Assembly: GCA_023459335.1 (NCBI GenBank)
Contig: JAEWUO010000005.1
Span: 11,168 to 75,167, forward strand
Source: Bacillota bacterium
Lineage (GTDB): Bacteria; Bacillota; Clostridia; Christensenellales; CAG-138
Length of the DNA stretch: 64,000 nucleotides
Reading direction: 5' to 3'
A model generated the notes under the pieces. That model saw only the letters and a program-made list of their open reading frames with translations, ran no database searches and was not told where the DNA came from. Within the stretch, counting starts at the first letter, position 1. Every line of letters starts with the position of its first letter. Below are positions 1-64,000 of the stretch, in pieces. The position numbers and the translations under genes are program-made.

Positions 1-69
1 GCGGGTGTAAGCACGGGTGCTGAACTTCGGCTCGCGCGCCTGTTTTAACTTCATGCTTGTCTTTGCCAT
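1..69 (-). CDS. rpsN: 30S ribosomal protein S14, N-terminal 23 codons only (gene runs off the window start)
   Basis: Hand translation of the minus strand from ATG at 67-69 gives MAKTSMKLKQAREPKFSTRAYTR, the conserved S14 N-terminus. AAGGGAGG RBS lies between the rplE stop (89-91) and this ATG. This is the expected position after L5 in the spc cluster. Confidence 0.85.
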   Translation of the reverse strand, partial: MAKTSMKLKQAREPKFSTRAYTR

Positions 70-88
70 TTTTCGCTATCCTCCCTTA

Positions 89-1039
89 TCAGCCCTGCGC
101 AAACGGGATGCCGAGCTGCGAGAGCAGCTCCTTGCACTCTTCGTCGGTCTTGGCGCTCGTGACGAACACGACGTTCATGCCGCGCACCTTGTCGACGTCG
201 TCGTAGTTGATCTCCGGAAAGATCAGCTGCTCCTTGAGGCCGAGGGCGTAATTGCCGCGTCCGTCAAACGCCTTGTCGGACACGCCGCGGAAGTCGCGTA
301 CGCGCGGCAGGACGATGTTGAAGAGCTTGTCGACAAAATAGTACATCCGGTCGCCCCGGAGCGTAACCTTCGCGCCGATGGTCATGCCTTCGCGGACCTT
401 GAAGTTCGCGACGCTCTTCTTGGCGCGGGTGACGACCGCTTTCTGGCCGGCGATGGTGCTGAGCTCCTTGATGGCCGCCTCGATGCCCTTGGGATTGTCC
501 TTGTCGGAACCAAGCCCCATGTTGATGATGACCTTCTCCAGGTAAGGGATCTGCATGACGTTCTTATATGCGAACTTCGTGCGCATCGCCGGTGCGATCT
601 CCTTTTGATACCGTTCCTTCAGGCGCGGTATCCCCTGCAGCTTCTTCATTTCCGCAGACGCGCCTTTCGCCTTCTTCTCGGCGGGTTTGGCTGCGGCTTC
701 CGCTTTCTTTTCCACCTTGGCGGCTGCTTCCTTGACGGCGCCGGCCGCTTTGGCGACGGTTTCCGCCGCGGCTTCGTTTACAGCTTCCGCCGCTTTTCCG
801 GCGGTTTCGGCGGCGGCTTTGGCTGTCTTCTTGACAACCTTTTCAACTGCTTCAACTGCTTCTTCGGCGGTTTCGGCTGTTGCTTTGGCTGTTTTCTTGA
901 CGGCCTTCTCGACGGCTTCCGCTGCTTCGGCGGCCTTCGGAGCTGCCTTCTTCGCGGCTTTTTTCACTTCTTCAACGACGGTTTCGGCTGCTGCTTCCAC
1001 GGCGTCGGTTACGGTTTCGATATCTTTCTTCGTTGCCAC
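89..1039 (-). CDS. rplE: 50S ribosomal protein L5 carrying a ~130-aa N-terminal Ala/Lys/Glu-rich extension
   Basis: The C-terminal 186 aa ([18 protein letters not shown]...GIPFAQG) is canonical L5. The frame stays open upstream to GTG at 1037-1039, which is preceded by GGAAGGAGGAA directly after the rplX stop. The internal ATG at 647-649 has no comparable RBS. Confidence 0.9.
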
Positions 1040-1060
1040 TTGTCGGTTCCTCCTTCCGCC

Positions 1061-1402
1061 TTAGTCTATGACTTTGCCGCACTTTTTACAGACGCGGACG
1101 CTTTTTTGCTTCTTCTCGCCGGAGATTTCAATCTCCTTTAATTTATGGGCGATGCGGGTGGGCTTGTCGCATTTCGGGCAGACCAGCATCACGTTGGACG
1201 CGTGCATGGTGCCTTCTTTATTGATGCGGCCGCCGGGCTGCCCCTGCTTGCGGGGTTTGATATGGCGGGTGATCATCGCCGCGCCCTGCACGACGACGCG
1301 CTCGTCCGTGGGCTGCGTCTCGAGCACCTTGCCCTTCTTGCCTTTGTCTTTGCCGGAGATGACAACGACGGTATCGCCTTTCTTGACGTTTAAGCTGTTC
1401 AT
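1061..1402 (-). CDS. rplX: 50S ribosomal protein L24 with a C-terminal CxxC...CxxC module
   Basis: KOW-type N-terminus MNSLNVKKGDTVVVISGKDKGKKGKV. Position between rplN and rplE. C-terminal CPKC and CKKC pairs. Confidence 0.95.
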   Translation of the reverse strand: MNSLNVKKGDTVVVISGKDKGKKGKVLETQPTDERVVVQGAAMITRHIKPRKQGQPGGRINKEGTMHASNVMLVCPKCDKPTRIAHKLKEIEISGEKKQKSVRVCKKCGKVID

Positions 1403-1416
1403 GTCATGCTCCTCCC

Positions 1417-1785
1417 TTACAGTACTTCCGGCGCGAGGGACACGATTTTCATGTAGTCCTTCTCGCGCAGTTCGCGCGCCACCGGCCCGAAGATACGGGT
1501 GCCGCGGGGTTGTTTCTGATCGTTGATGATCACTGCGGCGTTGTCGTCGAAACGGATATAGCTTCCGTCCGGCCGCTGAATGCCGGACACCGTGCGCACG
1601 ACAACCGCGCGAACGACGTCCTTTTTCTTGACCGCGCCGCCCGGAGAAGCGGACTTGACGCTGGCCACGATGACATCGCCGATATTGGCGGACTTACGGT
1701 AGGAACCGCCCAGCACGCGAATGCACATGATCTCTTTCGCGCCGCTGTTGTCCGCGACCTTTAATCTGGTTTGCGGTTGAATCAT
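1417..1785 (-). CDS. rplN: 50S ribosomal protein L14
   Basis: [27 protein letters not shown]... is canonical L14. Start refined to the internal ATG with a GGAGGAA RBS; the tracked ORF extends 19 codons further upstream. Confidence 0.95.
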
Positions 1786-1805
1786 ATTCCCAGTTCCTCC
1801 AATCG

Positions 1806-2063
1806 TTACTTCGCCTTTTCGACGATCTCGACGAGGCGCCACCGCTTGTCTTTGCTGATGGGGCGCGTTTCCATAATCTTTACGGTATCGCCGACGCCGC
1901 AGAGGTTCTCTTCATCGTGAACCTTGAACTTTCTCGTGCGGTTGACCATCTTGCCGTACAACGGATGGCGCACCTTGGTTTTGATGGCGACGACAGCCGT
2001 CTTGTCCATTTTATCGCTGACGACCACGCCGATACGGGTCTTTCTATAGCCTCTTTGTTCCAT
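1806..2063 (-). CDS. rpsQ: 30S ribosomal protein S17
   Basis: [27 protein letters not shown]...[12 protein letters not shown] matches S17. Start refined to the internal ATG. Confidence 0.95.
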
Positions 2064-2083
2064 CTTGCTCTGTCCTCCTCCCG

Positions 2084-2284
2084 TTACTCGGCGCTCGCAA
2101 GCTCGCGCTCGCGGATGATTGTCTTGACTCTGGCGATATCCTTTTTGCATTCGCTGATGCGGTTCGGGTTGGAAAGTCCGCCGGTAGCCGACTGAAAGCG
2201 AAGGTTGAACAGCTCGCTCTTGAGCTCTTTTTCCTGAGCGGCAAGCGCGTCGTTGGTCATCTCGCGAAACTTATTTGCCTTCAT
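2084..2284 (-). CDS. rpmC: 50S ribosomal protein L29
   Basis: [31 protein letters not shown] is canonical L29. Start refined; it overlaps the rplP end by 14 nt. Confidence 0.93.
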
Positions 2285-2711
2285 CGGATTCACCACCCTT
2301 TTCGGTTTCCTTCTTGACCACCTTGCACTTGAGTGGGAGCTTGTGCATCGCAAGGCGAAGCGCCTCGTGCGCTTCCTCCGGCTCAACGCCGGCGATCTCA
2401 AACAGGACACGGCCCGGCTTCACGACGGCAACCCAGTATTCCGGGGAACCTTTGCCGCTGCCCATGCGCGTCTCGGCGGGTTTTTCGGTGACGGGCTTGT
2501 CGGGGAAGATCTTGATCCAAACCTGGCCGCCGCGCTTGATGTAACGCGTCATGGCGACACGCGCGGCCTCGATCTGCTGGCTGGTGACCCAGCTGGGTTC
2601 CAGCGCGACAAGGCCGTATTCGCCGTAGGTGATCGTGTTGCCGCGCGTGGCTTTGCCTTTCATGCGGCCGCGAAATACCCTGCGCCGTTTGACTCTCTTC
2701 GGCATCAACAT
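2271..2711 (-). CDS. rplP: 50S ribosomal protein L16
   Basis: [25 protein letters not shown]... is a canonical L16 N-terminus. Operon position fits. Confidence 0.96.
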
Positions 2712-2713
2712 GG

Positions 2714-3385
2714 TTACTTGCCCCCTTCCTCGCGCTTTTCGGAAGCGTTGCGCTTGCCGAGCAGCTCGCCCTTGTAAATCCAGACCTTGCAGCCGATGCG
2801 GCCGTAGGTGGTCTTCGCTTCCGCGAAACCGTACTGGATGTCCGCACGCATGGTCTGCAGCGGGATGGAACCGTCGTGGTATCCCTCGCTCCTCGCGATT
2901 TCCGCGCCGCCGAGACGGCCGGAGACCATGAGCTTGATTCCCTTGACGCTGTTTTTCTGCATCGCGCGGCCCATTGCCTGCTTCATCGCGCGGCGGAAGC
3001 TGATACGCTTCTCGAGCTGGCTCGCGATGTTCTCCGCAACCAGCTGGGCGTCCGCGTCCGGATCACGGATTTCCATGATGTTGACGCTCACGTCCTTGCC
3101 GATCGCCTTTTTGATATCTTCCTTGATCACTTCGATGCCCGTGCCGCCCTTGCCGATGAGAAGGCCGGGACGCGCGGTGAAGATGCTGACGGTGATCTTG
3201 CCGGCCGCGCGGTCGATCTCGATGCGCGAAATGCTGGCGAGGAAATATTTCTTCTTCACGAAGTCGCGGATTTTGCGGTCCTCGACGAGGAAATCGGCGA
3301 AATCCTTCTTGGAGGCGTACCAGCGGGTATTCCAGTCCTTGATGACGCCGACGCGGAAACCGTTTGGATTAACTTTTTGACCCAT
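2714..3385 (-). CDS. rpsC: 30S ribosomal protein S3
   Basis: [24 protein letters not shown]... contains the S3 KH-domain signature. Confidence 0.97.
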
Positions 3386-3399
3386 TGCTCATTTCCTCC

Positions 3400-3786
3400 T
3401 TACTTCGCCTGATCCAGCACGACCGTGATGTGGCTCGAACGCTTGTGGATTGCGCTTGCGCGTCCGTGCGCCCTCGGCCGGAAACGCTTCAGGGTCGGTC
3501 CCTGATTCGCGTAGATCTCGGCGACGTAGAGCTCGTCGCGGTTGAGGTCAAGGTTGTTTTCCGCGTTCGCAATCGCGCTCTTGAGGAGCTTGGCCACCGG
3601 CTCGGTTGCCGACTTCGGCGTGTAGAGCAGGATCGCTTCGGCTTCCTTGACGCTCTTGCCGCGGATCAGGTCGATCACGGCCTTTACCTTCCGCGAGGAG
3701 ATCCGGATGTATTTTGCGGTCGCGTGCGGGCGTTTGTCTGCGTTCGCCGCGCGCTTGGCCGACTTTTCTCTCATTCTGGTTGCCAT
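3400..3786 (-). CDS. rplV: 50S ribosomal protein L22
   Basis: [25 protein letters not shown]...[20 protein letters not shown] matches L22. Confidence 0.95.
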
Positions 3787-3801
3787 TTGCTTCGTTCCTC
3801 C

Positions 3802-4083
3802 TTACTTCGCAGAAGAGGACTTCTCGGAGCCCCTGTGTCCTCTGAACGTACGCGTCGGCGCGAATTCGCCGAGCTTATGGCCGACCATTTCTTCGGTGAT
3901 GTACACAGGCACGTGCTTTTTGCCGTCATGCACCGCGATGGTGTGTCCGACCATCTCCGGGAAGATGGTAGAGGCGCGAGACCATGTCTTGACGACGGTC
4001 TTTTTTCCGCTCGCGTTCATCGCCTGAATGCGCCCCATGAGGCGTTCGCTGACAAACGGGCCTTTTTTAACCGATCTGCTCAT
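3802..4083 (-). CDS. rpsS: 30S ribosomal protein S19
   Basis: [16 protein letters not shown]...[38 protein letters not shown] matches S19. Confidence 0.97.
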
Positions 4084-4106
4084 TGTATATCTCCTTCCTC
4101 TTCCCG

Positions 4107-4946
<840 letters not shown>

Positions 4947-4958
4947 GGTTCGTCCTCC

Positions 4959-5255
4959 TTACTGCGAGATGCTGTCGAAGAACTCGATGCCTTTGGAGTT
5001 CTCCTTCAGCTTCACATAGGCCTTTTTCTTGCTCGGCGTGCGGCCGGAGCTGTTGCCCTGGCGGCGGATTTTGCCGTCGAGGTTAACGGTGCGCACGCTC
5101 TCGACTTCCACGCCGAAGACCTCTTCCACCGCCTTTTTGATCTCGATCTTGTTTGCGGATTTGTCCACTTCGAACGTATAGGTCTTGCCGGGGAACAGAT
5201 CGTATGTTTTTTCGGTCAGAACCGGCTTTCTCAGAATGTCGTAGGGGCTCTTCAT
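4959..5255 (-). CDS. rplW: 50S ribosomal protein L23
   Basis: MKSPYDILRKPVLTEKTY... matches L23. ATGA overlap with the rplD stop. Confidence 0.95.
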   Translation of the reverse strand: MKSPYDILRKPVLTEKTYDLFPGKTYTFEVDKSANKIEIKKAVEEVFGVEVESVRTVNLDGKIRRQGNSSGRTPSKKKAYVKLKENSKGIEFFDSISQ

Positions 5256-5875
5256 TGCGCGTACACCTCCTCGATCTTCTTGGCCGACGCCTCGGTGAGG
5301 ATCAGCTGCTTGTACTTGAGAATCTCATACGCGCTCAGGGTGCCGACCAGCGTGGTTTTCACGCCCGGGATATTCCGCGCGGCGCGCTCCACGGTGGCGT
5401 TGGGTTCCGGCAGGACGATGAGCGCCTGCCCGGCCTTGACGGCCTCGAGAACCTTGACCATCTCTTTGGTCTTGGCTTCCTTAATATTCAGCTCGTTGAC
5501 AAGGACGAGTTCGTTGTCGAGCACCTTGCCGGAAAGAGCGGACTTCATCGCGACGCGCTTGACCTTCTTGTTGACGCGGATCGTGTAGTCGCGGGGTTTC
5601 GGCGCGAATACCACGCCGCCGTGCCGCCACTGGGGCGAACGGGTGGAACCCTGCCGGGCGCGGCCGGTGCCTTTCTGACGCCACGGTTTGATGCCGCCGC
5701 CGGAGACTTCGGCGCGGGTGAGGGCGCTCTGCGTGCCCTGACGGCAGTTGGCGAGGTGCGCCTTGACGACCTCGTGCAAAACATATTGATTGACCGGCTG
5801 ACCGAATACGGCTTCAGAGAGTTCGTATTCGCCGACTTTCTTGCCGGTGATATCGACCATCGTAACTTTAGGCAT
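5252..5875 (-). CDS. rplD: 50S ribosomal protein L4
   Basis: GGGIKPWRQKGTGRARQGSTRSPQWRHGGVVF is the L4 signature. Confidence 0.96.
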   Translation of the reverse strand: MPKVTMVDITGKKVGEYELSEAVFGQPVNQYVLHEVVKAHLANCRQGTQSALTRAEVSGGGIKPWRQKGTGRARQGSTRSPQWRHGGVVFAPKPRDYTIRVNKKVKRVAMKSALSGKVLDNELVLVNELNIKEAKTKEMVKVLEAVKAGQALIVLPEPNATVERAARNIPGVKTTLVGTLSAYEILKYKQLILTEASAKKIEEVYAQ

Positions 5876-5889
5876 ACTCTTGCTCCTCC

Positions 5890-6516
5890 TTACTTCACGG
5901 TGCTCGTCACGGTGACGAGTCCGCCCTTCGGGCCGGGAACCGCGCCCTTGACGAGCAGGAGATTCCGCTCGGCGTCCACGCGCACGACCTCGAGGTTCTG
6001 CACGGTGACGGTTTCGCTGCCCATGTGGCCCGGCAGGTTCTTGGTCTTAAACACGCGGGACGGGCTGGAGTTTGCGCTCATGGAGCCGACGCCGCGGTGA
6101 TAGTGCGAACCGTGCGTCATTTTGCCGCGGTTCTGGTTCCAGCGCTTGATAACGCCCTGAAATCCCTTGCCCTTGCTCACGCCGCGCACGTCGATTTTGT
6201 CGCCTTCGGCGAACATGTCCGCCTTGATCACCTGGCCGACGGTGTAGCTTGTCGCGTCGTCGAGCTTGAACTCTCTCATATAACGGAGGGGTTTTATTCC
6301 CGCTTTGGCAAAATGTCCCGTGTTCGGTTTATTGGAGAGCTTTTCGCGCAGCTCGCCGAATCCAACCTGAACGGCGTCGTATCCGTCGGTCCCGACGGTC
6401 TTCTTCTGGATGACGGGGCAGGGACCGGCCTGGATGACTGTCACGGGGATCATGGTACCGTCAGCTCGGAACATCTGCGTCATACCGATCTTTTTGCCCA
6501 AAATGGCTTTCTTCAT
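5890..6516 (-). CDS. rplC: 50S ribosomal protein L3
   Basis: [16 protein letters not shown]...[12 protein letters not shown] matches L3. Start refined to the internal ATG. Confidence 0.95.
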
Positions 6517-6532
6517 GTTTACCTCCGATTGG

Positions 6533-6838
6533 TTACAGTTTGATCTCGATGTCGACGCCGGCCGGCAGATCAAGCTTCATCAGCGCGTCAACGGTTTTGG
6601 AAGACGGCTGGAGAATGTCGATCAGACGCTTGTGCGTGCGCATCTCGAATTGTTCGCGTGAATCTTTATACTTATGGGTTGCGCGCAAAATGGTAACGAT
6701 CTCCGTTTCCGTGGGCAGGGGGATCGGTCCACTGACCTGCGCTCCGGTTCTCTTGGCGGTTTCTACGATTTTCTCTGCGCTCTGATCGATCAGAGAGCTT
6801 TCATACGCCTTGAGCTTGATGCGAATTCTGTTTGCCAT
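6533..6838 (-). CDS. rpsJ: 30S ribosomal protein S10
   Basis: [43 protein letters not shown] matches S10. AAGGAGG RBS upstream of ATG at 6836-6838. The tracked ORF's 72-codon upstream extension was rejected. Confidence 0.95.
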
Positions 6839-7080
6839 GTTATTGATATCCTCCTTCGTAATGAGGCTGTACACAAAGCCGTGTGTTTCCTTCTTCATAA
6901 GGCAGGCCCAGCCTTTCGGCTGTGCTCTATACTCGTTCGGGACTGCACGATGCGCTCTGTTGACTCGCCCTCGCCCGCGATGCGGACGTTGGGTCTGAGC
7001 GGAAATTACCCGGATGGCAGAACCGGCAACCTCCCGTTCATCCCATACGCGCACAAAAAGATAGCCTTTTTCGGCGCGAA
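6839..7080 (-). promoter_or_regulatory. Long (~240 nt) GC-rich 5' leader of the S10 operon; possible structured ribosomal-protein leader
   Basis: Non-coding stretch between candidate promoter P2 and the rpsJ ATG. It contains several local hairpins, e.g. CAGCC-GAAA-GGCTG and ACACA-cggctt-TGTGT on the minus strand. Confidence 0.4.
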
Positions 7081-7087
7081 CAGTCTT

Positions 7088-7116
7088 ATTTTACACGGTC
7101 GATATAGGGAATGCAA
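7088..7116 (-). promoter_or_regulatory. Candidate sigma-70-type promoter P2 of the S10 operon
   Basis: Minus strand reads TTGCAT-N17-TAAAAT with a TG at the extended -10 position. Confidence 0.5.
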
Positions 7117-7258
7117 GAAGAATTTTAATATATATCGCGGTTTTTTTCGTCGGGAAACAGGCAAAATTTATCATTTGGACCAAATATAGCGGTTTATTTG
7201 GAAAAAATGCCCGTTTTTCACAAAATATGCGCTTTTCAAGACTTTTTCGCGCTTATGC

Positions 7259-7287
7259 AGTATAGCATGATATTCAGCGTTCCTCAA
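7259..7287 (-). promoter_or_regulatory. Candidate sigma-70-type promoter P1 of the S10 operon
   Basis: Minus strand reads TTGAGG-N17-TATACT preceded by TGc (extended -10). It lies just downstream of the ATPase terminator. Confidence 0.45.
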
Positions 7288-7299
7288 GCGAGCTTTTCT

Positions 7300-7338
7300 T
7301 ACAAGGGAAAAGCGCGCCGGTCTTGATTCCGGCGCGCC
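7300..7338 (-). terminator. Rho-independent terminator after the metal ATPase gene
   Basis: 9-bp GC stem GCGCGCCGG/CCGGCGCGC (7312-7320 and 7329-7337) followed on the minus strand by TTTTCCCTT. Confidence 0.75.
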
Positions 7339-7378
7339 TTGCACCGCCCTATATATCACGCTATATATAAGGAAGCGA

Positions 7379-9454
7379 TTATCCGTTTGCCTGCTTTGAA
7401 ATGCCGAACAGCGTCAGCGTATTGAACACGCAGATGAGCGCCGCTCCCACATCCGCAAGGACCGCGACCCACATGCCCGCGAGGCCGAGCGCGCCTAAAA
7501 CGAGAGCCGAGGTTTTAATGCCGAGCGCGATGACAATGTTGCTTTTCGCTTTTCGTACGGTGCGGTGCGCGGCGTACACCGCAAACGGCAGGCTCTTCAG
7601 GTCTTGTGTTAAAAGCAGCGCGTCCGCCGCCTCCGCCGCCATGTCCGTCCCGCCGATGCCGACCGCCATGCCGAGATCCGCGCCAGCGAGCACGGGCGCA
7701 TCGTTGATACCATCTCCGACGAAGAGCGTCTCCCCGACCCGCGCGCGGATCTCACGCATCCGTTCGAGCTTGTCGGCCGGCTGGAGCTCCGCGAACGTTT
7801 CCGTCACGCCGAGCGCGCGCCCGATTCCGTCCGCTGCTTCAGCGCTATCGCCGGTGAGGATCGCGGTATACCCCACCCGTTCGTTCAGTTCCGTGACCGC
7901 CGCCTTCGCGCTCTCCCGCACACGGTCGCCCACATAAATCGCGCCGGCATACGCGCTGTCGAGCGCGACGAGCACGCTCGCATCGGAGTCGTGTTCGATT
8001 CCCAGCTCCGTCATCAACGCGCGGCTTCCGACCGCGACGCGCCTGCCGCCGACGTTGGCGGTCATACCTTTTCCGGCGATCTCCCGCACGTTTTCGGCGG
8101 AATACCCGCGCGTATCCACCCGCGCGATCGCGGTGGCGATGGGATGCAGGCTGTGCTGTTCCGCGGCTGAAACCAGCGCGAGCAGTTCCTCCGGCGGCAG
8201 GGCTGCGCTCTCGACGCGCTGCACTTGAAACTCGCCTTCCGTCAGCGTGCCTGTCTTGTCCAGAACCGCCGCCTTAATCCGCGGCAGCCGCTCCAGCGCA
8301 TCCGCCCCTTTGAAGAGCACGCCCGCTTTGGATGTGATCGCGAGCCCCGCGAAGAACGTCAGCGGAATGCTCAGGACCAGCGCACACGGGCAGGAAATCA
8401 CGAGAAAGATCAGAGCCCTGTGGATCCATTCACTCCAGAGACCCGCGCCGAAGAGCGGCGGCAGCACCGCGAGCAGCGCCGCGGCGCTGATGACCGCGGG
8501 CGTGTAGTAGCGGGAGAAACGCGAAATAAAGCGCTCAATTTCAGGCTTGCTCCGCGTCGCGTCTTCCACCGCGCGCAGCAGCCTGCCGGTCGAGGATTCG
8601 GAAGCGGTCCTGGAAACGCGGATGATCAGCGGACCGTTGGTATTGACCGCGCCCGCTGATACCTCCGCGCCGATCCCGGCGAGCATGGGTTTGGGTTCGC
8701 CCGTCAGCATCGAAACGTCCAGCAGGCTTTCGCCCGCGGCCACGACGCCGTCCAGCGGAATCCGCTCGCCGACTTTGACCAGTATCGTTTCTCCGACGGC
8801 GATTTCTTCGGGTTTGACCATCTGCTGAACGTCATTGACAATCCGGCGTGCTTTGTCGGGATGCAGTTCCACCGCGTCCGCGATGCGCGCGCGGCTCCGG
8901 CGCACCGCAGCCTCCTGAAGCCCTTCGCCGATCCCGTAAAAGATCATAACGGCCGCCGCCTCCGCATAGTCGCCAAGCAGCACCGCGCCGATGGTGGCGA
9001 CGCTCATGAGTACGTTTTCGTCGAAAAATCTCCCTTTGACGAACCCTTTCACCGCGCGGAAAAGCACCGGATATCCCGTCGATACATACGCCGCGATCCG
9101 GAGCGCCGTCTCCGCCCGGCTTTGCGCGAAATAACTTGCAGTCAGCAGCAGAACGCCGATCCCGATCGGTATGAAACGCGACCAGTTTAGTTTTTCGTCG
9201 CTTTCCGCGCGCACTTGCCCGCACGCGCATGATTCGCAATTGTCCCCGCCGCAGCTGTCTTTACCGCGTGTATCCGAACAGGCGCAGCCGTCGCCGCATC
9301 CATCGTCGTCATGTTTGCGAGAAGGCGGCGTTTTCTTCGGTTTGTTCTTCATTCGCGTCTTCTTTAATTCCCGATCTGATCCGCAGATGCAATGTTCTTC
9401 ATCCAACCCGCAGTATTTGCATTTTTCGCTTGGTCCCGTGACGTCGTTAAGCAT
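7379..9454 (-). CDS. P1B-type heavy-metal (Cd/Zn/Co-type) translocating ATPase with a Cys-rich N-terminus
   Basis: CPC transmembrane motif (VISCPCALV), DKTGTLT phosphorylation site and GDGINDAP hinge. Start refined to ATG 9452-9454, which overlaps the ArsR stop (ATGCTTAA). Confidence 0.92.
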   Translation of the reverse strand: MLNDVTGPSEKCKYCGLDEEHCICGSDRELKKTRMKNKPKKTPPSRKHDDDGCGDGCACSDTRGKDSCGGDNCESCACGQVRAESDEKLNWSRFIPIGIGVLLLTASYFAQSRAETALRIAAYVSTGYPVLFRAVKGFVKGRFFDENVLMSVATIGAVLLGDYAEAAAVMIFYGIGEGLQEAAVRRSRARIADAVELHPDKARRIVNDVQQMVKPEEIAVGETILVKVGERIPLDGVVAAGESLLDVSMLTGEPKPMLAGIGAEVSAGAVNTNGPLIIRVSRTASESSTGRLLRAVEDATRSKPEIERFISRFSRYYTPAVISAAALLAVLPPLFGAGLWSEWIHRALIFLVISCPCALVLSIPLTFFAGLAITSKAGVLFKGADALERLPRIKAAVLDKTGTLTEGEFQVQRVESAALPPEELLALVSAAEQHSLHPIATAIARVDTRGYSAENVREIAGKGMTANVGGRRVAVGSRALMTELGIEHDSDASVLVALDSAYAGAIYVGDRVRESAKAAVTELNERVGYTAILTGDSAEAADGIGRALGVTETFAELQPADKLERMREIRARVGETLFVGDGINDAPVLAGADLGMAVGIGGTDMAAEAADALLLTQDLKSLPFAVYAAHRTVRKAKSNIVIALGIKTSALVLGALGLAGMWVAVLADVGAALICVFNTLTLFGISKQANG

Positions 9455-9830
9455 GCCGTTGTTCCTCTCCACACCCGGCGACTTCCAGCAGCCGCCGTAT
9501 CGTTTCGCCGATTTGATTTTTACTGATATAGTAAACCGTTCGCTGTCCGCTTTTTCGGAACTGAATCGTGTCAAACTGACGCAGCACGCGCAGGTGGTGC
9601 GAAACCGCGGGCTGGCTCATCCCCAGCAGGTCCGCCATCTCGCAGACGCACAGTTCGCCCGAGGCGAGCATGCACAGGATCCGCACGCGCGTGGCGTCCG
9701 ACAGCAGCGTAAACACCGCCGCCGTATCCACCGCCTCGCTCTCATCCGGCAAATGCGCGCGTATCAACTCTTCGTACTGTTTATCGACATGCGAGACGCC
9801 GCATACCGGCAGTTCCGTGTCCGCTTTCAT
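9447..9830 (-). CDS. ArsR/SmtB-family metal-sensing transcriptional repressor
   Basis: ELCVCEMADLLGMSQPAVSHHLRVLRQ is the winged-HTH signature with the CVC metal site. Translationally coupled to the ATPase. Confidence 0.92.
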   Translation of the reverse strand: MKADTELPVCGVSHVDKQYEELIRAHLPDESEAVDTAAVFTLLSDATRVRILCMLASGELCVCEMADLLGMSQPAVSHHLRVLRQFDTIQFRKSGQRTVYYISKNQIGETIRRLLEVAGCGEEQRHA

Positions 9831-9853
9831 AAGCGCTCCTTTATATAAATACT

Positions 9854-9888
9854 TGCTTATATATTAGCATTTTACTCGTGTATGTCAA
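9854..9888 (-). promoter_or_regulatory. Promoter of the arsR-ATPase operon with an overlapping near-palindromic operator
   Basis: Minus strand reads TTGACA (9883-9888), N16, TAATAT (9861-9866). A 16-bp near-palindrome TGCTAATATATAAGCA (9854-9869, 2 mismatches) covers the -10. Confidence 0.6.
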
Positions 9889-9935
9889 GCATATATCGCC
9901 CCTTTCCTTCGTCTTTTTTTATTCTTTTATTCATC

Positions 9936-9975
9936 ATAAAAAAACAGGCTTTCGTCAGAAAGCCTGTTAAAAAAT
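9936..9975 (-). terminator. Terminator after the GntR gene (bidirectional shape)
   Basis: 11-bp stem AACAGGCTTTC/GAAAGCCTGTT (9943-9953 and 9958-9968) flanked by an A-run and a T-run. Confidence 0.8.
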
Positions 9976-10007
9976 CAATTTTACTAAAAACTCCGATTTA
10001 TCAGATG

Positions 10008-10679
10008 TTATTTCATGGTATTCGGAATGAACTGTTTGGCGTTGAGGATGTGGTCGCGCAGGAGGTTGCAGGCGCTTTCAAAGTCTCCCTCGCGGCAGCT
10101 CATCATGATCGCCTCATGCTCGTTGATCGATACCTCGCGCGTCTGCGGCGTACCGTAAAAACTGACGCGCAGATAACGGTCGATGTTGGCATGGACGAGT
10201 TCCAGCAGAAAATTCGCCATCGAATTTTTCGCGTGGGATGTCAGAATATCGTGAAACTTGTAGTTGAGCTCCTCGGAGCGGACGATATCCTCCACCGCCG
10301 CTTCGCGCTGCTGACGAACCACGTCCTCGAGCGCGTCAAAATCCGCACGGGTCAGCATGGGCGCGCTGTTCCGCATCATCATGACGGAGAGTGTCGCGCG
10401 CACTTCCATCATATCCAGCAGTTCGCTTCTCGTGAGCTCCGTCACGGCGGCTCCCCGGTTGGGATGGATGCGGACCAGTCCTTGCGCTTCCAGCCTTCTG
10501 AGCGCTTCGCGTACGGGGATATGGCTGACGTTCAACGCGGCGGAAATTTCGTCCTGTTTAAGCTGGATTCCGCCCGGAAGACCGCCGCTGATGATCCCTT
10601 CGCGGAGAACGTGAAAAATCCACTCCTGGGTAGCTCCAATACGCGGCCCCGCCTGCTCGGCTATGGCTTTATAATCCAT
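10008..10679 (-). CDS. GntR-family transcriptional regulator (FCD/FadR-type C-terminal domain)
   Basis: N-terminal wHTH (LKQDEISAALNVSHIPVREALRRLEAQGLV) followed by an all-helical C-terminal domain. GAGGTG RBS. Confidence 0.88.
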   Translation of the reverse strand: MDYKAIAEQAGPRIGATQEWIFHVLREGIISGGLPGGIQLKQDEISAALNVSHIPVREALRRLEAQGLVRIHPNRGAAVTELTRSELLDMMEVRATLSVMMMRNSAPMLTRADFDALEDVVRQQREAAVEDIVRSEELNYKFHDILTSHAKNSMANFLLELVHANIDRYLRVSFYGTPQTREVSINEHEAIMMSCREGDFESACNLLRDHILNAKQFIPNTMK

Positions 10680-10765
10680 AATTCACCTCATACAGATTGT
10701 ACGTTGTATTTCCTGAAACCTATCTGAGTGCATTATATATGATCAGCCTGAACTGCGCAACTCTT

Positions 10766-10790
10766 TTGCATACGATTTATCCGTATGCAA
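10766..10790. promoter_or_regulatory. Perfect 9-bp inverted repeat TTGCATACG-N7-CGTATGCAA upstream of the GntR gene; candidate operator
   Basis: Read directly from the sequence. It lies 87-111 nt upstream of the GntR start and has no adjacent T-tract, so it is unlikely to be a terminator. Confidence 0.4.
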
Positions 10791-10949
10791 TCGTCTTCGC
10801 GCTTACGCGGGGTATACAAAACACACCCTTATAAAACGGCTAAATCACGGATCGAAACGAAGTGATTTGGGGGAACCGGATGGGCGGAATTTATATCTTT
10901 TTTCAGCTGCGCACCTTGCCTCCGGGCAGACGGTAGGTAGCGCTCCGGC

Positions 10950-11285
10950 TCAGCGGCCGTATTTGACGCGTTCGAGACGGATCAGCGCCAGAACGCCTTC
11001 GCGAATTTCAGCCGGCAGACGGTCCGCCAGCGCGACGTCGTTGCGATATGACTGCATGCCTTCGGTATCGAAGAGGTAACTGGGTTCTTCGGTCAGGCCG
11101 AGGATGCTGTCGGTCGACGTGTTGTAGTGGGTCGCGATCGCCACCAGTGATGCGATGTCCGGCATGCAGCGGTTCGATTCCCAAGCCGCGACCGATTGCT
11201 GTACGACGCCAACCGATTCGCCAAGCTGCTGCTGCGTTTCTCCGTGAGACTTGCGAAGTCTCTTAATGCTTGCTCCGATGTCCAT
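10950..11285 (-). CDS. XRE-family helix-turn-helix transcriptional regulator
   Basis: MDIGASIKRLRKSHGETQQQLGESVGVVQQSVAAWESNRCMP is an HTH_3-type motif. Start refined to the ATG with a GGAGGAG RBS. Confidence 0.85.
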   Translation of the reverse strand: MDIGASIKRLRKSHGETQQQLGESVGVVQQSVAAWESNRCMPDIASLVAIATHYNTSTDSILGLTEEPSYLFDTEGMQSYRNDVALADRLPAEIREGVLALIRLERVKYGR

Positions 11286-12058
11286 AATGTTCTCTCTCCT
11301 CCAACTGATATCAATAGTGCCTGATCTGCCGGATCGCCGGCCGGCGCCATCGATTCTGCGCATGATTTTCACATTGCGCTTCCGGTTAAGCCGGCATATC
11401 TGTACGGCGGAACCGTAATTAATATTTTACTATAATACTGGACAGAAGAAAAGAGCCAGAATACACAAAAAGTAAACTTTTTTTGTCAATTTACCCGAAA
11501 AACCAGCATTATCGTTTCATTTGTAACTATAATACTTTTATTTATAATTCGATTTTTCAACTATTTCGACAAAATCCTGCTGTTTTCCGCGCGTTACGAT
11601 CGTTGCCTTTCTTTCGTTTTATTTTCAAAAATATAAAAAAAAAGAGAATTCACCCGTCTCTGTTTATGCAAAACATAGCGCGTGTAATGCATAAATATAA
11701 CCCCCTCATCTATACAAGTTATTCGTTTCCTGCACGTGTGCTGACGTTTTTTTCATGACTCTTTCAAGCACACGGTTTTTCATATGTTAAGCCGTATTGA
11801 GCCCTGGCATTATGCAACTAAACGAATAACGCAAATTTCTTTTGCAGCCGCAGGCAATGAGACTTTTGCCATGCAGAATGAATAATCCGACTTTTTACGC
11901 AAAATTCCGCGTTTCTTTACATTAATTTAATGGTGACGGAATTTTCTTTTATGTTATACTATGCTAAGCGTAAAAAATACCTGTTCTCACGGCATCCTAT
12001 CCTCTGCATTTTATCTGATTCCTGCTTACCCCTGCGTTATTTAATATGGAGGCGTCGT

Positions 12059-13348
12059 ATGGGCATCCGATTGGCGATCGTTGGTGCGGGAAGCACATAC
12101 TGTCCCGAGCTCATGCAGGGATTGTCGCGCCGAAAGGACATCCTTCCTCTCGACGAGCTGCGCCTGACGGATATCGACGAATCCAGACTCCATATCGTCG
12201 GCGCGTTCTGCGAGCGCATACTCGCCGAGAGCGGTTTGTTCCCGCGCATCACGCTGACGCCGGATCTGACCTGCGCGCTCGACGGGGTGGACTATATCGT
12301 CACGCAGATCCGCGCGGGCAAACTGGAAGCGCGCATCCGAGATGAAAAGATACCGCTCGAATACGGTATGATCGGGCAGGAAACGACCGGTATCGGCGGG
12401 TTTACGAACGCCCTGCGCACCATACCCCAGATCGAGAGGATCGCCGCCGCCGCCGAACGATATGCGCCCGACGCCTGGCTGATCAATTTCGCAAATCCGT
12501 CCGGAATCGTAACGGAATTTTTACTCAATCATACACCCGTAAAAGCCGTAGGCCTCTGCAACCTGCCAATCGGCGCGCAGGAGCGTATCGCGCGGCTGCT
12601 CGGCCTCCCCATGGAGCAAGTTCGCCTAGAAACCGTATCGCTGAACCATTGCGGCGCGATAACGGCGGTCTTCGCAGACGATATAGACGTACTGCCGCGG
12701 CTGCTCGAACCGCGCGCGCTGTTCAGGGCCGCGCAGCAGGACGACTGGGTGAAAAATTACCGCCCGGTCATCGAACTGCTCGGCGCCATCCCGAACGACT
12801 ATCTGCAGTATTTTTTCTATCGCGAGCGAAAACTCCGTGAGCAGAAAAGCGCGCCGCAGACGCGCGGCGAGGTGTGCCAGGATATCGAAGCGCGCCTGCT
12901 CTCCTACTATGCGGACGAACGCAACCGCACGGTTCCGCCGATGCTCGCCGAACGCGGCGGGCACCTCTACTCGGAGGCGGCCATTGCGCTCATCGCATCG
13001 CTCAGCGGCGCGGCGCCGGGGGATCATGTGATCGATGTGCAAAACCGCGGCACACTCGATTTTCTGCCCGATCACAGCGTGATCGAGACAAGCTGCCATG
13101 TGCAAAAGAACTCCATTGCGCGAAATCCGGTTACGGCAGCGCCCAATCCCGTGCTGAAATCGCTTCTAATCAGCGTGAAGGCATACGAAACCCTCACGGT
13201 GGAAGCCGCGCGCACGGGCGAGCGAGCAAACGCGCTGCAGGCGCTCGCCTGCAACCCCATCACCGCCGACCTCGACAACGCGGCGCCATGCCTTGAGGAA
13301 ATGCTCGAACAGAACCGTTCGCTGCTTCCTCGCTTTTTCCCGCAGTAA
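12059..13348 (+). CDS. Glycoside hydrolase family 4 (6-phospho-beta-glucosidase-like)
   Basis: MGIRLAIVGAGSTYCPELMQGL is the NAD-binding N-terminus, and the GLCNLP Cys motif is typical of GH4 (CelF/LicH-like). Start refined to the ATG with a GGAGG RBS. Confidence 0.85.
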   Translation: MGIRLAIVGAGSTYCPELMQGLSRRKDILPLDELRLTDIDESRLHIVGAFCERILAESGLFPRITLTPDLTCALDGVDYIVTQIRAGKLEARIRDEKIPLEYGMIGQETTGIGGFTNALRTIPQIERIAAAAERYAPDAWLINFANPSGIVTEFLLNHTPVKAVGLCNLPIGAQERIARLLGLPMEQVRLETVSLNHCGAITAVFADDIDVLPRLLEPRALFRAAQQDDWVKNYRPVIELLGAIPNDYLQYFFYRERKLREQKSAPQTRGEVCQDIEARLLSYYADERNRTVPPMLAERGGHLYSEAAIALIASLSGAAPGDHVIDVQNRGTLDFLPDHSVIETSCHVQKNSIARNPVTAAPNPVLKSLLISVKAYETLTVEAARTGERANALQALACNPITADLDNAAPCLEEMLEQNRSLLPRFFPQ

Positions 13349-13424
13349 ATCCGTTTGTCAGCCCGGCGCTGCGGACACTACAAATATATCCTTCGTGATC
13401 GATCATAAACGAGGAGTTCCGTAC

Positions 13425-14375
13425 ATGGAGCAGAAGCGTTGCTACCTTGCCGTTGACGGAGGCAATTCAAAAACGGAATACCGTCTGCTCGGCGCCAACG
13501 GCGCGATGATCGCCGCGCGGCGGGGCGGCGGCAGCAATCATGAGGTTCTGCCCGGCGGTTTCGCCAGCGCGGCGGATGTGGTCGTCGGCGAAATCGAAGA
13601 CCTTCTCGCGGCGCACGGATATGCGCTAACGGAGGTCGCCGACGCGGTGCTGGGCCTTGCGGGTGCGGACTACGATGAGGAAGCGGCCGCGCTGGAACAG
13701 GCGCTGACAGCCCGCGGCCTGTCGAACTGCTTCGTTTGCAACGACGGGTATCTCGGTGTCATGGCCGGTTTCGAAAGCGGCACGGGCATCTGCTATTCGG
13801 CGGGTTCCGGCGTTACCTGCGCGGGCATCAACGCGGAAGGCAAACGCGTGCAGTTCGGCGGCATCGGCGTGCTGAGCGGCGATATCGGAGGCGGTTTCGA
13901 TATCGCGCAGTTCGTCTATCGCAGCATCTATGAACACATCTTCTTCGGAAAAGCATATACCACGCTCAAGGATGCGGTATTTACCCTGCTCGATATCAAG
14001 TCGACCGACGAATTCCGCTCCGCACCCGGAAGAGTATTGACCGAAGAGGTCGCGCGGCAGCTGGTCGGCTTGTTCTTTACGGCGATGGAGACGAACGACG
14101 TTCTCGCGCTGCAATACGCCGCACAGGCCGCTTCCCACGCAGCGGACTGCATCATCGCCGCGGCGGACGCCCTTTCGTTGAAACCGCCGGTGCAGGTCGC
14201 GCTCTCCGGCTCCATTATGACCGCCGCTTCGCCGCCGGCTTATCGGCGCATGATCGAATATGAGCTCTACCGCCGGAAAGGAAAGAACTTCATCCTGCGA
14301 ATCAACGATCTGCCGCCGGTGGAGGGCGCAGTGCGCTGGGTGCGGCTGCGAAACCGCCTGTCCGCCGTACCGTGA
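13425..14375 (+). CDS. BadF/BadG/BcrA/BcrD-type ATPase (N-acetylglucosamine-kinase-like)
   Basis: ASKHA phosphate-1 motif YLAVDGGNSKTEY. Size about 316 aa. GAGGAG RBS. Follows the GH4 gene. Confidence 0.75.
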   Translation: MEQKRCYLAVDGGNSKTEYRLLGANGAMIAARRGGGSNHEVLPGGFASAADVVVGEIEDLLAAHGYALTEVADAVLGLAGADYDEEAAALEQALTARGLSNCFVCNDGYLGVMAGFESGTGICYSAGSGVTCAGINAEGKRVQFGGIGVLSGDIGGGFDIAQFVYRSIYEHIFFGKAYTTLKDAVFTLLDIKSTDEFRSAPGRVLTEEVARQLVGLFFTAMETNDVLALQYAAQAASHAADCIIAAADALSLKPPVQVALSGSIMTAASPPAYRRMIEYELYRRKGKNFILRINDLPPVEGAVRWVRLRNRLSAVP

Positions 14376-14389
14376 TATTCTTGCCCCCT

Positions 14390-14412
14390 GCCGCCTGTCA
14401 GGCGGCTTTTTT
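14390..14412 (+). terminator. Rho-independent terminator after the GH4/kinase pair
   Basis: GCCGCC-tgtca-GGCGGC followed by TTTTTT. Confidence 0.75.
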
Positions 14413-14511
14413 GTTTCGCCTGGAACTTGTGTTATAATGGTTCCGTTCGTCCGGCGGCGCCGTATGTTTCTGCCGACGATATGACACAGATAAAATCAAA
14501 CGGAGCGATTC

Positions 14512-15120
14512 ATGAGTAACCCCTTTACGCCTTATCTTACCCAAGTGGAAGCGAACGACGCCGTCACGGCGCGCGTCGGCGAACTGCTGCAACACAAAGA
14601 TCGCGTACTCGTTGCAATCGACGGCAACTGCTGCGCGGGAAAGACGACGATCGCCGCCCGCCTCGGTGAGCGTCTGCACGCGAATGTATTTCATATGGAC
14701 GATTATTTTCTGCGCCCGCATATGCGCACATCGGACCGGCTGAACCGCCCGGGCGGAAACGTGGACGCGGGGCGTTTTCTGCTGGATATACTCCATCCCG
14801 TCTCGCGCGGACAGGCGGCGAAGGTTCGCCGTTACGACTGTAAGGAAGATGCGCTGCTGCCCCCCGTATCGGTTATTCCTGAGCGCGTCGTTATCGTCGA
14901 GGGCGCATACAGCCTGCACCCGCTCTTGGCTCCCTATTACGACCTGAAAGTCTTCTGCCGGGTGAACGCCGAGGAACAAGCCGAACGCATCCGCGTTCGA
15001 AACGGAGAGGAAGGGCTGCAAACGTTCCTCAACCGCTGGATTCCTTTGGAAAACTGGTATTTCGGCGCGCTCAAGATCGCGGAAAGCTGCGATATCGTCA
15101 TCGATACTTCCGCGCACTGA
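14512..15120 (+). CDS. Uridine-kinase-like P-loop NTP-binding protein
   Basis: Walker A motif DGNCCAGKTT. Overall length and layout resemble the uridine kinase/PRK family. Confidence 0.7.
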   Translation: MSNPFTPYLTQVEANDAVTARVGELLQHKDRVLVAIDGNCCAGKTTIAARLGERLHANVFHMDDYFLRPHMRTSDRLNRPGGNVDAGRFLLDILHPVSRGQAAKVRRYDCKEDALLPPVSVIPERVVIVEGAYSLHPLLAPYYDLKVFCRVNAEEQAERIRVRNGEEGLQTFLNRWIPLENWYFGALKIAESCDIVIDTSAH

Positions 15121-15132
15121 CCGTCATAAAAA

Positions 15133-15160
15133 AGCGCCCGTCGGGCGCTATCGTATTTTT
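15133..15160. terminator. Bidirectional terminator between the uridine-kinase-like gene and the J-domain gene
   Basis: AGCGCCC-gtc-GGGCGCT stem, with an A-run on the left and a T-run on the right. Confidence 0.6.
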
Positions 15161-15163
15161 GGC

Positions 15164-15793
15164 TCAGCAGAGGTCTCCGCCGCAGCAGCAGTTCAGGCAC
15201 ATGAGCGCGGAGCAAATATCGCAGCAGGGCGACGCGTCGAGATTCCCGTTTGCGCCGCGCTGATAGGTGCGTCCCGAGTTGTTGAGCGAGAGAAACGCGT
15301 TTCTGTATTCGGCGTTGTCCGGTTCCGCTTCGTAAGCGCGGCTGATGCATTCGAACGCTTTTTCATACCACCCCTGACGCAGATAGATCACGCCGTAAAG
15401 GTAGTTCCACTCCGCGTTATGCACGCTGACGGTGTCCAGAATCTCGCGCGCCGCGTTGAGGTTATTCTGGTTGATGAACGAGCGCGCCCGCGCGAACTCC
15501 GTCGCGAACGGCCCGCTGTACGCCGTGCCGCCGCTTGGGCGAGAATAGGCGCCGCCATAGGAACCATAGGAACCGGAGGACGAACCGTACGCCGAATTCC
15601 CCGTCGAATTCGGTTTTTTAGAGAGCATCTCGTATGCCTGGTTGATTTCCTTGAGCTTTTCTCCGGCGAGCTCCTTGAGGGGGTTATCCGCGTATTTATC
15701 CGGATGGTATTTCTTCACCAGCTCCAGATACGCGGCGCGGATCTCCTCCTGCGTAGCGTTCTCGCTCACACCCAGAACTTTGTAGGGGTTCAT
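15164..15793 (-). CDS. J-domain protein with a TPR-like region and an extremely Cys-rich C-terminal tail
   Basis: [34 protein letters not shown] contains the HPD motif. The last 20 residues, [20 protein letters not shown], contain 8 Cys. Confidence 0.88.
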
Positions 15794-16665
15794 TCCTTGT
15801 CTCCTTTATCCTTCCGCGGGACGCGTTTTCCTGTCCCGCAGACTTCCCCGCCGGTCAGCACGCGCCGCTGCGTCTGCGTCAGCCCCAGCCGCATGATATT
15901 GTCCAGCAGTCCGCTCGGCGTTTGCTGCGTCAGTAAATCGTATGCCTTTTCGGCTTCGGCCAGCGTAATATTCAGAAGAAATTCCGCCTGCCCGACGGGC
16001 ATCTGCGATAGAACGAACGAATTGTAGTTCCCGCTCTTTTTGTCGCGCTCGCGGTCGTCCCACGCGTCGAGTAAATAGATCCATTTGCCGAGGTTGTAAA
16101 ACATCCATTCGGCGGCGGCGCGTTCGCTGATCGGCAGCATCGGCGCGTTCAGGATCACCGCGGAGAGTATCCTGCCGAACGCGTCGCTCGGCTCGTCCGT
16201 AGAGGCGATTCGTTCCGTCTCCACTTGATGCAGGCGCGCCATGCTTTCTAAAATCGCCTGATCCAGCTCCGCGTGCGCCTTCGCGGCCCTGCGGTATGCG
16301 CTCCGCAGCGCGAGGCGGGAAGCAAAGGCTTTCGCGCTCCGTTCATCCGCGGTGTCGTCTGCCGCCTGATACCAGGCGAGAAGAACGTTGACGTCCGCGG
16401 CGTAATCCAGTATGGGCGAAGGCTGCGCGATCGGCCGCCTGCCGCGATAGACGCGCGGCGCGCAATTGCCGGGCGAGAACCGCATGCCGCCGGTCACTGC
16501 GGCGAGCACAAGCGCGAGAAACGTGCAATCATAGCTCAGCGTCAGCCGCTCGATCTGTCCGTACCGCGTGCCGATGCTCTTGCACAGCCCGCAGTAAGCG
16601 CCGCGGTATTCCGCTTGCTCGCGCACCTTCAGTTCGCACTCCAGCGGGCGGATATATCCGAACAT
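15790..16665 (-). CDS. DUF5685-like uncharacterised protein
   Basis: [36 protein letters not shown] resembles, from memory, the DUF5685 N-terminus. Start refined to the internal ATG. The stop overlaps the J-domain ATG (ATGA). Confidence 0.7.
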
Positions 16666-16789
16666 ACGCGTTTCCCTTTCTGCATCCGCAGAGTATTGTA
16701 TCATGATAACATCCCTCTGAGAATGCCTTTTTTCCGTCAAGGATGTGAACGAATGTGAAACGAACCCCTTTTTCCGGCGTTTTTCGCGC

Positions 16790-16826
16790 GTAAAAAACCG
16801 CGGACACAGTTCCGCGGTTTCTTTTG
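16790..16826 (-). terminator. Terminator after the DUF1858 gene (bidirectional shape)
   Basis: 9-bp stem AACCGCGGA/TCCGCGGTT (16796-16804 and 16811-16819) with flanking A and T runs. Confidence 0.7.
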
Positions 16827-16844
16827 TTCCGTTTGTTTCCCGCG

Positions 16845-17045
16845 TTATTTCGCCGCGAGATGCTTGTTGATTTCGCCGACCAGCGCGTCGGAATCGATTC
16901 CGTGCACCGCGGCGGCCTGCTCGATCGTCTCGCCATGCGCCATAGCGCAGCCGATGCAATGCATGCCCGCATCCATCAGGATCTCGGCGGTGCCTTCGTC
17001 CATCTCGATTACCTGCTGAATCAGCATATCCTTTGTTGCCTGCAT
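16845..17045 (-). CDS. DUF1858-type small protein (hybrid-cluster-associated redox disulfide family)
   Basis: MQATKDMLIQQVIEMDEGTAEILMDAGMHCIGCAMAHGETIEQAAAVHGID contains the CxxC motif. Start refined to the ATG preceded by GGAGGAAACAGAT. Confidence 0.75.
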   Translation of the reverse strand: MQATKDMLIQQVIEMDEGTAEILMDAGMHCIGCAMAHGETIEQAAAVHGIDSDALVGEINKHLAAK

Positions 17046-17139
17046 ATCTGTTTCCTCCAAAGATTGATCGCTATCGTTTGTCATCCATACACTAGCTATT
17101 TACTAGTATATCACGAATTCTCAAAAAGGAAAGCTTTTT

Positions 17140-17595
17140 TTAACTGCGCGTTTCAAATATATTGCCGCAGTTCGTGCAGGTCACGCGGATTCTGCCCTTG
17201 CCGCGCGGCACGCGCAGGCGTTGGGCGCATTGCGGGCAGATCAGGTATTTATACTGCCGCATCTCGCTCCAGGTGGGGTTCTTATGCGCACGCTTTGCGC
17301 GCTGGGCCGAAGTCCGCGCGCCGGCGCCGGCCGGGCGGAACGTTCGCCTAAACCAGTCCTTCACCGCGGTCGAGAAAGTCAGGTACTTCATGTTTTCCTG
17401 ATAGCGCTTCGCCGTGTTCCTGCTCGTCATGCGGACAACCATGAGGATAAGCAGCGCCGCGCCGAGAGCGGAGCATACAATCCGCGGCCAGCCGCCGACG
17501 CTCGATAAAAACATGCCGAGCGCTGAGATCACCAGCGCTGCGATTAACAGCGCGCGGTTGAGTTCGTCTAAGCCTCTTTTTTGCTGTTGAAACAT
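17140..17595 (-). CDS. Membrane protein with a C-terminal zinc ribbon (hypothetical)
   Basis: Two hydrophobic helices are followed by CPQC...CTNC. No family was recognised. Confidence 0.6.
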   Translation of the reverse strand: MFQQQKRGLDELNRALLIAALVISALGMFLSSVGGWPRIVCSALGAALLILMVVRMTSRNTAKRYQENMKYLTFSTAVKDWFRRTFRPAGAGARTSAQRAKRAHKNPTWSEMRQYKYLICPQCAQRLRVPRGKGRIRVTCTNCGNIFETRS

Positions 17596-17641
17596 TTGGG
17601 TCCCTCGCTTTGGTCGTTGATACGGGCTGTCCCGCCCATGA

Positions 17642-19588
17642 TTATAACGTCCGGTAGAGCCGCGCGGTCAGCGGCGGCAGCGTCGCTTTCAGCTCTCCGC
17701 CGTAAACGCTGAGCGGTTCCCCCGTCAGCACGTCGGTCAGCGACTCAGCGAGTCTGACCGGCGTTTCCCCGTCCGCTCCCTGCGGCATGTCGTCCGGATG
17801 CAGCGTCACGCTCTGATCCCGCTCCGAGCGGTTCAGCAGCAGAATCGCCTGCTCCCCGCTCTCGGGCAGCCATCTGAGCACCGCGTAGGTCTCCGGCGAA
17901 AGCGCGCCCATGCGGCATAGTCCCCGTTTGAGCGCGCCGCTTTCGGCGCGCGCGCGCATCAGTGCAGAATAGTTCTGAAATACCGTTTCGTTTTCCGATC
18001 CCCAGGGATAGGTTCCGCGGTTGAAAGGGTCGCTCATGCCGGTCATGCCCGCTTCGTCCCCGTAATATACACACGGCACGCCCGGCAGCGCCATCTGCAG
18101 CGCGGCGGCAAGAATCAGCCTCAGATAACCCTTTTGCTGGTCCTTTTCATTCGGCTGGTAGGCCGCCTGCAGCTTGCGCGAAACCGAGTTGCGGTCCGGC
18201 GCGCCCGCGAGCGCGGTCGCCGCGCGGATGATATCGTGCGACGAAATCAGGTTGAGGCACGCTTCGTAAAACGGTTTCGGATAATGCTCCCGCAGCGTCT
18301 GCAGCGCATGATCGAGCGCATACGCATCCGCGTGTCCGGTCAGAAACGCAACGGCGGCTTCCATAAAAGGATAATTCATCGCGCTGTCCAGCTCGTCTCC
18401 GTTGACGTAGCCGCGCCTGCCCTCCGGGCCGTATTTATTGGAGCAGTCGTCCCACACCTCGCCGAGCAGCACGCTCTCCGGGTCGTTTTGCTTGAGCCTG
18501 CGGCGCAGGATGCGGATGAATTCATCCGGCAGTTCGTCCGCGACGTCCAGCCGCCAGTCTTTCGCGCCCGCGCCCGCCCAGTGAGACAGTACGCCCTGAT
18601 CCCCCGCGATAAACGCGGTATAGCTCGGTTCCAGTTCGTTGACGTTCGGCAGGGAGGGAAATCCCCACCAGCATTCATATTGCTTTCTGTCCGCCGAAAA
18701 ACGGTACCAGCTTTCATAAGGCGAGTCGCCGGATTCGTATGCGCCGACGTCCTCATAGCGCGAGAATTTATCGAAATAGCGGCTGTCCGCGCCCGTATGC
18801 GAAAATACGCCGTCGAGCATGATACGGATGCCGCGCGCATTCGCCTCCGCGCAGAGTGTGCGGAACTCGTCTTCGTTGCCGAAAATCGGATCGATGCGGT
18901 TATAATCCGCCGTATCGTAGCGGTGGTTGCTCGCGGATTCGAACACCGGGTTGAGATAAATCGTCGTTACGCCGAGACTCGCCAGATAGTCCAGCTTTTC
19001 GCGGATGCCGTTACAATCCCCGCCGAAAAAGTCGTTCGGTTCGTAATCCTCCTGCCCAGGCGCGGGCGTAAAGCAGACGTCCTCGCTCCAGCGGTCATGG
19101 ATGCGCAGGAAACGCCCTTTTTCCATGTGGTACTTGACTCGTTCGCGAAAATCCTCCCAGCTGCTTCTGCGGAACCGGTCGGGAAAAATCTGGTAAACCA
19201 GCCCCTCGCGCCAGCTCTGAGGCGTTTGAAACGCGCCGTCGTATACGGTGATCTGGTAAGCGCGCGGCTCGTGGGATTCCAGTCTGCCTTCGCCGCTGTC
19301 CGCGCCGTAATACTGCGTGCGTCCGTCGGACGTGCGAATGATGAAGTAATACCACATAATGCAGGGCACCTGAGACATCGGCACGTCGCAGCGCGCGCGC
19401 CCGCCGGAAATCGCAAGGTCGAAAAACGACTCCACGCCAAACTGGCTGTAGAGGCGCAGCTGGACCCGCGCGCCCGCGTCTCCGCCGATCTCGGCTTCGA
19501 TATGTACGCTCGAAGAGCATGGCACCGCGCCCTGCGGCCTGCGGAACGTTAAAAATCTCGAATGATGCCGAAACGTAATCATAAGCAT
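17642..19588 (-). CDS. GH13 alpha-amylase-family enzyme (neopullulanase/cyclomaltodextrinase-like)
   Basis: The four GH13 conserved regions are present: DGVFSHT, WRLDVADE, LLGEVWD, SSHD. Confidence 0.88.
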   Translation of the reverse strand: MLMITFRHHSRFLTFRRPQGAVPCSSSVHIEAEIGGDAGARVQLRLYSQFGVESFFDLAISGGRARCDVPMSQVPCIMWYYFIIRTSDGRTQYYGADSGEGRLESHEPRAYQITVYDGAFQTPQSWREGLVYQIFPDRFRRSSWEDFRERVKYHMEKGRFLRIHDRWSEDVCFTPAPGQEDYEPNDFFGGDCNGIREKLDYLASLGVTTIYLNPVFESASNHRYDTADYNRIDPIFGNEDEFRTLCAEANARGIRIMLDGVFSHTGADSRYFDKFSRYEDVGAYESGDSPYESWYRFSADRKQYECWWGFPSLPNVNELEPSYTAFIAGDQGVLSHWAGAGAKDWRLDVADELPDEFIRILRRRLKQNDPESVLLGEVWDDCSNKYGPEGRRGYVNGDELDSAMNYPFMEAAVAFLTGHADAYALDHALQTLREHYPKPFYEACLNLISSHDIIRAATALAGAPDRNSVSRKLQAAYQPNEKDQQKGYLRLILAAALQMALPGVPCVYYGDEAGMTGMSDPFNRGTYPWGSENETVFQNYSALMRARAESGALKRGLCRMGALSPETYAVLRWLPESGEQAILLLNRSERDQSVTLHPDDMPQGADGETPVRLAESLTDVLTGEPLSVYGGELKATLPPLTARLYRTL

Positions 19589-19776
19589 AGTATAGCCGAT
19601 TCTCCCCCGCGGCTGCGCGTGTTTGCGCGGAATGTTGCGAGCTTTTCACAATTTTTAACGCCTGCGGTTCCGCCCTGCCCGATTGCGGTGAACATACGGG
19701 TTATATGCGCCGGCGCATAAGAATAGCCGCTTACCTGCGGGCGTTTTGCTCGCATATGCAGGCGGCCTGATTTTTA

Positions 19777-20436
19777 TCAGCTGCGAGGAACGATGTCGTC
19801 CTGAGACTTAAAGATATGTCCCGCTTTGACGACGCCGCGCACGCGGGAGAGCGGATAGACCGAGGCGTAAGATTCCAGCACCGTACCGGGGTTTAGCACG
19901 CTGTTGCAGCCGACTTCGACGTGGTCGCCGAGGATTGCGCCGAATTTTTTCAGCCCCGTTTCGATCGATTCCCCGCCGCCGCGCACGGTGACCGGCGTCT
20001 TGTCGCTCTTGACGTTGGAGCAGATCGACCCCGCGCCCATATGCGCGTATTGGCCAAGGATGCTGTCCCCCACATAATTGTAATGCGGCACCTGCACATG
20101 GTCGAACAGGATACAGTTTTTCAGCTCCGTGGAGTTGCCGATCACGCACCCTCTGCCGACGAGCACGCTGCCGCGGATAAACGCTCCGGGACGCACCTCG
20201 GTCTCCGCGCAGATGACGCTCGGGCCGTCGATATAAACGTTCGGATACAGCTTAACGCTCTTATGGACCCAGACTTCCTCGCCTGGATGGTCGTATTCCT
20301 CCGCGGGCAGGCTCTTTCCGAGCGCGCGCACAAACGCATTGATCTTCGGCAGTACCTCCCATGGATACTCCGTCTCGCGGAAAAGCTCCTCCGCCAGCGT
20401 GGTTGTCAAATCGGAAAACATGTCCGTGTTTTTCAT
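19777..20436 (-). CDS. Left-handed beta-helix (hexapeptide-repeat) transferase-family protein
   Basis: Repeated hexapeptide pattern (IRGSVLVGRGCVIGNSTELKNCILFDHVQV...). Start refined to MKNTDMF so that it follows the dnaB stop. Confidence 0.7.
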   Translation of the reverse strand: MKNTDMFSDLTTTLAEELFRETEYPWEVLPKINAFVRALGKSLPAEEYDHPGEEVWVHKSVKLYPNVYIDGPSVICAETEVRPGAFIRGSVLVGRGCVIGNSTELKNCILFDHVQVPHYNYVGDSILGQYAHMGAGSICSNVKSDKTPVTVRGGGESIETGLKKFGAILGDHVEVGCNSVLNPGTVLESYASVYPLSRVRGVVKAGHIFKSQDDIVPRS

Positions 20437-20470
20437 TCGTTCTGCCTTTCTCCGTTCCGCACAGTCTGAT

Positions 20471-21841
<1,371 letters not shown>

Positions 21842-21883
21842 CCGTTTCTCCGATCCGCCCTTCCGGGTCGCGCAAGAATCAGG

Positions 21884-22330
21884 TCAGCATTTTTCGACGA
21901 TCACCTTGATGTTGGCAAACGTGTTTTCATAAACGCTGATTCGGATCGTATACTCGCCGAGCGCGCGGATAGGCTCCGCCAGCGCGATTTTCTTCTTGTC
22001 GACTTCCACCTGTTTCTGTTCCATCAGCGCGGCGGCGATCTCCTTGCCCGTGATCGAACCGAACAGATGTCCGTTTTCGCCGACCTTCGCCTTGACGTTG
22101 ATCACGACGTTTTCAAGCTGTTTGGCAAGGTCGCGCGCGGCGACGCCCGCCTGAAACTTCTTATGTGCGGCTGCGCTCTTTTGAATGCTCGCGGCGTTGA
22201 TCGCCTGTGCGTCCGCGGGGGTCGCCAGCTTGTGCGGCAGAAGGAAGTTGCGCGCGTATCCGTCCGATACGTCCGCGATCTCGCCTTTTTTGCCCGTTCC
22301 TTTGACGTCCTGCTCCAATAATACCTTCAT
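21884..22330 (-). CDS. rplI: 50S ribosomal protein L9
   Basis: [32 protein letters not shown] is the canonical L9 N-terminus. Confidence 0.96.
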
Positions 22331-24288
22331 ACCGGTTCGATGACCTCCTGCATATATTGTTCGATGACGGAGCGCACGAGCGTCTCCGCCTCGTCGAGTT
22401 CCATATCCGCAATCTGCGCGCCCGCCATGGTCAGATGCCCGCCGCCGCCGAGCCGCTCGCAGATAAGCTGGACGTTGATCTTGCCCAGCGACCGGCCGCT
22501 TACGCTGATGCTCTCCCCGTCCCGCCCAAGCACGAATGCCGCCCCGATGCCGCGAATGCCGATGAGCTCGTCCGCCGACTTCGCCGCGATCAGCGGGGCG
22601 TTCTTCACTTCCTCGCCGACGCTGGCCATCGCGACGCCGCCAGGGAGCACCTCCGCGCTGCGCACGGTGGTCGCCACGTCGCCGAAGCTCTCCATATCGT
22701 CCTGGAACATCTGCTTGACCATGCCCGTGTCCGCGCCGTTCTTGCGCAGATATCCCGCTGCTTCAAACGTGCGGGAGCCGACGTTGAACGCAAAATGCTT
22801 CGTATCGATCGTGATACCCGCCAGCAGCGTCCCGCAGACGAACGCGGGCGGACGCAGGTTCGGGTCGAAATACTGTATCATCTCGGTCACGAGCTCGCTG
22901 GTCGAGGAAGCGCGCGCTTCGAGAAAATGCAGCGTCGGGTTGTCGATGTGGTCCGCGCCGCGCCGGTGGTGGTCGATTACGACCACGCGGCTGGCCAGTT
23001 CCAGCAGTTTCGGGGCGACCAGCGAGCCCCTCCGCTGCGTATCCACGACGACGAGCACGCTTGTCGGCCGCATGATGCGTTCCGCCTGGTCGGGCGAAAT
23101 CAGCATGCCGCTGTACGCGTGGTTGTCGCGGATGAGTTCCAGCGCGTGCTCGATCATGGCGTTCTGTTCGCCGAGCACGATATACGCGCGCGAGCCCGCC
23201 TGCCGCGCGCAGGTCGCCACGCCGAGCGCGGCGCCGATGCAGTCCATGTCCGGCCTGCTGTGCCCGGCGATGAAAACGTCGCCCGCGTTGTCGAAAAGCT
23301 GGCGCAGCGCCTTGCTGAAGAGGCGCATCTTCACGCGGCTCTGCTGCGCCTCCGGCTGCCGGCGGCCTCCGTAAAATACATATCCGCCGCCTTTTTTGAT
23401 GACAGCCTGGTCTCCGCCGCGCCCCAGCGCGAGTTCCATCGCCTGCCGCGCGCTCTCGTCCGCGTTCTGCACGCGATCCGCCGCGCCAACGGCGATGGAG
23501 AGGGAGACGAGCATGTTCGTGCCGGTATCGATGGCGTGCGCCTGTTCCAGCAGGGAAAACCGGTCCTGCTCGAGCTGCGCCAGATGCTTCGCCTCGAATA
23601 CGACGAAAAAGCGCCCGTTGTCGTAGCGGCGGTAAACCCCGTCCAGGTCCTTGACCAGATCGGCAATCAGCCGCTCCACCTCGGAAAACACGCTGGTGCG
23701 GTGAAACTGCACGTCCGCCGAAAGCTCTTCATAATTATCGATATAGATCAGCGCCACGTACGGCATCTGCTCTTCAAACAGCCGCTGGTAATGGGCCGCT
23801 TCCGTGCGGTCGAGCCAATATTGGAAGATCAGGGAACGCGCGTCTTTTTTGCGGTGGATGGGTATGCTCATAACCTGATATACGCTTCCGCCATACTCCA
23901 TCGGCATCGCGATCAAGGGCGCGGCAGAGTCGAAATGCGGCTGCGCGCGGCAGACGTCCGGTTCCGGATAAATCTTTTTCATGCTCTCGTTGCGCCAGGC
24001 GATCTTGCCGTCGCCCTCGACGAGCGCGCAGGGGATTCCAACCTGATTGACGAGGCTTGCGGAGACTTCGGAGTTTTCGGAAAAGACGTCGTCCATGCGC
24101 TTCTGCATGGCTTTGGCGCGCGATCTTTCCACGCCGAAGCTGACGAAAAAGACGATCAGCGATATGCCAAACGCCGCATAGGCAACGGCATCCCGGTAAT
24201 CCGGATAAAGGCCGCTTCCCAGAATCGCAAGGCAGAGCAGGATCGCAAGTACGCCAAGCGGCACAAGTACGGTTCTCGTCTTTTTCAT
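22327..24288 (-). CDS. gdpP: GdpP/YybT-type DHH-DHHA1 phosphodiesterase (c-di-AMP phosphodiesterase)
   Basis: Two N-terminal TM helices, a central PAS/degenerate-GGDEF-sized region, the DHH motif (VVIDHHRR) and GGGH ([10 protein letters not shown]). Conserved position upstream of rplI. Confidence 0.88.
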
Positions 24289-24389
24289 TCCGTCTCTCCT
24301 TCAGATTGGATGATCAGGCCGAAACGGCGATATGGCGCAAGCGTACGCCATTGCGCGCGAATCATTTGTGGAAATCGGTCAAGCCGCGC

Positions 24390-25370
24390 TTAAATCGCTG
24401 CGCGCGGCGGAACCCCGCGCATTCGGTCGCGGACGCGAAAGATCTGGTCGAAACACCCGAGCAGGATCAGCGGCGTCTGCGCGAGGCTGAACAGCACGCC
24501 GATGCCGATATACGCAAGCGTCCGTCCCGTATTAATATGCTTCGGCGAGCGGGCGATCAGAAAATCAACCACGCAAAGGCCCTGCAGCAACAGCGGCATA
24601 CCGACCAGCGCGTTGACCGTATTGGACATGCTTTCGGAATAAGCCCAGCCCGTCCACTCCAGGATCAGCGATCCGATCAGCAGCGCGAAGAGGCCGAATG
24701 TCATGCTGCGCGGCAGCGTCCAGTCACGGAACACGCGCATGGGCGAAATCGAAATTTCGGGCTGCTTTCTGCAGAAGAGCCGGAAAAAAAGCAGGTTGCC
24801 AAGCCCGAGGACTCCCGCAAAAATGCAGAGGGCCGAAACGACGAAATTCGGAATCTCTTTGACGTACGCGTCCATCACGTCCAAAATTGCCTGGCTGTTC
24901 TGCACGTTCAGTTCCGGCATCTGCGAAGCCGCCGAACGGTATTGATCGAACAGCGAGCCGATCGCCGCCTGGGCATCCGCAAATGCGCCCCTGCCGTCAA
25001 ATATCCCCGGCAGGCAAACCGAAACGTAAAGGCCCACCAGAAAAACGCCGGCGAGCGTCAGCGCGGTATAGGCATTGCTCACACGGCGCGTTAAAAGCGC
25101 ATAGAGCAGAATCGAAGCAAGCAGCGCCGCTCCGGAAAGACCGGCCGCCGGTATTAACGTGTAGGAGGAAAACGCCGTGACCGCGAACGCCACCGCGGGA
25201 ATCACAATCCAGTAGGGTTTTGTGCGCGCGCCGGCATACGCCCAGAGCGCGGGAGCCACGACAAGCGCTACGGGAAAAACCGCGGCGATCAGGGCGGACA
25301 GAACGGAGAGTAAAAGAACCAGCCAGCCGCTTCTCTTTTCACGGATGGTTTGCTGCTGTATATTTTCCAT
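24390..25370 (-). CDS. YybS-like polytopic membrane protein (DUF2232-type)
   Basis: Highly hydrophobic 326-aa protein in the conserved yybS-gdpP-rplI-dnaB arrangement. Confidence 0.75.
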   Translation of the reverse strand: MENIQQQTIREKRSGWLVLLLSVLSALIAAVFPVALVVAPALWAYAGARTKPYWIVIPAVAFAVTAFSSYTLIPAAGLSGAALLASILLYALLTRRVSNAYTALTLAGVFLVGLYVSVCLPGIFDGRGAFADAQAAIGSLFDQYRSAASQMPELNVQNSQAILDVMDAYVKEIPNFVVSALCIFAGVLGLGNLLFFRLFCRKQPEISISPMRVFRDWTLPRSMTFGLFALLIGSLILEWTGWAYSESMSNTVNALVGMPLLLQGLCVVDFLIARSPKHINTGRTLAYIGIGVLFSLAQTPLILLGCFDQIFRVRDRMRGVPPRAAI

Positions 25371-25499
25371 ATCATCATTTTATCTTCCGGCGTACAAATA
25401 ATCAAGTTCAGCAATGCCCTCGGCACGAATTTCACAGCAGTCTGAGGAGCAAAAAAACGGCCGGAGATTGCGCCCCGGCACGTCGAACGTATTTGCCGC

Positions 25500-26816
25500 T
25501 CAGTTCTCCGCCGCGGTCTGCGCGGCGAGTGCGGCTTCGATATCCCATGTGCCGAGGGAAAGTTTTTTTAAAAGGATTCTCCTGACGCTCTCGTCGATCC
25601 GTTCCAGCGTGAGCGTTCCGTCCGACGCGGCCGCGTTCAGCGCGGTCATGATCGCCTGTTGAGAATCGCTCACTGCGCCGCACATGACGATATCCCCGCC
25701 GGCAAGAACGAAACGCACCGCGGCGTCGCCGACTTCATAACGCGCCGTGAGCCCGCCCATACGAAAATCGTCGCTGATGACGAGGCCGTCAAACCCCATT
25801 GTATTGCGCAGGTAATCCGTGATGATCGCTTTGCTGACGGTGGCGATGTCCGTCTGATCCAGCGCGGGATAAAGTATGTGCGCGGTCATGATCGCGTCCA
25901 CACCGGAATCGACCGCGGTTTGGAACGGGACGAGATCGTAGCTCTGCAGCTGTTCGAGAGTTTGATTCACCGTCGGAGTTACTTCGTGGGAATCTTCCGT
26001 CGTACCGCCGTGCCCGGGAAAATGCTTCGCGCAGGAGAGGCACCCGCCCGCGCGCAATCCTTCGATCACCGCGCTGCCGATGGCTGCGGTGATGCTCGCG
26101 TCCTCGGAGATGATGCGGGTTTCGAGGTAGGTGTCCATCGGGTTTTCCGACACGTCCAGCACGGGCGCAAGATCGAGATTGATCCCCGCCTCAACCAGCT
26201 TCGCGCCGATCGAGAGAAACTGCTTCATGGCGTAATCCGCGTCCCTGCGCCGTCCGAGCGAACGCGCGGAGACGGGCTGCGGTTTCCAGCGGAAGCGTAC
26301 GACGCTGCCGCCCTCCACGTCGATGCTGACCAGCGGCGGAATCCGCGTGCCGACGCGCTGCGCAATCTGCTCCGTCAGACTCTTTGCCAGATCGAACCCG
26401 CCGTCGCTGTTCGTGCTTTTAATGTTGTTCCCGTAAAGGATCGCGTTGCCCACGGAGTTGTTGCTCCAGATATCGCGGTATGGGTTCTGAACGTCGGTCG
26501 TGCCGGAAAACCCAAACATGACCATCTGTCCCAGTTTTTCCTGGATGCTCATCGTGACCATGTACCGCTCCACCCACTGTTCCGCCGTTTCGGGCGCGAT
26601 TTCCGGCGTTGCGGTCGGCTCCGGCGTGTCGGTGGGCGTTATGGTCGGCGTGACGTCCGGCGTTACGGTCGCTTCCGGCGTCATGTCCGGTTCGGCGCGC
26701 CAGACGTCGTAATGCAGCGCAGGTATCACTCCAAACAGCACGCCGGCGCCGCCGCCGGCAAGCAGCGCGAGCACCGCCAGCGCGATGATCAGTTTTTTAA
26801 ACGCGTTTCCGAACAA
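25500..26816 (-). CDS. GH3 beta-N-acetylhexosaminidase (NagZ-like) with an N-terminal membrane anchor
   Basis: KHFPGHGGT motif and GH3 layout. The start is uncertain. TTG at 26814-26816 preceded by GGAGAAAGACT gives MFGNAFKKLIIALAV..., while the tracked ORF extends to 26891. Confidence 0.8.
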   Translation of the reverse strand: MFGNAFKKLIIALAVLALLAGGGAGVLFGVIPALHYDVWRAEPDMTPEATVTPDVTPTITPTDTPEPTATPEIAPETAEQWVERYMVTMSIQEKLGQMVMFGFSGTTDVQNPYRDIWSNNSVGNAILYGNNIKSTNSDGGFDLAKSLTEQIAQRVGTRIPPLVSIDVEGGSVVRFRWKPQPVSARSLGRRRDADYAMKQFLSIGAKLVEAGINLDLAPVLDVSENPMDTYLETRIISEDASITAAIGSAVIEGLRAGGCLSCAKHFPGHGGTTEDSHEVTPTVNQTLEQLQSYDLVPFQTAVDSGVDAIMTAHILYPALDQTDIATVSKAIITDYLRNTMGFDGLVISDDFRMGGLTARYEVGDAAVRFVLAGGDIVMCGAVSDSQQAIMTALNAAASDGTLTLERIDESVRRILLKKLSLGTWDIEAALAAQTAAEN

Positions 26817-27053
26817 AGTCTTTCTCCGTTTCAGCCGTCGTGATCCCGGGGCGCGGAATAACACGGATCGGATACAGATTGCACCGCGCAAACTGCGCGA
26901 TTTTCCATATTATACCCTGTCAAACCAAAAAAAGTAAACCGCGCGTTCCCGCGCCGGGAGAAACCGCCTTGCATCCCGCGCCGCCGCCGTACTACAATAG
27001 CGGTAGATCCATCCGCCCCGTCGGTTGGAAATATCTTTTTTCGGGAGCATCAC

Positions 27054-28739
27054 ATGGAATTGTTTTCACAGATAACCTACCGGCGGCCCGACATGGACGC
27101 GCTGAAAAAGAAACTCAATAAACTGCTCGACGCGCTGAAGAAAGCCGGATCCTACGAGGAGGCGCGCGCGGCATATCTCTCTTCGCTGGAAGAAACCGGG
27201 CACGTGGAGACGGATTACGTCGTCGCAAGTATCCGCAACACGCTTGACACGACGGACAAGTTTTACGACGGGGAAATGCGGTTTTTCAATCGCGCCGTCG
27301 CGATGCTGATGCCCGTGAGCAAGGCGTTTACCGAAGCGCTGCTCCGTTCACCTTACCGCGCGCAGTTTGAAACCGAATTTGGCAAACAGCTTTTCACACT
27401 CGCGGAGATCGATCAGAAAACGCAGAGCAATAAGATCATCACGGATCTGATTCTCCAGGGCAACGTAGAAAACACCTACAAAAAGACGGCCGCCGCCTGC
27501 AAGACAACCTTCCGCGGCAAGGAAGTCAATTTTTACGGACTGCTCAAGCACATGGAAAGCCCCGACCGCGAAGAACGGCGGGAAGCGTATCTCGCCTGGG
27601 CGAAGCTCTACGAGGGTGTATCCGAAAAGCTCGACAAGCAATATGACAAGCTGATCAAAATCCGCGTCTGCATGGCGAAAAAACTGGGACTGCCGGACTA
27701 TACCGCGCTGGGATATCTGAATATGCACCGCGCGGACTATGGCCCGGAGGAGGTCGCGCGCTTTCGAGAGCAGGTGCGGACCGTCATCGTGCCCGCGGTG
27801 GCGAAACTGCGAAAAGCGCAGGCGGAGCGCCTCGGCGTGGACAAGCTGAAATACTACGACGAGACCTGTGTGTTTCCGGACGGCAACGCCGATCCCGTCG
27901 GCGGGGAAAAAGAACTCGTTCCCGCGGCGCAGCGCATGTACCGCGAAATATCGCCCGAAACCGGTGAATTCTTCGACTTTCTTTCCGAACACGGGCTGTT
28001 TGATCTCGAGACGCGTCCCGGCAAACATATCGGCGGGTACTGCACGTATCTTTGGGATTACAAGGCGCCGTTCATCTTCTCCAACTTCAACGGCACCGCG
28101 GCGGACGTCAACGTGCTCACCCACGAGGCGGGGCATGCGTTCGCCGGCTACACCGCCATGCGCAGCCAGCCGTTGATGGGCTATCTGAGCTCCACAAGCG
28201 AAGTGAACGAGATCCACTCCATGACCATGGAACACTTCGCCTATCCGTATCTGAAGGATTTCTTCGGCGCGGACCGTGTGGACAAGGCGAAATACGCGCA
28301 CCTCTCCGGCGCTCTCTCTACCATTCCATACCTCGTGAGCGTGGACGAGTTTCAGCACCGCGTATACGAAAAACCTTCGATGAGCGCCAAGGAGCGCCGC
28401 GCGGTCTGGCACGAGATTGAACAAAAGTATCTGCCCTGGCGGGATTACGACGGCGTACCGTTCTTGGAAGAAGGCGGGTTCTGGATGCAGAAACAGCACA
28501 TCTTCCTCTACCCGTTCTATTATGTGGACTATGCCCTCGCGCAGGTCTGCGCGTTCCAGTTCTACGGGCGGATGAAGGCGGACCGTAAAACCGCCTGGGG
28601 TTCTTACCTCGCCCTCTGCCGCGCGGGCGGCAGCAAGGGATATTTCGAACTGCTGCAGCTCGCGGGCCTCGATATTCCCTTTGCCGAAGGCAGCGTGGAA
28701 AAAGCCGTGCGTCATGTCATTGAGGAACTTGGCGTCTGA
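27054..28739 (+). CDS. pepF: M3-family oligoendopeptidase F
   Basis: HEAGHAF zinc motif. 561 aa, with PepF-like overall layout. Confidence 0.9.
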   Translation: MELFSQITYRRPDMDALKKKLNKLLDALKKAGSYEEARAAYLSSLEETGHVETDYVVASIRNTLDTTDKFYDGEMRFFNRAVAMLMPVSKAFTEALLRSPYRAQFETEFGKQLFTLAEIDQKTQSNKIITDLILQGNVENTYKKTAAACKTTFRGKEVNFYGLLKHMESPDREERREAYLAWAKLYEGVSEKLDKQYDKLIKIRVCMAKKLGLPDYTALGYLNMHRADYGPEEVARFREQVRTVIVPAVAKLRKAQAERLGVDKLKYYDETCVFPDGNADPVGGEKELVPAAQRMYREISPETGEFFDFLSEHGLFDLETRPGKHIGGYCTYLWDYKAPFIFSNFNGTAADVNVLTHEAGHAFAGYTAMRSQPLMGYLSSTSEVNEIHSMTMEHFAYPYLKDFFGADRVDKAKYAHLSGALSTIPYLVSVDEFQHRVYEKPSMSAKERRAVWHEIEQKYLPWRDYDGVPFLEEGGFWMQKQHIFLYPFYYVDYALAQVCAFQFYGRMKADRKTAWGSYLALCRAGGSKGYFELLQLAGLDIPFAEGSVEKAVRHVIEELGV

Positions 28740-28760
28740 TTTCCGCCCTGTTCCGTCAGC

Positions 28761-28794
28761 AACCGCCTTCCGAATAAAGAAGGCGGTTTTTTTC
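28761..28794 (+). terminator. Rho-independent terminator after pepF
   Basis: 10-bp stem AACCGCCTTC/GAAGGCGGTT followed by TTTTTT. Confidence 0.85.
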
Positions 28795-28950
28795 GCAGTC
28801 GATCAAACCGGGTGATATTCCTTCATCCGGTTTTGGAATTCATATGTAAACAAGTTGTGAGTTTTGCCGTTTTCGTTGAATCCGCAGGGTCTGATATGGT
28901 ATCATAATTGCGTTTTACAAACGCTGTTTATCCTAATATATGAGGTATTT

Positions 28951-30081
28951 ATGTCGAAAATTATGAAAATCGTATTGATCGTCATGTTGATCGTCGTGCT
29001 GGCGGTCGTCGGTGTCGGTCTGTACGTACTCTCCAGTATGCGCGCGGACGCGGTGGAAACCGTCGCAAAGCCGACCGAAGTGCTTGAAGAAACCGAGGAA
29101 CCAAGTGTAATCACCGTGATATCGGAGGATCCGACGCCTTCTCCTACGCCGATGCCCATCTACGAAGAGGAAACCAAAGAAGATAACATCGTCAATATTC
29201 TGCTCGTCGGCACGGACTCGCGCAGCGAAAGCGAAACGGAATCCGCCGAAGGACGTTCCGACTCCATGATCCTTGCTTCCCTGAACAAGGAAAAGGGCAC
29301 AATGACGCTCGTCTCATTCATGCGCGACGCCCGCGTGCACCGGATCGGTTCCAGCGGCAGGTTCACGTTCTATAACAAGCTCAACGGCGCATACCGCGGC
29401 GGATACGGCGGCGGCGGTCCGGGCGAGCTGATCAATACGATTAACGGAAATTTCGGTCTTGATATTCAGGAATACATCGTTGTCGGGTTCGACGGATTCG
29501 CTGCGCTGATCGACAAAATCGGGGGCCTGGACGTGGAGCTCGATCAGGCGGAGATCAACTTCATCAACGACCGCATTACTGGCAATCACGTGTTGGAGCC
29601 GGACATCGTAAAGAATGCCAGTACGGTCAAGGCGGAGCCCGGCGTCGTGCATCTCGACGGAGCACAGTGCCTTATCTATGCGCGCAACCGTCATACCGGT
29701 GTGGACGGCGGGGAAGGCAATGATTTCGACCGCGTCAACCGCCAGCAGGAGATCATCAAGCTTGTGTTTGAAAAGGTGAGGAAGGAGATGAACGAGCAGA
29801 GTGTGCTCGCGCTCATCAGCTTCGCTTCCAATTACATCTCCACCAATATGAAGGTGGAGACCATGACCGCGCTGGCAAAGACGCTGCTGACAGCCGACAT
29901 TTCGTTCAGCAGCGACGTGAGCGTGCCCGCGGCAGGAAGCTACAAATACTATGTGGACGAAAAGAGCGGAGAAAAAACCGACCAGCTCGAGTTCAATATC
30001 AAAAAAACCGCCACCGCTCTGCAGGAGCTGCTCTATGGCGCCGCGCTGACGCCGACGCCCAAACCCACACCCGAGGGCTGA
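28951..30081 (+). CDS. LCP (LytR-CpsA-Psr) family cell-wall polymer ligase
   Basis: N-terminal TM anchor, then the LCP core (ILLVGTDSRS...GRSDSMILASLN). Start refined to ATG 28951 with a GAGGT RBS. Confidence 0.88.
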   Translation: MSKIMKIVLIVMLIVVLAVVGVGLYVLSSMRADAVETVAKPTEVLEETEEPSVITVISEDPTPSPTPMPIYEEETKEDNIVNILLVGTDSRSESETESAEGRSDSMILASLNKEKGTMTLVSFMRDARVHRIGSSGRFTFYNKLNGAYRGGYGGGGPGELINTINGNFGLDIQEYIVVGFDGFAALIDKIGGLDVELDQAEINFINDRITGNHVLEPDIVKNASTVKAEPGVVHLDGAQCLIYARNRHTGVDGGEGNDFDRVNRQQEIIKLVFEKVRKEMNEQSVLALISFASNYISTNMKVETMTALAKTLLTADISFSSDVSVPAAGSYKYYVDEKSGEKTDQLEFNIKKTATALQELLYGAALTPTPKPTPEG

Positions 30082-30103
30082 TTTACATCCAATCGCTTTT
30101 ATT

Positions 30104-30129
30104 CCACCCGCACAGCGGGTGGTTTTTTT
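30104..30129 (+). terminator. Rho-independent terminator after the LCP gene
   Basis: CCACCCGC-aca-GCGGGTGG followed by TTTTTTT. Confidence 0.8.
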
Positions 30130-30256
30130 ATCGCTTTCGCCATAGACTGAAATCCATATGCGCAGAACCGCCGCAGGTTCTCCCTGCGGCGATTTTTTTG
30201 CGCATCCTCTGCGGAAACACTACTTTATCACGGATTCGTCATGTTATACTGCTGAT

Positions 30257-31174
30257 ATGAACCGTCGCGCCGTCTCTGTCATTTTGGGTTTGTTTTGCGC
30301 GTTCTGCCTCGCGCTGAGCGCCTGCTCGCCGTTTGCCTCCCCGCCTGTGCAAACGCCTTTTTTAACGCCCGAAGCACCGGCTACCCCCTCTCCCGCGCCA
30401 ACGCCCGAACCCGTGATCGCGGTTTTCGGCGCGCAGGATTCCTCCTCTTTTCAGGAGGGCGTGTCATCCGCGTCAAAAGCCGGCGCGTACGCCGTAGAGT
30501 TCGTCTCCGGCGGGCCGGACGCGCTGTCATCCTACCATCCGGACGGCGCGGCAGCGGCGATCGTATTCTGGGCGGATGAAACCGCCGTCCTGCCGGAAGC
30601 GAATCTTCCTGTTTATGTTTTCGCCGCAAGCGGGCAGATTGTTCCCGACGGGCTTTCGCACCTTTCCTACGCTCCCGCCGGCGCGGCAGGCCTCGCGCTG
30701 GATTGCGCCGTCGCCTACCCGCCGCATCTTTCTCCCGTCCGCATGATCGGGCTTTTCTCCGGTCAGGACAGCGCCGCGTACGCGCTCTGGAAAACGGAGA
30801 GCGAAAACGGCGCCATCTTTGCCAAGCGGGAGTTCTTTGCGCAGGAAAGCGAAGAAACGCTCTCCGTCTGGCTGACGGATGTATTCTCACGCTATTTCCC
30901 CGGCATGCTGGACGCCGTGTTCGCCGAAAACGGCGAACTCGCCGTCGCCGCGGCGGAGAAAATCGCAAGCCTGGGGCGGAGCGATATCGAAGTGTTCTCC
31001 GCCGGAACGGACGCGGACGCGGGCCGGGCGCTCTCGCCGATTCTCGTCTGCGCGGTGGGCGCAAATCATAAGATCGCTGGCGAACGCTGCTATGAGGAAG
31101 CCGCTAAACTGCTTTCCGGCGGCGCCGCAGAAACCGGCGTGCTGCTGCCGGAAGCGCTCTGGTACCAGCCCTGA
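30257..31174 (+). CDS. Putative lipoprotein with a periplasmic-binding-protein (type I)-like domain
   Basis: Signal peptide plus lipobox-like LALSAC. The alternating beta/alpha pattern is reminiscent of sugar-binding PBPs. ATG 30257 lies 6 nt after TGtTATACT, so the transcript may be leaderless. Confidence 0.6.
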   Translation: MNRRAVSVILGLFCAFCLALSACSPFASPPVQTPFLTPEAPATPSPAPTPEPVIAVFGAQDSSSFQEGVSSASKAGAYAVEFVSGGPDALSSYHPDGAAAAIVFWADETAVLPEANLPVYVFAASGQIVPDGLSHLSYAPAGAAGLALDCAVAYPPHLSPVRMIGLFSGQDSAAYALWKTESENGAIFAKREFFAQESEETLSVWLTDVFSRYFPGMLDAVFAENGELAVAAAEKIASLGRSDIEVFSAGTDADAGRALSPILVCAVGANHKIAGERCYEEAAKLLSGGAAETGVLLPEALWYQP

Positions 31175-31203
31175 TCAGCCCCTTATAACCGAAGAATAAA
31201 AAG

Positions 31204-31236
31204 TCGCGCGGATTGATTCCCGCGCGATTTGATTTT
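31204..31236. terminator. Bidirectional terminator between the lipoprotein gene and the L,D-transpeptidase gene
   Basis: TCGCGCGG-N8-CCGCGCGA followed by TTTGATTTT and preceded by an A-rich run. Confidence 0.65.
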
Positions 31237-31248
31237 CATCGTATTGAT

Positions 31249-32304
31249 TCAGTCTTGTATGACTCCCCAGCCCTTCGTGAGTTTTTCCGGGCGCAGATAA
31301 CCCGTGATGTTTTGATAAACGATCTTCGTCCAGCCGTCTTCCGTAGTCTCAAGGACCCGAACGGACACGCGGGCGGGTACTTTGCAGATCTGTTCCGATT
31401 CCGTATCCGGCTCGCGATAGATCCATTCGGTTGTTTTCAGAATATCCGCATCTGCTATTGTATCCGCCGCGTCCTGCTGATAGGAGAGATACCCGCGCAG
31501 GACATAGCCTTCCTTCTTGCCGAAGCGCACCTTCACCCAGGCTTCGCTGTCGATTAGAACCTCCAGCTCATCTCCGACCGCCAGGCGCGCGACGGAGTCG
31601 AACGAACTGCCGCTGCCCTTCCTCAGCCGCGCCCCCTCGACGGTGACCCATGTGCGCATGTTCGGCAGTTCTTCTGTTTCATCGGTGATCGTTTTCTGAA
31701 ACGCGTTATACTCCGCGAACGACAGCTTGCACTTCAGCGCGCGGCGCAGATCGCTGTTGCTGGGTTCGTTCGCGCTGATTTCGACGACCGTACCCGGGCA
31801 TGCGTAATAATAGAGCCACTTCGCGTCCTCCACATAAAGCCGCACGCACCCGTGGGACACCTTCTGCCCCATATCGTAGTAGGGCTGGCGCTGCAGAGCG
31901 TCCACGGAACGTCTTGTGTAGAGTAGCGAGTGAAAATAGATGCTTCCTACGATCTGCACCCAATAGCGCGCGTATTCGCCGCTGAAATTTGCGAATTTTC
32001 CAAAACGCTCCCGGCCGCCGATCTTCCAGATTCCGCGCGGCGTCGGCGTCGCCTCGTCTTCGGGGTCCGCCTCGTCCACATCCGTGCGCCCGCTCGCGCA
32101 GAGAAAGCGGCGGACCACCCTGGTGTATTCGCCAGTTTCGTCTTTTTCAAATACCGTGACGATCTGATTGCGAAGATCGAGCAGGATGTAGTATTTCTCC
32201 GGGTCTTCGTTTTTCAGCTCGTCGCGCGCATACGCCCGTCCAGGTACGGAAAGGATCGTGAGAAAGGCAGCCGCGGCGCAGAGCGCCGCCAGTATCCGTT
32301 TCAC
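31249..32304 (-). CDS. L,D-transpeptidase (YkuD domain) with C-terminal SH3-like repeats
   Basis: SHGCVRL catalytic motif. Start refined to GTG 32302-32304, giving the signal peptide MKRILAALCAAAAFLTILSVPGRAYA. The tracked ORF extends to 32400 across a hairpin. Confidence 0.82.
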   Translation of the reverse strand: MKRILAALCAAAAFLTILSVPGRAYARDELKNEDPEKYYILLDLRNQIVTVFEKDETGEYTRVVRRFLCASGRTDVDEADPEDEATPTPRGIWKIGGRERFGKFANFSGEYARYWVQIVGSIYFHSLLYTRRSVDALQRQPYYDMGQKVSHGCVRLYVEDAKWLYYYACPGTVVEISANEPSNSDLRRALKCKLSFAEYNAFQKTITDETEELPNMRTWVTVEGARLRKGSGSSFDSVARLAVGDELEVLIDSEAWVKVRFGKKEGYVLRGYLSYQQDAADTIADADILKTTEWIYREPDTESEQICKVPARVSVRVLETTEDGWTKIVYQNITGYLRPEKLTKGWGVIQD

Positions 32305-32321
32305 ATGCTCAATTTTCCCTT

Positions 32322-32371
32322 TACAGGGGAGAAAAGCAGATACGCGGGAAAGGCTCTCCGCCCTTCCCGCG
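32322..32371 (-). terminator. Hairpin (possible terminator or attenuator) between the NlpC/P60 and L,D-transpeptidase genes
   Basis: 12-bp stem with one mismatch (CGCGGGAAGGGC/GCCTTTCCCGCG, 32343-32371). The minus strand continues with TATCTGCTTTTCTCCCC. Confidence 0.4.
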
Positions 32372-32401
32372 TATATTCCGTTTTCTTTTTCGCGCCGCAC
32401 G

Positions 32402-34636
32402 TCAGAACACGCGGTAAGCGCAGATGAAATGCTGCTGCCAATACCCGCCGGAGTTCAGTACGGACGAGGACTGGCGAACCTGCCCTTCGGAGGAGCTCGC
32501 GTCGATCATCTTTCCGCCGCCGATATAGATGCCGACGTGCCCGTCGGTAGCGGTGCTTCCCGAGAACACCAGGATATCGCCGCGTTGGATCGACCCGCTG
32601 CTGGATATCTTCTGGAACCGCGATGTTGATCTCCAGGCGATGGATGTCATATAGCTCGTGCTCACGCCCGAGTTCTTCAGGCACCAATAGACGAAACCGG
32701 AGCAGTCGAAGGTATTCGGGCCTTTCGCACCGCGCACGTATTTGCTGCCGATCTTACTCTGAGCCAGCGCAATGAGCTTTTCCACGCCCGTCGAGTTGAT
32801 TACGGCGCTAGAGCCGCTGCTCGAAGAACTGCCGGAAGAGCTGCTGCTTGAAGAGCCGCTGGTGCCGCTGCTGGATTCTTTGGTGGAAGAGGGTGTGCTG
32901 ACCGCCTTTTTCGCGCTAGAGGATACCATGATGGAAAGCGTTACGGCGCCGACCTTGCCGTCCGCCGACAGCCCCATGCGCTTCTGGAACGCCTTGACGG
33001 CGTCCTCGGTGATCTCTCCGAAATAAGCGGTCGCGTTTGCGCTTGAAAGATAGTTCAGCGCCGCAAGCCGTTTCTGCATTTTTTGTACGTCCGTACCGTA
33101 ATCGCCCAGCTGCATCACCATCGCCTGCGCGTCGCCCGAAAGGATCAGATCGCGCGTGACAGGCCCCAGAGCGCCGTCGCGCGTCAGCCCGTTCGCCTGC
33201 TGGAACGCTTTGATGGCGGAGACGGTCGTCTTATCCATCACGCCGTTCGGACTTTTTGTCATGTAACCGAGCTTTTTCAACGCGGTCTGACAGTTCTTAA
33301 TAACAGGATTTTCATCTCCCAGGCGGTAGGCGTTGCTTACGACGTCCTCGCCGTAGAGCATCTCGAGCGTCTTGACGCCGACCTTGCCGTCCGCCGTAAG
33401 ATCGTTTTTCTTCTGGAAAGTTTTCGCGGCTTCCTCAGTTTTTTCTCCGAATTTGCCCTGAATATTCGCTTTATTATCCAGATAACCGAGTTCGTAAAGA
33501 CGCTGCTGAACGCCCTCGACGTCCGGGCCGGAGTCGCCGATCTGCATCACGTAAATCTTTGCGCTTCCGCTCATGAGCAGATCGTAAGTCGCCTGTCCGC
33601 AAATGCCGTCGTCGTCCAGCCCGTTATGACGCTGAAACGCCACGAGCGCGCTTTGCGTCAACGGGCCAAAGTGCTGCGTCGGCTCATCGGAGTCCATATA
33701 ACCTAGCTCCATGAGTTTCGTCTGCAGCGTCGAGACGATTTCGCTGTTGTCTCCTTCTTTCAGTTCGCCGGTAAATGAGGACGGCGCCGCCTCAGCCGTC
33801 GCCGTGGGGTCGATCGTCTGTTCCGTCGCTGAATCCGTGTTTTCGCCTGCTGCGTCCGTCGTCCCGTCCGTGATCGCGGGATCGACCGCCGCGCTGTCCA
33901 GCGCGACCGGTTCAGACTCCAGCGCGGTGTATGCCGCGAGTTGATCCGCCCCGTCTGCTTTGGACGGTTTTCCGGGCAGAGCGAGCGCGAGCACGATGAC
34001 CGCTACAACGACAAGCCCAAACGCGCTGCTTGCGATCAGCAGCGTGCGGGAGGGAAGCTCCATCAGAAACTGATAGACGCCGCGCACACCGAGGAAGGCG
34101 CCCCTGGCGATCAGGCGCACGCCCGCAAGCAGGCCTTTTTTGATCTTGCCCCAAGCGCCGGAAGCGGGGACGGATCGTTTTTTTGAGAATCCGGGATCGT
34201 TTCTCCTGACGGCCGCGGCCTGTGAAACCGAGGCTTCCTTTGCCTGCGCCAGTCTGTCGCCGAAGGCCTGAATTTCCCGGCCGAGGTTTTTCCAGAAGCG
34301 TTTGAACTTGCTCTTTTTTTTCTTTTTCGGCGGAATATTGCGCGCTTCGTACGTATACCGCGCCGCGTTTTGATCTTTCCTCTGCTGCGGCGCGCGCCGC
34401 TCTTCCGCGGGACGGCTTTTTTTCGCATAGTCAACGGCGCGGTATTCACCGCTCCGCGCGTTCTGTTTCGCGGGAGCGCTGCTGCCGTGATGCGCCGGCG
34501 ATTTCTTTTTTGGATGAAAATGCGCCTCTTCGGCGCCGCGGACTGCGCTGTGCGCGGCCGGTCTCTTTGCCGGAGAGCCGTTCTTTTTTAAACTCTCTTG
34601 CGAAACCCTCCGCGCGGTGCGGGGATCGGTAGGCAC
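32402..34636 (-). CDS. NlpC/P60 (C40) peptidoglycan endopeptidase with multiple PG-binding repeats and a long basic N-terminal tail
   Basis: C-terminal DCSGFVYWC...GHVGIYIGG catalytic region. At least four PG_binding_1-like repeats (LGYM...G.FG..T..A...FQ). Poly-Ser linker. One TM helix after about 190 basic residues. GTG start with an AAGGAG RBS. Confidence 0.85.
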   Translation of the reverse strand: MPTDPRTARRVSQESLKKNGSPAKRPAAHSAVRGAEEAHFHPKKKSPAHHGSSAPAKQNARSGEYRAVDYAKKSRPAEERRAPQQRKDQNAARYTYEARNIPPKKKKKSKFKRFWKNLGREIQAFGDRLAQAKEASVSQAAAVRRNDPGFSKKRSVPASGAWGKIKKGLLAGVRLIARGAFLGVRGVYQFLMELPSRTLLIASSAFGLVVVAVIVLALALPGKPSKADGADQLAAYTALESEPVALDSAAVDPAITDGTTDAAGENTDSATEQTIDPTATAEAAPSSFTGELKEGDNSEIVSTLQTKLMELGYMDSDEPTQHFGPLTQSALVAFQRHNGLDDDGICGQATYDLLMSGSAKIYVMQIGDSGPDVEGVQQRLYELGYLDNKANIQGKFGEKTEEAAKTFQKKNDLTADGKVGVKTLEMLYGEDVVSNAYRLGDENPVIKNCQTALKKLGYMTKSPNGVMDKTTVSAIKAFQQANGLTRDGALGPVTRDLILSGDAQAMVMQLGDYGTDVQKMQKRLAALNYLSSANATAYFGEITEDAVKAFQKRMGLSADGKVGAVTLSIMVSSSAKKAVSTPSSTKESSSGTSGSSSSSSSGSSSSSGSSAVINSTGVEKLIALAQSKIGSKYVRGAKGPNTFDCSGFVYWCLKNSGVSTSYMTSIAWRSTSRFQKISSSGSIQRGDILVFSGSTATDGHVGIYIGGGKMIDASSSEGQVRQSSSVLNSGGYWQQHFICAYRVF

Positions 34637-34781
34637 GTTCAGACTCCTTTCGGCAGAATCCGGCCATGTGCCGCTGCCTGTTATCCAAATCTGATGTCAC
34701 GATGAGTATAGCAATCAATCGTGACGCTGGGTTGAACATTTTTTTAACGAATCGATAATACCGCTGCCGCGAAAAAGCGGT

Positions 34782-35819
34782 TCAGCCGTCGTAATATTCG
34801 CCGCGGCGGTAATCGTAGATCGCGGCGTTGTATTTCCTCAGATCATCGAGCACGAGACCCGTACCGAGCGCGACGCAGGAAATCGGGTCCTCCGCAACGC
34901 GGCACGGCACGTTTGTGCGCTCGGTGACATACCGGTCGAGCCCCGCGAGCAGCGCGCCTCCGCCGGTAAGTACGATGCCGGATTCCGCGATGTCGTTCGC
35001 GAGTTCGGGCGGCGTGCGCTCTAACAATCCGCGTATGCGCTCAAGGATCGCAAACAACGGCTCGCTGAGCGCGTCCACCATCTCGTTTGTCCCGATCGGA
35101 ACCGCTTCCGGAAGACCGGTGACCAAGTTTCTGCCGTGCACTTCGATCACGCGCTGTTCTTTTTCGATGTGCGCGCGACCGTATGCAATCTTGATATCCT
35201 CCGCGCTGCGCTCGCCGATATAGAGGCTGTGCTTGCGCTTCATATAACGGCGCAGTGCGTCGTCAAACTTGTCCCCCGCCATCTTAATGGAATCCGAGAG
35301 CACGATCGCGCCGTGCGAGATGAGCGCGATGTCCGTCGTTCCCCCGCCGATGTCGACCACCATATGCCCCTTGTGTTCGTTGATGTTCAGCCCCGCGCCG
35401 ATGGCGGCGGCGATGGGCTCCTCGATCAGATAGGTATAGCGCGCGCCCGCCTCGTCGGATGCCTCGATGACGCAGCGCTTCTCCGCTTCGGTCACGCCGG
35501 AAGGCACGCACACCACCGCGCGGGGTTTATAGAGCAGGCGCGTGCCGACCACTTTTTGAAAGAAATAGCGCAGCATGCGCGCCGTGACGTCAAAATTGGA
35601 GATCACTCCGTCCCGCAGCGGCCGTATGACGAGGAGATTCGCCGGTTCGCGCCCCATGAGCTTGCGCGCCTCCTCGCCGATGGCGGCGATGCGGCCGGTC
35701 ACGCGTTCCACCGCGACGACGGACGGCTCCTTCAGCACAATCCCCTTGCCTTTTACGTAAACCAGCGTAGAGGATGTGCCCAGATCGATCCCGATATCGG
35801 ATGTCGTAAATAAACCCAT
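34782..35819 (-). CDS. mreB: Rod-shape-determining actin homologue MreB/Mbl
   Basis: MGLFTTSDIGIDLGTSSTLVY and MVVDIGGGTTD are actin-fold phosphate motifs. Start refined by N-terminal conservation. Confidence 0.93.
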   Translation of the reverse strand: MGLFTTSDIGIDLGTSSTLVYVKGKGIVLKEPSVVAVERVTGRIAAIGEEARKLMGREPANLLVIRPLRDGVISNFDVTARMLRYFFQKVVGTRLLYKPRAVVCVPSGVTEAEKRCVIEASDEAGARYTYLIEEPIAAAIGAGLNINEHKGHMVVDIGGGTTDIALISHGAIVLSDSIKMAGDKFDDALRRYMKRKHSLYIGERSAEDIKIAYGRAHIEKEQRVIEVHGRNLVTGLPEAVPIGTNEMVDALSEPLFAILERIRGLLERTPPELANDIAESGIVLTGGGALLAGLDRYVTERTNVPCRVAEDPISCVALGTGLVLDDLRKYNAAIYDYRRGEYYDG

Positions 35820-35993
35820 TTCCAAACCCGCTTTCATGCGCTCTTTACGGGCGCATACAGCCTATGATATCAATTGATTTTAACATGCGTGGGTGGCAGG
35901 GACAATCAAACAAAGTGTGAACGGAGTATGAAGACGCGGGATGCCGCTCGCTTCCGGTGTTGGATTCCTCCGTTTGTCACCGCTGTCAGCATA

Positions 35994-36017
35994 CAAAAAA
36001 GCCGCTCGAAGCGGCTT
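35994..36017 (-). terminator. Rho-independent terminator after the Sir2 gene
   Basis: AAGCCGC-tcgaa-GCGGCTT followed by TTTTTT on the minus strand. Confidence 0.75.
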
Positions 36018-36031
36018 CTGTGTTCGCTTTC

Positions 36032-36796
36032 TCAGGCTTCTTTTGCGAGCGTTTTATTCAGCACCGCCTTACGCAGCACCTGCCCGATCGGGGCGGAGAT
36101 GTTCAGCGTGGCGCTGCCGGTGCGGCTGTTGCTTCCCAGATTGATCACCACGAGGCTGCGCCCGTGGAAGTAATTCACGAGTCCCGCCGCAGGGTAAACG
36201 GCGAGCGACGTGCCGCCGATGATGAGCGTATCCGCCTTGTCCATCTGCGCGATCGCGGGACGCAGCACCTTCTCGTTGAGCGGCTCTTCATAGAGCACCA
36301 CGTCCGGCTTGATGATGCCGCCGCAGTAGCAGGTCGGAACGCCGGGCTTGCGGAGGATATCCTGCAGGGCATACGCGCGGTTGCAGTTCATGCAGTGGTT
36401 GATATAGACGCTGCCATGCAGCTCGAATACCGTGCGGCTGCCCGCCTTCTGATGCAGGCCGTCGATATTCTGCGTCACGACGGCGGCGAGCAGGCCTTCG
36501 CGCTCCATCTGAGCGAGCGCGCGGTGGCAGTCGTTCGGGATCGCGTTCGGATACAGCAGGTGTTTTTTGTAATAGTCGTAGAAAGTCTCCGTATGCTTGA
36601 GGAAAAAAGAGTGGCTCAAAAGGACTTCCGGCGGGTAACCGTAATCCCGCATGGCGGCAAACACCCCGTCCTTGGACCGAAAATCCGGTATCCCGCTTTC
36701 GGTGGACGTACCCGCTCCGCCGAGAAAAACGACCCTGCGCGAGCGCGCGAGAATATGCCTGAGTTCATCAACCTTGGAAAACTCCTCTTCGTACAT
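36032..36796 (-). CDS. cobB: NAD-dependent protein deacylase (Sir2/CobB family)
   Basis: GAGTSTESGIPDFRS motif, a Zn-ribbon Cys pair (CMNC...CYCGG) and the catalytic ELHG region. Confidence 0.9.
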   Translation of the reverse strand: MYEEEFSKVDELRHILARSRRVVFLGGAGTSTESGIPDFRSKDGVFAAMRDYGYPPEVLLSHSFFLKHTETFYDYYKKHLLYPNAIPNDCHRALAQMEREGLLAAVVTQNIDGLHQKAGSRTVFELHGSVYINHCMNCNRAYALQDILRKPGVPTCYCGGIIKPDVVLYEEPLNEKVLRPAIAQMDKADTLIIGGTSLAVYPAAGLVNYFHGRSLVVINLGSNSRTGSATLNISAPIGQVLRKAVLNKTLAKEA

Positions 36797-37064
36797 AAGC
36801 GCCGATACTCTCTTTTCCCGATCCTTGTGACCGATCGATTCACGGATATGAAATAAGAACAGAAAGTCATATATGTTATGATATTTATTTTAGCACGTTT
36901 TCAGCAGCATGGCGCATCTTTCCTGAAACAAAATTGTGACTTGTTCAAATTGCATGCGATTGATTTTGCATATGCTCAGGGCGCGTACGAATTTTACTAT
37001 AAAATAATACCGGGAGCGGTTCTTTGGGTGGCATCTGCCCGAGCGGATATGGTAAAATACCGTT

Positions 37065-38330
37065 ATGAACACAAGATTTTACAACGCGCGAATCCTTCCG
37101 CTGGACGGGAGCACACCGCTCTTTTCCGGCGAACTGCTCGTCCGTAACGGCCGCATCGCCGCGCTCGGCGAACGGGTTTCGTTTACGGAAAAGATCGACC
37201 GCGAGATCGACTGCCGCGGAAACCTGCTCATGCCGGGTTTTAAAAACGCGCACACGCACAGCGGCATGACGTTTTTACGTTCGCTGGCGGACGACCTGCC
37301 CCTTCAGCGCTGGCTGACGGAGCAGGTGTTCCCCAAAGAGGCGCAGCTCACGCCGGACGACGTATACGTTCTTACCAAGCTCGCCATATTGGAATACCTC
37401 ACCAGCGGCATCACCATGATGTTCGACATGTATTTTGCGCGGGAGAGCATCGCGCGCGCCGCGATCGACACCGGTTTCCGCGCGGCGCTGGTCGGCTGTG
37501 CGAACGACTACGGCGGAAGCGCCAAGGAAACGGAAGAGGAATACGCGCGGTATACCCGCCTTGACCCGCTGATCTCCTACCGTCTCGGATTCCACGCGGA
37601 GTACACGACGGGCGAAGCGCTGCTTCGCGATCTTGCGGACATGGTTCACTCGTTGAAACAGCCGTTCTATACGCACCTGAACGAAACCGCCGCCGAGGTG
37701 GAGAGCTGCGTTGCGCACAGCGGGATGCGGACGATCGAATATCTCGATACCTTCGGCCTGTTCGATTACGGCGGCGGCGGATACCACTGCGTGCACGTTT
37801 CCGAGCGCGAAATGGAGATCATGCGGGAGCGCAAAATGAGCGTGATCACCTGCCCCGGTTCCAATATGAAGCTTGCGAGCGGAATCGCCCCGGTCTACGA
37901 ATATCTCGAGCGCGGCATCCCCGTCGCCATCGGCACGGACGGCTCCGCCAGCAACAACTGTCTCGATTTCTTCCGGGAAATGTTCCTTGTCACGGGGCTG
38001 CAGAAGCTCCGGCACGGCGCCGAGGCGGTGGACGCAACAAACGTGCTGACCATGGCCTGCCGCAACGGCGCGTATGCCTGCGGTTTCGACGATTGCGACT
38101 GTCTGGCTGCCGGCAAACAGGCGGATTTGATCCTGATCGATCTGGATCAGCCGAACATGCAGCCGCTCAACAACATTGAGAAGAACATCGTCTACAGCGG
38201 AAGCAAGCAAAACGTCGCGCTGACCATGATCGCAGGCAAGATCCTTTACGAGCGCGGCGAATTCTTGATCGGCGACGATCCGGCCCGGATTTACGCGGAG
38301 GCGGAAAGCATCGTCCGCCGTATCAAATAA
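37065..38330 (+). CDS. mtaD: Amidohydrolase, 5-methylthioadenosine/S-adenosylhomocysteine deaminase-like
   Basis: PGFKNAHTHSGMT (HxH metal site), HLNET and GTDGSASNN motifs, typical of the MtaD/guanine-deaminase-like subgroup. Confidence 0.8.
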   Translation: MNTRFYNARILPLDGSTPLFSGELLVRNGRIAALGERVSFTEKIDREIDCRGNLLMPGFKNAHTHSGMTFLRSLADDLPLQRWLTEQVFPKEAQLTPDDVYVLTKLAILEYLTSGITMMFDMYFARESIARAAIDTGFRAALVGCANDYGGSAKETEEEYARYTRLDPLISYRLGFHAEYTTGEALLRDLADMVHSLKQPFYTHLNETAAEVESCVAHSGMRTIEYLDTFGLFDYGGGGYHCVHVSEREMEIMRERKMSVITCPGSNMKLASGIAPVYEYLERGIPVAIGTDGSASNNCLDFFREMFLVTGLQKLRHGAEAVDATNVLTMACRNGAYACGFDDCDCLAAGKQADLILIDLDQPNMQPLNNIEKNIVYSGSKQNVALTMIAGKILYERGEFLIGDDPARIYAEAESIVRRIK

Positions 38331-38342
38331 CCGTTGGATGTT

Positions 38343-39089
38343 ATGATAGATAAATCGGGTTTGCTCAAAAAGATCGCGCCCCTGTTCTCCGGCTGGGATG
38401 AAACGCTCATCTGGTCGGTGCTGGAGGGGCATATGGGATACGCCATCGTCGATTCGGAAGAAAATCCCGTTTCGGCGCAGCTGGCGATCGGCGATATCTG
38501 TTTCTTCGGCGGGGTTCCGAGCGAAACGCTTGCCGCAAAGGCGGCGGCCGAGGAACTCGTCCCGCAAAACGAAGGCTGGGAACAGGCCATCGAGCGCGCC
38601 TGGGGCGAGGGCGTTGCGCGCAGGCTGCGTTACGCGATTAAAAAAGAACCGGACGTATTCCGCCGCGACACGCTGCAGTATTACGTAGATTCCCTGCCGA
38701 AAGGATATGAGCTCAGGCTCTTCGACGAGGCAATCTATGCGCAGACGTTCGCCGAAACATGGTCGCAAGACTTCTGCGGCTGTTTTCATGACTGCGCGGA
38801 TTTCCTCCACCGCGGATTCGGGGTTGCGGTGCTGCACGACGGCGCCCTGGTCTCCGGCGCAAGCAGCTATACGATCTGCAACGGCGGCATCGAGATCGAA
38901 ATCGACACCAAACCGGAGTACCGTCAGCGCGGGCTCGCCACCGTATGCGGCGCGCGGCTGATCCTCGAGGCGCTGAACCGCGGTCTGTATCCGAGCTGGG
39001 ACGCGTTCGACCTGCGCAGCGTCGCGCTCGCGGAAAAGCTGGGCTACCACCTGAGCCATCCATATACGATGTATATGAAACAATCCTAA
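38343..39089 (+). CDS. GNAT-family N-acetyltransferase
   Basis: C-terminal IEIDTKPEYRQRGLATVCGARLI is a GNAT motif-A-like (Q/RxxGxA) segment. The start is ambiguous (TTG 38334 or ATG 38343). Confidence 0.7.
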   Translation: MIDKSGLLKKIAPLFSGWDETLIWSVLEGHMGYAIVDSEENPVSAQLAIGDICFFGGVPSETLAAKAAAEELVPQNEGWEQAIERAWGEGVARRLRYAIKKEPDVFRRDTLQYYVDSLPKGYELRLFDEAIYAQTFAETWSQDFCGCFHDCADFLHRGFGVAVLHDGALVSGASSYTICNGGIEIEIDTKPEYRQRGLATVCGARLILEALNRGLYPSWDAFDLRSVALAEKLGYHLSHPYTMYMKQS

Positions 39090-39190
39090 AAACAAGGCCC
39101 GGCGGAGCCATCCAGATACGATGCGTATAAAACAATCTTAAATAAGACCCGACCGAGTTATATCCAGATACGACGCATCTGCGCAGTCAT
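39053..39190 (+). repeat. Tandem ~51-bp direct repeat (about 2.7 copies) that reiterates the last codons and stop of the GNAT gene
   Basis: Units start at 39053, 39105 and 39155. Unit 1 encodes SHPYTMYMKQS-stop, unit 2 would encode SHPDTMRIKQS-stop, and unit 3 is degenerate. Confidence 0.8.
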
Positions 39191-39227
39191 AAAAAAGTCC
39201 CCGATCCGCTTCGATCGGGGACTTTCC
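39191..39227 (-). terminator. Terminator after the SDR epimerase gene (also faces the GNAT gene)
   Basis: 10-bp stem GTCCCCGATC/GATCGGGGAC (39197-39222) followed by TTTTTT on the minus strand. Confidence 0.8.
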
Positions 39228-39237
39228 ATTATATTGT

Positions 39238-40284
39238 TCAGCCCATCGCGGGAGCGGGTTTGATCCCATGCTTCCGAAAGAGGCTCTTGCGTTCCCTGGT
39301 CAGGAAAGAAACCGTGTCCTTCAGCGTCGCGCTGAGGTCACGCGGTTTATAACCGAGATCGCGGCGCGCCTTTTCGTAGGTAAAGCGCGCGTTGCTCGTG
39401 AGCGTATAGAGCGTATAACGCGTAAAGAGCGGCGATTCGTGGCGGATCTTGTAATACAGTTCCGCCAGCGGCGCGGTCATCTTGGCGAACCAGAGCGGCA
39501 AAACGGTCGTAATCTTTTTCCCGCCGGTCACGCGGGACAGCGTATTCAGAAGTTCGCGCACGGGGACATAGCGGTTCGAAAGGATATAGCACTCGCCTTT
39601 CCTGCCCTTATCCGCAGCGGCGATCACGCCGTCGGCAACGTCCCTCACATCCACAAAATCATAACCGCCCTCGACGCAGGCCGTCAGCGAGCCGTTGAGG
39701 TAGTTGATGACCATCTGCGTCAGGTGTCCGTGGCCATAGTCGTTGGGACCTATGATACCGGATGGATGGATCACCGTCGCGTCCAATCCGCCTTTTACCG
39801 CGTCGAGCACGATCTGGGTTGCGGCGGCTTTCGTCTTTGCGTAGAGACCGATCACGCTGTCGGGCTGGAAGCCCTCCACTTCGTGGATCACGCTGCCGTG
39901 CGGCAGCTCCGGCAGCGCGTGAACGGAGCTGATATAAACCAGCTTTTTAACCTTGTGCTCCTTGCAGAGGTTGACGACGTTTTCCGTGCCGCGGACATTC
40001 ACGTCCACAACGCGCTGGTCGTATTTCGACGCGACGGACACGATGCCCGCACAGTGGATGAAGTAAATCTCATCGTCATCCTTCAACCCGTAAAACAGGG
40101 GTTCAAGCGACGATCTGTCCCGCACGTCTCCGCGCACGATGGATACCGCGTCGCCATACAGCATGGTGACGTCTTCATTCGGAAGCGCAAATCCGCGCAC
40201 CGTTTCGCCGGCGGCCAGCAATTCCTGGGCAACCGTGTTTCCCAGATGGCCGCCTACGCCTGTAATAATATAAACTCGTTTCAT
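39238..40284 (-). CDS. NAD(P)-dependent epimerase/dehydratase (extended SDR, dihydroflavonol-reductase-like)
   Basis: MKRVYIITGVGGHLGNTV is a Rossmann motif, and the YAKTK catalytic YxxxK is present. Start refined to the internal ATG. Confidence 0.82.
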   Translation of the reverse strand: MKRVYIITGVGGHLGNTVAQELLAAGETVRGFALPNEDVTMLYGDAVSIVRGDVRDRSSLEPLFYGLKDDDEIYFIHCAGIVSVASKYDQRVVDVNVRGTENVVNLCKEHKVKKLVYISSVHALPELPHGSVIHEVEGFQPDSVIGLYAKTKAAATQIVLDAVKGGLDATVIHPSGIIGPNDYGHGHLTQMVINYLNGSLTACVEGGYDFVDVRDVADGVIAAADKGRKGECYILSNRYVPVRELLNTLSRVTGGKKITTVLPLWFAKMTAPLAELYYKIRHESPLFTRYTLYTLTSNARFTYEKARRDLGYKPRDLSATLKDTVSFLTRERKSLFRKHGIKPAPAMG

Positions 40285-40510
40285 GAGAGAATACGCCTCG
40301 CTTTCCATGGTCTCACACGATGAAACATTCTTTGCTTTTCTTCGCCGTTTCCACATTCCCATCATACGGGCATAATGTTACGCGGCTATTACGAAAAACC
40401 AACGTTTTACCGACAACTTTACGGCAATTTTATGAAGCGGCGACAGAATCGGTCCCCTGTCATAAAACATCGCTGGTGCCAGCTTTTTATCGTCTGACAA
40501 GCGCATTCTA

Positions 40511-40638
40511 ACAGCCGATTGTCAATTCTTTCTCAAAAATGTTTCAACGATTTGTTAAGTAGTCCGGCCTGTTTTCCTCTAAAAACAGCCGATTATCATT
40601 TCTTTCTCAAAAATGCTTCAACGATTTATTAAGTAATC
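40511..40638 (+). repeat. Two ~54-bp imperfect direct repeats (40511-40564 and 40585-40638) upstream of the 40733 gene
   Basis: ACAGCCGATTGTCAATTCTTTCTCAAAAATGTTTCAACGATTTGTTAAGTAGTC versus ACAGCCGATTATCATTTCTTTCTCAAAAATGCTTCAACGATTTATTAAGTAATC. Period 74 nt. Confidence 0.85.
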
Positions 40639-40663
40639 TGTCCTTTCGATCCGGAAAAATGAG

Positions 40664-40692
40664 TTGTATATAAACATGTGTTCGTATATAAT
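40664..40692 (+). promoter_or_regulatory. Candidate sigma-70-type promoter for the 40733 gene
   Basis: TTGTAT-N17-TATAAT, located about 40 nt upstream of the ATG. Confidence 0.55.
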
Positions 40693-40732
40693 CAAACTAT
40701 CGTTTTCAAATATCCGTTCGGGAGGCGTAACG

Positions 40733-41716
40733 ATGAACGAGCAGATTCTGCGTGCGCATTATGAAAAGCGGGGGTTCTCGGAGCAACTGGCGCAAGAGGC
40801 GGTTGCAAGCGTTCAGGCGCTGGAACACCGGCTCGTTTCGCGCGGCGCTTCACTGGAAACCGCCGCCGTAGACGACATCCGCGCGTATATTCAAACCTTG
40901 ATCGAAAGCGGGACGAACACCGAAGAAGCCCTGCTCGCTCTGGCCCGATACTTTTATCTGACAGGACGGAACGAAATCTACGTCTACTTCACCTCGCTGC
41001 TCGGCGGCGCCGGCGTCGTTGAGAGCATCGCGGAACGCTTGGCCGGGCTGGAGGGCCGCGAAACGGCGGACGCGCTGGTCGGCTCCGTTTTAAAGCCGCC
41101 TCTCGGCTCGGACCCGGAGGCGTTTCCCGCGTTTACGCGCGCGCTCATGCAACGGCTGGAAAACAATCTGCCTGAGAAAACGGTTCGGCGCGCGCTCGCC
41201 GGAAACCACCATCAAATTCCCGCAGCGGCATTCGACGAAGAGAAGGAGCGCTACCAAAACTCCGCCTCGATGGACGAATACCTTGCGGCGCATCATGCGC
41301 GGCAAGTTGCAGAGCTTCAGCGGCACTGCGACACAAATACGGTCTGGTATGAGCAGATCATCACGCAGGAAGTCGTCGATTTCGTGTCCGCCAATCAGGA
41401 AATACAGTCCGCCGTGTGTAAAGGCGACACGCTGTACACGACCAAAATCCCGTACGATCCGGCGCGGTATCTTGCAGAGACCGACCCCGTCAAGAAACGC
41501 TATTACGCCTGCCACTGCCCGTTTGTGCGCGAAGCGATCCTGCGCGGGGAACCGGATGTTTCCGAAAACTGGTGTTACTGCAGCGGCGGGTTTGTCAAAT
41601 ACCCATACGAGGTGCTTCTGGGACGGGAACTTCGGGTTGAGTTGCTGCAGTCCGCGCTGAAGGGCGACCCCGTCTGCCGGTTTGCGATCCACCTTGGCAG
41701 CACAATGGAAGAATAA
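40733..41716 (+). CDS. Hypothetical protein with a helical N-terminal domain and a Cys-rich C-terminal domain
   Basis: GGGAGG RBS. C-terminal CHCPFVRE...WCYCSGGF...DPVCRF looks like a metal or cofactor site. No family was assigned confidently. Confidence 0.6.
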   Translation: MNEQILRAHYEKRGFSEQLAQEAVASVQALEHRLVSRGASLETAAVDDIRAYIQTLIESGTNTEEALLALARYFYLTGRNEIYVYFTSLLGGAGVVESIAERLAGLEGRETADALVGSVLKPPLGSDPEAFPAFTRALMQRLENNLPEKTVRRALAGNHHQIPAAAFDEEKERYQNSASMDEYLAAHHARQVAELQRHCDTNTVWYEQIITQEVVDFVSANQEIQSAVCKGDTLYTTKIPYDPARYLAETDPVKKRYYACHCPFVREAILRGEPDVSENWCYCSGGFVKYPYEVLLGRELRVELLQSALKGDPVCRFAIHLGSTMEE

Positions 41717-41793
41717 AAGGCGTTTCGCCGATCAAATAAGGCCCCGGAAAAACGCCGGGACCTTGTTTTATCTTGCGGCCGCATCCTCCGCGA

Positions 41794-42927
41794 TCACAGA
41801 TTGGACGCAATCTCTTCAGCAAATTGCACCGTTTCGCGATAACTGATTCGGCCCTTTCCGTTTTTCTTAGCTTTATACATCATCGTGTCCGCTTCGGCCA
41901 GCAGTTCCTGATACGTGCTGTCCGGCCCCATTTCCACGACGCCGAAACTGCAGGAAATCGTACCGATATTTTCAAATTCCGCCCGCATAACCGACTCTTT
42001 CACCCGATCCAGAAGGAACAAGGCGTTTTGCAGGGATACGTTCGGCAGCAGGAGCACGAACTCGTCGCCGCCCCATCGCGCGATGGTATCCGAACTTCGC
42101 AGCTGGCTCTGCATCAGTCCGGTCAGGTTTTTCAGCACCATATCGCCCGCCGCATGTCCGTAGCGATCGTTGATACGCTTGAGATTGTCCACATCCGCAA
42201 ACACAAGGCAGAGCGGCAGCCCTTGTCTGCGGCAGAAGCTCATCCAGCGGCGTGCCTCCTCTTCCAGACGCGCGCGCGTTACCGCGCTGGTCAGAAAGTC
42301 GATGGAACTCGTTTGCTTGAGCCGCGTCTTTTCCGAAAAGTCCCGATATGCGTTCCTTTCGTTGCCAAACGCCGCGACGGAGCAAAGCAGGATCGTTAAA
42401 ACCATATACGTCATCGCAGCGATCAGTTCGTTCAGCGTCCGGTTTTGTATCCAGAAATAAGTGAAAGCGAAAAATACGGCGGCGCCGCTGATGGAAAGCG
42501 CGAGTATGTTTCCGCTGCGGTTGGGCACGATGAAGATGACCAGAATCAGTGCGATCAGGCCCATGGACTGGATCATGAAGTCAGGGGATTCGTACAGCCG
42601 AAGCACGAAGAAATAGAGCGCGGCGGACGTCGCCTCAAGTACGGTGACTATCGTCGTAAACGAAGCGTAAGTGCGCGCTTTCTGCAGCACTCGAATCATA
42701 AAGATCAGCAGGATCGAAAAAGTATAGCGCGCGATCGCAACCATCAGCCGCTCCGGGCGGCCTTGGATAAAGATCAGATCGCTGATGATGAGCAGCAAAT
42801 TCACCACGCTTGCGATACTGGCAAAAACGTGGATATTTCTCTGCGCGGCGCGCAGCTTATCGGCCTCATAGGCGGCCTGCGTCTGTTTGCGCACCTCGTT
42901 TGTTTCAGTAGGTTTCGTGATCGGCAC
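41794..42927 (-). CDS. Membrane-anchored diguanylate cyclase (GGDEF domain)
   Basis: About 190 aa of TM helices, then RSSD (RxxD I-site) and an intact GGDEF (RWGGDEFVLLL). GTG start with an AAGGTG RBS. Confidence 0.9.
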   Translation of the reverse strand: MPITKPTETNEVRKQTQAAYEADKLRAAQRNIHVFASIASVVNLLLIISDLIFIQGRPERLMVAIARYTFSILLIFMIRVLQKARTYASFTTIVTVLEATSAALYFFVLRLYESPDFMIQSMGLIALILVIFIVPNRSGNILALSISGAAVFFAFTYFWIQNRTLNELIAAMTYMVLTILLCSVAAFGNERNAYRDFSEKTRLKQTSSIDFLTSAVTRARLEEEARRWMSFCRRQGLPLCLVFADVDNLKRINDRYGHAAGDMVLKNLTGLMQSQLRSSDTIARWGGDEFVLLLPNVSLQNALFLLDRVKESVMRAEFENIGTISCSFGVVEMGPDSTYQELLAEADTMMYKAKKNGKGRISYRETVQFAEEIASNL

Positions 42928-43183
42928 TTTGTCACCTTTGTCGGGGTATGCGATTCAAAAATCAAAGCGAGAGCGGCTGCAGCGCTCTTACCATATAAAC
43001 CCGTATCTTACATAGTACACAGATCGTTCATAAATTCAAGAAAATTAAGCTGAGAAATACCATTTATCGTGAAAATGTCATAATATAAACATACTCTGAT
43101 GATTTTTTTGTAACAGCCTGTCTTCCGCACGGACGTCATTCGGCTCAGATCATATTCGGATAAAAAATGTAGGCGAATGGCAT

Positions 43184-43744
43184 CTATGATGCCCGGTTCT
43201 GTTCTGCGGCCGGCGCGTTTGCCTTTGTCATAAAAAACACCAGCAGCGCTACGCCCGCGCAGAGCACAGCGTCGCCCGCGCTCGCAAAGCCGATCGGAAC
43301 GCCGGCGGGGCCCAAGCGAATGACATCCCCAAGAAACGGCAGCCTTGTGGATTCGTCCATCAGGCAGTATGCGTAGATCTTTCCCTGGCTCAGTTGTGCG
43401 AGACGTTCCGCCGATTTGCCGAGCAGGCCGGCTGCAACCGGCATACACCCGCCGTTGAGTACGATAACCAGAAGATTCATCATAGACCCGAAAAACACAA
43501 AGAGCGGCCAAAACGGCCGCCGATGATTCGCCAGAAGAAAAGCAAAGAGCAGCGCATATTGCACAAGGCAGACCGCGAGGGCGCCCCTTTGCGGCGGCAG
43601 CAGCCAGGCCGCGCCTGCTTTGAGCAGCAGCGCCGCGATCGGCAGCAGCACACCTTTCAGCGAATAATTGGATAATCCGCGCAGTGAACCGCCGGCCACC
43701 AGGCCGAGCGCCAGTCCGAGCGCCGCGCTGATCAGCAGTATCAT
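43184..43744 (-). CDS. Small polytopic membrane protein (DUF5317-like)
   Basis: 186 hydrophobic residues. The ATG overlaps the HD-GYP stop (ATGA). The family name is from memory. Confidence 0.65.
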   Translation of the reverse strand: MILLISAALGLALGLVAGGSLRGLSNYSLKGVLLPIAALLLKAGAAWLLPPQRGALAVCLVQYALLFAFLLANHRRPFWPLFVFFGSMMNLLVIVLNGGCMPVAAGLLGKSAERLAQLSQGKIYAYCLMDESTRLPFLGDVIRLGPAGVPIGFASAGDAVLCAGVALLVFFMTKANAPAAEQNRAS

Positions 43745-45063
43745 ACCGTATACAGCAGGAGCTTATCCGCATTCTCAGGATGCAGATTCGGCTCGATCAG
43801 CAAAAACGCCTTAACCACTTTCGGGTCGAGCTGTGTGCCGGCTACCTCCACCAGAATCTCACGCGCGCGCTGTTTCGTAAGACCCGCGCGATACGGGCGG
43901 TCCGAGATAATCGCGTCATACGTGTCCGCAACCGCGAGGATCGCAGCCGACAGCGGCAGTTTACCCTCTTCGGGCCCTTCTTCCGGATACCCTGCCCCAT
44001 CGTAACGATGATGATGATAAAGCACCGCGTCGTTCACCGCCTGAGAAAGGTTGATGCTCTCAATGATACGCCGCCCGACAACGGGATGCTGCATGATGAT
44101 GTCGTATTCTTCTTCGGTGAGAGGGCCGGGCTTTCTGAGAATCGCGTCGTCAACGCCGATTTTCCCGGTGTCGTGCAAAAGCGCCGCCATCATGACCTGA
44201 TCGGTAAACGAACGCGTGCAGCCCATCGCTTTGCAGATCTCCGCGCTCAGGTAAGCAACGCGCTGCGAGTGCCCATGCGTATAGGGATCTTTCGCCTCGA
44301 TCGCCTGCACGAGGGACGCGATGGTTCTTAGCAGGATCGTATGGCTGTCCAGATATACCTTGAAGGAATACCGCGCAAGCATGAGCGGCCCCATGAACAG
44401 AAGCAGCCAGAGGTAAGCGTTCGGCTGCGTGAGGATATAGCCGATCACAAGGCCCAGCGGAATCGTCGCGAGAATGTTCGGCAGAATGCCGCCGATGTTG
44501 TCGCGCAGAAGCGCAAAAAACTTTCCCTGTTCGCTCAGTTCATAATAAAGGATGAAGAAAATAAGATTGCCGAAGATCGCGATAAAAGAAAACGCGATCG
44601 CGCCGAACATGACATTCCATGTAAAGACGGGGCTGCCGGCTTTTGTTACGATGAGATGATAGACCATGCCGCCCGCCCAGATCGAGATTAAAACGTTGGA
44701 AACGTTAAAGAACTCTTTTCGGGCGGAGCGCGCCCAGGGCGAATAGTATTTTTTTGTTTTCGGATCGATCAGAAACACAAAAAACGAAGAAATCGTATAG
44801 AGCGCCAGCGCTAAATAAATACCCTTGGTAATCAAGCATGCCACCACCGGGACAAAGCTGATTTCCATCGTTTTATCCGAAGTGATATAGATGGGCAGCA
44901 TATGGCAGGTCAGCAGTATCGCCAGCATAGCCAGGCAGTAAATAATCAGGTCAAGGCGCGTCGTTGGGTCAGCAAACATCATGGCGGAATTATATGCACT
45001 GATTCCGACAACCACAATACCGCAGAGACTCACCAACGCCATGTAGAACCCTTGTTTTTTCAT
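43741..45063 (-). CDS. Membrane-anchored HD-GYP phosphodiesterase
   Basis: N-terminal TM domain, then HD (LLHDTGKIGV) and HHHRYDGAGYP (GYP motif). Confidence 0.88.
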   Translation of the reverse strand: MKKQGFYMALVSLCGIVVVGISAYNSAMMFADPTTRLDLIIYCLAMLAILLTCHMLPIYITSDKTMEISFVPVVACLITKGIYLALALYTISSFFVFLIDPKTKKYYSPWARSARKEFFNVSNVLISIWAGGMVYHLIVTKAGSPVFTWNVMFGAIAFSFIAIFGNLIFFILYYELSEQGKFFALLRDNIGGILPNILATIPLGLVIGYILTQPNAYLWLLLFMGPLMLARYSFKVYLDSHTILLRTIASLVQAIEAKDPYTHGHSQRVAYLSAEICKAMGCTRSFTDQVMMAALLHDTGKIGVDDAILRKPGPLTEEEYDIIMQHPVVGRRIIESINLSQAVNDAVLYHHHRYDGAGYPEEGPEEGKLPLSAAILAVADTYDAIISDRPYRAGLTKQRAREILVEVAGTQLDPKVVKAFLLIEPNLHPENADKLLLYTV

Positions 45064-45107
45064 TCCGCTTCGCCTTAACTATTCCTCCGCAAAATGGTGG
45101 ATAAAAC

Positions 45108-45321
45108 ATTAACAGGTTCGGCAGAATTTCCAGTGGAGTTGCTCGTAGTTTAGTCAGTCTTATCTGACATAGAAAAACGCGCCGCTTGCCAAAACCAAAG
45201 CAGCCAGAGATGCGAGCGCCATAAGGATCTTCTTCATTTGGATATAGCCTCCTTCTTTGGATCTCTGTTCTTCGCTATCCGAACAGGCTATATCCGCTAC
45301 GCTTTTGCCGAACCTGTTAAT
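45108..45321. repeat. Perfect 16-bp inverted repeat (45108-45123 and 45306-45321) enclosing a 182-bp segment
   Basis: ATTAACAGGTTCGGCA and its exact reverse complement TGCCGAACCTGTTAAT, read directly. The arms do not extend further. Confidence 0.9.
45160..45237 (-). CDS. Candidate 25-aa hydrophobic small protein (below the ORF-track cutoff)
   Basis: Hand translation gives MKKILMALASLAALVLASGAFFYVR-stop. Strong RBS (GAAGGAGG) 9 nt upstream of the ATG. The ORF lies inside the 16-bp inverted repeat. Confidence 0.5.
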   Translation of the reverse strand: MKKILMALASLAALVLASGAFFYVR

Positions 45322-45360
45322 TTTTCAAATAACACAATAACAATATTGGAAAAACTCCGG

Positions 45361-45999
45361 TTACGCTTCCTGCGTATAGATTTCCAGTTTGCGATTAATC
45401 GCGTCCAGCACGCTCTGCGCAACCGCCGCGTCGCGATCCGTGTCCGCATATACGCAGCCGATCAAAGGCATGTTTTCCGGCAGACAGGTCACCTGGGAAA
45501 TGATAATCGCATGGCCGTTGGAATGGATCATCTCCACGCCGCCGAGCTCAAAAAACGCGGTTTCGCCCGTGCAGTGCTTCACAGCGTCCAGCGTCGCCTG
45601 CGCAACGCAGCGCAGGCGGGACAGTGGAATGGAGCTGCCGACGACCGTGCCGGAAAACCGTTCGTCTTCCCTCGAGAGAAACACGGTGACCTCCAGTTCC
45701 TTGCCGGAGGAGCGCAGACTGATCCCGGAATATGTGAGCCGGTAGCAGATGCCGGAGATCACGCTGGAGGAAACCTGCGCGACGCTGATGATGTGGTAGT
45801 CCACATCGATGCCGTACCGGGCGGAGATTGCAGACTGCACGTCCCGAACAATCGACTTGACGTTTCGCCGGTCGTTCGCAAGCACGTGGATTTCAATCGG
45901 TTCCTGCAGATCCGAGAAAACGACATGCGCCGCATACACGCCGTTAAGCTTGGAAATCAGAGATTGCCAGTCGTTCGCGGTACCGAATTGTCCTTCCAT
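45361..45999 (-). CDS. Hypothetical protein (no family recognised)
   Basis: 212-aa ORF with a GGGGGAAG RBS. Start refined to MEGQFG. Composition is protein-like and unlike the shadow ORFs. Confidence 0.6.
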   Translation of the reverse strand: MEGQFGTANDWQSLISKLNGVYAAHVVFSDLQEPIEIHVLANDRRNVKSIVRDVQSAISARYGIDVDYHIISVAQVSSSVISGICYRLTYSGISLRSSGKELEVTVFLSREDERFSGTVVGSSIPLSRLRCVAQATLDAVKHCTGETAFFELGGVEMIHSNGHAIIISQVTCLPENMPLIGCVYADTDRDAAVAQSVLDAINRKLEIYTQEA

Positions 46000-46252
46000 T
46001 TTCTTCCCCCGTCTCACCCGGGCAGCAGAACCCGAAGTAATATAATGCAATTTTATACCATCTCATTCATTATAGCCGCTGTGAAATGCGAGCGCAAGAA
46101 AAGAGTGCGTATGAAAATGAATATGTAACAAAATTTTTTATCAAAGGAAGCGGCGGGCTGTAACGCCGAAGGCAGAAAAGGCGAAACGCGTTTTCTGAGA
46201 ATATCTCCGATGGGAAAATTGTCCTATGATTTGCAGAAATTACTGCGCGGCC

Positions 46253-46993
46253 TTACTCTTCGCGGAAGAAGTACCGCCCTCTTGACGCGGTTCCCCTTCC
46301 ATACTGAATCGCGCGCTGCGGGCAGCGGTTGACGCAGCCCATGCACTGCGTGCAGTCTTCGCAAACCCAGCGCGGTGTTCCGTCTTCGATCGTGATCGCG
46401 TGAATCGGGCAAACGCGCGCGCACAGACCGCACCCGTTGCAGGCGTTTGTGCTATAAAAGCGTTTTGTCTTGCGTGCGAATGTGTTGAACATCGGATTCA
46501 CGAGAGCGGTTTTAATCCCCGCAGCCGAGCCTTTCCGAACATCGTAAACGCGCCCGTTTACGCGGATGATGTCTGCGATCCGGGGCAGTTTTTCCCGTGC
46601 CGCGGCGATCTTTTGCCGCTCGAGCGCGGGGCTGTCTACATCGTACATTGGAACATAATTATTCGGCATCGCGAGCGACCATGCGGCTTTCCAGTCGAAG
46701 AACCGTTTCAGCCGCCTCATCGTATTTCCCGCTTCATCCCCGCATGTGCAGACAGCGAAACGATAGGCATCCTTCCCGGGATGAAGCGATTCGCAGAACC
46801 GCTCCACGATCGCCGGCGCACCCCAGGCATAAACGGGGAATACGATTCCGACGCGCAAGTCATTTGTCGTAATTCCGTCCGTTGTCGAATGTTCCATCCT
46901 TTCGGCGATGCTGGCCGACTCGTCTCCAGTAAGGCGCGCGAGTTCTTCGGCAACCCATTTTGAATTGCCCGTCCCGGAAAAATAGTAAATCAT
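46253..46993 (-). CDS. Flavodoxin-like domain fused to a 2x[4Fe-4S] ferredoxin domain (EFR1-type)
   Basis: MIYYFSGTGNSKWVAEEL is a flavodoxin-like N-terminus. Two CxxCxxCxxxCP motifs are present (CNGCGLCARVCP, CTQCMGCVNRCP). Confidence 0.85.
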   Translation of the reverse strand: MIYYFSGTGNSKWVAEELARLTGDESASIAERMEHSTTDGITTNDLRVGIVFPVYAWGAPAIVERFCESLHPGKDAYRFAVCTCGDEAGNTMRRLKRFFDWKAAWSLAMPNNYVPMYDVDSPALERQKIAAAREKLPRIADIIRVNGRVYDVRKGSAAGIKTALVNPMFNTFARKTKRFYSTNACNGCGLCARVCPIHAITIEDGTPRWVCEDCTQCMGCVNRCPQRAIQYGRGTASRGRYFFREE

Positions 46994-47094
46994 ATACTCG
47001 TTCCCCCGTTTGCTTTAACGATCAGTATAGCACTTGTTCCGCCCTCGGGCACGCAATTCTTCGCAAGTGAGGGACATGATTTTTATACAGCGGT

Positions 47095-47122
47095 AGCGCC
47101 GCCGGTTCTGTCCGGCGGCGCT
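47095..47122. other. Strong 11-bp GC hairpin between the ABC operon and the flavodoxin-ferredoxin gene
   Basis: AGCGCCGCCGG-ttctgt-CCGGCGGCGCT. There is no adjacent T-tract on either strand, so it is not a canonical intrinsic terminator. Confidence 0.6.
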
Positions 47123-47170
47123 GCTGCAGGCGGGAATCGATGCGGGTGGAGGATATCTGTTTTCGGCGTA

Positions 47171-48145
47171 TCAGACGTCTTCGCGCTTGCGCTTCCTGCC
47201 GAAACAGTCGAGCCAGATGATCGCCACGATGACGACACCCTGGCAGACCTGCTGCAGATACGGCGCGATTCCAAGCATATTCATGCAGTTTGCAAGCAGC
47301 TGCAGCACCATCAGCCCTATGAAACTCTGCAGAATGCCGCCGACGCCGCCGGCGAAGCTCGTACCGCCGACCACGACGCCGCAGTTGACCATCAGCGCGG
47401 TGTCGTCGCCATAGATGCTCGAACCGGTGTTCAGTTTGCTGCTCAGCAGCACGCCCGCGACGGCGGCAAGCGCGCCGCTTAAAATGAAGGCGACCCATTT
47501 TGTCGCAAGCACGTTGATGCCTGAATACTTCGCGACGTCGTAGTCTCCGCCGAGCGCATAGAGATTCCGACCGTAGCTCGTATACCGCAGCAGCGCGTAG
47601 ACCAGGAGCCCAATAACGATCATATAGATCGCGAGCGTCGGGATCACGCCGCCGATCTTGCTGTTGGCGATCTTCATAAACGCCGCGTTCGTGCAGGAAA
47701 CCGGGTGCGCGTCCGTCAGTTGCTGGTTTACGCCCTTGATCAGCATGCCCATGCCGAGCGTGATGATGAACGCCTCCGTCCTCTGCTGCACGACGAGAAA
47801 ACCGTTGATGAACCCAACCACCGCGCCGCAGAGAACAGCGATCGCTATCGCGAGCCAGAGGTTCATGCCGCCGTTCATGAGTTTGATGGCAGCAATGCCG
47901 GAGAGGCACATAACCCCGCCGACCGAAAGATCGCACCCGGCCGCGATGACGGTCAGTGTCACGCCGAAGGCGATGATCTCGTTCACCGCCGCGTCCTTCA
48001 GCACGTTAAGCAAATTGTAGCTCGTGTAAAAATTCGTTTTGAAGAAGAGCATGAGGACCAGCATCGCAAGAATCGCGATCACGGCCTTCTGCTTCGTCAG
48101 GGCGCGCATCGTGCGCTTACCGAAATCCGCTATCGATGTTTGCAT
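47171..48145 (-). CDS. Sugar ABC transporter permease (CUT2, RbsC/AraH-like)
   Basis: Polytopic 324-aa protein with a GGGAGGG RBS, in an operon with a CUT2-type ATPase. Confidence 0.88.
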   Translation of the reverse strand: MQTSIADFGKRTMRALTKQKAVIAILAMLVLMLFFKTNFYTSYNLLNVLKDAAVNEIIAFGVTLTVIAAGCDLSVGGVMCLSGIAAIKLMNGGMNLWLAIAIAVLCGAVVGFINGFLVVQQRTEAFIITLGMGMLIKGVNQQLTDAHPVSCTNAAFMKIANSKIGGVIPTLAIYMIVIGLLVYALLRYTSYGRNLYALGGDYDVAKYSGINVLATKWVAFILSGALAAVAGVLLSSKLNTGSSIYGDDTALMVNCGVVVGGTSFAGGVGGILQSFIGLMVLQLLANCMNMLGIAPYLQQVCQGVVIVAIIWLDCFGRKRKREDV

Positions 48146-48157
48146 AACGTTCCCTCC

Positions 48158-49120
48158 CTACAGCTCTTTCCGGTTGTCCAGCCAGATGGCGACAACCAGA
48201 ATCGCTCCCTTGAGCACAACCTGCATGTAGGACGAAACACCGAGCAGGTTCATGCAGTTGGACATCAGCGTGATCAGAAGCACGCCAAGAACGGTTCTGA
48301 GTACGCTGCCCTTGCCGCCTTTGAGCGTCGTGCCGCCGACGACGACGGAAAGGATCGCGTTTGTTTCATAGTTTTTACCGATGATCGGCGCCGCGGTCGT
48401 GATGCGGGAAAACAGCACCACCGCGCCGACGGCGGACATCAGCCCGCAGATCGTGTAGATCAAAATCACGCTTCGCTTGATCGGGATGCCGGAAAGCTCC
48501 GCCGCGACCTTATTGCCGCCCGTGTAGCTGATCGCGCGGCCGCTGTACGTTTTATTGTGAAAAACCCACAGCGCCGCCAGCGAAACGAGAAAGATGATGA
48601 ACGAAACGGACAGGATGCCGACCGTGCCGGAGCCGATCGCCGTGAATATGGTCTGCGGCGTCTGCAGCCAGCTCATGTGCTGCGTAGCGCCGCCCGTATA
48701 GATCAGCGCGACCGCGCTGTAAACCGCGCTCATGCCGTAGGTGATGAACAGCGCCTCGGCCTGCGTCAGGGCGCCCGCGGAAATGAGTACCATGCTGTTG
48801 AGAAAGCCGAGGAACGCGCCGAGCGCAACACCGATGATCAGCGCGTTGAACTGGCCGAGCGGATCGATCAAAGACACCGTGACCACCGCGACAAGCGAGA
48901 TCAGCCCGGCGACCGATAGGTCGATGAATCCGCCGATGATGACAAACGTCATGCCCAGAGATACAAAGCTCAGAGGCCCGAACTGACGCATGATGTTCGT
49001 CAGGTTTTCGCCGGTGAGGAACTTCGGTTCCACGACGACCGTGATGATGACCAGCAGCACAATAGCGACGAGAACCAGGTAGTTCAGCAAAAACTTCTTT
49101 AAATCAAATCGTTTTGTCAT
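48158..49120 (-). CDS. Sugar ABC transporter permease (CUT2, second subunit)
   Basis: Paralogous polytopic protein. Start refined to MTKRFDLKKF with a GGGAGGAG RBS. Confidence 0.88.
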   Translation of the reverse strand: MTKRFDLKKFLLNYLVLVAIVLLVIITVVVEPKFLTGENLTNIMRQFGPLSFVSLGMTFVIIGGFIDLSVAGLISLVAVVTVSLIDPLGQFNALIIGVALGAFLGFLNSMVLISAGALTQAEALFITYGMSAVYSAVALIYTGGATQHMSWLQTPQTIFTAIGSGTVGILSVSFIIFLVSLAALWVFHNKTYSGRAISYTGGNKVAAELSGIPIKRSVILIYTICGLMSAVGAVVLFSRITTAAPIIGKNYETNAILSVVVGGTTLKGGKGSVLRTVLGVLLITLMSNCMNLLGVSSYMQVVLKGAILVVAIWLDNRKEL

Positions 49121-49134
49121 GTTCGCTCCTCCCG

Positions 49135-50616
49135 TCAACCGATCGCGCTGTCCATGATCGTCTGCGCGGACACCTCTTCGGGATTGAATTCCCCGGTGAT
49201 GCGGCCTTCGCAGATGGTCAGAACGCGGTTGCTCATATTCAGCACCTCCGGCAGCTCGGAGGAGATCATGATAATCGATCCGCCGTTTTCCACCACCTGC
49301 TTCATCAGCAGGTAGATTTCGTACTTGGCGCCGACGTCGATGCCGCGCGTCGGTTCGTCCATGATCAGAATCTGCGGGTTGATCTCAAGCCAGCGCCCGA
49401 CCACGCATTTTTGCTGGTTGCCGCCGGACAGGCTCAGTACGGTCGTCTGCGCGGAGGGCGTCTTGATGCCGAGGTTGCTGATCTGCCGTTCCGCGATTTC
49501 CTTTTCACTGGAGGAGTTGACAAAGCCGAACTTCGTCATCTTTTCCAGGCTCGCCATGACGATATTGCTCTGCACGGAGAAACGAAGCACAAGGCCCTGC
49601 AATTTGCGGTCTTCCGGCAGAAGGCCGATGCCGGTTTTCTTAGCGTCCGCCGGTTTTTTTATTTTAACCGGCTTGCCTTCGATCAGCACGCGGTGGCCTT
49701 TCGCCTTGTCCGCGCCGCAGATCGCGCGGGCGATTTCTGTGCGCCCCGCGCCGACCAGGCCGACGAAACCGAGGATTTCTCCCCGTTTCAGTTCAAAGGA
49801 GACGTCGTGCAGCTTATGCGTATTAATCGAACGAACCTCCATCAGCGTCTCTCCTACGCACCTGGGGCGCTCGGGGTATTCGTGTTCGATCGTACGGCCG
49901 ACCATCTTGGTGATCATCTCCGCGCGCGTCAGTTCGCCGACAGGCTTCGTATCGATCGCGTGGCCGTCGCGCATGACGGTGACGATGTCGCACAGCTCGA
50001 AGATTTCATCCAATTTATGGCTGATATAGATGATGGAAACGCCGCGCGCTTTTAAGTCGCTGATGATGGAAAACAGCTGCTTGAGTTCGTCGCTGGTGAG
50101 AGAGCTGCTCGGCTCGTCCATGATGATCAGCTTGCTCTGATAAGACAGCGCTTTCGTGATCTCGACCATCTGCTTTTCCGCGGCGGAGAGGTCGCCCACC
50201 AGTACGCGCGTATCGATGGAACAGCCTATGCTGTCCAGCAGCTTCCTCGCCCGGGCGTGCGTTCCGCGCATGCCATGCATTTCGCTGAATCGCCCGAGGA
50301 AGATGTTCTCGCCGACGCTCATCGTATTCACGAGATTGAATTCCTGATAGATGATGCTTAATCCACGATTGAGCGACTCAATCGGCGTCGTATGTTCAAT
50401 CGTCTCCCCGTCGAAAACGACCGTGCCGGTGTCCTTCGTGTAAACGCCGGACAAAATCTTCATCAGAGTCGATTTCCCCGCGCCGTTTTCTCCTACGATG
50501 CCGTGCACAATGCCCCGCGCGACTTCGATCGAGACATTGTCCAGCGCTTTTACGCCGGGGAACGATTTGCTAACGTTTTTCATGGAAAGGATGATTCCCG
50601 AATCCTTCTTCTCCAC
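49135..50616 (-). CDS. Sugar ABC transporter ATP-binding protein (duplicated NBD, RbsA/MglA-like)
   Basis: Two Walker A motifs (GENGAGKST, GLVGAGRTE) and two signature motifs (LSAAEKQ, LSGGNQQK). GTG start. Confidence 0.92.
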   Translation of the reverse strand: MEKKDSGIILSMKNVSKSFPGVKALDNVSIEVARGIVHGIVGENGAGKSTLMKILSGVYTKDTGTVVFDGETIEHTTPIESLNRGLSIIYQEFNLVNTMSVGENIFLGRFSEMHGMRGTHARARKLLDSIGCSIDTRVLVGDLSAAEKQMVEITKALSYQSKLIIMDEPSSSLTSDELKQLFSIISDLKARGVSIIYISHKLDEIFELCDIVTVMRDGHAIDTKPVGELTRAEMITKMVGRTIEHEYPERPRCVGETLMEVRSINTHKLHDVSFELKRGEILGFVGLVGAGRTEIARAICGADKAKGHRVLIEGKPVKIKKPADAKKTGIGLLPEDRKLQGLVLRFSVQSNIVMASLEKMTKFGFVNSSSEKEIAERQISNLGIKTPSAQTTVLSLSGGNQQKCVVGRWLEINPQILIMDEPTRGIDVGAKYEIYLLMKQVVENGGSIIMISSELPEVLNMSNRVLTICEGRITGEFNPEEVSAQTIMDSAIG

Positions 50617-50769
50617 CCGTCTTTTCCCCTTTCAAGTATTCTCCGCGCAGCGTCCCTGCCTGCATTTTAACATGAACAAACTCCCGCGTCGTCATTTTTT
50701 GCCAGTGTGAAAACCGCCCGGCCCCCGAAGGAGCCGGGCAGCCCAAATTGCGCTAGTTCCGGTTCGAGT

Positions 50770-51786
50770 TTACCATTCCGGATACGGGAGAATGTCCACG
50801 TTATCCTTTGTGACGACGTCGAGCGGGATGAAGTTGACCGCCTCAAACGTGCCGCCTTCCAGCTTCGCCTTTGCGCACTTGAGGCTCTGGATGGCCATGT
50901 TCGTGAAGCTCTGGCCGATACTGACCGCCTGCGTTCCGGCTTTGACCTGGTCGTAACCGGCGCGGCATCCGTCGACCGCAACCAGGTATACGCCCGTCAT
51001 ATTGGCGTTCTTGAGCGCTTCAATCACGCCCGTCGCGCCGTTATCCCAGTGGCAGAAGACACCCTGAATCTGATCGCCGTATTTCACGATGAAGTCTTCC
51101 ATAATGGCCATCGCATCCGCTGTGACCCAGCCGGAGCAGTTCTGGCTGTCCAGAAGGGTGATGTTGGTGCCGTTGATGACCTGACGGAAACCGTCCGCGC
51201 GCTTGATCTGCGCGTCGTGACCAGCCTGGCCGCCGACTTCCACGATGGTTGCGCCGTCCGGGAAATGATCGACAAACGCCTGGCCCGCCGTCTGGCCCGC
51301 CATGGTGTCGTCAACGCCGCAGAAGAAATCACGGTACTGCTGCGATTCCGCCGGGAGGTCCGAAGAGAACATGCCGACGACTACGCCCGCCTCTTTGGCT
51401 TCCATCAGGCTCGGAACGATCGCGTTGATGTCGCTCGGGTTGATGAAGATGACGTCGTAATCCTGCGCGATGCAGGTGCTGACGGCTTTCGCTTCGTTCT
51501 GAACATCGTTTTGTCCTTCAAACACATCCACGGAGAAGCCGTATTCCGGGGCATACTGCTGCAGCTGCTTCCAGGAATAGGCCTGCGACTCGTTGGAGAG
51601 CGCCTGCGTAATGAACGCGGCTTTGTAGGTCGTCGCTTCGGGTTCGGCGGCGGGCGCCTCTGTGGCTTCCGCTGTCGCGGCTTCCGTCGCGGGTTCCGCC
51701 GCGGCGGGTTCGGTGACAGGTTTGCAGGCGAACACGCCCACTACCATCATGAGAGCCAGGAGCAGTACGAGAATCTTTTTGGACAT
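50770..51786 (-). CDS. Sugar ABC transporter substrate-binding lipoprotein (PBP type I)
   Basis: Signal peptide plus lipobox (VGVFAC), an Ala/Glu/Pro/Thr linker, then an RbsB-like fold pattern. AGGAGGAA RBS. Confidence 0.88.
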   Translation of the reverse strand: MSKKILVLLLALMMVVGVFACKPVTEPAAAEPATEAATAEATEAPAAEPEATTYKAAFITQALSNESQAYSWKQLQQYAPEYGFSVDVFEGQNDVQNEAKAVSTCIAQDYDVIFINPSDINAIVPSLMEAKEAGVVVGMFSSDLPAESQQYRDFFCGVDDTMAGQTAGQAFVDHFPDGATIVEVGGQAGHDAQIKRADGFRQVINGTNITLLDSQNCSGWVTADAMAIMEDFIVKYGDQIQGVFCHWDNGATGVIEALKNANMTGVYLVAVDGCRAGYDQVKAGTQAVSIGQSFTNMAIQSLKCAKAKLEGGTFEAVNFIPLDVVTKDNVDILPYPEW

Positions 51787-51898
51787 TCTGTTATTCCTCC
51801 TTTTTATTTAAGCATCCGGCGCGCGTATCGTCGGGCGTTCGCCGTCTGCTTATTCCGTATGCAGTGCGCCTGCCGTTTTGCCCGGCGCTTCGTCCCGA

Positions 51899-52759
51899 TC
51901 AGCTCAGCGCTTCCTGCAGCGCCTTGAGCATGACAGATTTGTCGGGTTTCAAGCCCGTCCACATCTCGATATTGATCGCCGCCTGGTTGATCAGCATGCC
52001 GGTTCCGGTGTTCCATCTTGCGCCGCGCGCCTGCGCCGCGCGCAGAAACGGCGTAACCGCCGGGTTCGGAATCACGTCCTGCACGAACATCGTCGGCAGG
52101 ATCGTATCCGGATCGATATTCGGCATCTCGTCCACGTTGGGATATAACCCGATCGGGGTCGCGTTGACGAGGATATCGGTATCCGCGGGAACCCGGTAGG
52201 TGTGATCCCAGGTCACGAACGCGTTTTGCTTCATGATTTTACCCAGCAGCTCCATCAGGCTCTTTGCCAGCGCCGCGTCTTCGGGACGGTTGACGATGGT
52301 GATGCTGCCGGCGCCCGCGAGCGAGAGTTCCACGCTGACCGCGCGTGCGGCTCCACCCGCGCCGAGGATGACGATCTTCTTGCCCTTCGGGTCTACATGG
52401 TTGTCCTGCAGGGATTCCATGAACCCTTTGCCGTCCGTGTTTTCACCGAACAACCTGCCGTCCGTATTGACGATCGTGTTCACCGCGCCGATGAGCCGCG
52501 CGCTTTCCGAAAGCTCGTCGAGATATCGAATCACGTTGATCTTGTGCGGAATCGTGCAGTTGATGCCGCGCATCTTAAAAGCCTTCAGCCCTTTGATCGC
52601 GTCCTCCAGTTTATCGGGGTCTACGTCGATGGTCAGAAACCGCCAGAGGTTCAGGCCCAGCGCCCGAAAAGCCGCCTCCTGAATGACGACGCCGGGGTTT
52701 TCCGCCGCCGGATGCCCGAACACGCCGACCAGACAATCCAGATAATTCTGCTCTTTCAT
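51899..52759 (-). CDS. AroE-family (shikimate/quinate dehydrogenase-like) oxidoreductase with a non-canonical substrate motif
   Basis: TIPHK, AVNT, NTDG and GAGGAARA motifs are conserved. The N-terminal GxPxxHSxSP motif is replaced by GHPAAENPGV. Confidence 0.8.
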   Translation of the reverse strand: MKEQNYLDCLVGVFGHPAAENPGVVIQEAAFRALGLNLWRFLTIDVDPDKLEDAIKGLKAFKMRGINCTIPHKINVIRYLDELSESARLIGAVNTIVNTDGRLFGENTDGKGFMESLQDNHVDPKGKKIVILGAGGAARAVSVELSLAGAGSITIVNRPEDAALAKSLMELLGKIMKQNAFVTWDHTYRVPADTDILVNATPIGLYPNVDEMPNIDPDTILPTMFVQDVIPNPAVTPFLRAAQARGARWNTGTGMLINQAAINIEMWTGLKPDKSVMLKALQEALS

Positions 52760-52800
52760 CGTTTTACGCCTCCGAATTTCGTCAAATGCGGCCCGGTTCT

Positions 52801-54564
52801 TTACAACTGAGACGCCGCGAAGTACGCCGCGCCGACCGCCTGCCCAAACTGCGCCACCGTATGCGCGGGATCGTTTTTCAGATCCATCATGAGCGGAGTG
52901 AACGCAAAGTTCCCATCCCCCGCGATAAACTCTACGGGGCAGCGCGCGTTTGCGCCCTCCTGCATCAGATCAAAACAGCGTTTATGCTTCACAAACCGGC
53001 CGAAGAGCACACGAGAGCGGCTCTTTGGGGCGAGCATCCACTCGGTCTCCTCAAACGTAACCGCGAGAAACTCGCCGATTTCGCGGAAGATCTCCGCCGC
53101 CGCAGGATCTCCTTCGGAGGCAAGGCGCATCAGATGCTCCAGAAGCGGTTTGCGCATGTCCGAAGGCGACTGGCAGACATACACGCCGCCTTCCCGCCGT
53201 TCCAGAAATCCTTTTTCGAAGAGTTCGGCATACCGCTGCGGGGATTTTTCCTCAAAGATCCGCAGCGCGAGTCGGTAAGCGCCGCTCTGGCTGCAATACT
53301 TCTGCAGCGTCCCAGGCAGGCTGGTGTTGAAGTTATTCACGCTGCGCGCATCCAGTTCGTGATAAGCGCGCGCGGGGCGGTTGCCGAGGTCGATGATGCA
53401 GTTATAGATCTCCAGCGGAATCTGCGGAATTTCGCCCGTTTCGTCGATCCAGCCTGTGCCGAGCTCGGTGCCCAGCGTGTGGGCGAACACGCCGCTGGCG
53501 ACCGAATCCGCTTCGCCGGAGTGGGCCAGTTCCACCGCCGCGGTGTATGCCGCGAGCGATCCGTCGTTCGCCATGTGTACCTTGCCGCCGGCACGGCACT
53601 GCTGAAGAAGAAGCGTGTTCAGCGCGGTGAGCTTTAAAAATTCCGATTCATAATCGCCGGATGCGTTGCGGATGCCGCGCGTTTTATAGGTTTCCCCGCC
53701 AACGATCTTGTCTGCGATCACCACATCCGGAAAGCACACGCCGATGCCGTCGAGAAGCGGCGCTTCGCCGTATACCGCGCGGCAGGTATCCGCCGCGCTT
53801 TGCATCGCCTCGAAGGATACGCCTTTTTTGAGCATCTGTTCCTTCAGCGAGTCCGCTTCCGGCGTATTTGGCAGGGACATCGCCGCGCGCACCACCCGCG
53901 ACATGAGCAGAATCGGTTCGATCACCTGTTCCACTTTCGTCATCTCGGCGGGAAACCAGTCGTATTCCTTGACCGCTGCGATCCGCCCGTTTCGGATACC
54001 GACCACCTTGATGTCGGTGCCTCCGATGTCGATGCCGCAGAGCGTCGCTTCGCGGGATTTCTTCACCGCCGCCCTGCAGGCGGTCACCGCGTCCAGGTGC
54101 GGCCTGACCTGCGTATGTTCCGGCTGCGGAAGCGATTCCGCGATGATAAATGTAAACGGAGCCAGTCCCAGAGCCGCATTGATGCGGTCCGTCACGTTAA
54201 GGCACTTGCCGTAGCCGCGCCGCTCGCGCTTTGGCAGATGTACCTGGAATACGCGTTCCAGCGTTTCGCAGAGGTTTCGCGCGAACGTGTCGCCGGGTGT
54301 GATAACGAGCGTCATGCCTGCGCCGCCGTACGCGGAGATAAAGTTGTAAAGGCTGGCGTAAAAATACTCCCTGACAAAAGACTGTTCCGCTTCGTCCGCC
54401 GTCTCGGGGAGGCGGATTTCCCAGCGTCTGCTTGTGCCGGCGGCGAGCGTAAGATCGCACTCGATCCGGCAGAGCGCGCCGCGAAACGCCTTTCGAATAT
54501 CGGTGATATAGACGTTTTCGCCCCGTTCGGCCTTGGTCAGAAACTCCTGCACCATCGCGTTCAT
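52801..54564 (-). CDS. Atypical ROK/ASKHA-type sugar-kinase-like protein with an extra ~170-aa N-terminal domain
   Basis: GIDIGGTDIKV (phosphate-1), NDGSLAAYTAA and TLGTELGTG motifs. It lacks the ROK CxCGxxGC zinc motif. 587 aa. Confidence 0.7.
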   Translation of the reverse strand: MNAMVQEFLTKAERGENVYITDIRKAFRGALCRIECDLTLAAGTSRRWEIRLPETADEAEQSFVREYFYASLYNFISAYGGAGMTLVITPGDTFARNLCETLERVFQVHLPKRERRGYGKCLNVTDRINAALGLAPFTFIIAESLPQPEHTQVRPHLDAVTACRAAVKKSREATLCGIDIGGTDIKVVGIRNGRIAAVKEYDWFPAEMTKVEQVIEPILLMSRVVRAAMSLPNTPEADSLKEQMLKKGVSFEAMQSAADTCRAVYGEAPLLDGIGVCFPDVVIADKIVGGETYKTRGIRNASGDYESEFLKLTALNTLLLQQCRAGGKVHMANDGSLAAYTAAVELAHSGEADSVASGVFAHTLGTELGTGWIDETGEIPQIPLEIYNCIIDLGNRPARAYHELDARSVNNFNTSLPGTLQKYCSQSGAYRLALRIFEEKSPQRYAELFEKGFLERREGGVYVCQSPSDMRKPLLEHLMRLASEGDPAAAEIFREIGEFLAVTFEETEWMLAPKSRSRVLFGRFVKHKRCFDLMQEGANARCPVEFIAGDGNFAFTPLMMDLKNDPAHTVAQFGQAVGAAYFAASQL

Positions 54565-54573
54565 CCATCCATC

Positions 54574-55470
54574 CTAGAGTGCCGTCAGGCCGCAGCCTGT
54601 CAGTATTCGCTTCAGCGCGCGCACCGTTTCTTCCGGTATCTCGCGCTGATTCGTGTCAAATGCGTACTCCCGCCGCAGGGATTCGTACTTCTCCCGCGCC
54701 ATGGGGTTAAAGTTGAGCAGTTCAACGGGAAATGCTCCGCCGATGGAAACGAGGAATTCCGCAATGCCCCGGATGTTTTCCTCGTCGTCCGTAAAACCCG
54801 GAATCAGCGGTACGCGGATCAGAACGTTCGCGTCTTTTGCCGCGAGGCGGGCGATGTTGTTCAGGATCGTCGCGTTATCCGCGGCGGTTGCCGCCCTGTG
54901 CCGCGCGGAATCGATCAGCTTGATGTCCGCGATGATCTTATCCGTCGTTTCGCGGAACGCGTCCACGATTTCCGGTTTTGCGAACAGGCTCGTTTCGATC
55001 TGCGTATTAATCCCGCGTGCGCGGCAGCCGCGAAGGACCTCGAGGGAGAACGCAGGGCTTTGCATACATTCCCCGCCGGAGAGGGTCACGCCGCCGTCTT
55101 TTCCGTAAAACGGCCGGTCCTTCCCGATCTCGAAGAGGACTTCCTCCACGCTCATTTCCCGCGCGTCGAATCGGATGGCGCCGGTCGGGCAGGCCGTCAC
55201 GCAGGCGCCGCAGCGCGTGCATGCGTCATGGCCGATGTTCACGCCCTTTTCGTCCCAGCTCAGCGCGCCGTAGTCGCATGCGGCGATGCAGCTCTTGCAG
55301 GCCACGCAGAGGTTTTTCGCATACCAGAGCCGGATTTCGGGGATCAGCCCTTCGGGATTCTGGCACCAGCGGCAGGCGAGCGGGCATCCTTTGAGGAATA
55401 TCGTCGTGCGGATGCCGTCCCCGTCGTTGATCGAAAACCGCTTGATGTCGAATACGTTTGCGGTGGTCAT
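54574..55470 (-). CDS. Glycyl-radical enzyme activating enzyme (radical SAM)
   Basis: CPLACRWCQNPE (CxxxCxxC) plus two ferredoxin-like clusters (CVACKSCIAAC, CTRCGACVTACP). The ATG overlaps the GRE1 stop (ATGA). Confidence 0.93.
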   Translation of the reverse strand: MTTANVFDIKRFSINDGDGIRTTIFLKGCPLACRWCQNPEGLIPEIRLWYAKNLCVACKSCIAACDYGALSWDEKGVNIGHDACTRCGACVTACPTGAIRFDAREMSVEEVLFEIGKDRPFYGKDGGVTLSGGECMQSPAFSLEVLRGCRARGINTQIETSLFAKPEIVDAFRETTDKIIADIKLIDSARHRAATAADNATILNNIARLAAKDANVLIRVPLIPGFTDDEENIRGIAEFLVSIGGAFPVELLNFNPMAREKYESLRREYAFDTNQREIPEETVRALKRILTGCGLTAL

Positions 55471-57821
55471 ATATCCGCGAACTCGGTGCGCTCGATAATC
55501 TCCCGCTGAAGATCCGGCGCCAGCTCCGTAAAATACGCCGTATATCCGGCCACGCGGATCGTGAGGCTCCGGTAAAGCTCCGGTTTTTCCTGCGCCGCGA
55601 GCAGATCCGCGCGGTTCACCACGTTGAACTGCACGTGGATGATCCGCAGGTCGATGAACGCTCGCAGCAGCCGGACGAACTTTGTCACGCCGAGTTCGGT
55701 TTGAAACAGGCTCGGCAGGAATTTCATGTTCAGCAGCGTGCCGTTGCTGCCGTATTCGCTCTTGACGCGGGACACGCTCTTGAGTACCGCCGTCGGCCCG
55801 TGGCTGTCCCGTCCATAGACCGGGGACATGCCGCCGTCGGCAAGCGGCTCCTTTGCGAGCCTGCCGTCCGGCGTCGCGCCGACGTTCTGCCCCATCGGCA
55901 CATGCGCGGAAACGGTGTACAGCCCCATCTGATACGGGCCGCCGCGCGCGTTGGTGTAGCGGTTCAGCCGCTCGGCAAACGCTTTCGCCCAGTCGAACGC
56001 GATCGCGTCCACCCAGTCGACGTCGTTGCCGTACTTCGGCGCCTTGTTCAAAAGGCGCAGCCGGAGCAGTTCGGCGTTTTCAAAATTCGAAACCAGCGCC
56101 TGATGCAGCTCTTTCCGGCCGACGAGTTTTTCGTCGTAGACCAGCGTTTTGAGCGCGGCCAGGCTGTCGGCCACGTTCGCACACTGGATCGCCTGAATGC
56201 CGGAGAGGTTATAGTGCGCGCCGCCTGCGGTCACGTCTACGCCTTTCTCCATGCAGTCGTCGATCACACAGGAGAGAAACGGCGAGGGCAGCAGCTCCGC
56301 GTGCGCTTTTTCCACCACTTCGCAGCAGCGGATCATGCGCTCAAAAAAGAAATCAACCTGCGCGTTCAGCGCGCCGAGCACGTCTTCGTACGTTTCAAAA
56401 TCCTCGATCGTGCCGGTGTGCGCGCCCATCTGTTTGCCTGTGAGCGTACACACGCCGTCGTTGAGCGCGAGCTCCAGCGCCTTGACAAGGTTGAACATCG
56501 CCGCGTCGCTCCAGCCGAGGTTATTGCCCATGGTTGTGAGTTCCACGCAGCCGACGATGGCGTAATTGCGCGCATCCTCGTCGGAAATGCCCTTGCCCAT
56601 CAGCGCGGGGATTACCGCTTCGTCGTTGAAAAACTGCGGCATGCCGCTGCCTCTGCCCACCACCTCGGAACAGCGGGTGAGAAAATGCTCGCCGGAGCCT
56701 TCGAACACGCGCGCCGAGAGGTTCGGCTGCGGCAGAAGCAGGTGCTCCTGCGCGCGGAGGAAGAGATAGGTCAGTTCGTTTTCCGCCGGTTCCCCCGCGT
56801 CGTTCTGCCCGCCGATTGCGACATTGAACCCGATCGGAAATCCCGCGAAATACTTCGCGCTGGAGGCGCTGCGCAGATACACGATCTGGTTAAATTTGAG
56901 GAACAGGCATTCGATCATTTCAAGCGCGGACTGATGCGTTATGGCGCCGGACGCGATGTCTTTCTCGTAATATGGATACAAATACTGGTCCATGCGCCCC
57001 GGCGAAAACGAAGAGGCGTTGCTTTCCATCTGCAGAATCACATATAAAAACCAGCTCGACTGCACCGCTTCGCGGAACGTCTGCGGCGGGCGCTCGGAAA
57101 GCGCGTCGCACACGCGGGCGATCTCCAGAAGTTCGCCCTTCTGTGCGGAGGACGCCGCCGTTTCCCGCGCGAGCGCGGCGTATCGGCGCATGAAGATCTG
57201 CGCGCCCTCCAGCGAGAGGATCAATCCGTCGTAAAAGCCGGCATGATCCGGGTTTTTAGCGCGGTCGGCTTTGGCGAGGCCGATGAGCCCGTTCGGCCCG
57301 TATTCCAGCCAGCGTTCGGTGTTCGGGCAGATGTGCCCCTGCGCGTGGTCGGTCTGGTTGATCTTTGCGACCTTGCCGATGGCGCGCATCTCGCCGCCGA
57401 TACGCTCGTCCAGGATATCCTCCAGCGTCATTCCCTTCCAGAACGGGAAAATCTCGATTTTAAACGTCTCGGCGTCCTCGCTCCGGACGCCGAACGGATC
57501 CTGCGCGCGCGTCGGAAGCTGCCCGATCTCGCGGTCGACCCAGCTTAATCCCGATTCGGGAAAGATCACGCCCGCGCGCACGCCGGTCGTGCGGTTTCCG
57601 ACGATCAGCTCCCCATCGGTGATGCGGATTTCAATGCGGGAAAGCGCCTCTTTCAGCGCCAGCGCGCGGAGGATATTTCTCGGCAGCCCCGCGTTTTTAC
57701 GGTATACTTCTGTGACGATCTTCGCCTGTTCGACCGACATGAACCGGTCCTCGGCGAACATGGCTTCCTTCAGTTTTTGAACACGAATGCTCAGCGGCAG
57801 CTGATCGATTTTCGTTTTCAT
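55467..57821 (-). CDS. Glycyl radical enzyme 1 (PFL2/eliminase class, PflD-like)
   Basis: Gly-radical loop RVAGYTAYF (Gly759, 55545-55547). Cys loop GCVEL (Cys425 at 56547-56549, Glu427). No PFL-type CC pair. Confidence 0.92.
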   Translation of the reverse strand: MKTKIDQLPLSIRVQKLKEAMFAEDRFMSVEQAKIVTEVYRKNAGLPRNILRALALKEALSRIEIRITDGELIVGNRTTGVRAGVIFPESGLSWVDREIGQLPTRAQDPFGVRSEDAETFKIEIFPFWKGMTLEDILDERIGGEMRAIGKVAKINQTDHAQGHICPNTERWLEYGPNGLIGLAKADRAKNPDHAGFYDGLILSLEGAQIFMRRYAALARETAASSAQKGELLEIARVCDALSERPPQTFREAVQSSWFLYVILQMESNASSFSPGRMDQYLYPYYEKDIASGAITHQSALEMIECLFLKFNQIVYLRSASSAKYFAGFPIGFNVAIGGQNDAGEPAENELTYLFLRAQEHLLLPQPNLSARVFEGSGEHFLTRCSEVVGRGSGMPQFFNDEAVIPALMGKGISDEDARNYAIVGCVELTTMGNNLGWSDAAMFNLVKALELALNDGVCTLTGKQMGAHTGTIEDFETYEDVLGALNAQVDFFFERMIRCCEVVEKAHAELLPSPFLSCVIDDCMEKGVDVTAGGAHYNLSGIQAIQCANVADSLAALKTLVYDEKLVGRKELHQALVSNFENAELLRLRLLNKAPKYGNDVDWVDAIAFDWAKAFAERLNRYTNARGGPYQMGLYTVSAHVPMGQNVGATPDGRLAKEPLADGGMSPVYGRDSHGPTAVLKSVSRVKSEYGSNGTLLNMKFLPSLFQTELGVTKFVRLLRAFIDLRIIHVQFNVVNRADLLAAQEKPELYRSLTIRVAGYTAYFTELAPDLQREIIERTEFADI

Positions 57822-57972
57822 GTTAGGTTGTTTCCTCGGTGTTTGTTACGAACGTAAGTGAATCGAATGTGAATAGAATTAATCTGCTTGTTTCTATAAA
57901 AATGCTATCATAAAAAAAACGGCTGTGAAACCGTTTTGCGTGTTTAAAAGGTGTATTATCGTGAACCATATT

Positions 57973-58773
57973 TTAATTGGATGCTTCTTTGTTCCGGTAT
58001 TCCCGCGTGGACATACCCGTATACGCGCGAAACGCACGGTAAAAAAACTTTGTGGAATGGTAACCCGTCTGATAAGCGATCTCCTCGGTGTTCATGCTCG
58101 ACGCGGCGAGCATGGTCTTCGCGGTCTCCATGCGAAGGGAGTTCAGGCATTCCATCAGGGAAACGCCGGTTTTCCGTTTAAACGCGCGGCTGAGATAGGA
58201 TTTGCTGACGTAGACCATGTCCGCAAGCTGCTGCACGCTGATGCCCTCGGTCAGGTGGTCCTGCATATAGAGGATTACACGGCTGACCATGTCGCTCTCC
58301 GTCTGCTTTTCGTAATAATGCTTTCCGATGAGGATGGCGATGCATTTCGCATAATGGTCAATCAGCGCCTTGCAGGGTTTCTTGCTCTTGTATTCCGCAT
58401 GCAGATTCTCCATCAGCCACTTGAAATGCGCGTCCTTGTCCTGTATGCGGATGATATCGCCCAGCTCCAGCCCGGGGATATCCACCCAGAGGCAGATGAT
58501 CTCCTGATGATGGTCGTATTGCAGGCTCTCGGTGTGCGGCTTTCCTTTGGGGTATACGATCATATCGTAAAACGAAGCCTGAACGCTCGTTTCCCCCGCG
58601 ATAACGCGCGCGTTTCCATAGAGGAAGTAGATCAGCTCGATGCAGTCGTGCGTATGTTCCTTAAAGTTCCAGATATTGCTGCGCTCATCGAAACGCTCGC
58701 AAAAGAGCACGGGCGTTTCCGACCGGTCCACCGCCGCGCAGAACTCTTCGTAACCGTTGGCAAAGAAGTCCAA
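57973..58773 (-). CDS. AraC-family transcriptional regulator (cupin sensor plus HTH)
   Basis: The C-terminal double HTH (ISVQQLADMVYVSKSYLSRAFKRKTG...EIAYQTGYHSTKFFYRAFRAYTG) is the AraC signature. TTG start with an AAGGAG RBS. Confidence 0.9.
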   Translation of the reverse strand: MDFFANGYEEFCAAVDRSETPVLFCERFDERSNIWNFKEHTHDCIELIYFLYGNARVIAGETSVQASFYDMIVYPKGKPHTESLQYDHHQEIICLWVDIPGLELGDIIRIQDKDAHFKWLMENLHAEYKSKKPCKALIDHYAKCIAILIGKHYYEKQTESDMVSRVILYMQDHLTEGISVQQLADMVYVSKSYLSRAFKRKTGVSLMECLNSLRMETAKTMLAASSMNTEEIAYQTGYHSTKFFYRAFRAYTGMSTREYRNKEASN

Positions 58774-58807
58774 TCCGCTCGCTCCTTTTTATTCGCGTCC
58801 CCTTCTC

Positions 58808-59551
58808 TCAGGTGAGGATGATCTGCACCCCGCTGCTCTCGAGCGCGGCGCGGCTGCTGTCCGGTAACGCGTTCGTGATCACATGCGTCACCCTGCTTGT
58901 CGGCATAAGCTGCACCACGCCGCGCCGGTTAAACTTGGAATCGTCCGTGAGGATGATGCGCTTTTCCGCGCGCGCCGCCATGGCTCGGACGGCTTCCGCG
59001 CGCAGCATGTCTACGTTGGAAAAGCCCTGAACCGGGTCGTATCCGTCGGTGCCGATGAAGAATTTATCGACGAAGAACTCCTCGGCGCACTTGCCCACGA
59101 GCGGCCCGCTCATCACCTGCGCGTCGGGGTCGTACGCCCCGCCGAGCAGCACTACGCGGGCGCCCGGGATGGCGCGCACATATCCCGCGATAAACGCGGA
59201 GTTGGTGATGATGGTCACGTCCCGCTTTTTACGGACAAGCTCCTCCGCGAGCATCGCGCAGGTGGAGCCGGACTCGATCATGACCGCTTCCCCGCTCTGC
59301 ACCATGTCCGCCGCGCGGCGGGCGATGCGCCGCTTGACCTCGTAATCGAACGTCATGCGGTAACCGACGTCGTTTGGAGAAACGCGCATGGCGTAGCCGT
59401 GCTGCCGGTGCAGCAGCCCTTTGTTTTCCAGAACGGCGAGGTCTTTTCTCACCGTAACGGCCGAAACGGAGAGCCGGGACGCGAGGTCGTTGACATCCAG
59501 CGTTTCCTCGCGGTTGAGCATGTCCAGTATGGTAAGGCAGCGTTGATTCAT
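58808..59551 (-). CDS. DeoR-family transcriptional regulator
   Basis: HTH (LDVNDLASRLSVSAVTVRKDLAVLENKGLL) plus a DeoR C-terminal sugar-phosphate sensor domain. Start refined to the ATG with a GGGAG RBS; the tracked ORF starts 9 codons earlier. Confidence 0.88.
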   Translation of the reverse strand: MNQRCLTILDMLNREETLDVNDLASRLSVSAVTVRKDLAVLENKGLLHRQHGYAMRVSPNDVGYRMTFDYEVKRRIARRAADMVQSGEAVMIESGSTCAMLAEELVRKKRDVTIITNSAFIAGYVRAIPGARVVLLGGAYDPDAQVMSGPLVGKCAEEFFVDKFFIGTDGYDPVQGFSNVDMLRAEAVRAMAARAEKRIILTDDSKFNRRGVVQLMPTSRVTHVITNALPDSSRAALESSGVQIILT

Positions 59552-59689
59552 ATCCGTACTCCCGTAGTTCAATTTCATATCATAGTTATAGACCGATCAT
59601 TCGAAACCGGATTGCCACCCTATTATAACAGTCCGGATCATATTTTTCCAGCGGACGCGAAAGCCGGCGGACGCATATAATATCTGCCC

Positions 59690-59773
59690 CCGTTCTGGCA
59701 ACGATATCATCCTTCCTTGTTTTTTAACAACGAATTCACAGCGCCTGTTCCGTTCTGGCGATGATATCGTCCT
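59690..59773. repeat. 24-nt direct repeat (21/24 identical): the GRE2 3' coding end and a copy 60 nt downstream of it
   Basis: CCGTTCTGGCGATGATATCGTCCT (59750-59773, inside GRE2) versus CCGTTCTGGCAACGATATCATCCT (59690-59713, intergenic). Confidence 0.75.
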
Positions 59774-62171
59774 GCGTTTGGCGCGAAAGAACGTTGAAAA
59801 ACGCCGAATATCCCGCCACGCGCACGATCAGATCCCTGTGGTTTTCCGGATGGGCCTGCGCGTCGAGCAGCGTTTCTCTGGAAACCACGTTGTACTGCAC
59901 ATGGAATCCTTTCAGCACGTTGAAAAACGTTCGTAACAGCATCATCAGCTTCTGTCTGTCGCGCGGGTTTTCCAGCATGCTCGGCGCAACCTTCTGATTC
60001 AGCAGCACGCCGCCGGTGATCTTGTCCGTCGGGAGCTTGCTGACGCTCTTGAACACGCTGGTCGGGCCGTTGACGTCCGCCGCGTGCGCAGGCGAGCAGC
60101 CCTCGGCGAGCGGGTCTCCCCTGTGCCGCCCGTCGGGCGTCGCGCAGGTACCCGCGCCCTGCGGCACGTTGGCGGAGATCGAGCTGGTGCCCGCGTAGTA
60201 ACGTCCGCCGATGGGGCCGCGTCCGTAGCGGGTGTTTTTATACTTCTTGAGCTCGTCGATGTAGCTGTCGTAGCCCTGAACGACGAGGTTGTCCACATAA
60301 TCGTCGTCGTTGCCGTATTTTGGCGCGGCGAGCAGGAGCGTGCGGATCTCCTCCCCGCGTTCGCCCGAAAAGTCGGTCAGGAGCGCATTCCAGAGTTCCT
60401 CGCGCGTAACGCTCTTGTCTTCGTAGACGGTCTTTTTGATCGCGGCCAGCGAGTCGCCGAGGTTCGCGATGCCAACCTGCAGATCGCTGATGAAGTCGTA
60501 AACCGCGCCGCCTTCCTTGAGATGCTTGCCGCGGGCGATGCAGTCCTCCGTCAGCGCCGAGCAGAGAATGTCCGGCACTTCCTGCTCCAGCACGAGGTCC
60601 GCACTGGAGTCGAGGATGACCGCCTGACGGCAGAATTCGCGCACGAACACGTCCCAGGCGCGCATCACGTCGTCGAACGACCGCATATCGAGAAAATGCC
60701 CGCATCCCTCGTACACGCGTTTCCCGCTGTCGATATCCACGCCGTCGTTGAGTGCGATCATCAGCGTTTTCGGAAAATTCAGGAAGCTCATACCCGTGCA
60801 GCGGTATCCCCACTTGCCGGGGACGGCGACTTCCACGCAGCCGATGGCGCTGTAGTTATACGCATCCTCTTTTTTTACCCCGATATCGAGGAAGGAAGGA
60901 ATGATGATCTCGTCGCTGTTGAAGGCCGGCATGCCGAACCCGCAGCGGATCACCTGAATGCACTCCCGCATAAAATGCTCGCTGAGGCCTTTGTGGTAGC
61001 GGACCGTGAGGTTCGGCTGCGGCAGATGGCAGCGCGCGACCGTGCGCAGGATCATATAGCTTAGTTCGTTCACCGCGTCGCGGCCGTCCGCGGTCTGTCC
61101 GCCGACGGTGACGTTCTGATACAGCGGGCTGCCGGCCGAGAATCGCGTGTGCGACCAGCTGCGGATTTTATTGACCGTAAACGTGCGGAGCCAGAGGTTT
61201 TCGAGCAGTTCGCAGGCCCGCTCCTCGCTCATGCCCTCTTTGCGGCTCTTCCCATAATACGGAAACACATACTGATCCAGGCGCCCGTAGGAGAGCGAAT
61301 GGCCGTTGCTTTCAATCTGGAGGATCACGTGCAGGAGCCAGACGCTCTGCAGCGCCTCATGGAATGTCTCCGCAGGCTGCATCGGCACTTTTTTCAGGAT
61401 GCGGGCCAGTTCGAGCAGTTCCCGCGCGCGTTCCGGCGCGGACGACATCGCCTGCTCCTCCGCCAGCGCGGCATACCGCAGGGCAAACGTCTCCACCGCG
61501 TCCATCACAATCAGGATCGCGCGGTAAAAATAGCTCTTTTTCAAGTCGTCGAATCGGGTCAGGTCGAGGCCGTTCTGCTGCTCCAGTACGCGCAAGCGGT
61601 AGCTGTTGAGCCCTTCGCGCAGCACGCGTCCGTAATCGACGGCGATGTGCGCGTCTCCGGAGGTGATGTTTCCCTCGGTCTTGATGATGCCGAGGTCGTA
61701 AAAGAGCCGCGCACGTTCCGGAAACGCCGCATAGCCCTTGTCCTGCAGGGTGCGGCCTTTCCAATACGGATAGATCCCACGCAGCGCCTGCTTGTTTTCT
61801 TCCGTGATGGTGAAGCGGTCTCCGTCGCGTTTGTCGAACGCGTCCAGCTCGCCGATCACCCAGTCCATCGCGTATTCGGGAAAGATCGGCGCACTGCGGT
61901 CGCTCGACGCCTGGTTTCCGGCGAGCAGCGCATCCGGGTCGATATAGATGCTCATATGCCGCAGCACATTGTCCAGCATATACGCGCGGCGCAGCACCAC
62001 CTGATCCTGCTCGTGCGCACGGTAACTTTGGGTGGTGAGCAAGGCGCGCTCCACATCCACCGTCGGCTGCGTATCCAGCAGGCGCGCGCGAATACGTGCG
62101 GTGCGCTCATTCAGCGGGCCGAAGTATTCTTTGGGATTGCCATATTCTTTTTCGTTTTGCAACGCTTCCAT
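59736..62171 (-). CDS. Glycyl radical enzyme 2 (PFL2/eliminase class, YbiW-like)
   Basis: Gly-radical loop RVAGYSAFF (Gly at 59811-59813). Cys loop GCVEV (Cys at 60837-60839). Start refined to MEALQNEKE (GGGGAG RBS), with alternative ATGs at 62180 and 62195. Confidence 0.92.
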   Translation of the reverse strand: MEALQNEKEYGNPKEYFGPLNERTARIRARLLDTQPTVDVERALLTTQSYRAHEQDQVVLRRAYMLDNVLRHMSIYIDPDALLAGNQASSDRSAPIFPEYAMDWVIGELDAFDKRDGDRFTITEENKQALRGIYPYWKGRTLQDKGYAAFPERARLFYDLGIIKTEGNITSGDAHIAVDYGRVLREGLNSYRLRVLEQQNGLDLTRFDDLKKSYFYRAILIVMDAVETFALRYAALAEEQAMSSAPERARELLELARILKKVPMQPAETFHEALQSVWLLHVILQIESNGHSLSYGRLDQYVFPYYGKSRKEGMSEERACELLENLWLRTFTVNKIRSWSHTRFSAGSPLYQNVTVGGQTADGRDAVNELSYMILRTVARCHLPQPNLTVRYHKGLSEHFMRECIQVIRCGFGMPAFNSDEIIIPSFLDIGVKKEDAYNYSAIGCVEVAVPGKWGYRCTGMSFLNFPKTLMIALNDGVDIDSGKRVYEGCGHFLDMRSFDDVMRAWDVFVREFCRQAVILDSSADLVLEQEVPDILCSALTEDCIARGKHLKEGGAVYDFISDLQVGIANLGDSLAAIKKTVYEDKSVTREELWNALLTDFSGERGEEIRTLLLAAPKYGNDDDYVDNLVVQGYDSYIDELKKYKNTRYGRGPIGGRYYAGTSSISANVPQGAGTCATPDGRHRGDPLAEGCSPAHAADVNGPTSVFKSVSKLPTDKITGGVLLNQKVAPSMLENPRDRQKLMMLLRTFFNVLKGFHVQYNVVSRETLLDAQAHPENHRDLIVRVAGYSAFFNVLSRQTQDDIIARTEQAL

Positions 62172-62176
62172 TTTTC

Positions 62177-63118
62177 TCATTCTCCCCGGACACATTCCGC
62201 CGCCCCGATGAGGCCGATGTCCCCTCCGAGCTCCGCCAGGCGAAACTCGACCGGCAGCGGAATGTGGTTATACTTGTCGAACTCCGCTTTCACGCGGTCG
62301 AACAATGCGTCCCCGAAATTGGTGAGCCCGCCGCCGAAGACAAAGCGGTTGATGTTAAGCATCTGGTAGATGTTGAACGCGCATACGGCAAGATAATGCG
62401 CGGTGGTTTCGATCACTTCGAGCGCGAGCGGGTCTCCCTTGCGGTATGCATCCAGCACGTGTTCCCCGTCCGCCGTCTCCGGCGTGAGGATCGTGTTGGC
62501 GCAGTAGGTCATCTGCCCGCGCACACGCGCACTGATGCTGCGCCCTGAAGCGTAGCTCATGAAGCATCCGCGGTTCTCACAGCCGCACAGAAGCCCCTCG
62601 TCCGGCGTTGCCAGCATATGCCCGCACTCGCCGGCCCAGCCGTAGCTGCCGCGAAAAAGCCTGCCGTCGATGATGATGCCGCTGCCGAGGCCCGTTCCCG
62701 CCGTGATATACACAAGGTGCCGGACGCCTCTGCCCGCGCCGTGCCGGTATTCGGCGAGCGCCGCGGCGTTGCTGTCGTTATCCAGTACGACGCGTGTTTT
62801 CAGCCGTTTTTCCAGATAGTCCCGCATCGGAAACTGTTTGATCCCCGGCATGGCGGATGTCATGAGCACGACCCCGTCGTCAAAGAGGATGAACGAGGGC
62901 ATGCAGATGCCGATTCCGTCGAGATCCTTATCTTTCATGCCGTTGCGATCCAGCATCGCGCGAACCTGTTCCGCGATCGTATCGGAAAACGACTCCCCGG
63001 TTGCGCAGACGTCCGTCGCGTGCTGCGCGCGGTCCACGCGCTCTCCCGCCGGGTTATAGAGTCCGTAGGCGACCTTTGTGCCGCCGGCGTCGATTCCGAT
63101 CACGTATCCGTCCGTCAT
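62177..63118 (-). CDS. ROK-family sugar kinase
   Basis: GIDAGGTKVAY phosphate-1 motif and the canonical ROK zinc motif GHM...CGCENRGCF. Start refined to MTDGYVIG. Confidence 0.9.
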   Translation of the reverse strand: MTDGYVIGIDAGGTKVAYGLYNPAGERVDRAQHATDVCATGESFSDTIAEQVRAMLDRNGMKDKDLDGIGICMPSFILFDDGVVLMTSAMPGIKQFPMRDYLEKRLKTRVVLDNDSNAAALAEYRHGAGRGVRHLVYITAGTGLGSGIIIDGRLFRGSYGWAGECGHMLATPDEGLLCGCENRGCFMSYASGRSISARVRGQMTYCANTILTPETADGEHVLDAYRKGDPLALEVIETTAHYLAVCAFNIYQMLNINRFVFGGGLTNFGDALFDRVKAEFDKYNHIPLPVEFRLAELGGDIGLIGAAECVRGE

Positions 63119-63171
63119 ACCGTCCTGATTCCTCTCTGAACATACCAATTTCGAGTATTTGAAACAAATTC

Positions 63172-63222
63172 AGTATATTTCGGTAAAACTGCATTGTCAA
63201 GGAATTATGTTACTATTATAAT
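63172..63222. promoter_or_regulatory. Back-to-back divergent promoters with overlapping -35 boxes
   Basis: Plus strand reads TTGTCA (63194-63199)-N17-TATAAT (63217-63222). Minus strand reads TTGACA (63195-63200)-N17-TATACT (63172-63177). Confidence 0.6.
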
Positions 63223-63330
63223 AATATTACTTTCATATGTAAGTTTCGTGATCGGATTGCAAACCCGCCGCCGTTGCGCTATGATGAATGCGCACGCTTT
63301 AACGAGCATGCAAGGAGGTAACTACCCGTT

Positions 63331-64000
63331 ATGAAACGTTCCGAAATCAACCGCGCGATCCGTCGTATGGAGGCGTTCGCACAAAAACACGGCTTTCCGC
63401 TGCCGCCGTTCTGCGGCTGGACGCCGGAGGAGTGGCAGGCAAAAAACCGCGAATACGACGAAATCCGGGACAATATGCTCGGCTGGGATGTGACCGATTA
63501 CGGCGCGGGCGATTTTTCCAGGATGGGCTTTTCTTTGATCACCATCCGGAACGGTAACTTCGCCAAGCGGGAAACCTATCCGAAGCCGTATGCCGAGAAG
63601 CTGTTGTATATCGAAGAGGGACAGTATTCGCCGATGCATTTTCATTGGAGCAAGATGGAGGACATCATCAACCGCGGCGGCGGAACCGTGCTCATCAAGG
63701 TCTACAACGCCGCGGCGGACGAAAGTCTCGCTTCCACCGATGTTACCCTGCATTGCGACGGCCGGTCGTTTGCCGTGCCCGCGGGCACGCAAATCCGCCT
63801 CGCGCCAGGTGAAAGCATCTCGATTCAGCCATACTTGTATCACGACTTCAACGTCGAGGCCGGTTCCGGCCCCGTGCTGCTCGGCGAAGTGAGCATGTGC
63901 AACGACGACGTGCACGACAACCGCTTCCTCGAACCGCTCGGACGTTTCTCCACCAATGAGGAGGACGAACCCGCATACCGGCTGCTCTGCAACGAATATC
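63331..64000 (+). CDS. D-lyxose/D-mannose ketol-isomerase (cupin), truncated by the window end
   Basis: Not in the ORF track because it has no stop in the window. Hand translation gives MKRSEINRAIRRMEAFAQKHGFPLPPF...YAEKLLYIEEGQYSPMHFHWSKMEDIINRGGG...GESISIQPYLYHDF...GEVSMCNDDVHDNRFLEP...LLCNEY, matching the YdaE/D-lyxose isomerase family. AAGGAGG RBS. Confidence 0.88.
   Translation, partial: MKRSEINRAIRRMEAFAQKHGFPLPPFCGWTPEEWQAKNREYDEIRDNMLGWDVTDYGAGDFSRMGFSLITIRNGNFAKRETYPKPYAEKLLYIEEGQYSPMHFHWSKMEDIINRGGGTVLIKVYNAAADESLASTDVTLHCDGRSFAVPAGTQIRLAPGESISIQPYLYHDFNVEAGSGPVLLGEVSMCNDDVHDNRFLEPLGRFSTNEEDEPAYRLLCNEY

Follow-up and report, generated by a model that had tools for sequence, protein, structure and literature searches.

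A gut/digester Clostridia bacterium was found to carry both a YbiW-type and a PflD-type glycyl radical enzyme (GRE) in a single locus of the 64,000-nucleotide stretch of DNA analysed here (the window). We consider it reasonably probable that this locus is a non-PTS, ABC-plus-kinase version of the radical "anhydroglycolysis" known from E. coli (Ma et al. 2024, JACS; summaries in PMC13450708 and PMC12441222), possibly with entry from 1,5-anhydrofructose. In E. coli, the oxygen-sensitive enzymes YbiW and PflD, whose ring-opening role was recognised only recently, work by a C-x-E mechanism and cleave 1,5-anhydroglucitol-6-phosphate (AG6P) and 1,5-anhydromannitol-6-phosphate (AM6P) to 1-deoxyfructose-6-phosphate, a product that aldolases go on to split (2026 review, PMC13450708), and the substrates are taken up by PTS (PMC12441222). 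Both points had been named in an earlier, sequence-only reading of this DNA. The assignment of the two enzymes as anhydrohexitol-6-phosphate C-O lyases is stated in the review, and the coupling to PTS and Fsa agrees with the reported uptake and with the E. coli loci (ybiV-ybiW-ybiY/fsaA and gldA-fsaB-ptsA/frwCB-pflD-pflC-frwD/yijO), which carry frw PTS genes, fsaA/fsaB and gldA.

Organisation and distribution of the locus

All genes named in the sequence-only reading were recovered from open reading frames, Pfam and NCBIfam at about the same coordinates, with small corrections of start codons. The "contiguous minus-strand array" described there holds as far as the strand is concerned (genes below are on the minus strand unless stated). 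However, intergenic gaps and promoter- and terminator-like sites suggest that it is probably made up of three or four transcription units, namely ROK-GRE2, DeoR-AraC and GRE1-activase-p587-AroE(-ABC), rather than one operon. The start of the ROK kinase gene was moved from TTG 63148 to 63118, and the resulting 313-aa product is already on record. For GRE2, a start at 62180 is likelier than one at 62195; the ATGA at this position overlaps the ROK stop and provides translational coupling of the two genes. GRE1 and the activase gene overlap by 4 bp, and p587 follows after 9 bp.

The DeoR-family regulator (58808–59578; HTH_DeoR and DeoRC) is, judged by its sequence, of the sugar-phosphate-sensing type. 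Its position is conserved in related loci, and public gene calls begin 9 codons later, giving 247 aa (L001). The AraC-family gene (57973–58773; HTH_18 and HTH_AraC) lies upstream of GRE1 and was found in 47 of 80 related loci. Its product is 31% identical to YijO, in the HTH region only, and by position it is the analogue of E. coli YijO beside pflDC.

The D-lyxose/D-mannose isomerase gene is divergently transcribed, as had been proposed (63331–64000, plus strand; PF07385, 328 bits over the full profile). This cupin protein starts at ATG 63331 behind a GGAGG ribosome-binding site, and 223 of its 228 residues lie inside the window, the end of which cuts the gene. The divergent promoter region (63172–63285) contains sigma-70-like sites with 11/12 matches on each strand, these being consensus matches only. 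In an identical metagenome contig (L004), the genes that come after it encode a HAD phosphatase of the Cof type and a lactonase-like protein (PF10282), and the isomerase is syntenic in 17 related loci.

Comparison of the 80 related loci showed that the contiguous order GRE1>activase>p587 is present in 52 of the 61 that were informative, and that this cassette occurs in at least five named lineage groups (Christensenellaceae, Oscillospiraceae, Spirochaetes, Chloroflexi and Planctomycetes). The full 12-gene order is found in about 25 species-level genomes, and in distant phyla the core is accompanied by AroE-like, ABC and AraC genes in rearranged orders. Complete genomes with the locus include OY762962.1 and OW818651.1. 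CUT2 ABC genes are present in 50/80 loci, PTS components (EIIC gene) in 0/80 and an Fsa-type aldolase in 1/80. In Chloroflexi, a GFO/IDH/MocA oxidoreductase takes the AroE-like position behind p587; in one such locus (L082) the next genes encode a HAD phosphatase and a TAL_FSA aldolase, a connection between the cassette and the downstream reaction already known. Dak1/Dak2 genes were seen in one locus (L054) and GMC oxidoreductases in Chloroflexi loci. Within the window itself, tblastn detected neither an Fsa/TAL aldolase nor a PTS EIIC, in agreement with the earlier reading, and a gldA-type gene is also missing from the window.

The two glycyl radical enzymes

GRE2 (59736–62195 as open reading frame, likely 59736–62180; PFL-like and Gly_radical domains) carries GCVE at residue 452 and RVAGY at residue 792 in the numbering of the 819-aa open reading frame, and GRE1 (55467–57821) carries them at 424 and 756. 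Both motifs had been reported for the two enzymes and could be located, and the YbiW blocks in GRE2 and PflD blocks in GRE1 listed in that reading are visible in HMMER alignments. Among solved structures, the best relatives of GRE2 are 6xs4 (920 bits) and YbiW (8id7, 898 bits), with the next family at 605. GRE2 is 53.3% identical to E. coli YbiW, forms a clade with it at a bootstrap of 100/100 and keeps 95 of 359 YbiW-specific positions, R453, K550 and R650 among them. The proposed resemblance to YbiW is therefore well founded; on sequence grounds GRE2 is clearly a YbiW orthologue and is predicted to act as a 1,5-anhydroglucitol-6-phosphate C-O lyase (ring-opening isomerase).

The proposed resemblance of GRE1 to PflD is supported, with caveats. 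PflD is its best solved match (8yjo, 655 bits; 8id0, 627) and a GRE1+PflD split has a bootstrap of 89/100, but the lead over glycerol dehydratase (608 bits; propanediol dehydratase, 585) is marginal and GRE1 falls below the NCBIfam PflD equivalog PRK09983 (756 bits against a cut-off of 1109). Identity is 43% to PflD and 41% to glycerol dehydratase. Unlike E. coli PflD itself, GRE1 belongs to a separate, long-branched sister clade that is not nested within PflD. It has 28 of 139 PflD-specific positions and 7 of 119 positions specific to glycerol and propanediol dehydratases. The PflD-specific residues include Q149, D151, Q154, A264, S265, G325, T618, H622 and an extra G645, where the glycerol/diol dehydratases have Y157, Y159, V162, G280, H281, Y339, P641 and N645. 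Three PflD-specific basic residues are changed (K152 to H, R427 to N, R516 to H), as are neighbouring ones (T324I, Y326F, T327N, L431W), and the residues replacing the three basic ones, together with several in the pocket region, are invariant in the GRE1 clade. These replacements suggest that the substrate of GRE1 could differ from that of PflD. GRE1 is predicted to be a C-O lyase of 1,5-anhydromannitol-6-phosphate or a closely related sugar phosphate.

Activase, kinases, reductase and importer

The activase (54574–55470) scored above the cut-off of TIGR02494 (304 bits) and contains Radical_SAM and Fer4 domains, with CX3CX2C at residue 29 and a ferredoxin-like insert. Since it is the sole activase in the window, it presumably acts on both GREs. 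A flavodoxin-like/2x[4Fe-4S] fusion (46253–46993; Flavodoxin_5 and Fer4) is encoded directly downstream of the array, with synteny at 52–63% identity in Christensenellaceae-type loci only. It may supply electrons to the activase, and its membership of the system is uncertain.

The ROK kinase (62177–63118; PF00480, 207 bits) has ExGH at residue 164 and a visible zinc-type motif CGCENRGC. Direct sequence relatives are ROK glucokinases and N-acetylmannosamine kinases (3vgk, 2qm1, 2yhw), the best solved ones being the ROK glucokinases 3vgk (160 bits) and 2qm1 (152 bits); the score against TIGR00744 (214 bits) does not reach the cut-off of 260. From these relationships it is a candidate 1,5-anhydroglucitol (gluco-configured) 6-kinase.

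The 587-aa protein p587 (52801–54564) had been described as ROK-like, which is borne out by motifs and fold but not by profiles, as it has zero Pfam and zero NCBIfam matches. In an AF2 model (pLDDT 86.9), its C-terminal ~410 residues adopt a ROK/ASKHA sugar-kinase fold. Foldseek ranks ROK gluco- and ManNAc kinases at the top (probability 1.0), the same 3vgk, 2qm1 and 2yhw being the closest folds, with DxGGT, NDG and GTG conserved. The P-loop-like DIGGT (residue 179), the NDG with the catalytic Asp (333) and GTG (369) are invariant. In contrast to the ROK kinases, to which it is 12–17% identical in structural alignments, p587 does not have the CxCGxxGCxE zinc motif and has an extra N-terminal domain of ~170 residues; this domain alone (pLDDT 89) gave no PDB match, the best Foldseek E being 0.036. 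The family is small: out of 1.84 billion, no more than 298 cluster representatives reach E<=0.001. Homologues adjoin phosphomannose isomerase (L042) and lyxose/mannose isomerase (L065) genes, there without any GRE, which suggests manno-configured substrates. p587 is a candidate manno-configured (1,5-anhydromannitol) 6-kinase. As other homologues adjoin YbiW-like GREs (L086, L049), the gluco/manno split between ROK and p587 is not firm.

The shikimate-dehydrogenase (SDH)-family protein (51899–52759), called AroE-like in the sequence-only reading, is closest among solved structures to 5-ketofructose reductase (7cok, 237 bits versus 194 for true SDH). It shares with 7cok/7col the replacement of the carboxylate-binding HSxSP serines by (A)(D/E)NP, here AENPG, and keeps the catalytic Lys and Asp in the PHK and NTDG motifs. 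Because of this closeness and the loss of the shikimate carboxylate-binding serines, it is probably a keto-sugar reductase, with pyranoid keto-sugars as candidate substrates. Reduction of 1,5-anhydrofructose to anhydromannitol or anhydroglucitol is a candidate reaction, proposed by analogy only. Unlike 7cok/7col, the protein sits in the GRE locus of an anaerobe. An SDH homologue of Clostridium pasteurianum is inactive on 5-ketofructose (PMC7954740). The gene is present in 44/80 related loci at 66–94% identity.

The importer comprises a CUT2-family, ribose-binding-protein-like lipoprotein (50770–51786; Peripla_BP_4, 153 bits; lipobox-like VFAC), which matches its best solved relatives at 83 bits only and has no close characterised relative; an ATPase with two fused nucleotide-binding domains (49135–50616; ABC_tran in two stretches); and two permeases (48158–49138, with a likely ATG at 49120, and 47171–48145; BPD_transp_2, 105 and 121 bits).

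Proposed pathway and alternatives

As in E. coli, both GRE types occur, GCVE loop and RVAGY included; an activase is dedicated to them, the PflD-type gene has a regulator of the AraC type as its neighbour (yijO in E. coli), and a Cof-type HAD phosphatase lies nearby (ybiV beside ybiW). Unlike in E. coli, a CUT2 ABC importer and two soluble kinases are present instead of PTS, both GREs share one locus and a single activase, Fsa aldolase and GldA are missing from the locus, and an SDH-family reductase and the divergent lyxose isomerase/HAD/lactonase unit are added. In the scheme that we propose, gene content, homology, clades, motif conservation and cross-phylum synteny are observed and every substrate and reaction is predicted. 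The CUT2 transporter would take up free 1,5-anhydro-hexitols and/or 1,5-anhydro-D-fructose. The SDH-family enzyme would act most likely upstream, reducing 1,5-anhydrofructose to anhydromannitol or anhydroglucitol. Two ATP-dependent kinases would stand in for PTS phosphorylation: the glucokinase-like ROK, coupled to GRE2, would form 1,5-anhydroglucitol-6-phosphate, and p587, with its set place after GRE1 and the activase, would form 1,5-anhydromannitol-6-phosphate. After installation of the glycyl radical on both GREs by the single radical-SAM activase, these would act as YbiW and PflD do: the cysteine of GCVE would abstract H from C2, the loop glutamate would deprotonate the C2-OH and cleavage of C1-O5 would open the ring to give 1-deoxyfructose-6-phosphate. 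DeoR and AraC would control the units. The scheme requires that another part of the genome encode an aldolase that splits this product; with no aldolase or gldA in the window and the single Fsa-type gene among the 80 loci, this carbon-yielding step is unaccounted for. A first step from anhydrofructose to anhydromannitol may be shared with the aerobic pathway of Sinorhizobium morelense, in which an anhydrofructose reductase yields anhydromannitol that is then hydroxylated to mannose (PMC12441222), and a mannose-related isomerase lies near here. However, the S. morelense reductase is of the GFO/IDH/MocA rather than the SDH family, and its later steps are oxygen-dependent, where phosphorylation and radical ring opening would operate here.

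The sequence-only reading had left a choice between an ABC-plus-kinase variant and a different substrate pair. This either/or fits all of the findings, the former being favoured for GRE2 and the latter possible for GRE1. We give a minor, though real, probability to the GRE1 module performing the same chemistry on another pyranoid anhydro-, deoxy- or keto-sugar (e.g. another epimer of anhydrohexitol, a product derived from 5-ketofructose or anhydrofructose, or a sugar that receives its phosphate elsewhere), with GRE2 and ROK alone handling anhydroglucitol. The sister position of the GRE1 clade, the clade-invariant swaps at K152, R427, R516 and in the pocket region, the score under the equivalog cut-off, the reductase nearest to 5-ketofructose reductase and genes without an E. 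coli role (lyxose isomerase, HAD, lactonase, Dak1/Dak2, GMC oxidoreductases) all point this way. Against it, the PflD-specific residues of GRE1 lie at positions homologous to the substrate pocket of glycerol dehydratase, p587 beside phosphomannose or mannose isomerase fits a manno-configured hexose such as anhydromannitol, the aldolase behind the cassette in L082 is of the Fsa type, and the paired YbiW orthologue mirrors the AG/AM pair. It is very improbable that GRE1 is instead a B12-independent 1,2-eliminase of the glycerol/diol-dehydratase type, with a small or unphosphorylated polyol as substrate, and that the sugar genes are unrelated. Glycerol (1r8w) and propanediol (5i2a) dehydratases do share with both GREs the PFL2/GD subfamily (TIGR01774), the Cys-x-Glu loop, GCVE in GRE1, and about 40% identity, and they score nearly as well as PflD. 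But they form a separate clade (100/100), only the seven specific positions noted above are found in GRE1, and in the pocket GRE1 and PflD alike have Ser for H281 and Gly for Y339. Their signatures NYYYNGVGH, ESNGHS, Y339 and YPSSINV contrast with the PflD-like NQTD..QGH, ESNASS, G and YTVSAHVP of GRE1. No diol-utilisation genes (microcompartment, aldehyde dehydrogenase, 1,3-propanediol dehydrogenase) surround GRE1, and the synteny with kinase and sugar ABC genes is conserved across phyla.

p587 could instead use ATP to assist the GRE system and not phosphorylate a substrate, for instance by helping to install or repair the radical, to deliver electrons or to regulate the system; this would explain its rigid position right behind the activase, an order invariant across phyla with the 9-bp spacing. 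The N-terminal domain without structural match and faint BcrAD_BadFG (PF01869) matches in a few family members also fit. We nevertheless find this improbable: each of its best matches by structure is a sugar kinase or ROK protein and none is an HgdC/BcrAD activator, the catalytic Asp and phosphate-binding motifs are invariant, no Fe-S cysteine motif is obvious, GRE-free homologues sit by phosphomannose or lyxose isomerase, and the GRE1 branch would otherwise have no phosphorylating step. Hardly any weight is given to a chance neighbourhood of independent sugar operons without a common pathway. The several transcription units have their own promoter-like sites, and synteny of the lyxose isomerase/HAD/lactonase unit and of the flavodoxin gene is confined to Christensenellaceae-type genomes, but the 12-gene order recurs across species and the core reappears, rearranged, in distant phyla. 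If the anhydroglycolysis reading is true, a new glycolysis-like route would extend to many non-PTS anaerobes.

Organisation and conservation of the locus

The locus occupies positions 47171-64000, and every gene that the sequence-only reading had listed on its minus strand (47.2-64.0 kb) was recovered from open reading frames and from Pfam and NCBIfam searches. These genes encode two CUT2-type permeases, a double-NBD ABC ATPase and a Peripla_BP_4 binding protein (50770-51786) whose characterised relatives are distant (at most 83 bits), then a shikimate-dehydrogenase (SDH)-family protein of 286 aa (AroE-like, 51899-52759), a 587-aa protein called p587 here (52801-54564), a glycyl-radical activase (54574-55470), the 784-aa glycyl radical enzyme GRE1 (55467-57821), an AraC and a DeoR regulator, a second glycyl radical enzyme, GRE2, and a ROK kinase. 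Two starts were corrected: the ROK product (313 aa on the public record) is encoded at 62177-63118, and the likeliest start of GRE2 (59736-62180) is the ATG at 62180, which overlaps the ROK stop codon TGA in an ATGA, both genes being on the minus strand. A D-lyxose isomerase gene on the plus strand (PF07385, 328 bits) starts at 63331 and runs past the window end, and consensus matches indicate a strong divergent promoter pair at 63172-63285. Gene spacing together with consensus promoter and terminator matches suggests that ROK-GRE2, DeoR-AraC and GRE1-activase-p587-AroE(-ABC) form separate units. The GC content of the window is about 58%, and the search for RNA families as a riboswitch lead gave no Rfam match in it. 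Sequence of an identical metagenome contig (L004), which reaches about 3.3 kb beyond 64000, places a Cof-type HAD phosphatase and then a PF10282 lactonase-like gene downstream of the isomerase.

Alignment of p587 homologues yielded 80 related genome loci, onto which the window proteins were mapped by tblastn. About 25 MAGs of the Christensenellaceae type, the group to which the window evidently belongs, keep the whole gene order with 72-95% identity; it consists of the divergent isomerase followed by ROK, GRE2, DeoR, AraC, GRE1, activase, p587, AroE-like and ABC genes. Among the 61 loci with enough upstream DNA, 52 have GRE1, activase and p587 side by side in this order. They include loci of Oscillospiraceae, Spirochaetes, Chloroflexi and Planctomycetes, in which identity falls to 42-46% for p587 and is still 58-66% for GRE1. 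The usual companions of this cassette, in varying arrangement, are CUT2 ABC genes (50 loci), AraC (47) and the AroE-like gene (44). Apart from a few other genomes, only those of the Christensenellaceae type carry the ROK-GRE2 module. In five loci of distant lineages (L055, L057, L073, L078 and L083) the AroE-like reductase and the ABC ATPase are 66-74% identical to those of the window, and GRE1 (about 60%), the activase (43-51%) and p587 (42-46%) are less conserved. This higher identity suggests that the reductase and transport module may be under stronger constraint or may have been separately transferred horizontally.

Immediately 3' of the ABC permeases lies a gene for a flavodoxin-like protein fused to 2x[4Fe-4S] (46253-46993, minus strand). 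It is syntenic only in Christensenellaceae-type genomes, at 52-63% identity, and its product could be a reductant for the glycyl-radical activase. An ORF of 229 aa (45361-46050, minus strand) gave no Pfam match; in 19 of the related loci a homologue of about 217 aa occupies the equivalent place, roughly 8 kb downstream from p587. The flank also carries genes for a GGDEF diguanylate cyclase (41794-42927) and an HD-GYP-type HD_5 protein (43741-45063), the latter syntenic in related genomes at 72-82% identity, which probably represent unrelated c-di-GMP signalling.

The two glycyl radical enzymes

In E. coli, 1,5-anhydroglucitol-6-P (AG6P) is cleaved by YbiW and 1,5-anhydromannitol-6-P (AM6P) by PflD, both yielding 1-deoxyfructose-6-P through a mechanism which relies on a CxE Cys loop providing a thiyl Cys and a general-base Glu, and aldolases afterwards produce glyceraldehyde-3-P and hydroxyacetone (2026 review, PMC13450708). 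This agrees with the assignment of the two enzymes as C-O lyases that the sequence-only reading had given, and the PTS uptake it named is likewise the documented entry route (PMC12441222).

GRE2 consists of a PFL-like barrel (PF02901, 672 bits) and a C-terminal glycyl radical domain (PF01228, 112 bits), with the reported GCVE and RVAGY motifs at residues 452 and 792. Among solved structures it scores 920 bits to 6xs4 and 898 to YbiW (8id7), the next family following at 605. Its proposed resemblance to YbiW is borne out, with 53.3% identity to the E. coli protein, a common cluster in 100 of 100 neighbour-joining (NJ) bootstraps and 95 of 359 YbiW-specific positions kept, among them the basic residues R453, K550 and R650. 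GRE2 was treated as a YbiW orthologue and is a predicted YbiW-type AG6P C-O lyase. Against both GREs of the window, scores of about 455-555 bits were also reached by two further solved enzymes, 8id1 ('formate C-acetyltransferase') and 9rco ('glycyl radical protein'), which could serve as comparators.

GRE1 has the same domains (PF02901, 698 bits; PF01228, 98 bits), and GCVE (residue 424) and RVAGY (756) are present as had been noted. Its scores of 655 and 627 bits to PflD, 608 to glycerol dehydratase (GD) and 585 to propanediol dehydratase (PD), and its identities of 43% to PflD versus 41% to GD, do not by themselves assign it; the tree and signature positions separate PflD from GD. An NJ tree built from 86 GREs places the GRE1 clade, represented by 52 sequences from the related loci, as sister to E. 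coli PflD and 8id0 and not inside PflD; 89 of 100 bootstraps recover the split of GRE1 with PflD, and GD and PD form a clade of their own in 100 of 100. Positions were counted as PflD-specific where both PflDs share a residue that GD, PD and YbiW lack; of these 139, 28 are kept in the GRE1 clade and 7 in the GRE2 clade, which served as control. GRE1 also retains PflD residues at positions homologous with the GD pocket, namely Q149/D151/Q154 (GD Y157/Y159/V162), A264/S265 (GD G280/H281), G325 (GD Y339) and T618/H622 (GD P641/N645), together with a one-residue insertion. The tree, the PflD-specific positions and these pocket-homologous residues favour GRE1 as a PflD-type enzyme. The suggested resemblance to PflD thus holds at the level of grouping and signatures but not of orthology, since GRE1 falls under the cut-off of the PflD equivalog PRK09983 of NCBIfam (756 versus 1109 bits) and forms a sister clade.

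The locus differs from its E. coli counterpart in layout. The gene orders in the MG1655 records are gldA-fsaB-ptsA / frwCB-pflD-pflC-frwD / yijO and ybiV-ybiW-ybiY / fsaA; uptake and phosphorylation by a PTS, together with an Fsa-type aldolase and a GldA-type reductase beside the GRE genes, are found there, whereas the window locus carries an ABC system and kinases and has no such aldolase beside its GRE genes. A tblastn search found no FrwC-like EIIC gene in the window, and none in the 80 related loci. The reported absence of an Fsa aldolase was confirmed by tblastn over the 64 kb with FsaA and FsaB, which match among the related loci only in L082, the one locus of 80 with a TAL_FSA gene.

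Two other loci carry additional GREs near p587. The second GRE of L069 (7082-11180) is a tree outlier with 31% tblastn identity to GRE1; encoded with it are a separate activase, a DUF1349 protein and a HAD protein resembling YbiV. In L049 (3194-8317) the genes after p587 encode a YbiW-like GRE that branches deeply and shares 39% identity with GRE2, an activase and a polysaccharide deacetylase. The spirochaete symbiont of Olavius algarvensis (L054, 4615-6312) has Dak1/Dak2 dihydroxyacetone-kinase subunits directly upstream of GRE1, which may reflect a different handling of the C3 product.

Candidates for two kinases and a keto-sugar reductase

Neither Pfam nor NCBIfam has a model that matches p587. 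More than 1000 homologues were obtained in 90% clusters, and among the best 120 listed every source name shown is 'hypothetical protein'; an exhaustive phmmer search found just 298 relatives among 1.84 billion cluster representatives and no bridge to ROK. By these searches p587 is a small, sequence-isolated family. Foldseek matched its AlphaFold model (pLDDT 86.9) to ROK glucokinases and N-acetylmannosamine kinases at a probability of 1.0, with target-normalised TM-scores of 0.6-0.7 and 12-17% identity. The family shows no variation at DIGGT179, N333-D334 (at the position of the ROK catalytic Asp) or GTG369. The label 'ROK-like' is therefore apt for the ASKHA/ROK kinase fold, the catalytic Asp and the phosphate-binding loops, but neither the ROK profile (PF00480) nor the zinc motif CxCGxxGCxE is found in the sequence. 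The N-terminal domain (residues ~1-170; 54055-54564, minus strand) is confidently predicted (pLDDT 89) and carries an invariant RxGYGKxxNVxxRxN motif, and in a Foldseek search even its best PDB match fell short of significance (E 0.036).

The simplest reading is that p587 would act as a sugar 6-kinase. Two homologues stand beside YbiW-like GREs (L086 and L049), and others, in loci without a GRE, adjoin phosphomannose isomerase (L042) or a lyxose/mannose isomerase and a HAD protein (L065). These isomerase contexts point to manno-configured substrates; 1,5-anhydromannitol (AM) is 1-deoxymannopyranose. For the 313-aa ROK protein the nearest solved relatives are bona fide glucokinases (160 and 152 bits). 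Since 1,5-anhydroglucitol (AG) is 1-deoxyglucose, this likeness would fit its phosphorylation by the ROK kinase.

The AroE-like protein clears TIGR00507 (227.6 bits, cut-off 200.2), which bears out that label at the level of the profile. In AroE the shikimate carboxylate is bound by a Ser-x-Ser (HSxSP) motif; in our alignments this site, HSFSP in the true SDH 1nvt, is AENPG in the AroE-like protein and ADNPT in 5-ketofructose reductase. The PHK and NTDG catalytic motifs are retained. A carboxylated cyclitol (quinate or shikimate) as the substrate of the AroE-like/GRE1 module was rejected, the carboxylate-binding motif being missing. Among solved structures 5-ketofructose reductase scores highest (237 bits; a true SDH reaches 194), and keto-sugar reductases of the SDH family are on record (PMC7954740). 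From both we infer a candidate pyranoid keto-sugar reductase, for which 1,5-anhydrofructose (AF) would be the obvious candidate substrate.

In Chloroflexi, a GFO/IDH/MocA oxidoreductase gene follows p587 at the position of the AroE-like gene of Firmicutes. The analogy is one of position alone, since its product has no specific similarity to characterised enzymes (best 64 bits). In L082 a HAD phosphatase and the TAL_FSA aldolase come after this gene, and two GMC oxidoreductases are encoded upstream of the Chloroflexi cassette; the stretches concerned are 13029-14484 of L082 and 1457-4634 and 11581-12987 of L058. This context hints at oxidation and reduction, perhaps C2 epimerisation, of anhydro-sugars ahead of phosphorylation.

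A possible PTS-independent route and its alternatives

Homology, clade membership and synteny are demonstrated for the locus, which probably represents a variant of a known, very recent pathway rather than a new kind of system. Radical 'anhydroglycolysis' was reportedly first described in 2024, in PTS-bearing Enterobacteria. In the scheme that we propose, free anhydro-sugars would be imported by the ABC system, anhydrofructose would optionally be reduced, and O6 would be phosphorylated by the ROK kinase (gluco) or by p587 (manno). GRE2 and GRE1 would then open the ring at C1-O5 by radical chemistry to give 1-deoxyfructose-6-P, and an enzyme encoded elsewhere would carry out the aldol cleavage. 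All substrates in this scheme are ones that we infer, and its main gaps are the aldolase, which is not in the 64-kb window, the altered basic residues of GRE1, and the lyxose isomerase/HAD/lactonase unit, which has no place in it. Tentatively, and short of an even chance, we suggest that the GRE1-activase-p587 cassette, the SDH-family reductase and the CUT2 importer form a previously undescribed, PTS-independent anaerobic route for free 1,5-anhydro-D-fructose/1,5-anhydromannitol, comprising uptake, NAD(P)H-dependent reduction of AF by the 5-ketofructose-reductase-like enzyme, 6-phosphorylation by p587 and radical ring opening; p587 would found a new sugar-kinase family, with a ~170-aa N-terminal domain without known fold relative, and the route would occur in at least five named anaerobe lineage groups.

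The altered residues bear on what GRE1 cleaves. Its clade invariantly replaces K152, R427 and R516 of PflD with H, N and H, and T324, Y326, T327 and L431 are also changed; these changes may speak against an identity of function with PflD, and the clade offers a test case for pocket changes that retune GRE isomerase specificity. Action of the GRE1 module on a different sugar phosphate is a possibility to be taken seriously, if an unlikely one; the PflD-like residues at pocket-homologous positions and the manno-type neighbours of p587 speak against it. A diol dehydratase function of GRE1, to which its nearly equal score against GD could point, is very improbable: with clade membership and the GD pocket residues H164, H281/S282, Y339 and the Y640 context as yardstick, it was rejected as a B12-independent glycerol/diol dehydratase on H281->S, Y339->G, NYYYN -> NQTDH, the separate clade and the GD+PD-specific positions, of which it has only 7 of 119. 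That p587 is an accessory ATPase and not a kinase we regard as improbable; its fixed place behind the activase and its unmatched N-terminal domain might speak for it, the kinase fold with invariant catalytic Asp against it. Chance adjacency of the genes, for which the several units with promoter-like sites might speak, is hardly to be expected given the contiguous cassette across phyla.

A literature search, with the 2024 primary paper outside its scope, found no report of the ABC/kinase variant, of an anhydro-sugar kinase or of the GRE1 clade. The value of the locus lies in the cross-phylum GRE1-activase-p587 cassette, the unannotated kinase family with its domain of unknown fold and a plausible link to AF, a product of glycogen/starch lyase. 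Candidate enzymes for which we found no earlier description are an anhydroglucitol kinase, an anhydromannitol kinase from the unannotated family, and a keto-sugar reductase of the SDH family, through which AF could enter the pathway. AG is used as a marker in the clinic, and in the neutropenia of GSD-Ib and of G6PC3 deficiency the toxic metabolite arises from it, which gives AG-consuming gut anaerobes and their genes practical interest. Our analysis suggests that in Christensenellaceae, Oscillospiraceae, Spirochaetes, Chloroflexi and Planctomycetes of guts and digesters this radical chemistry is wired otherwise, through ABC uptake and soluble kinases.
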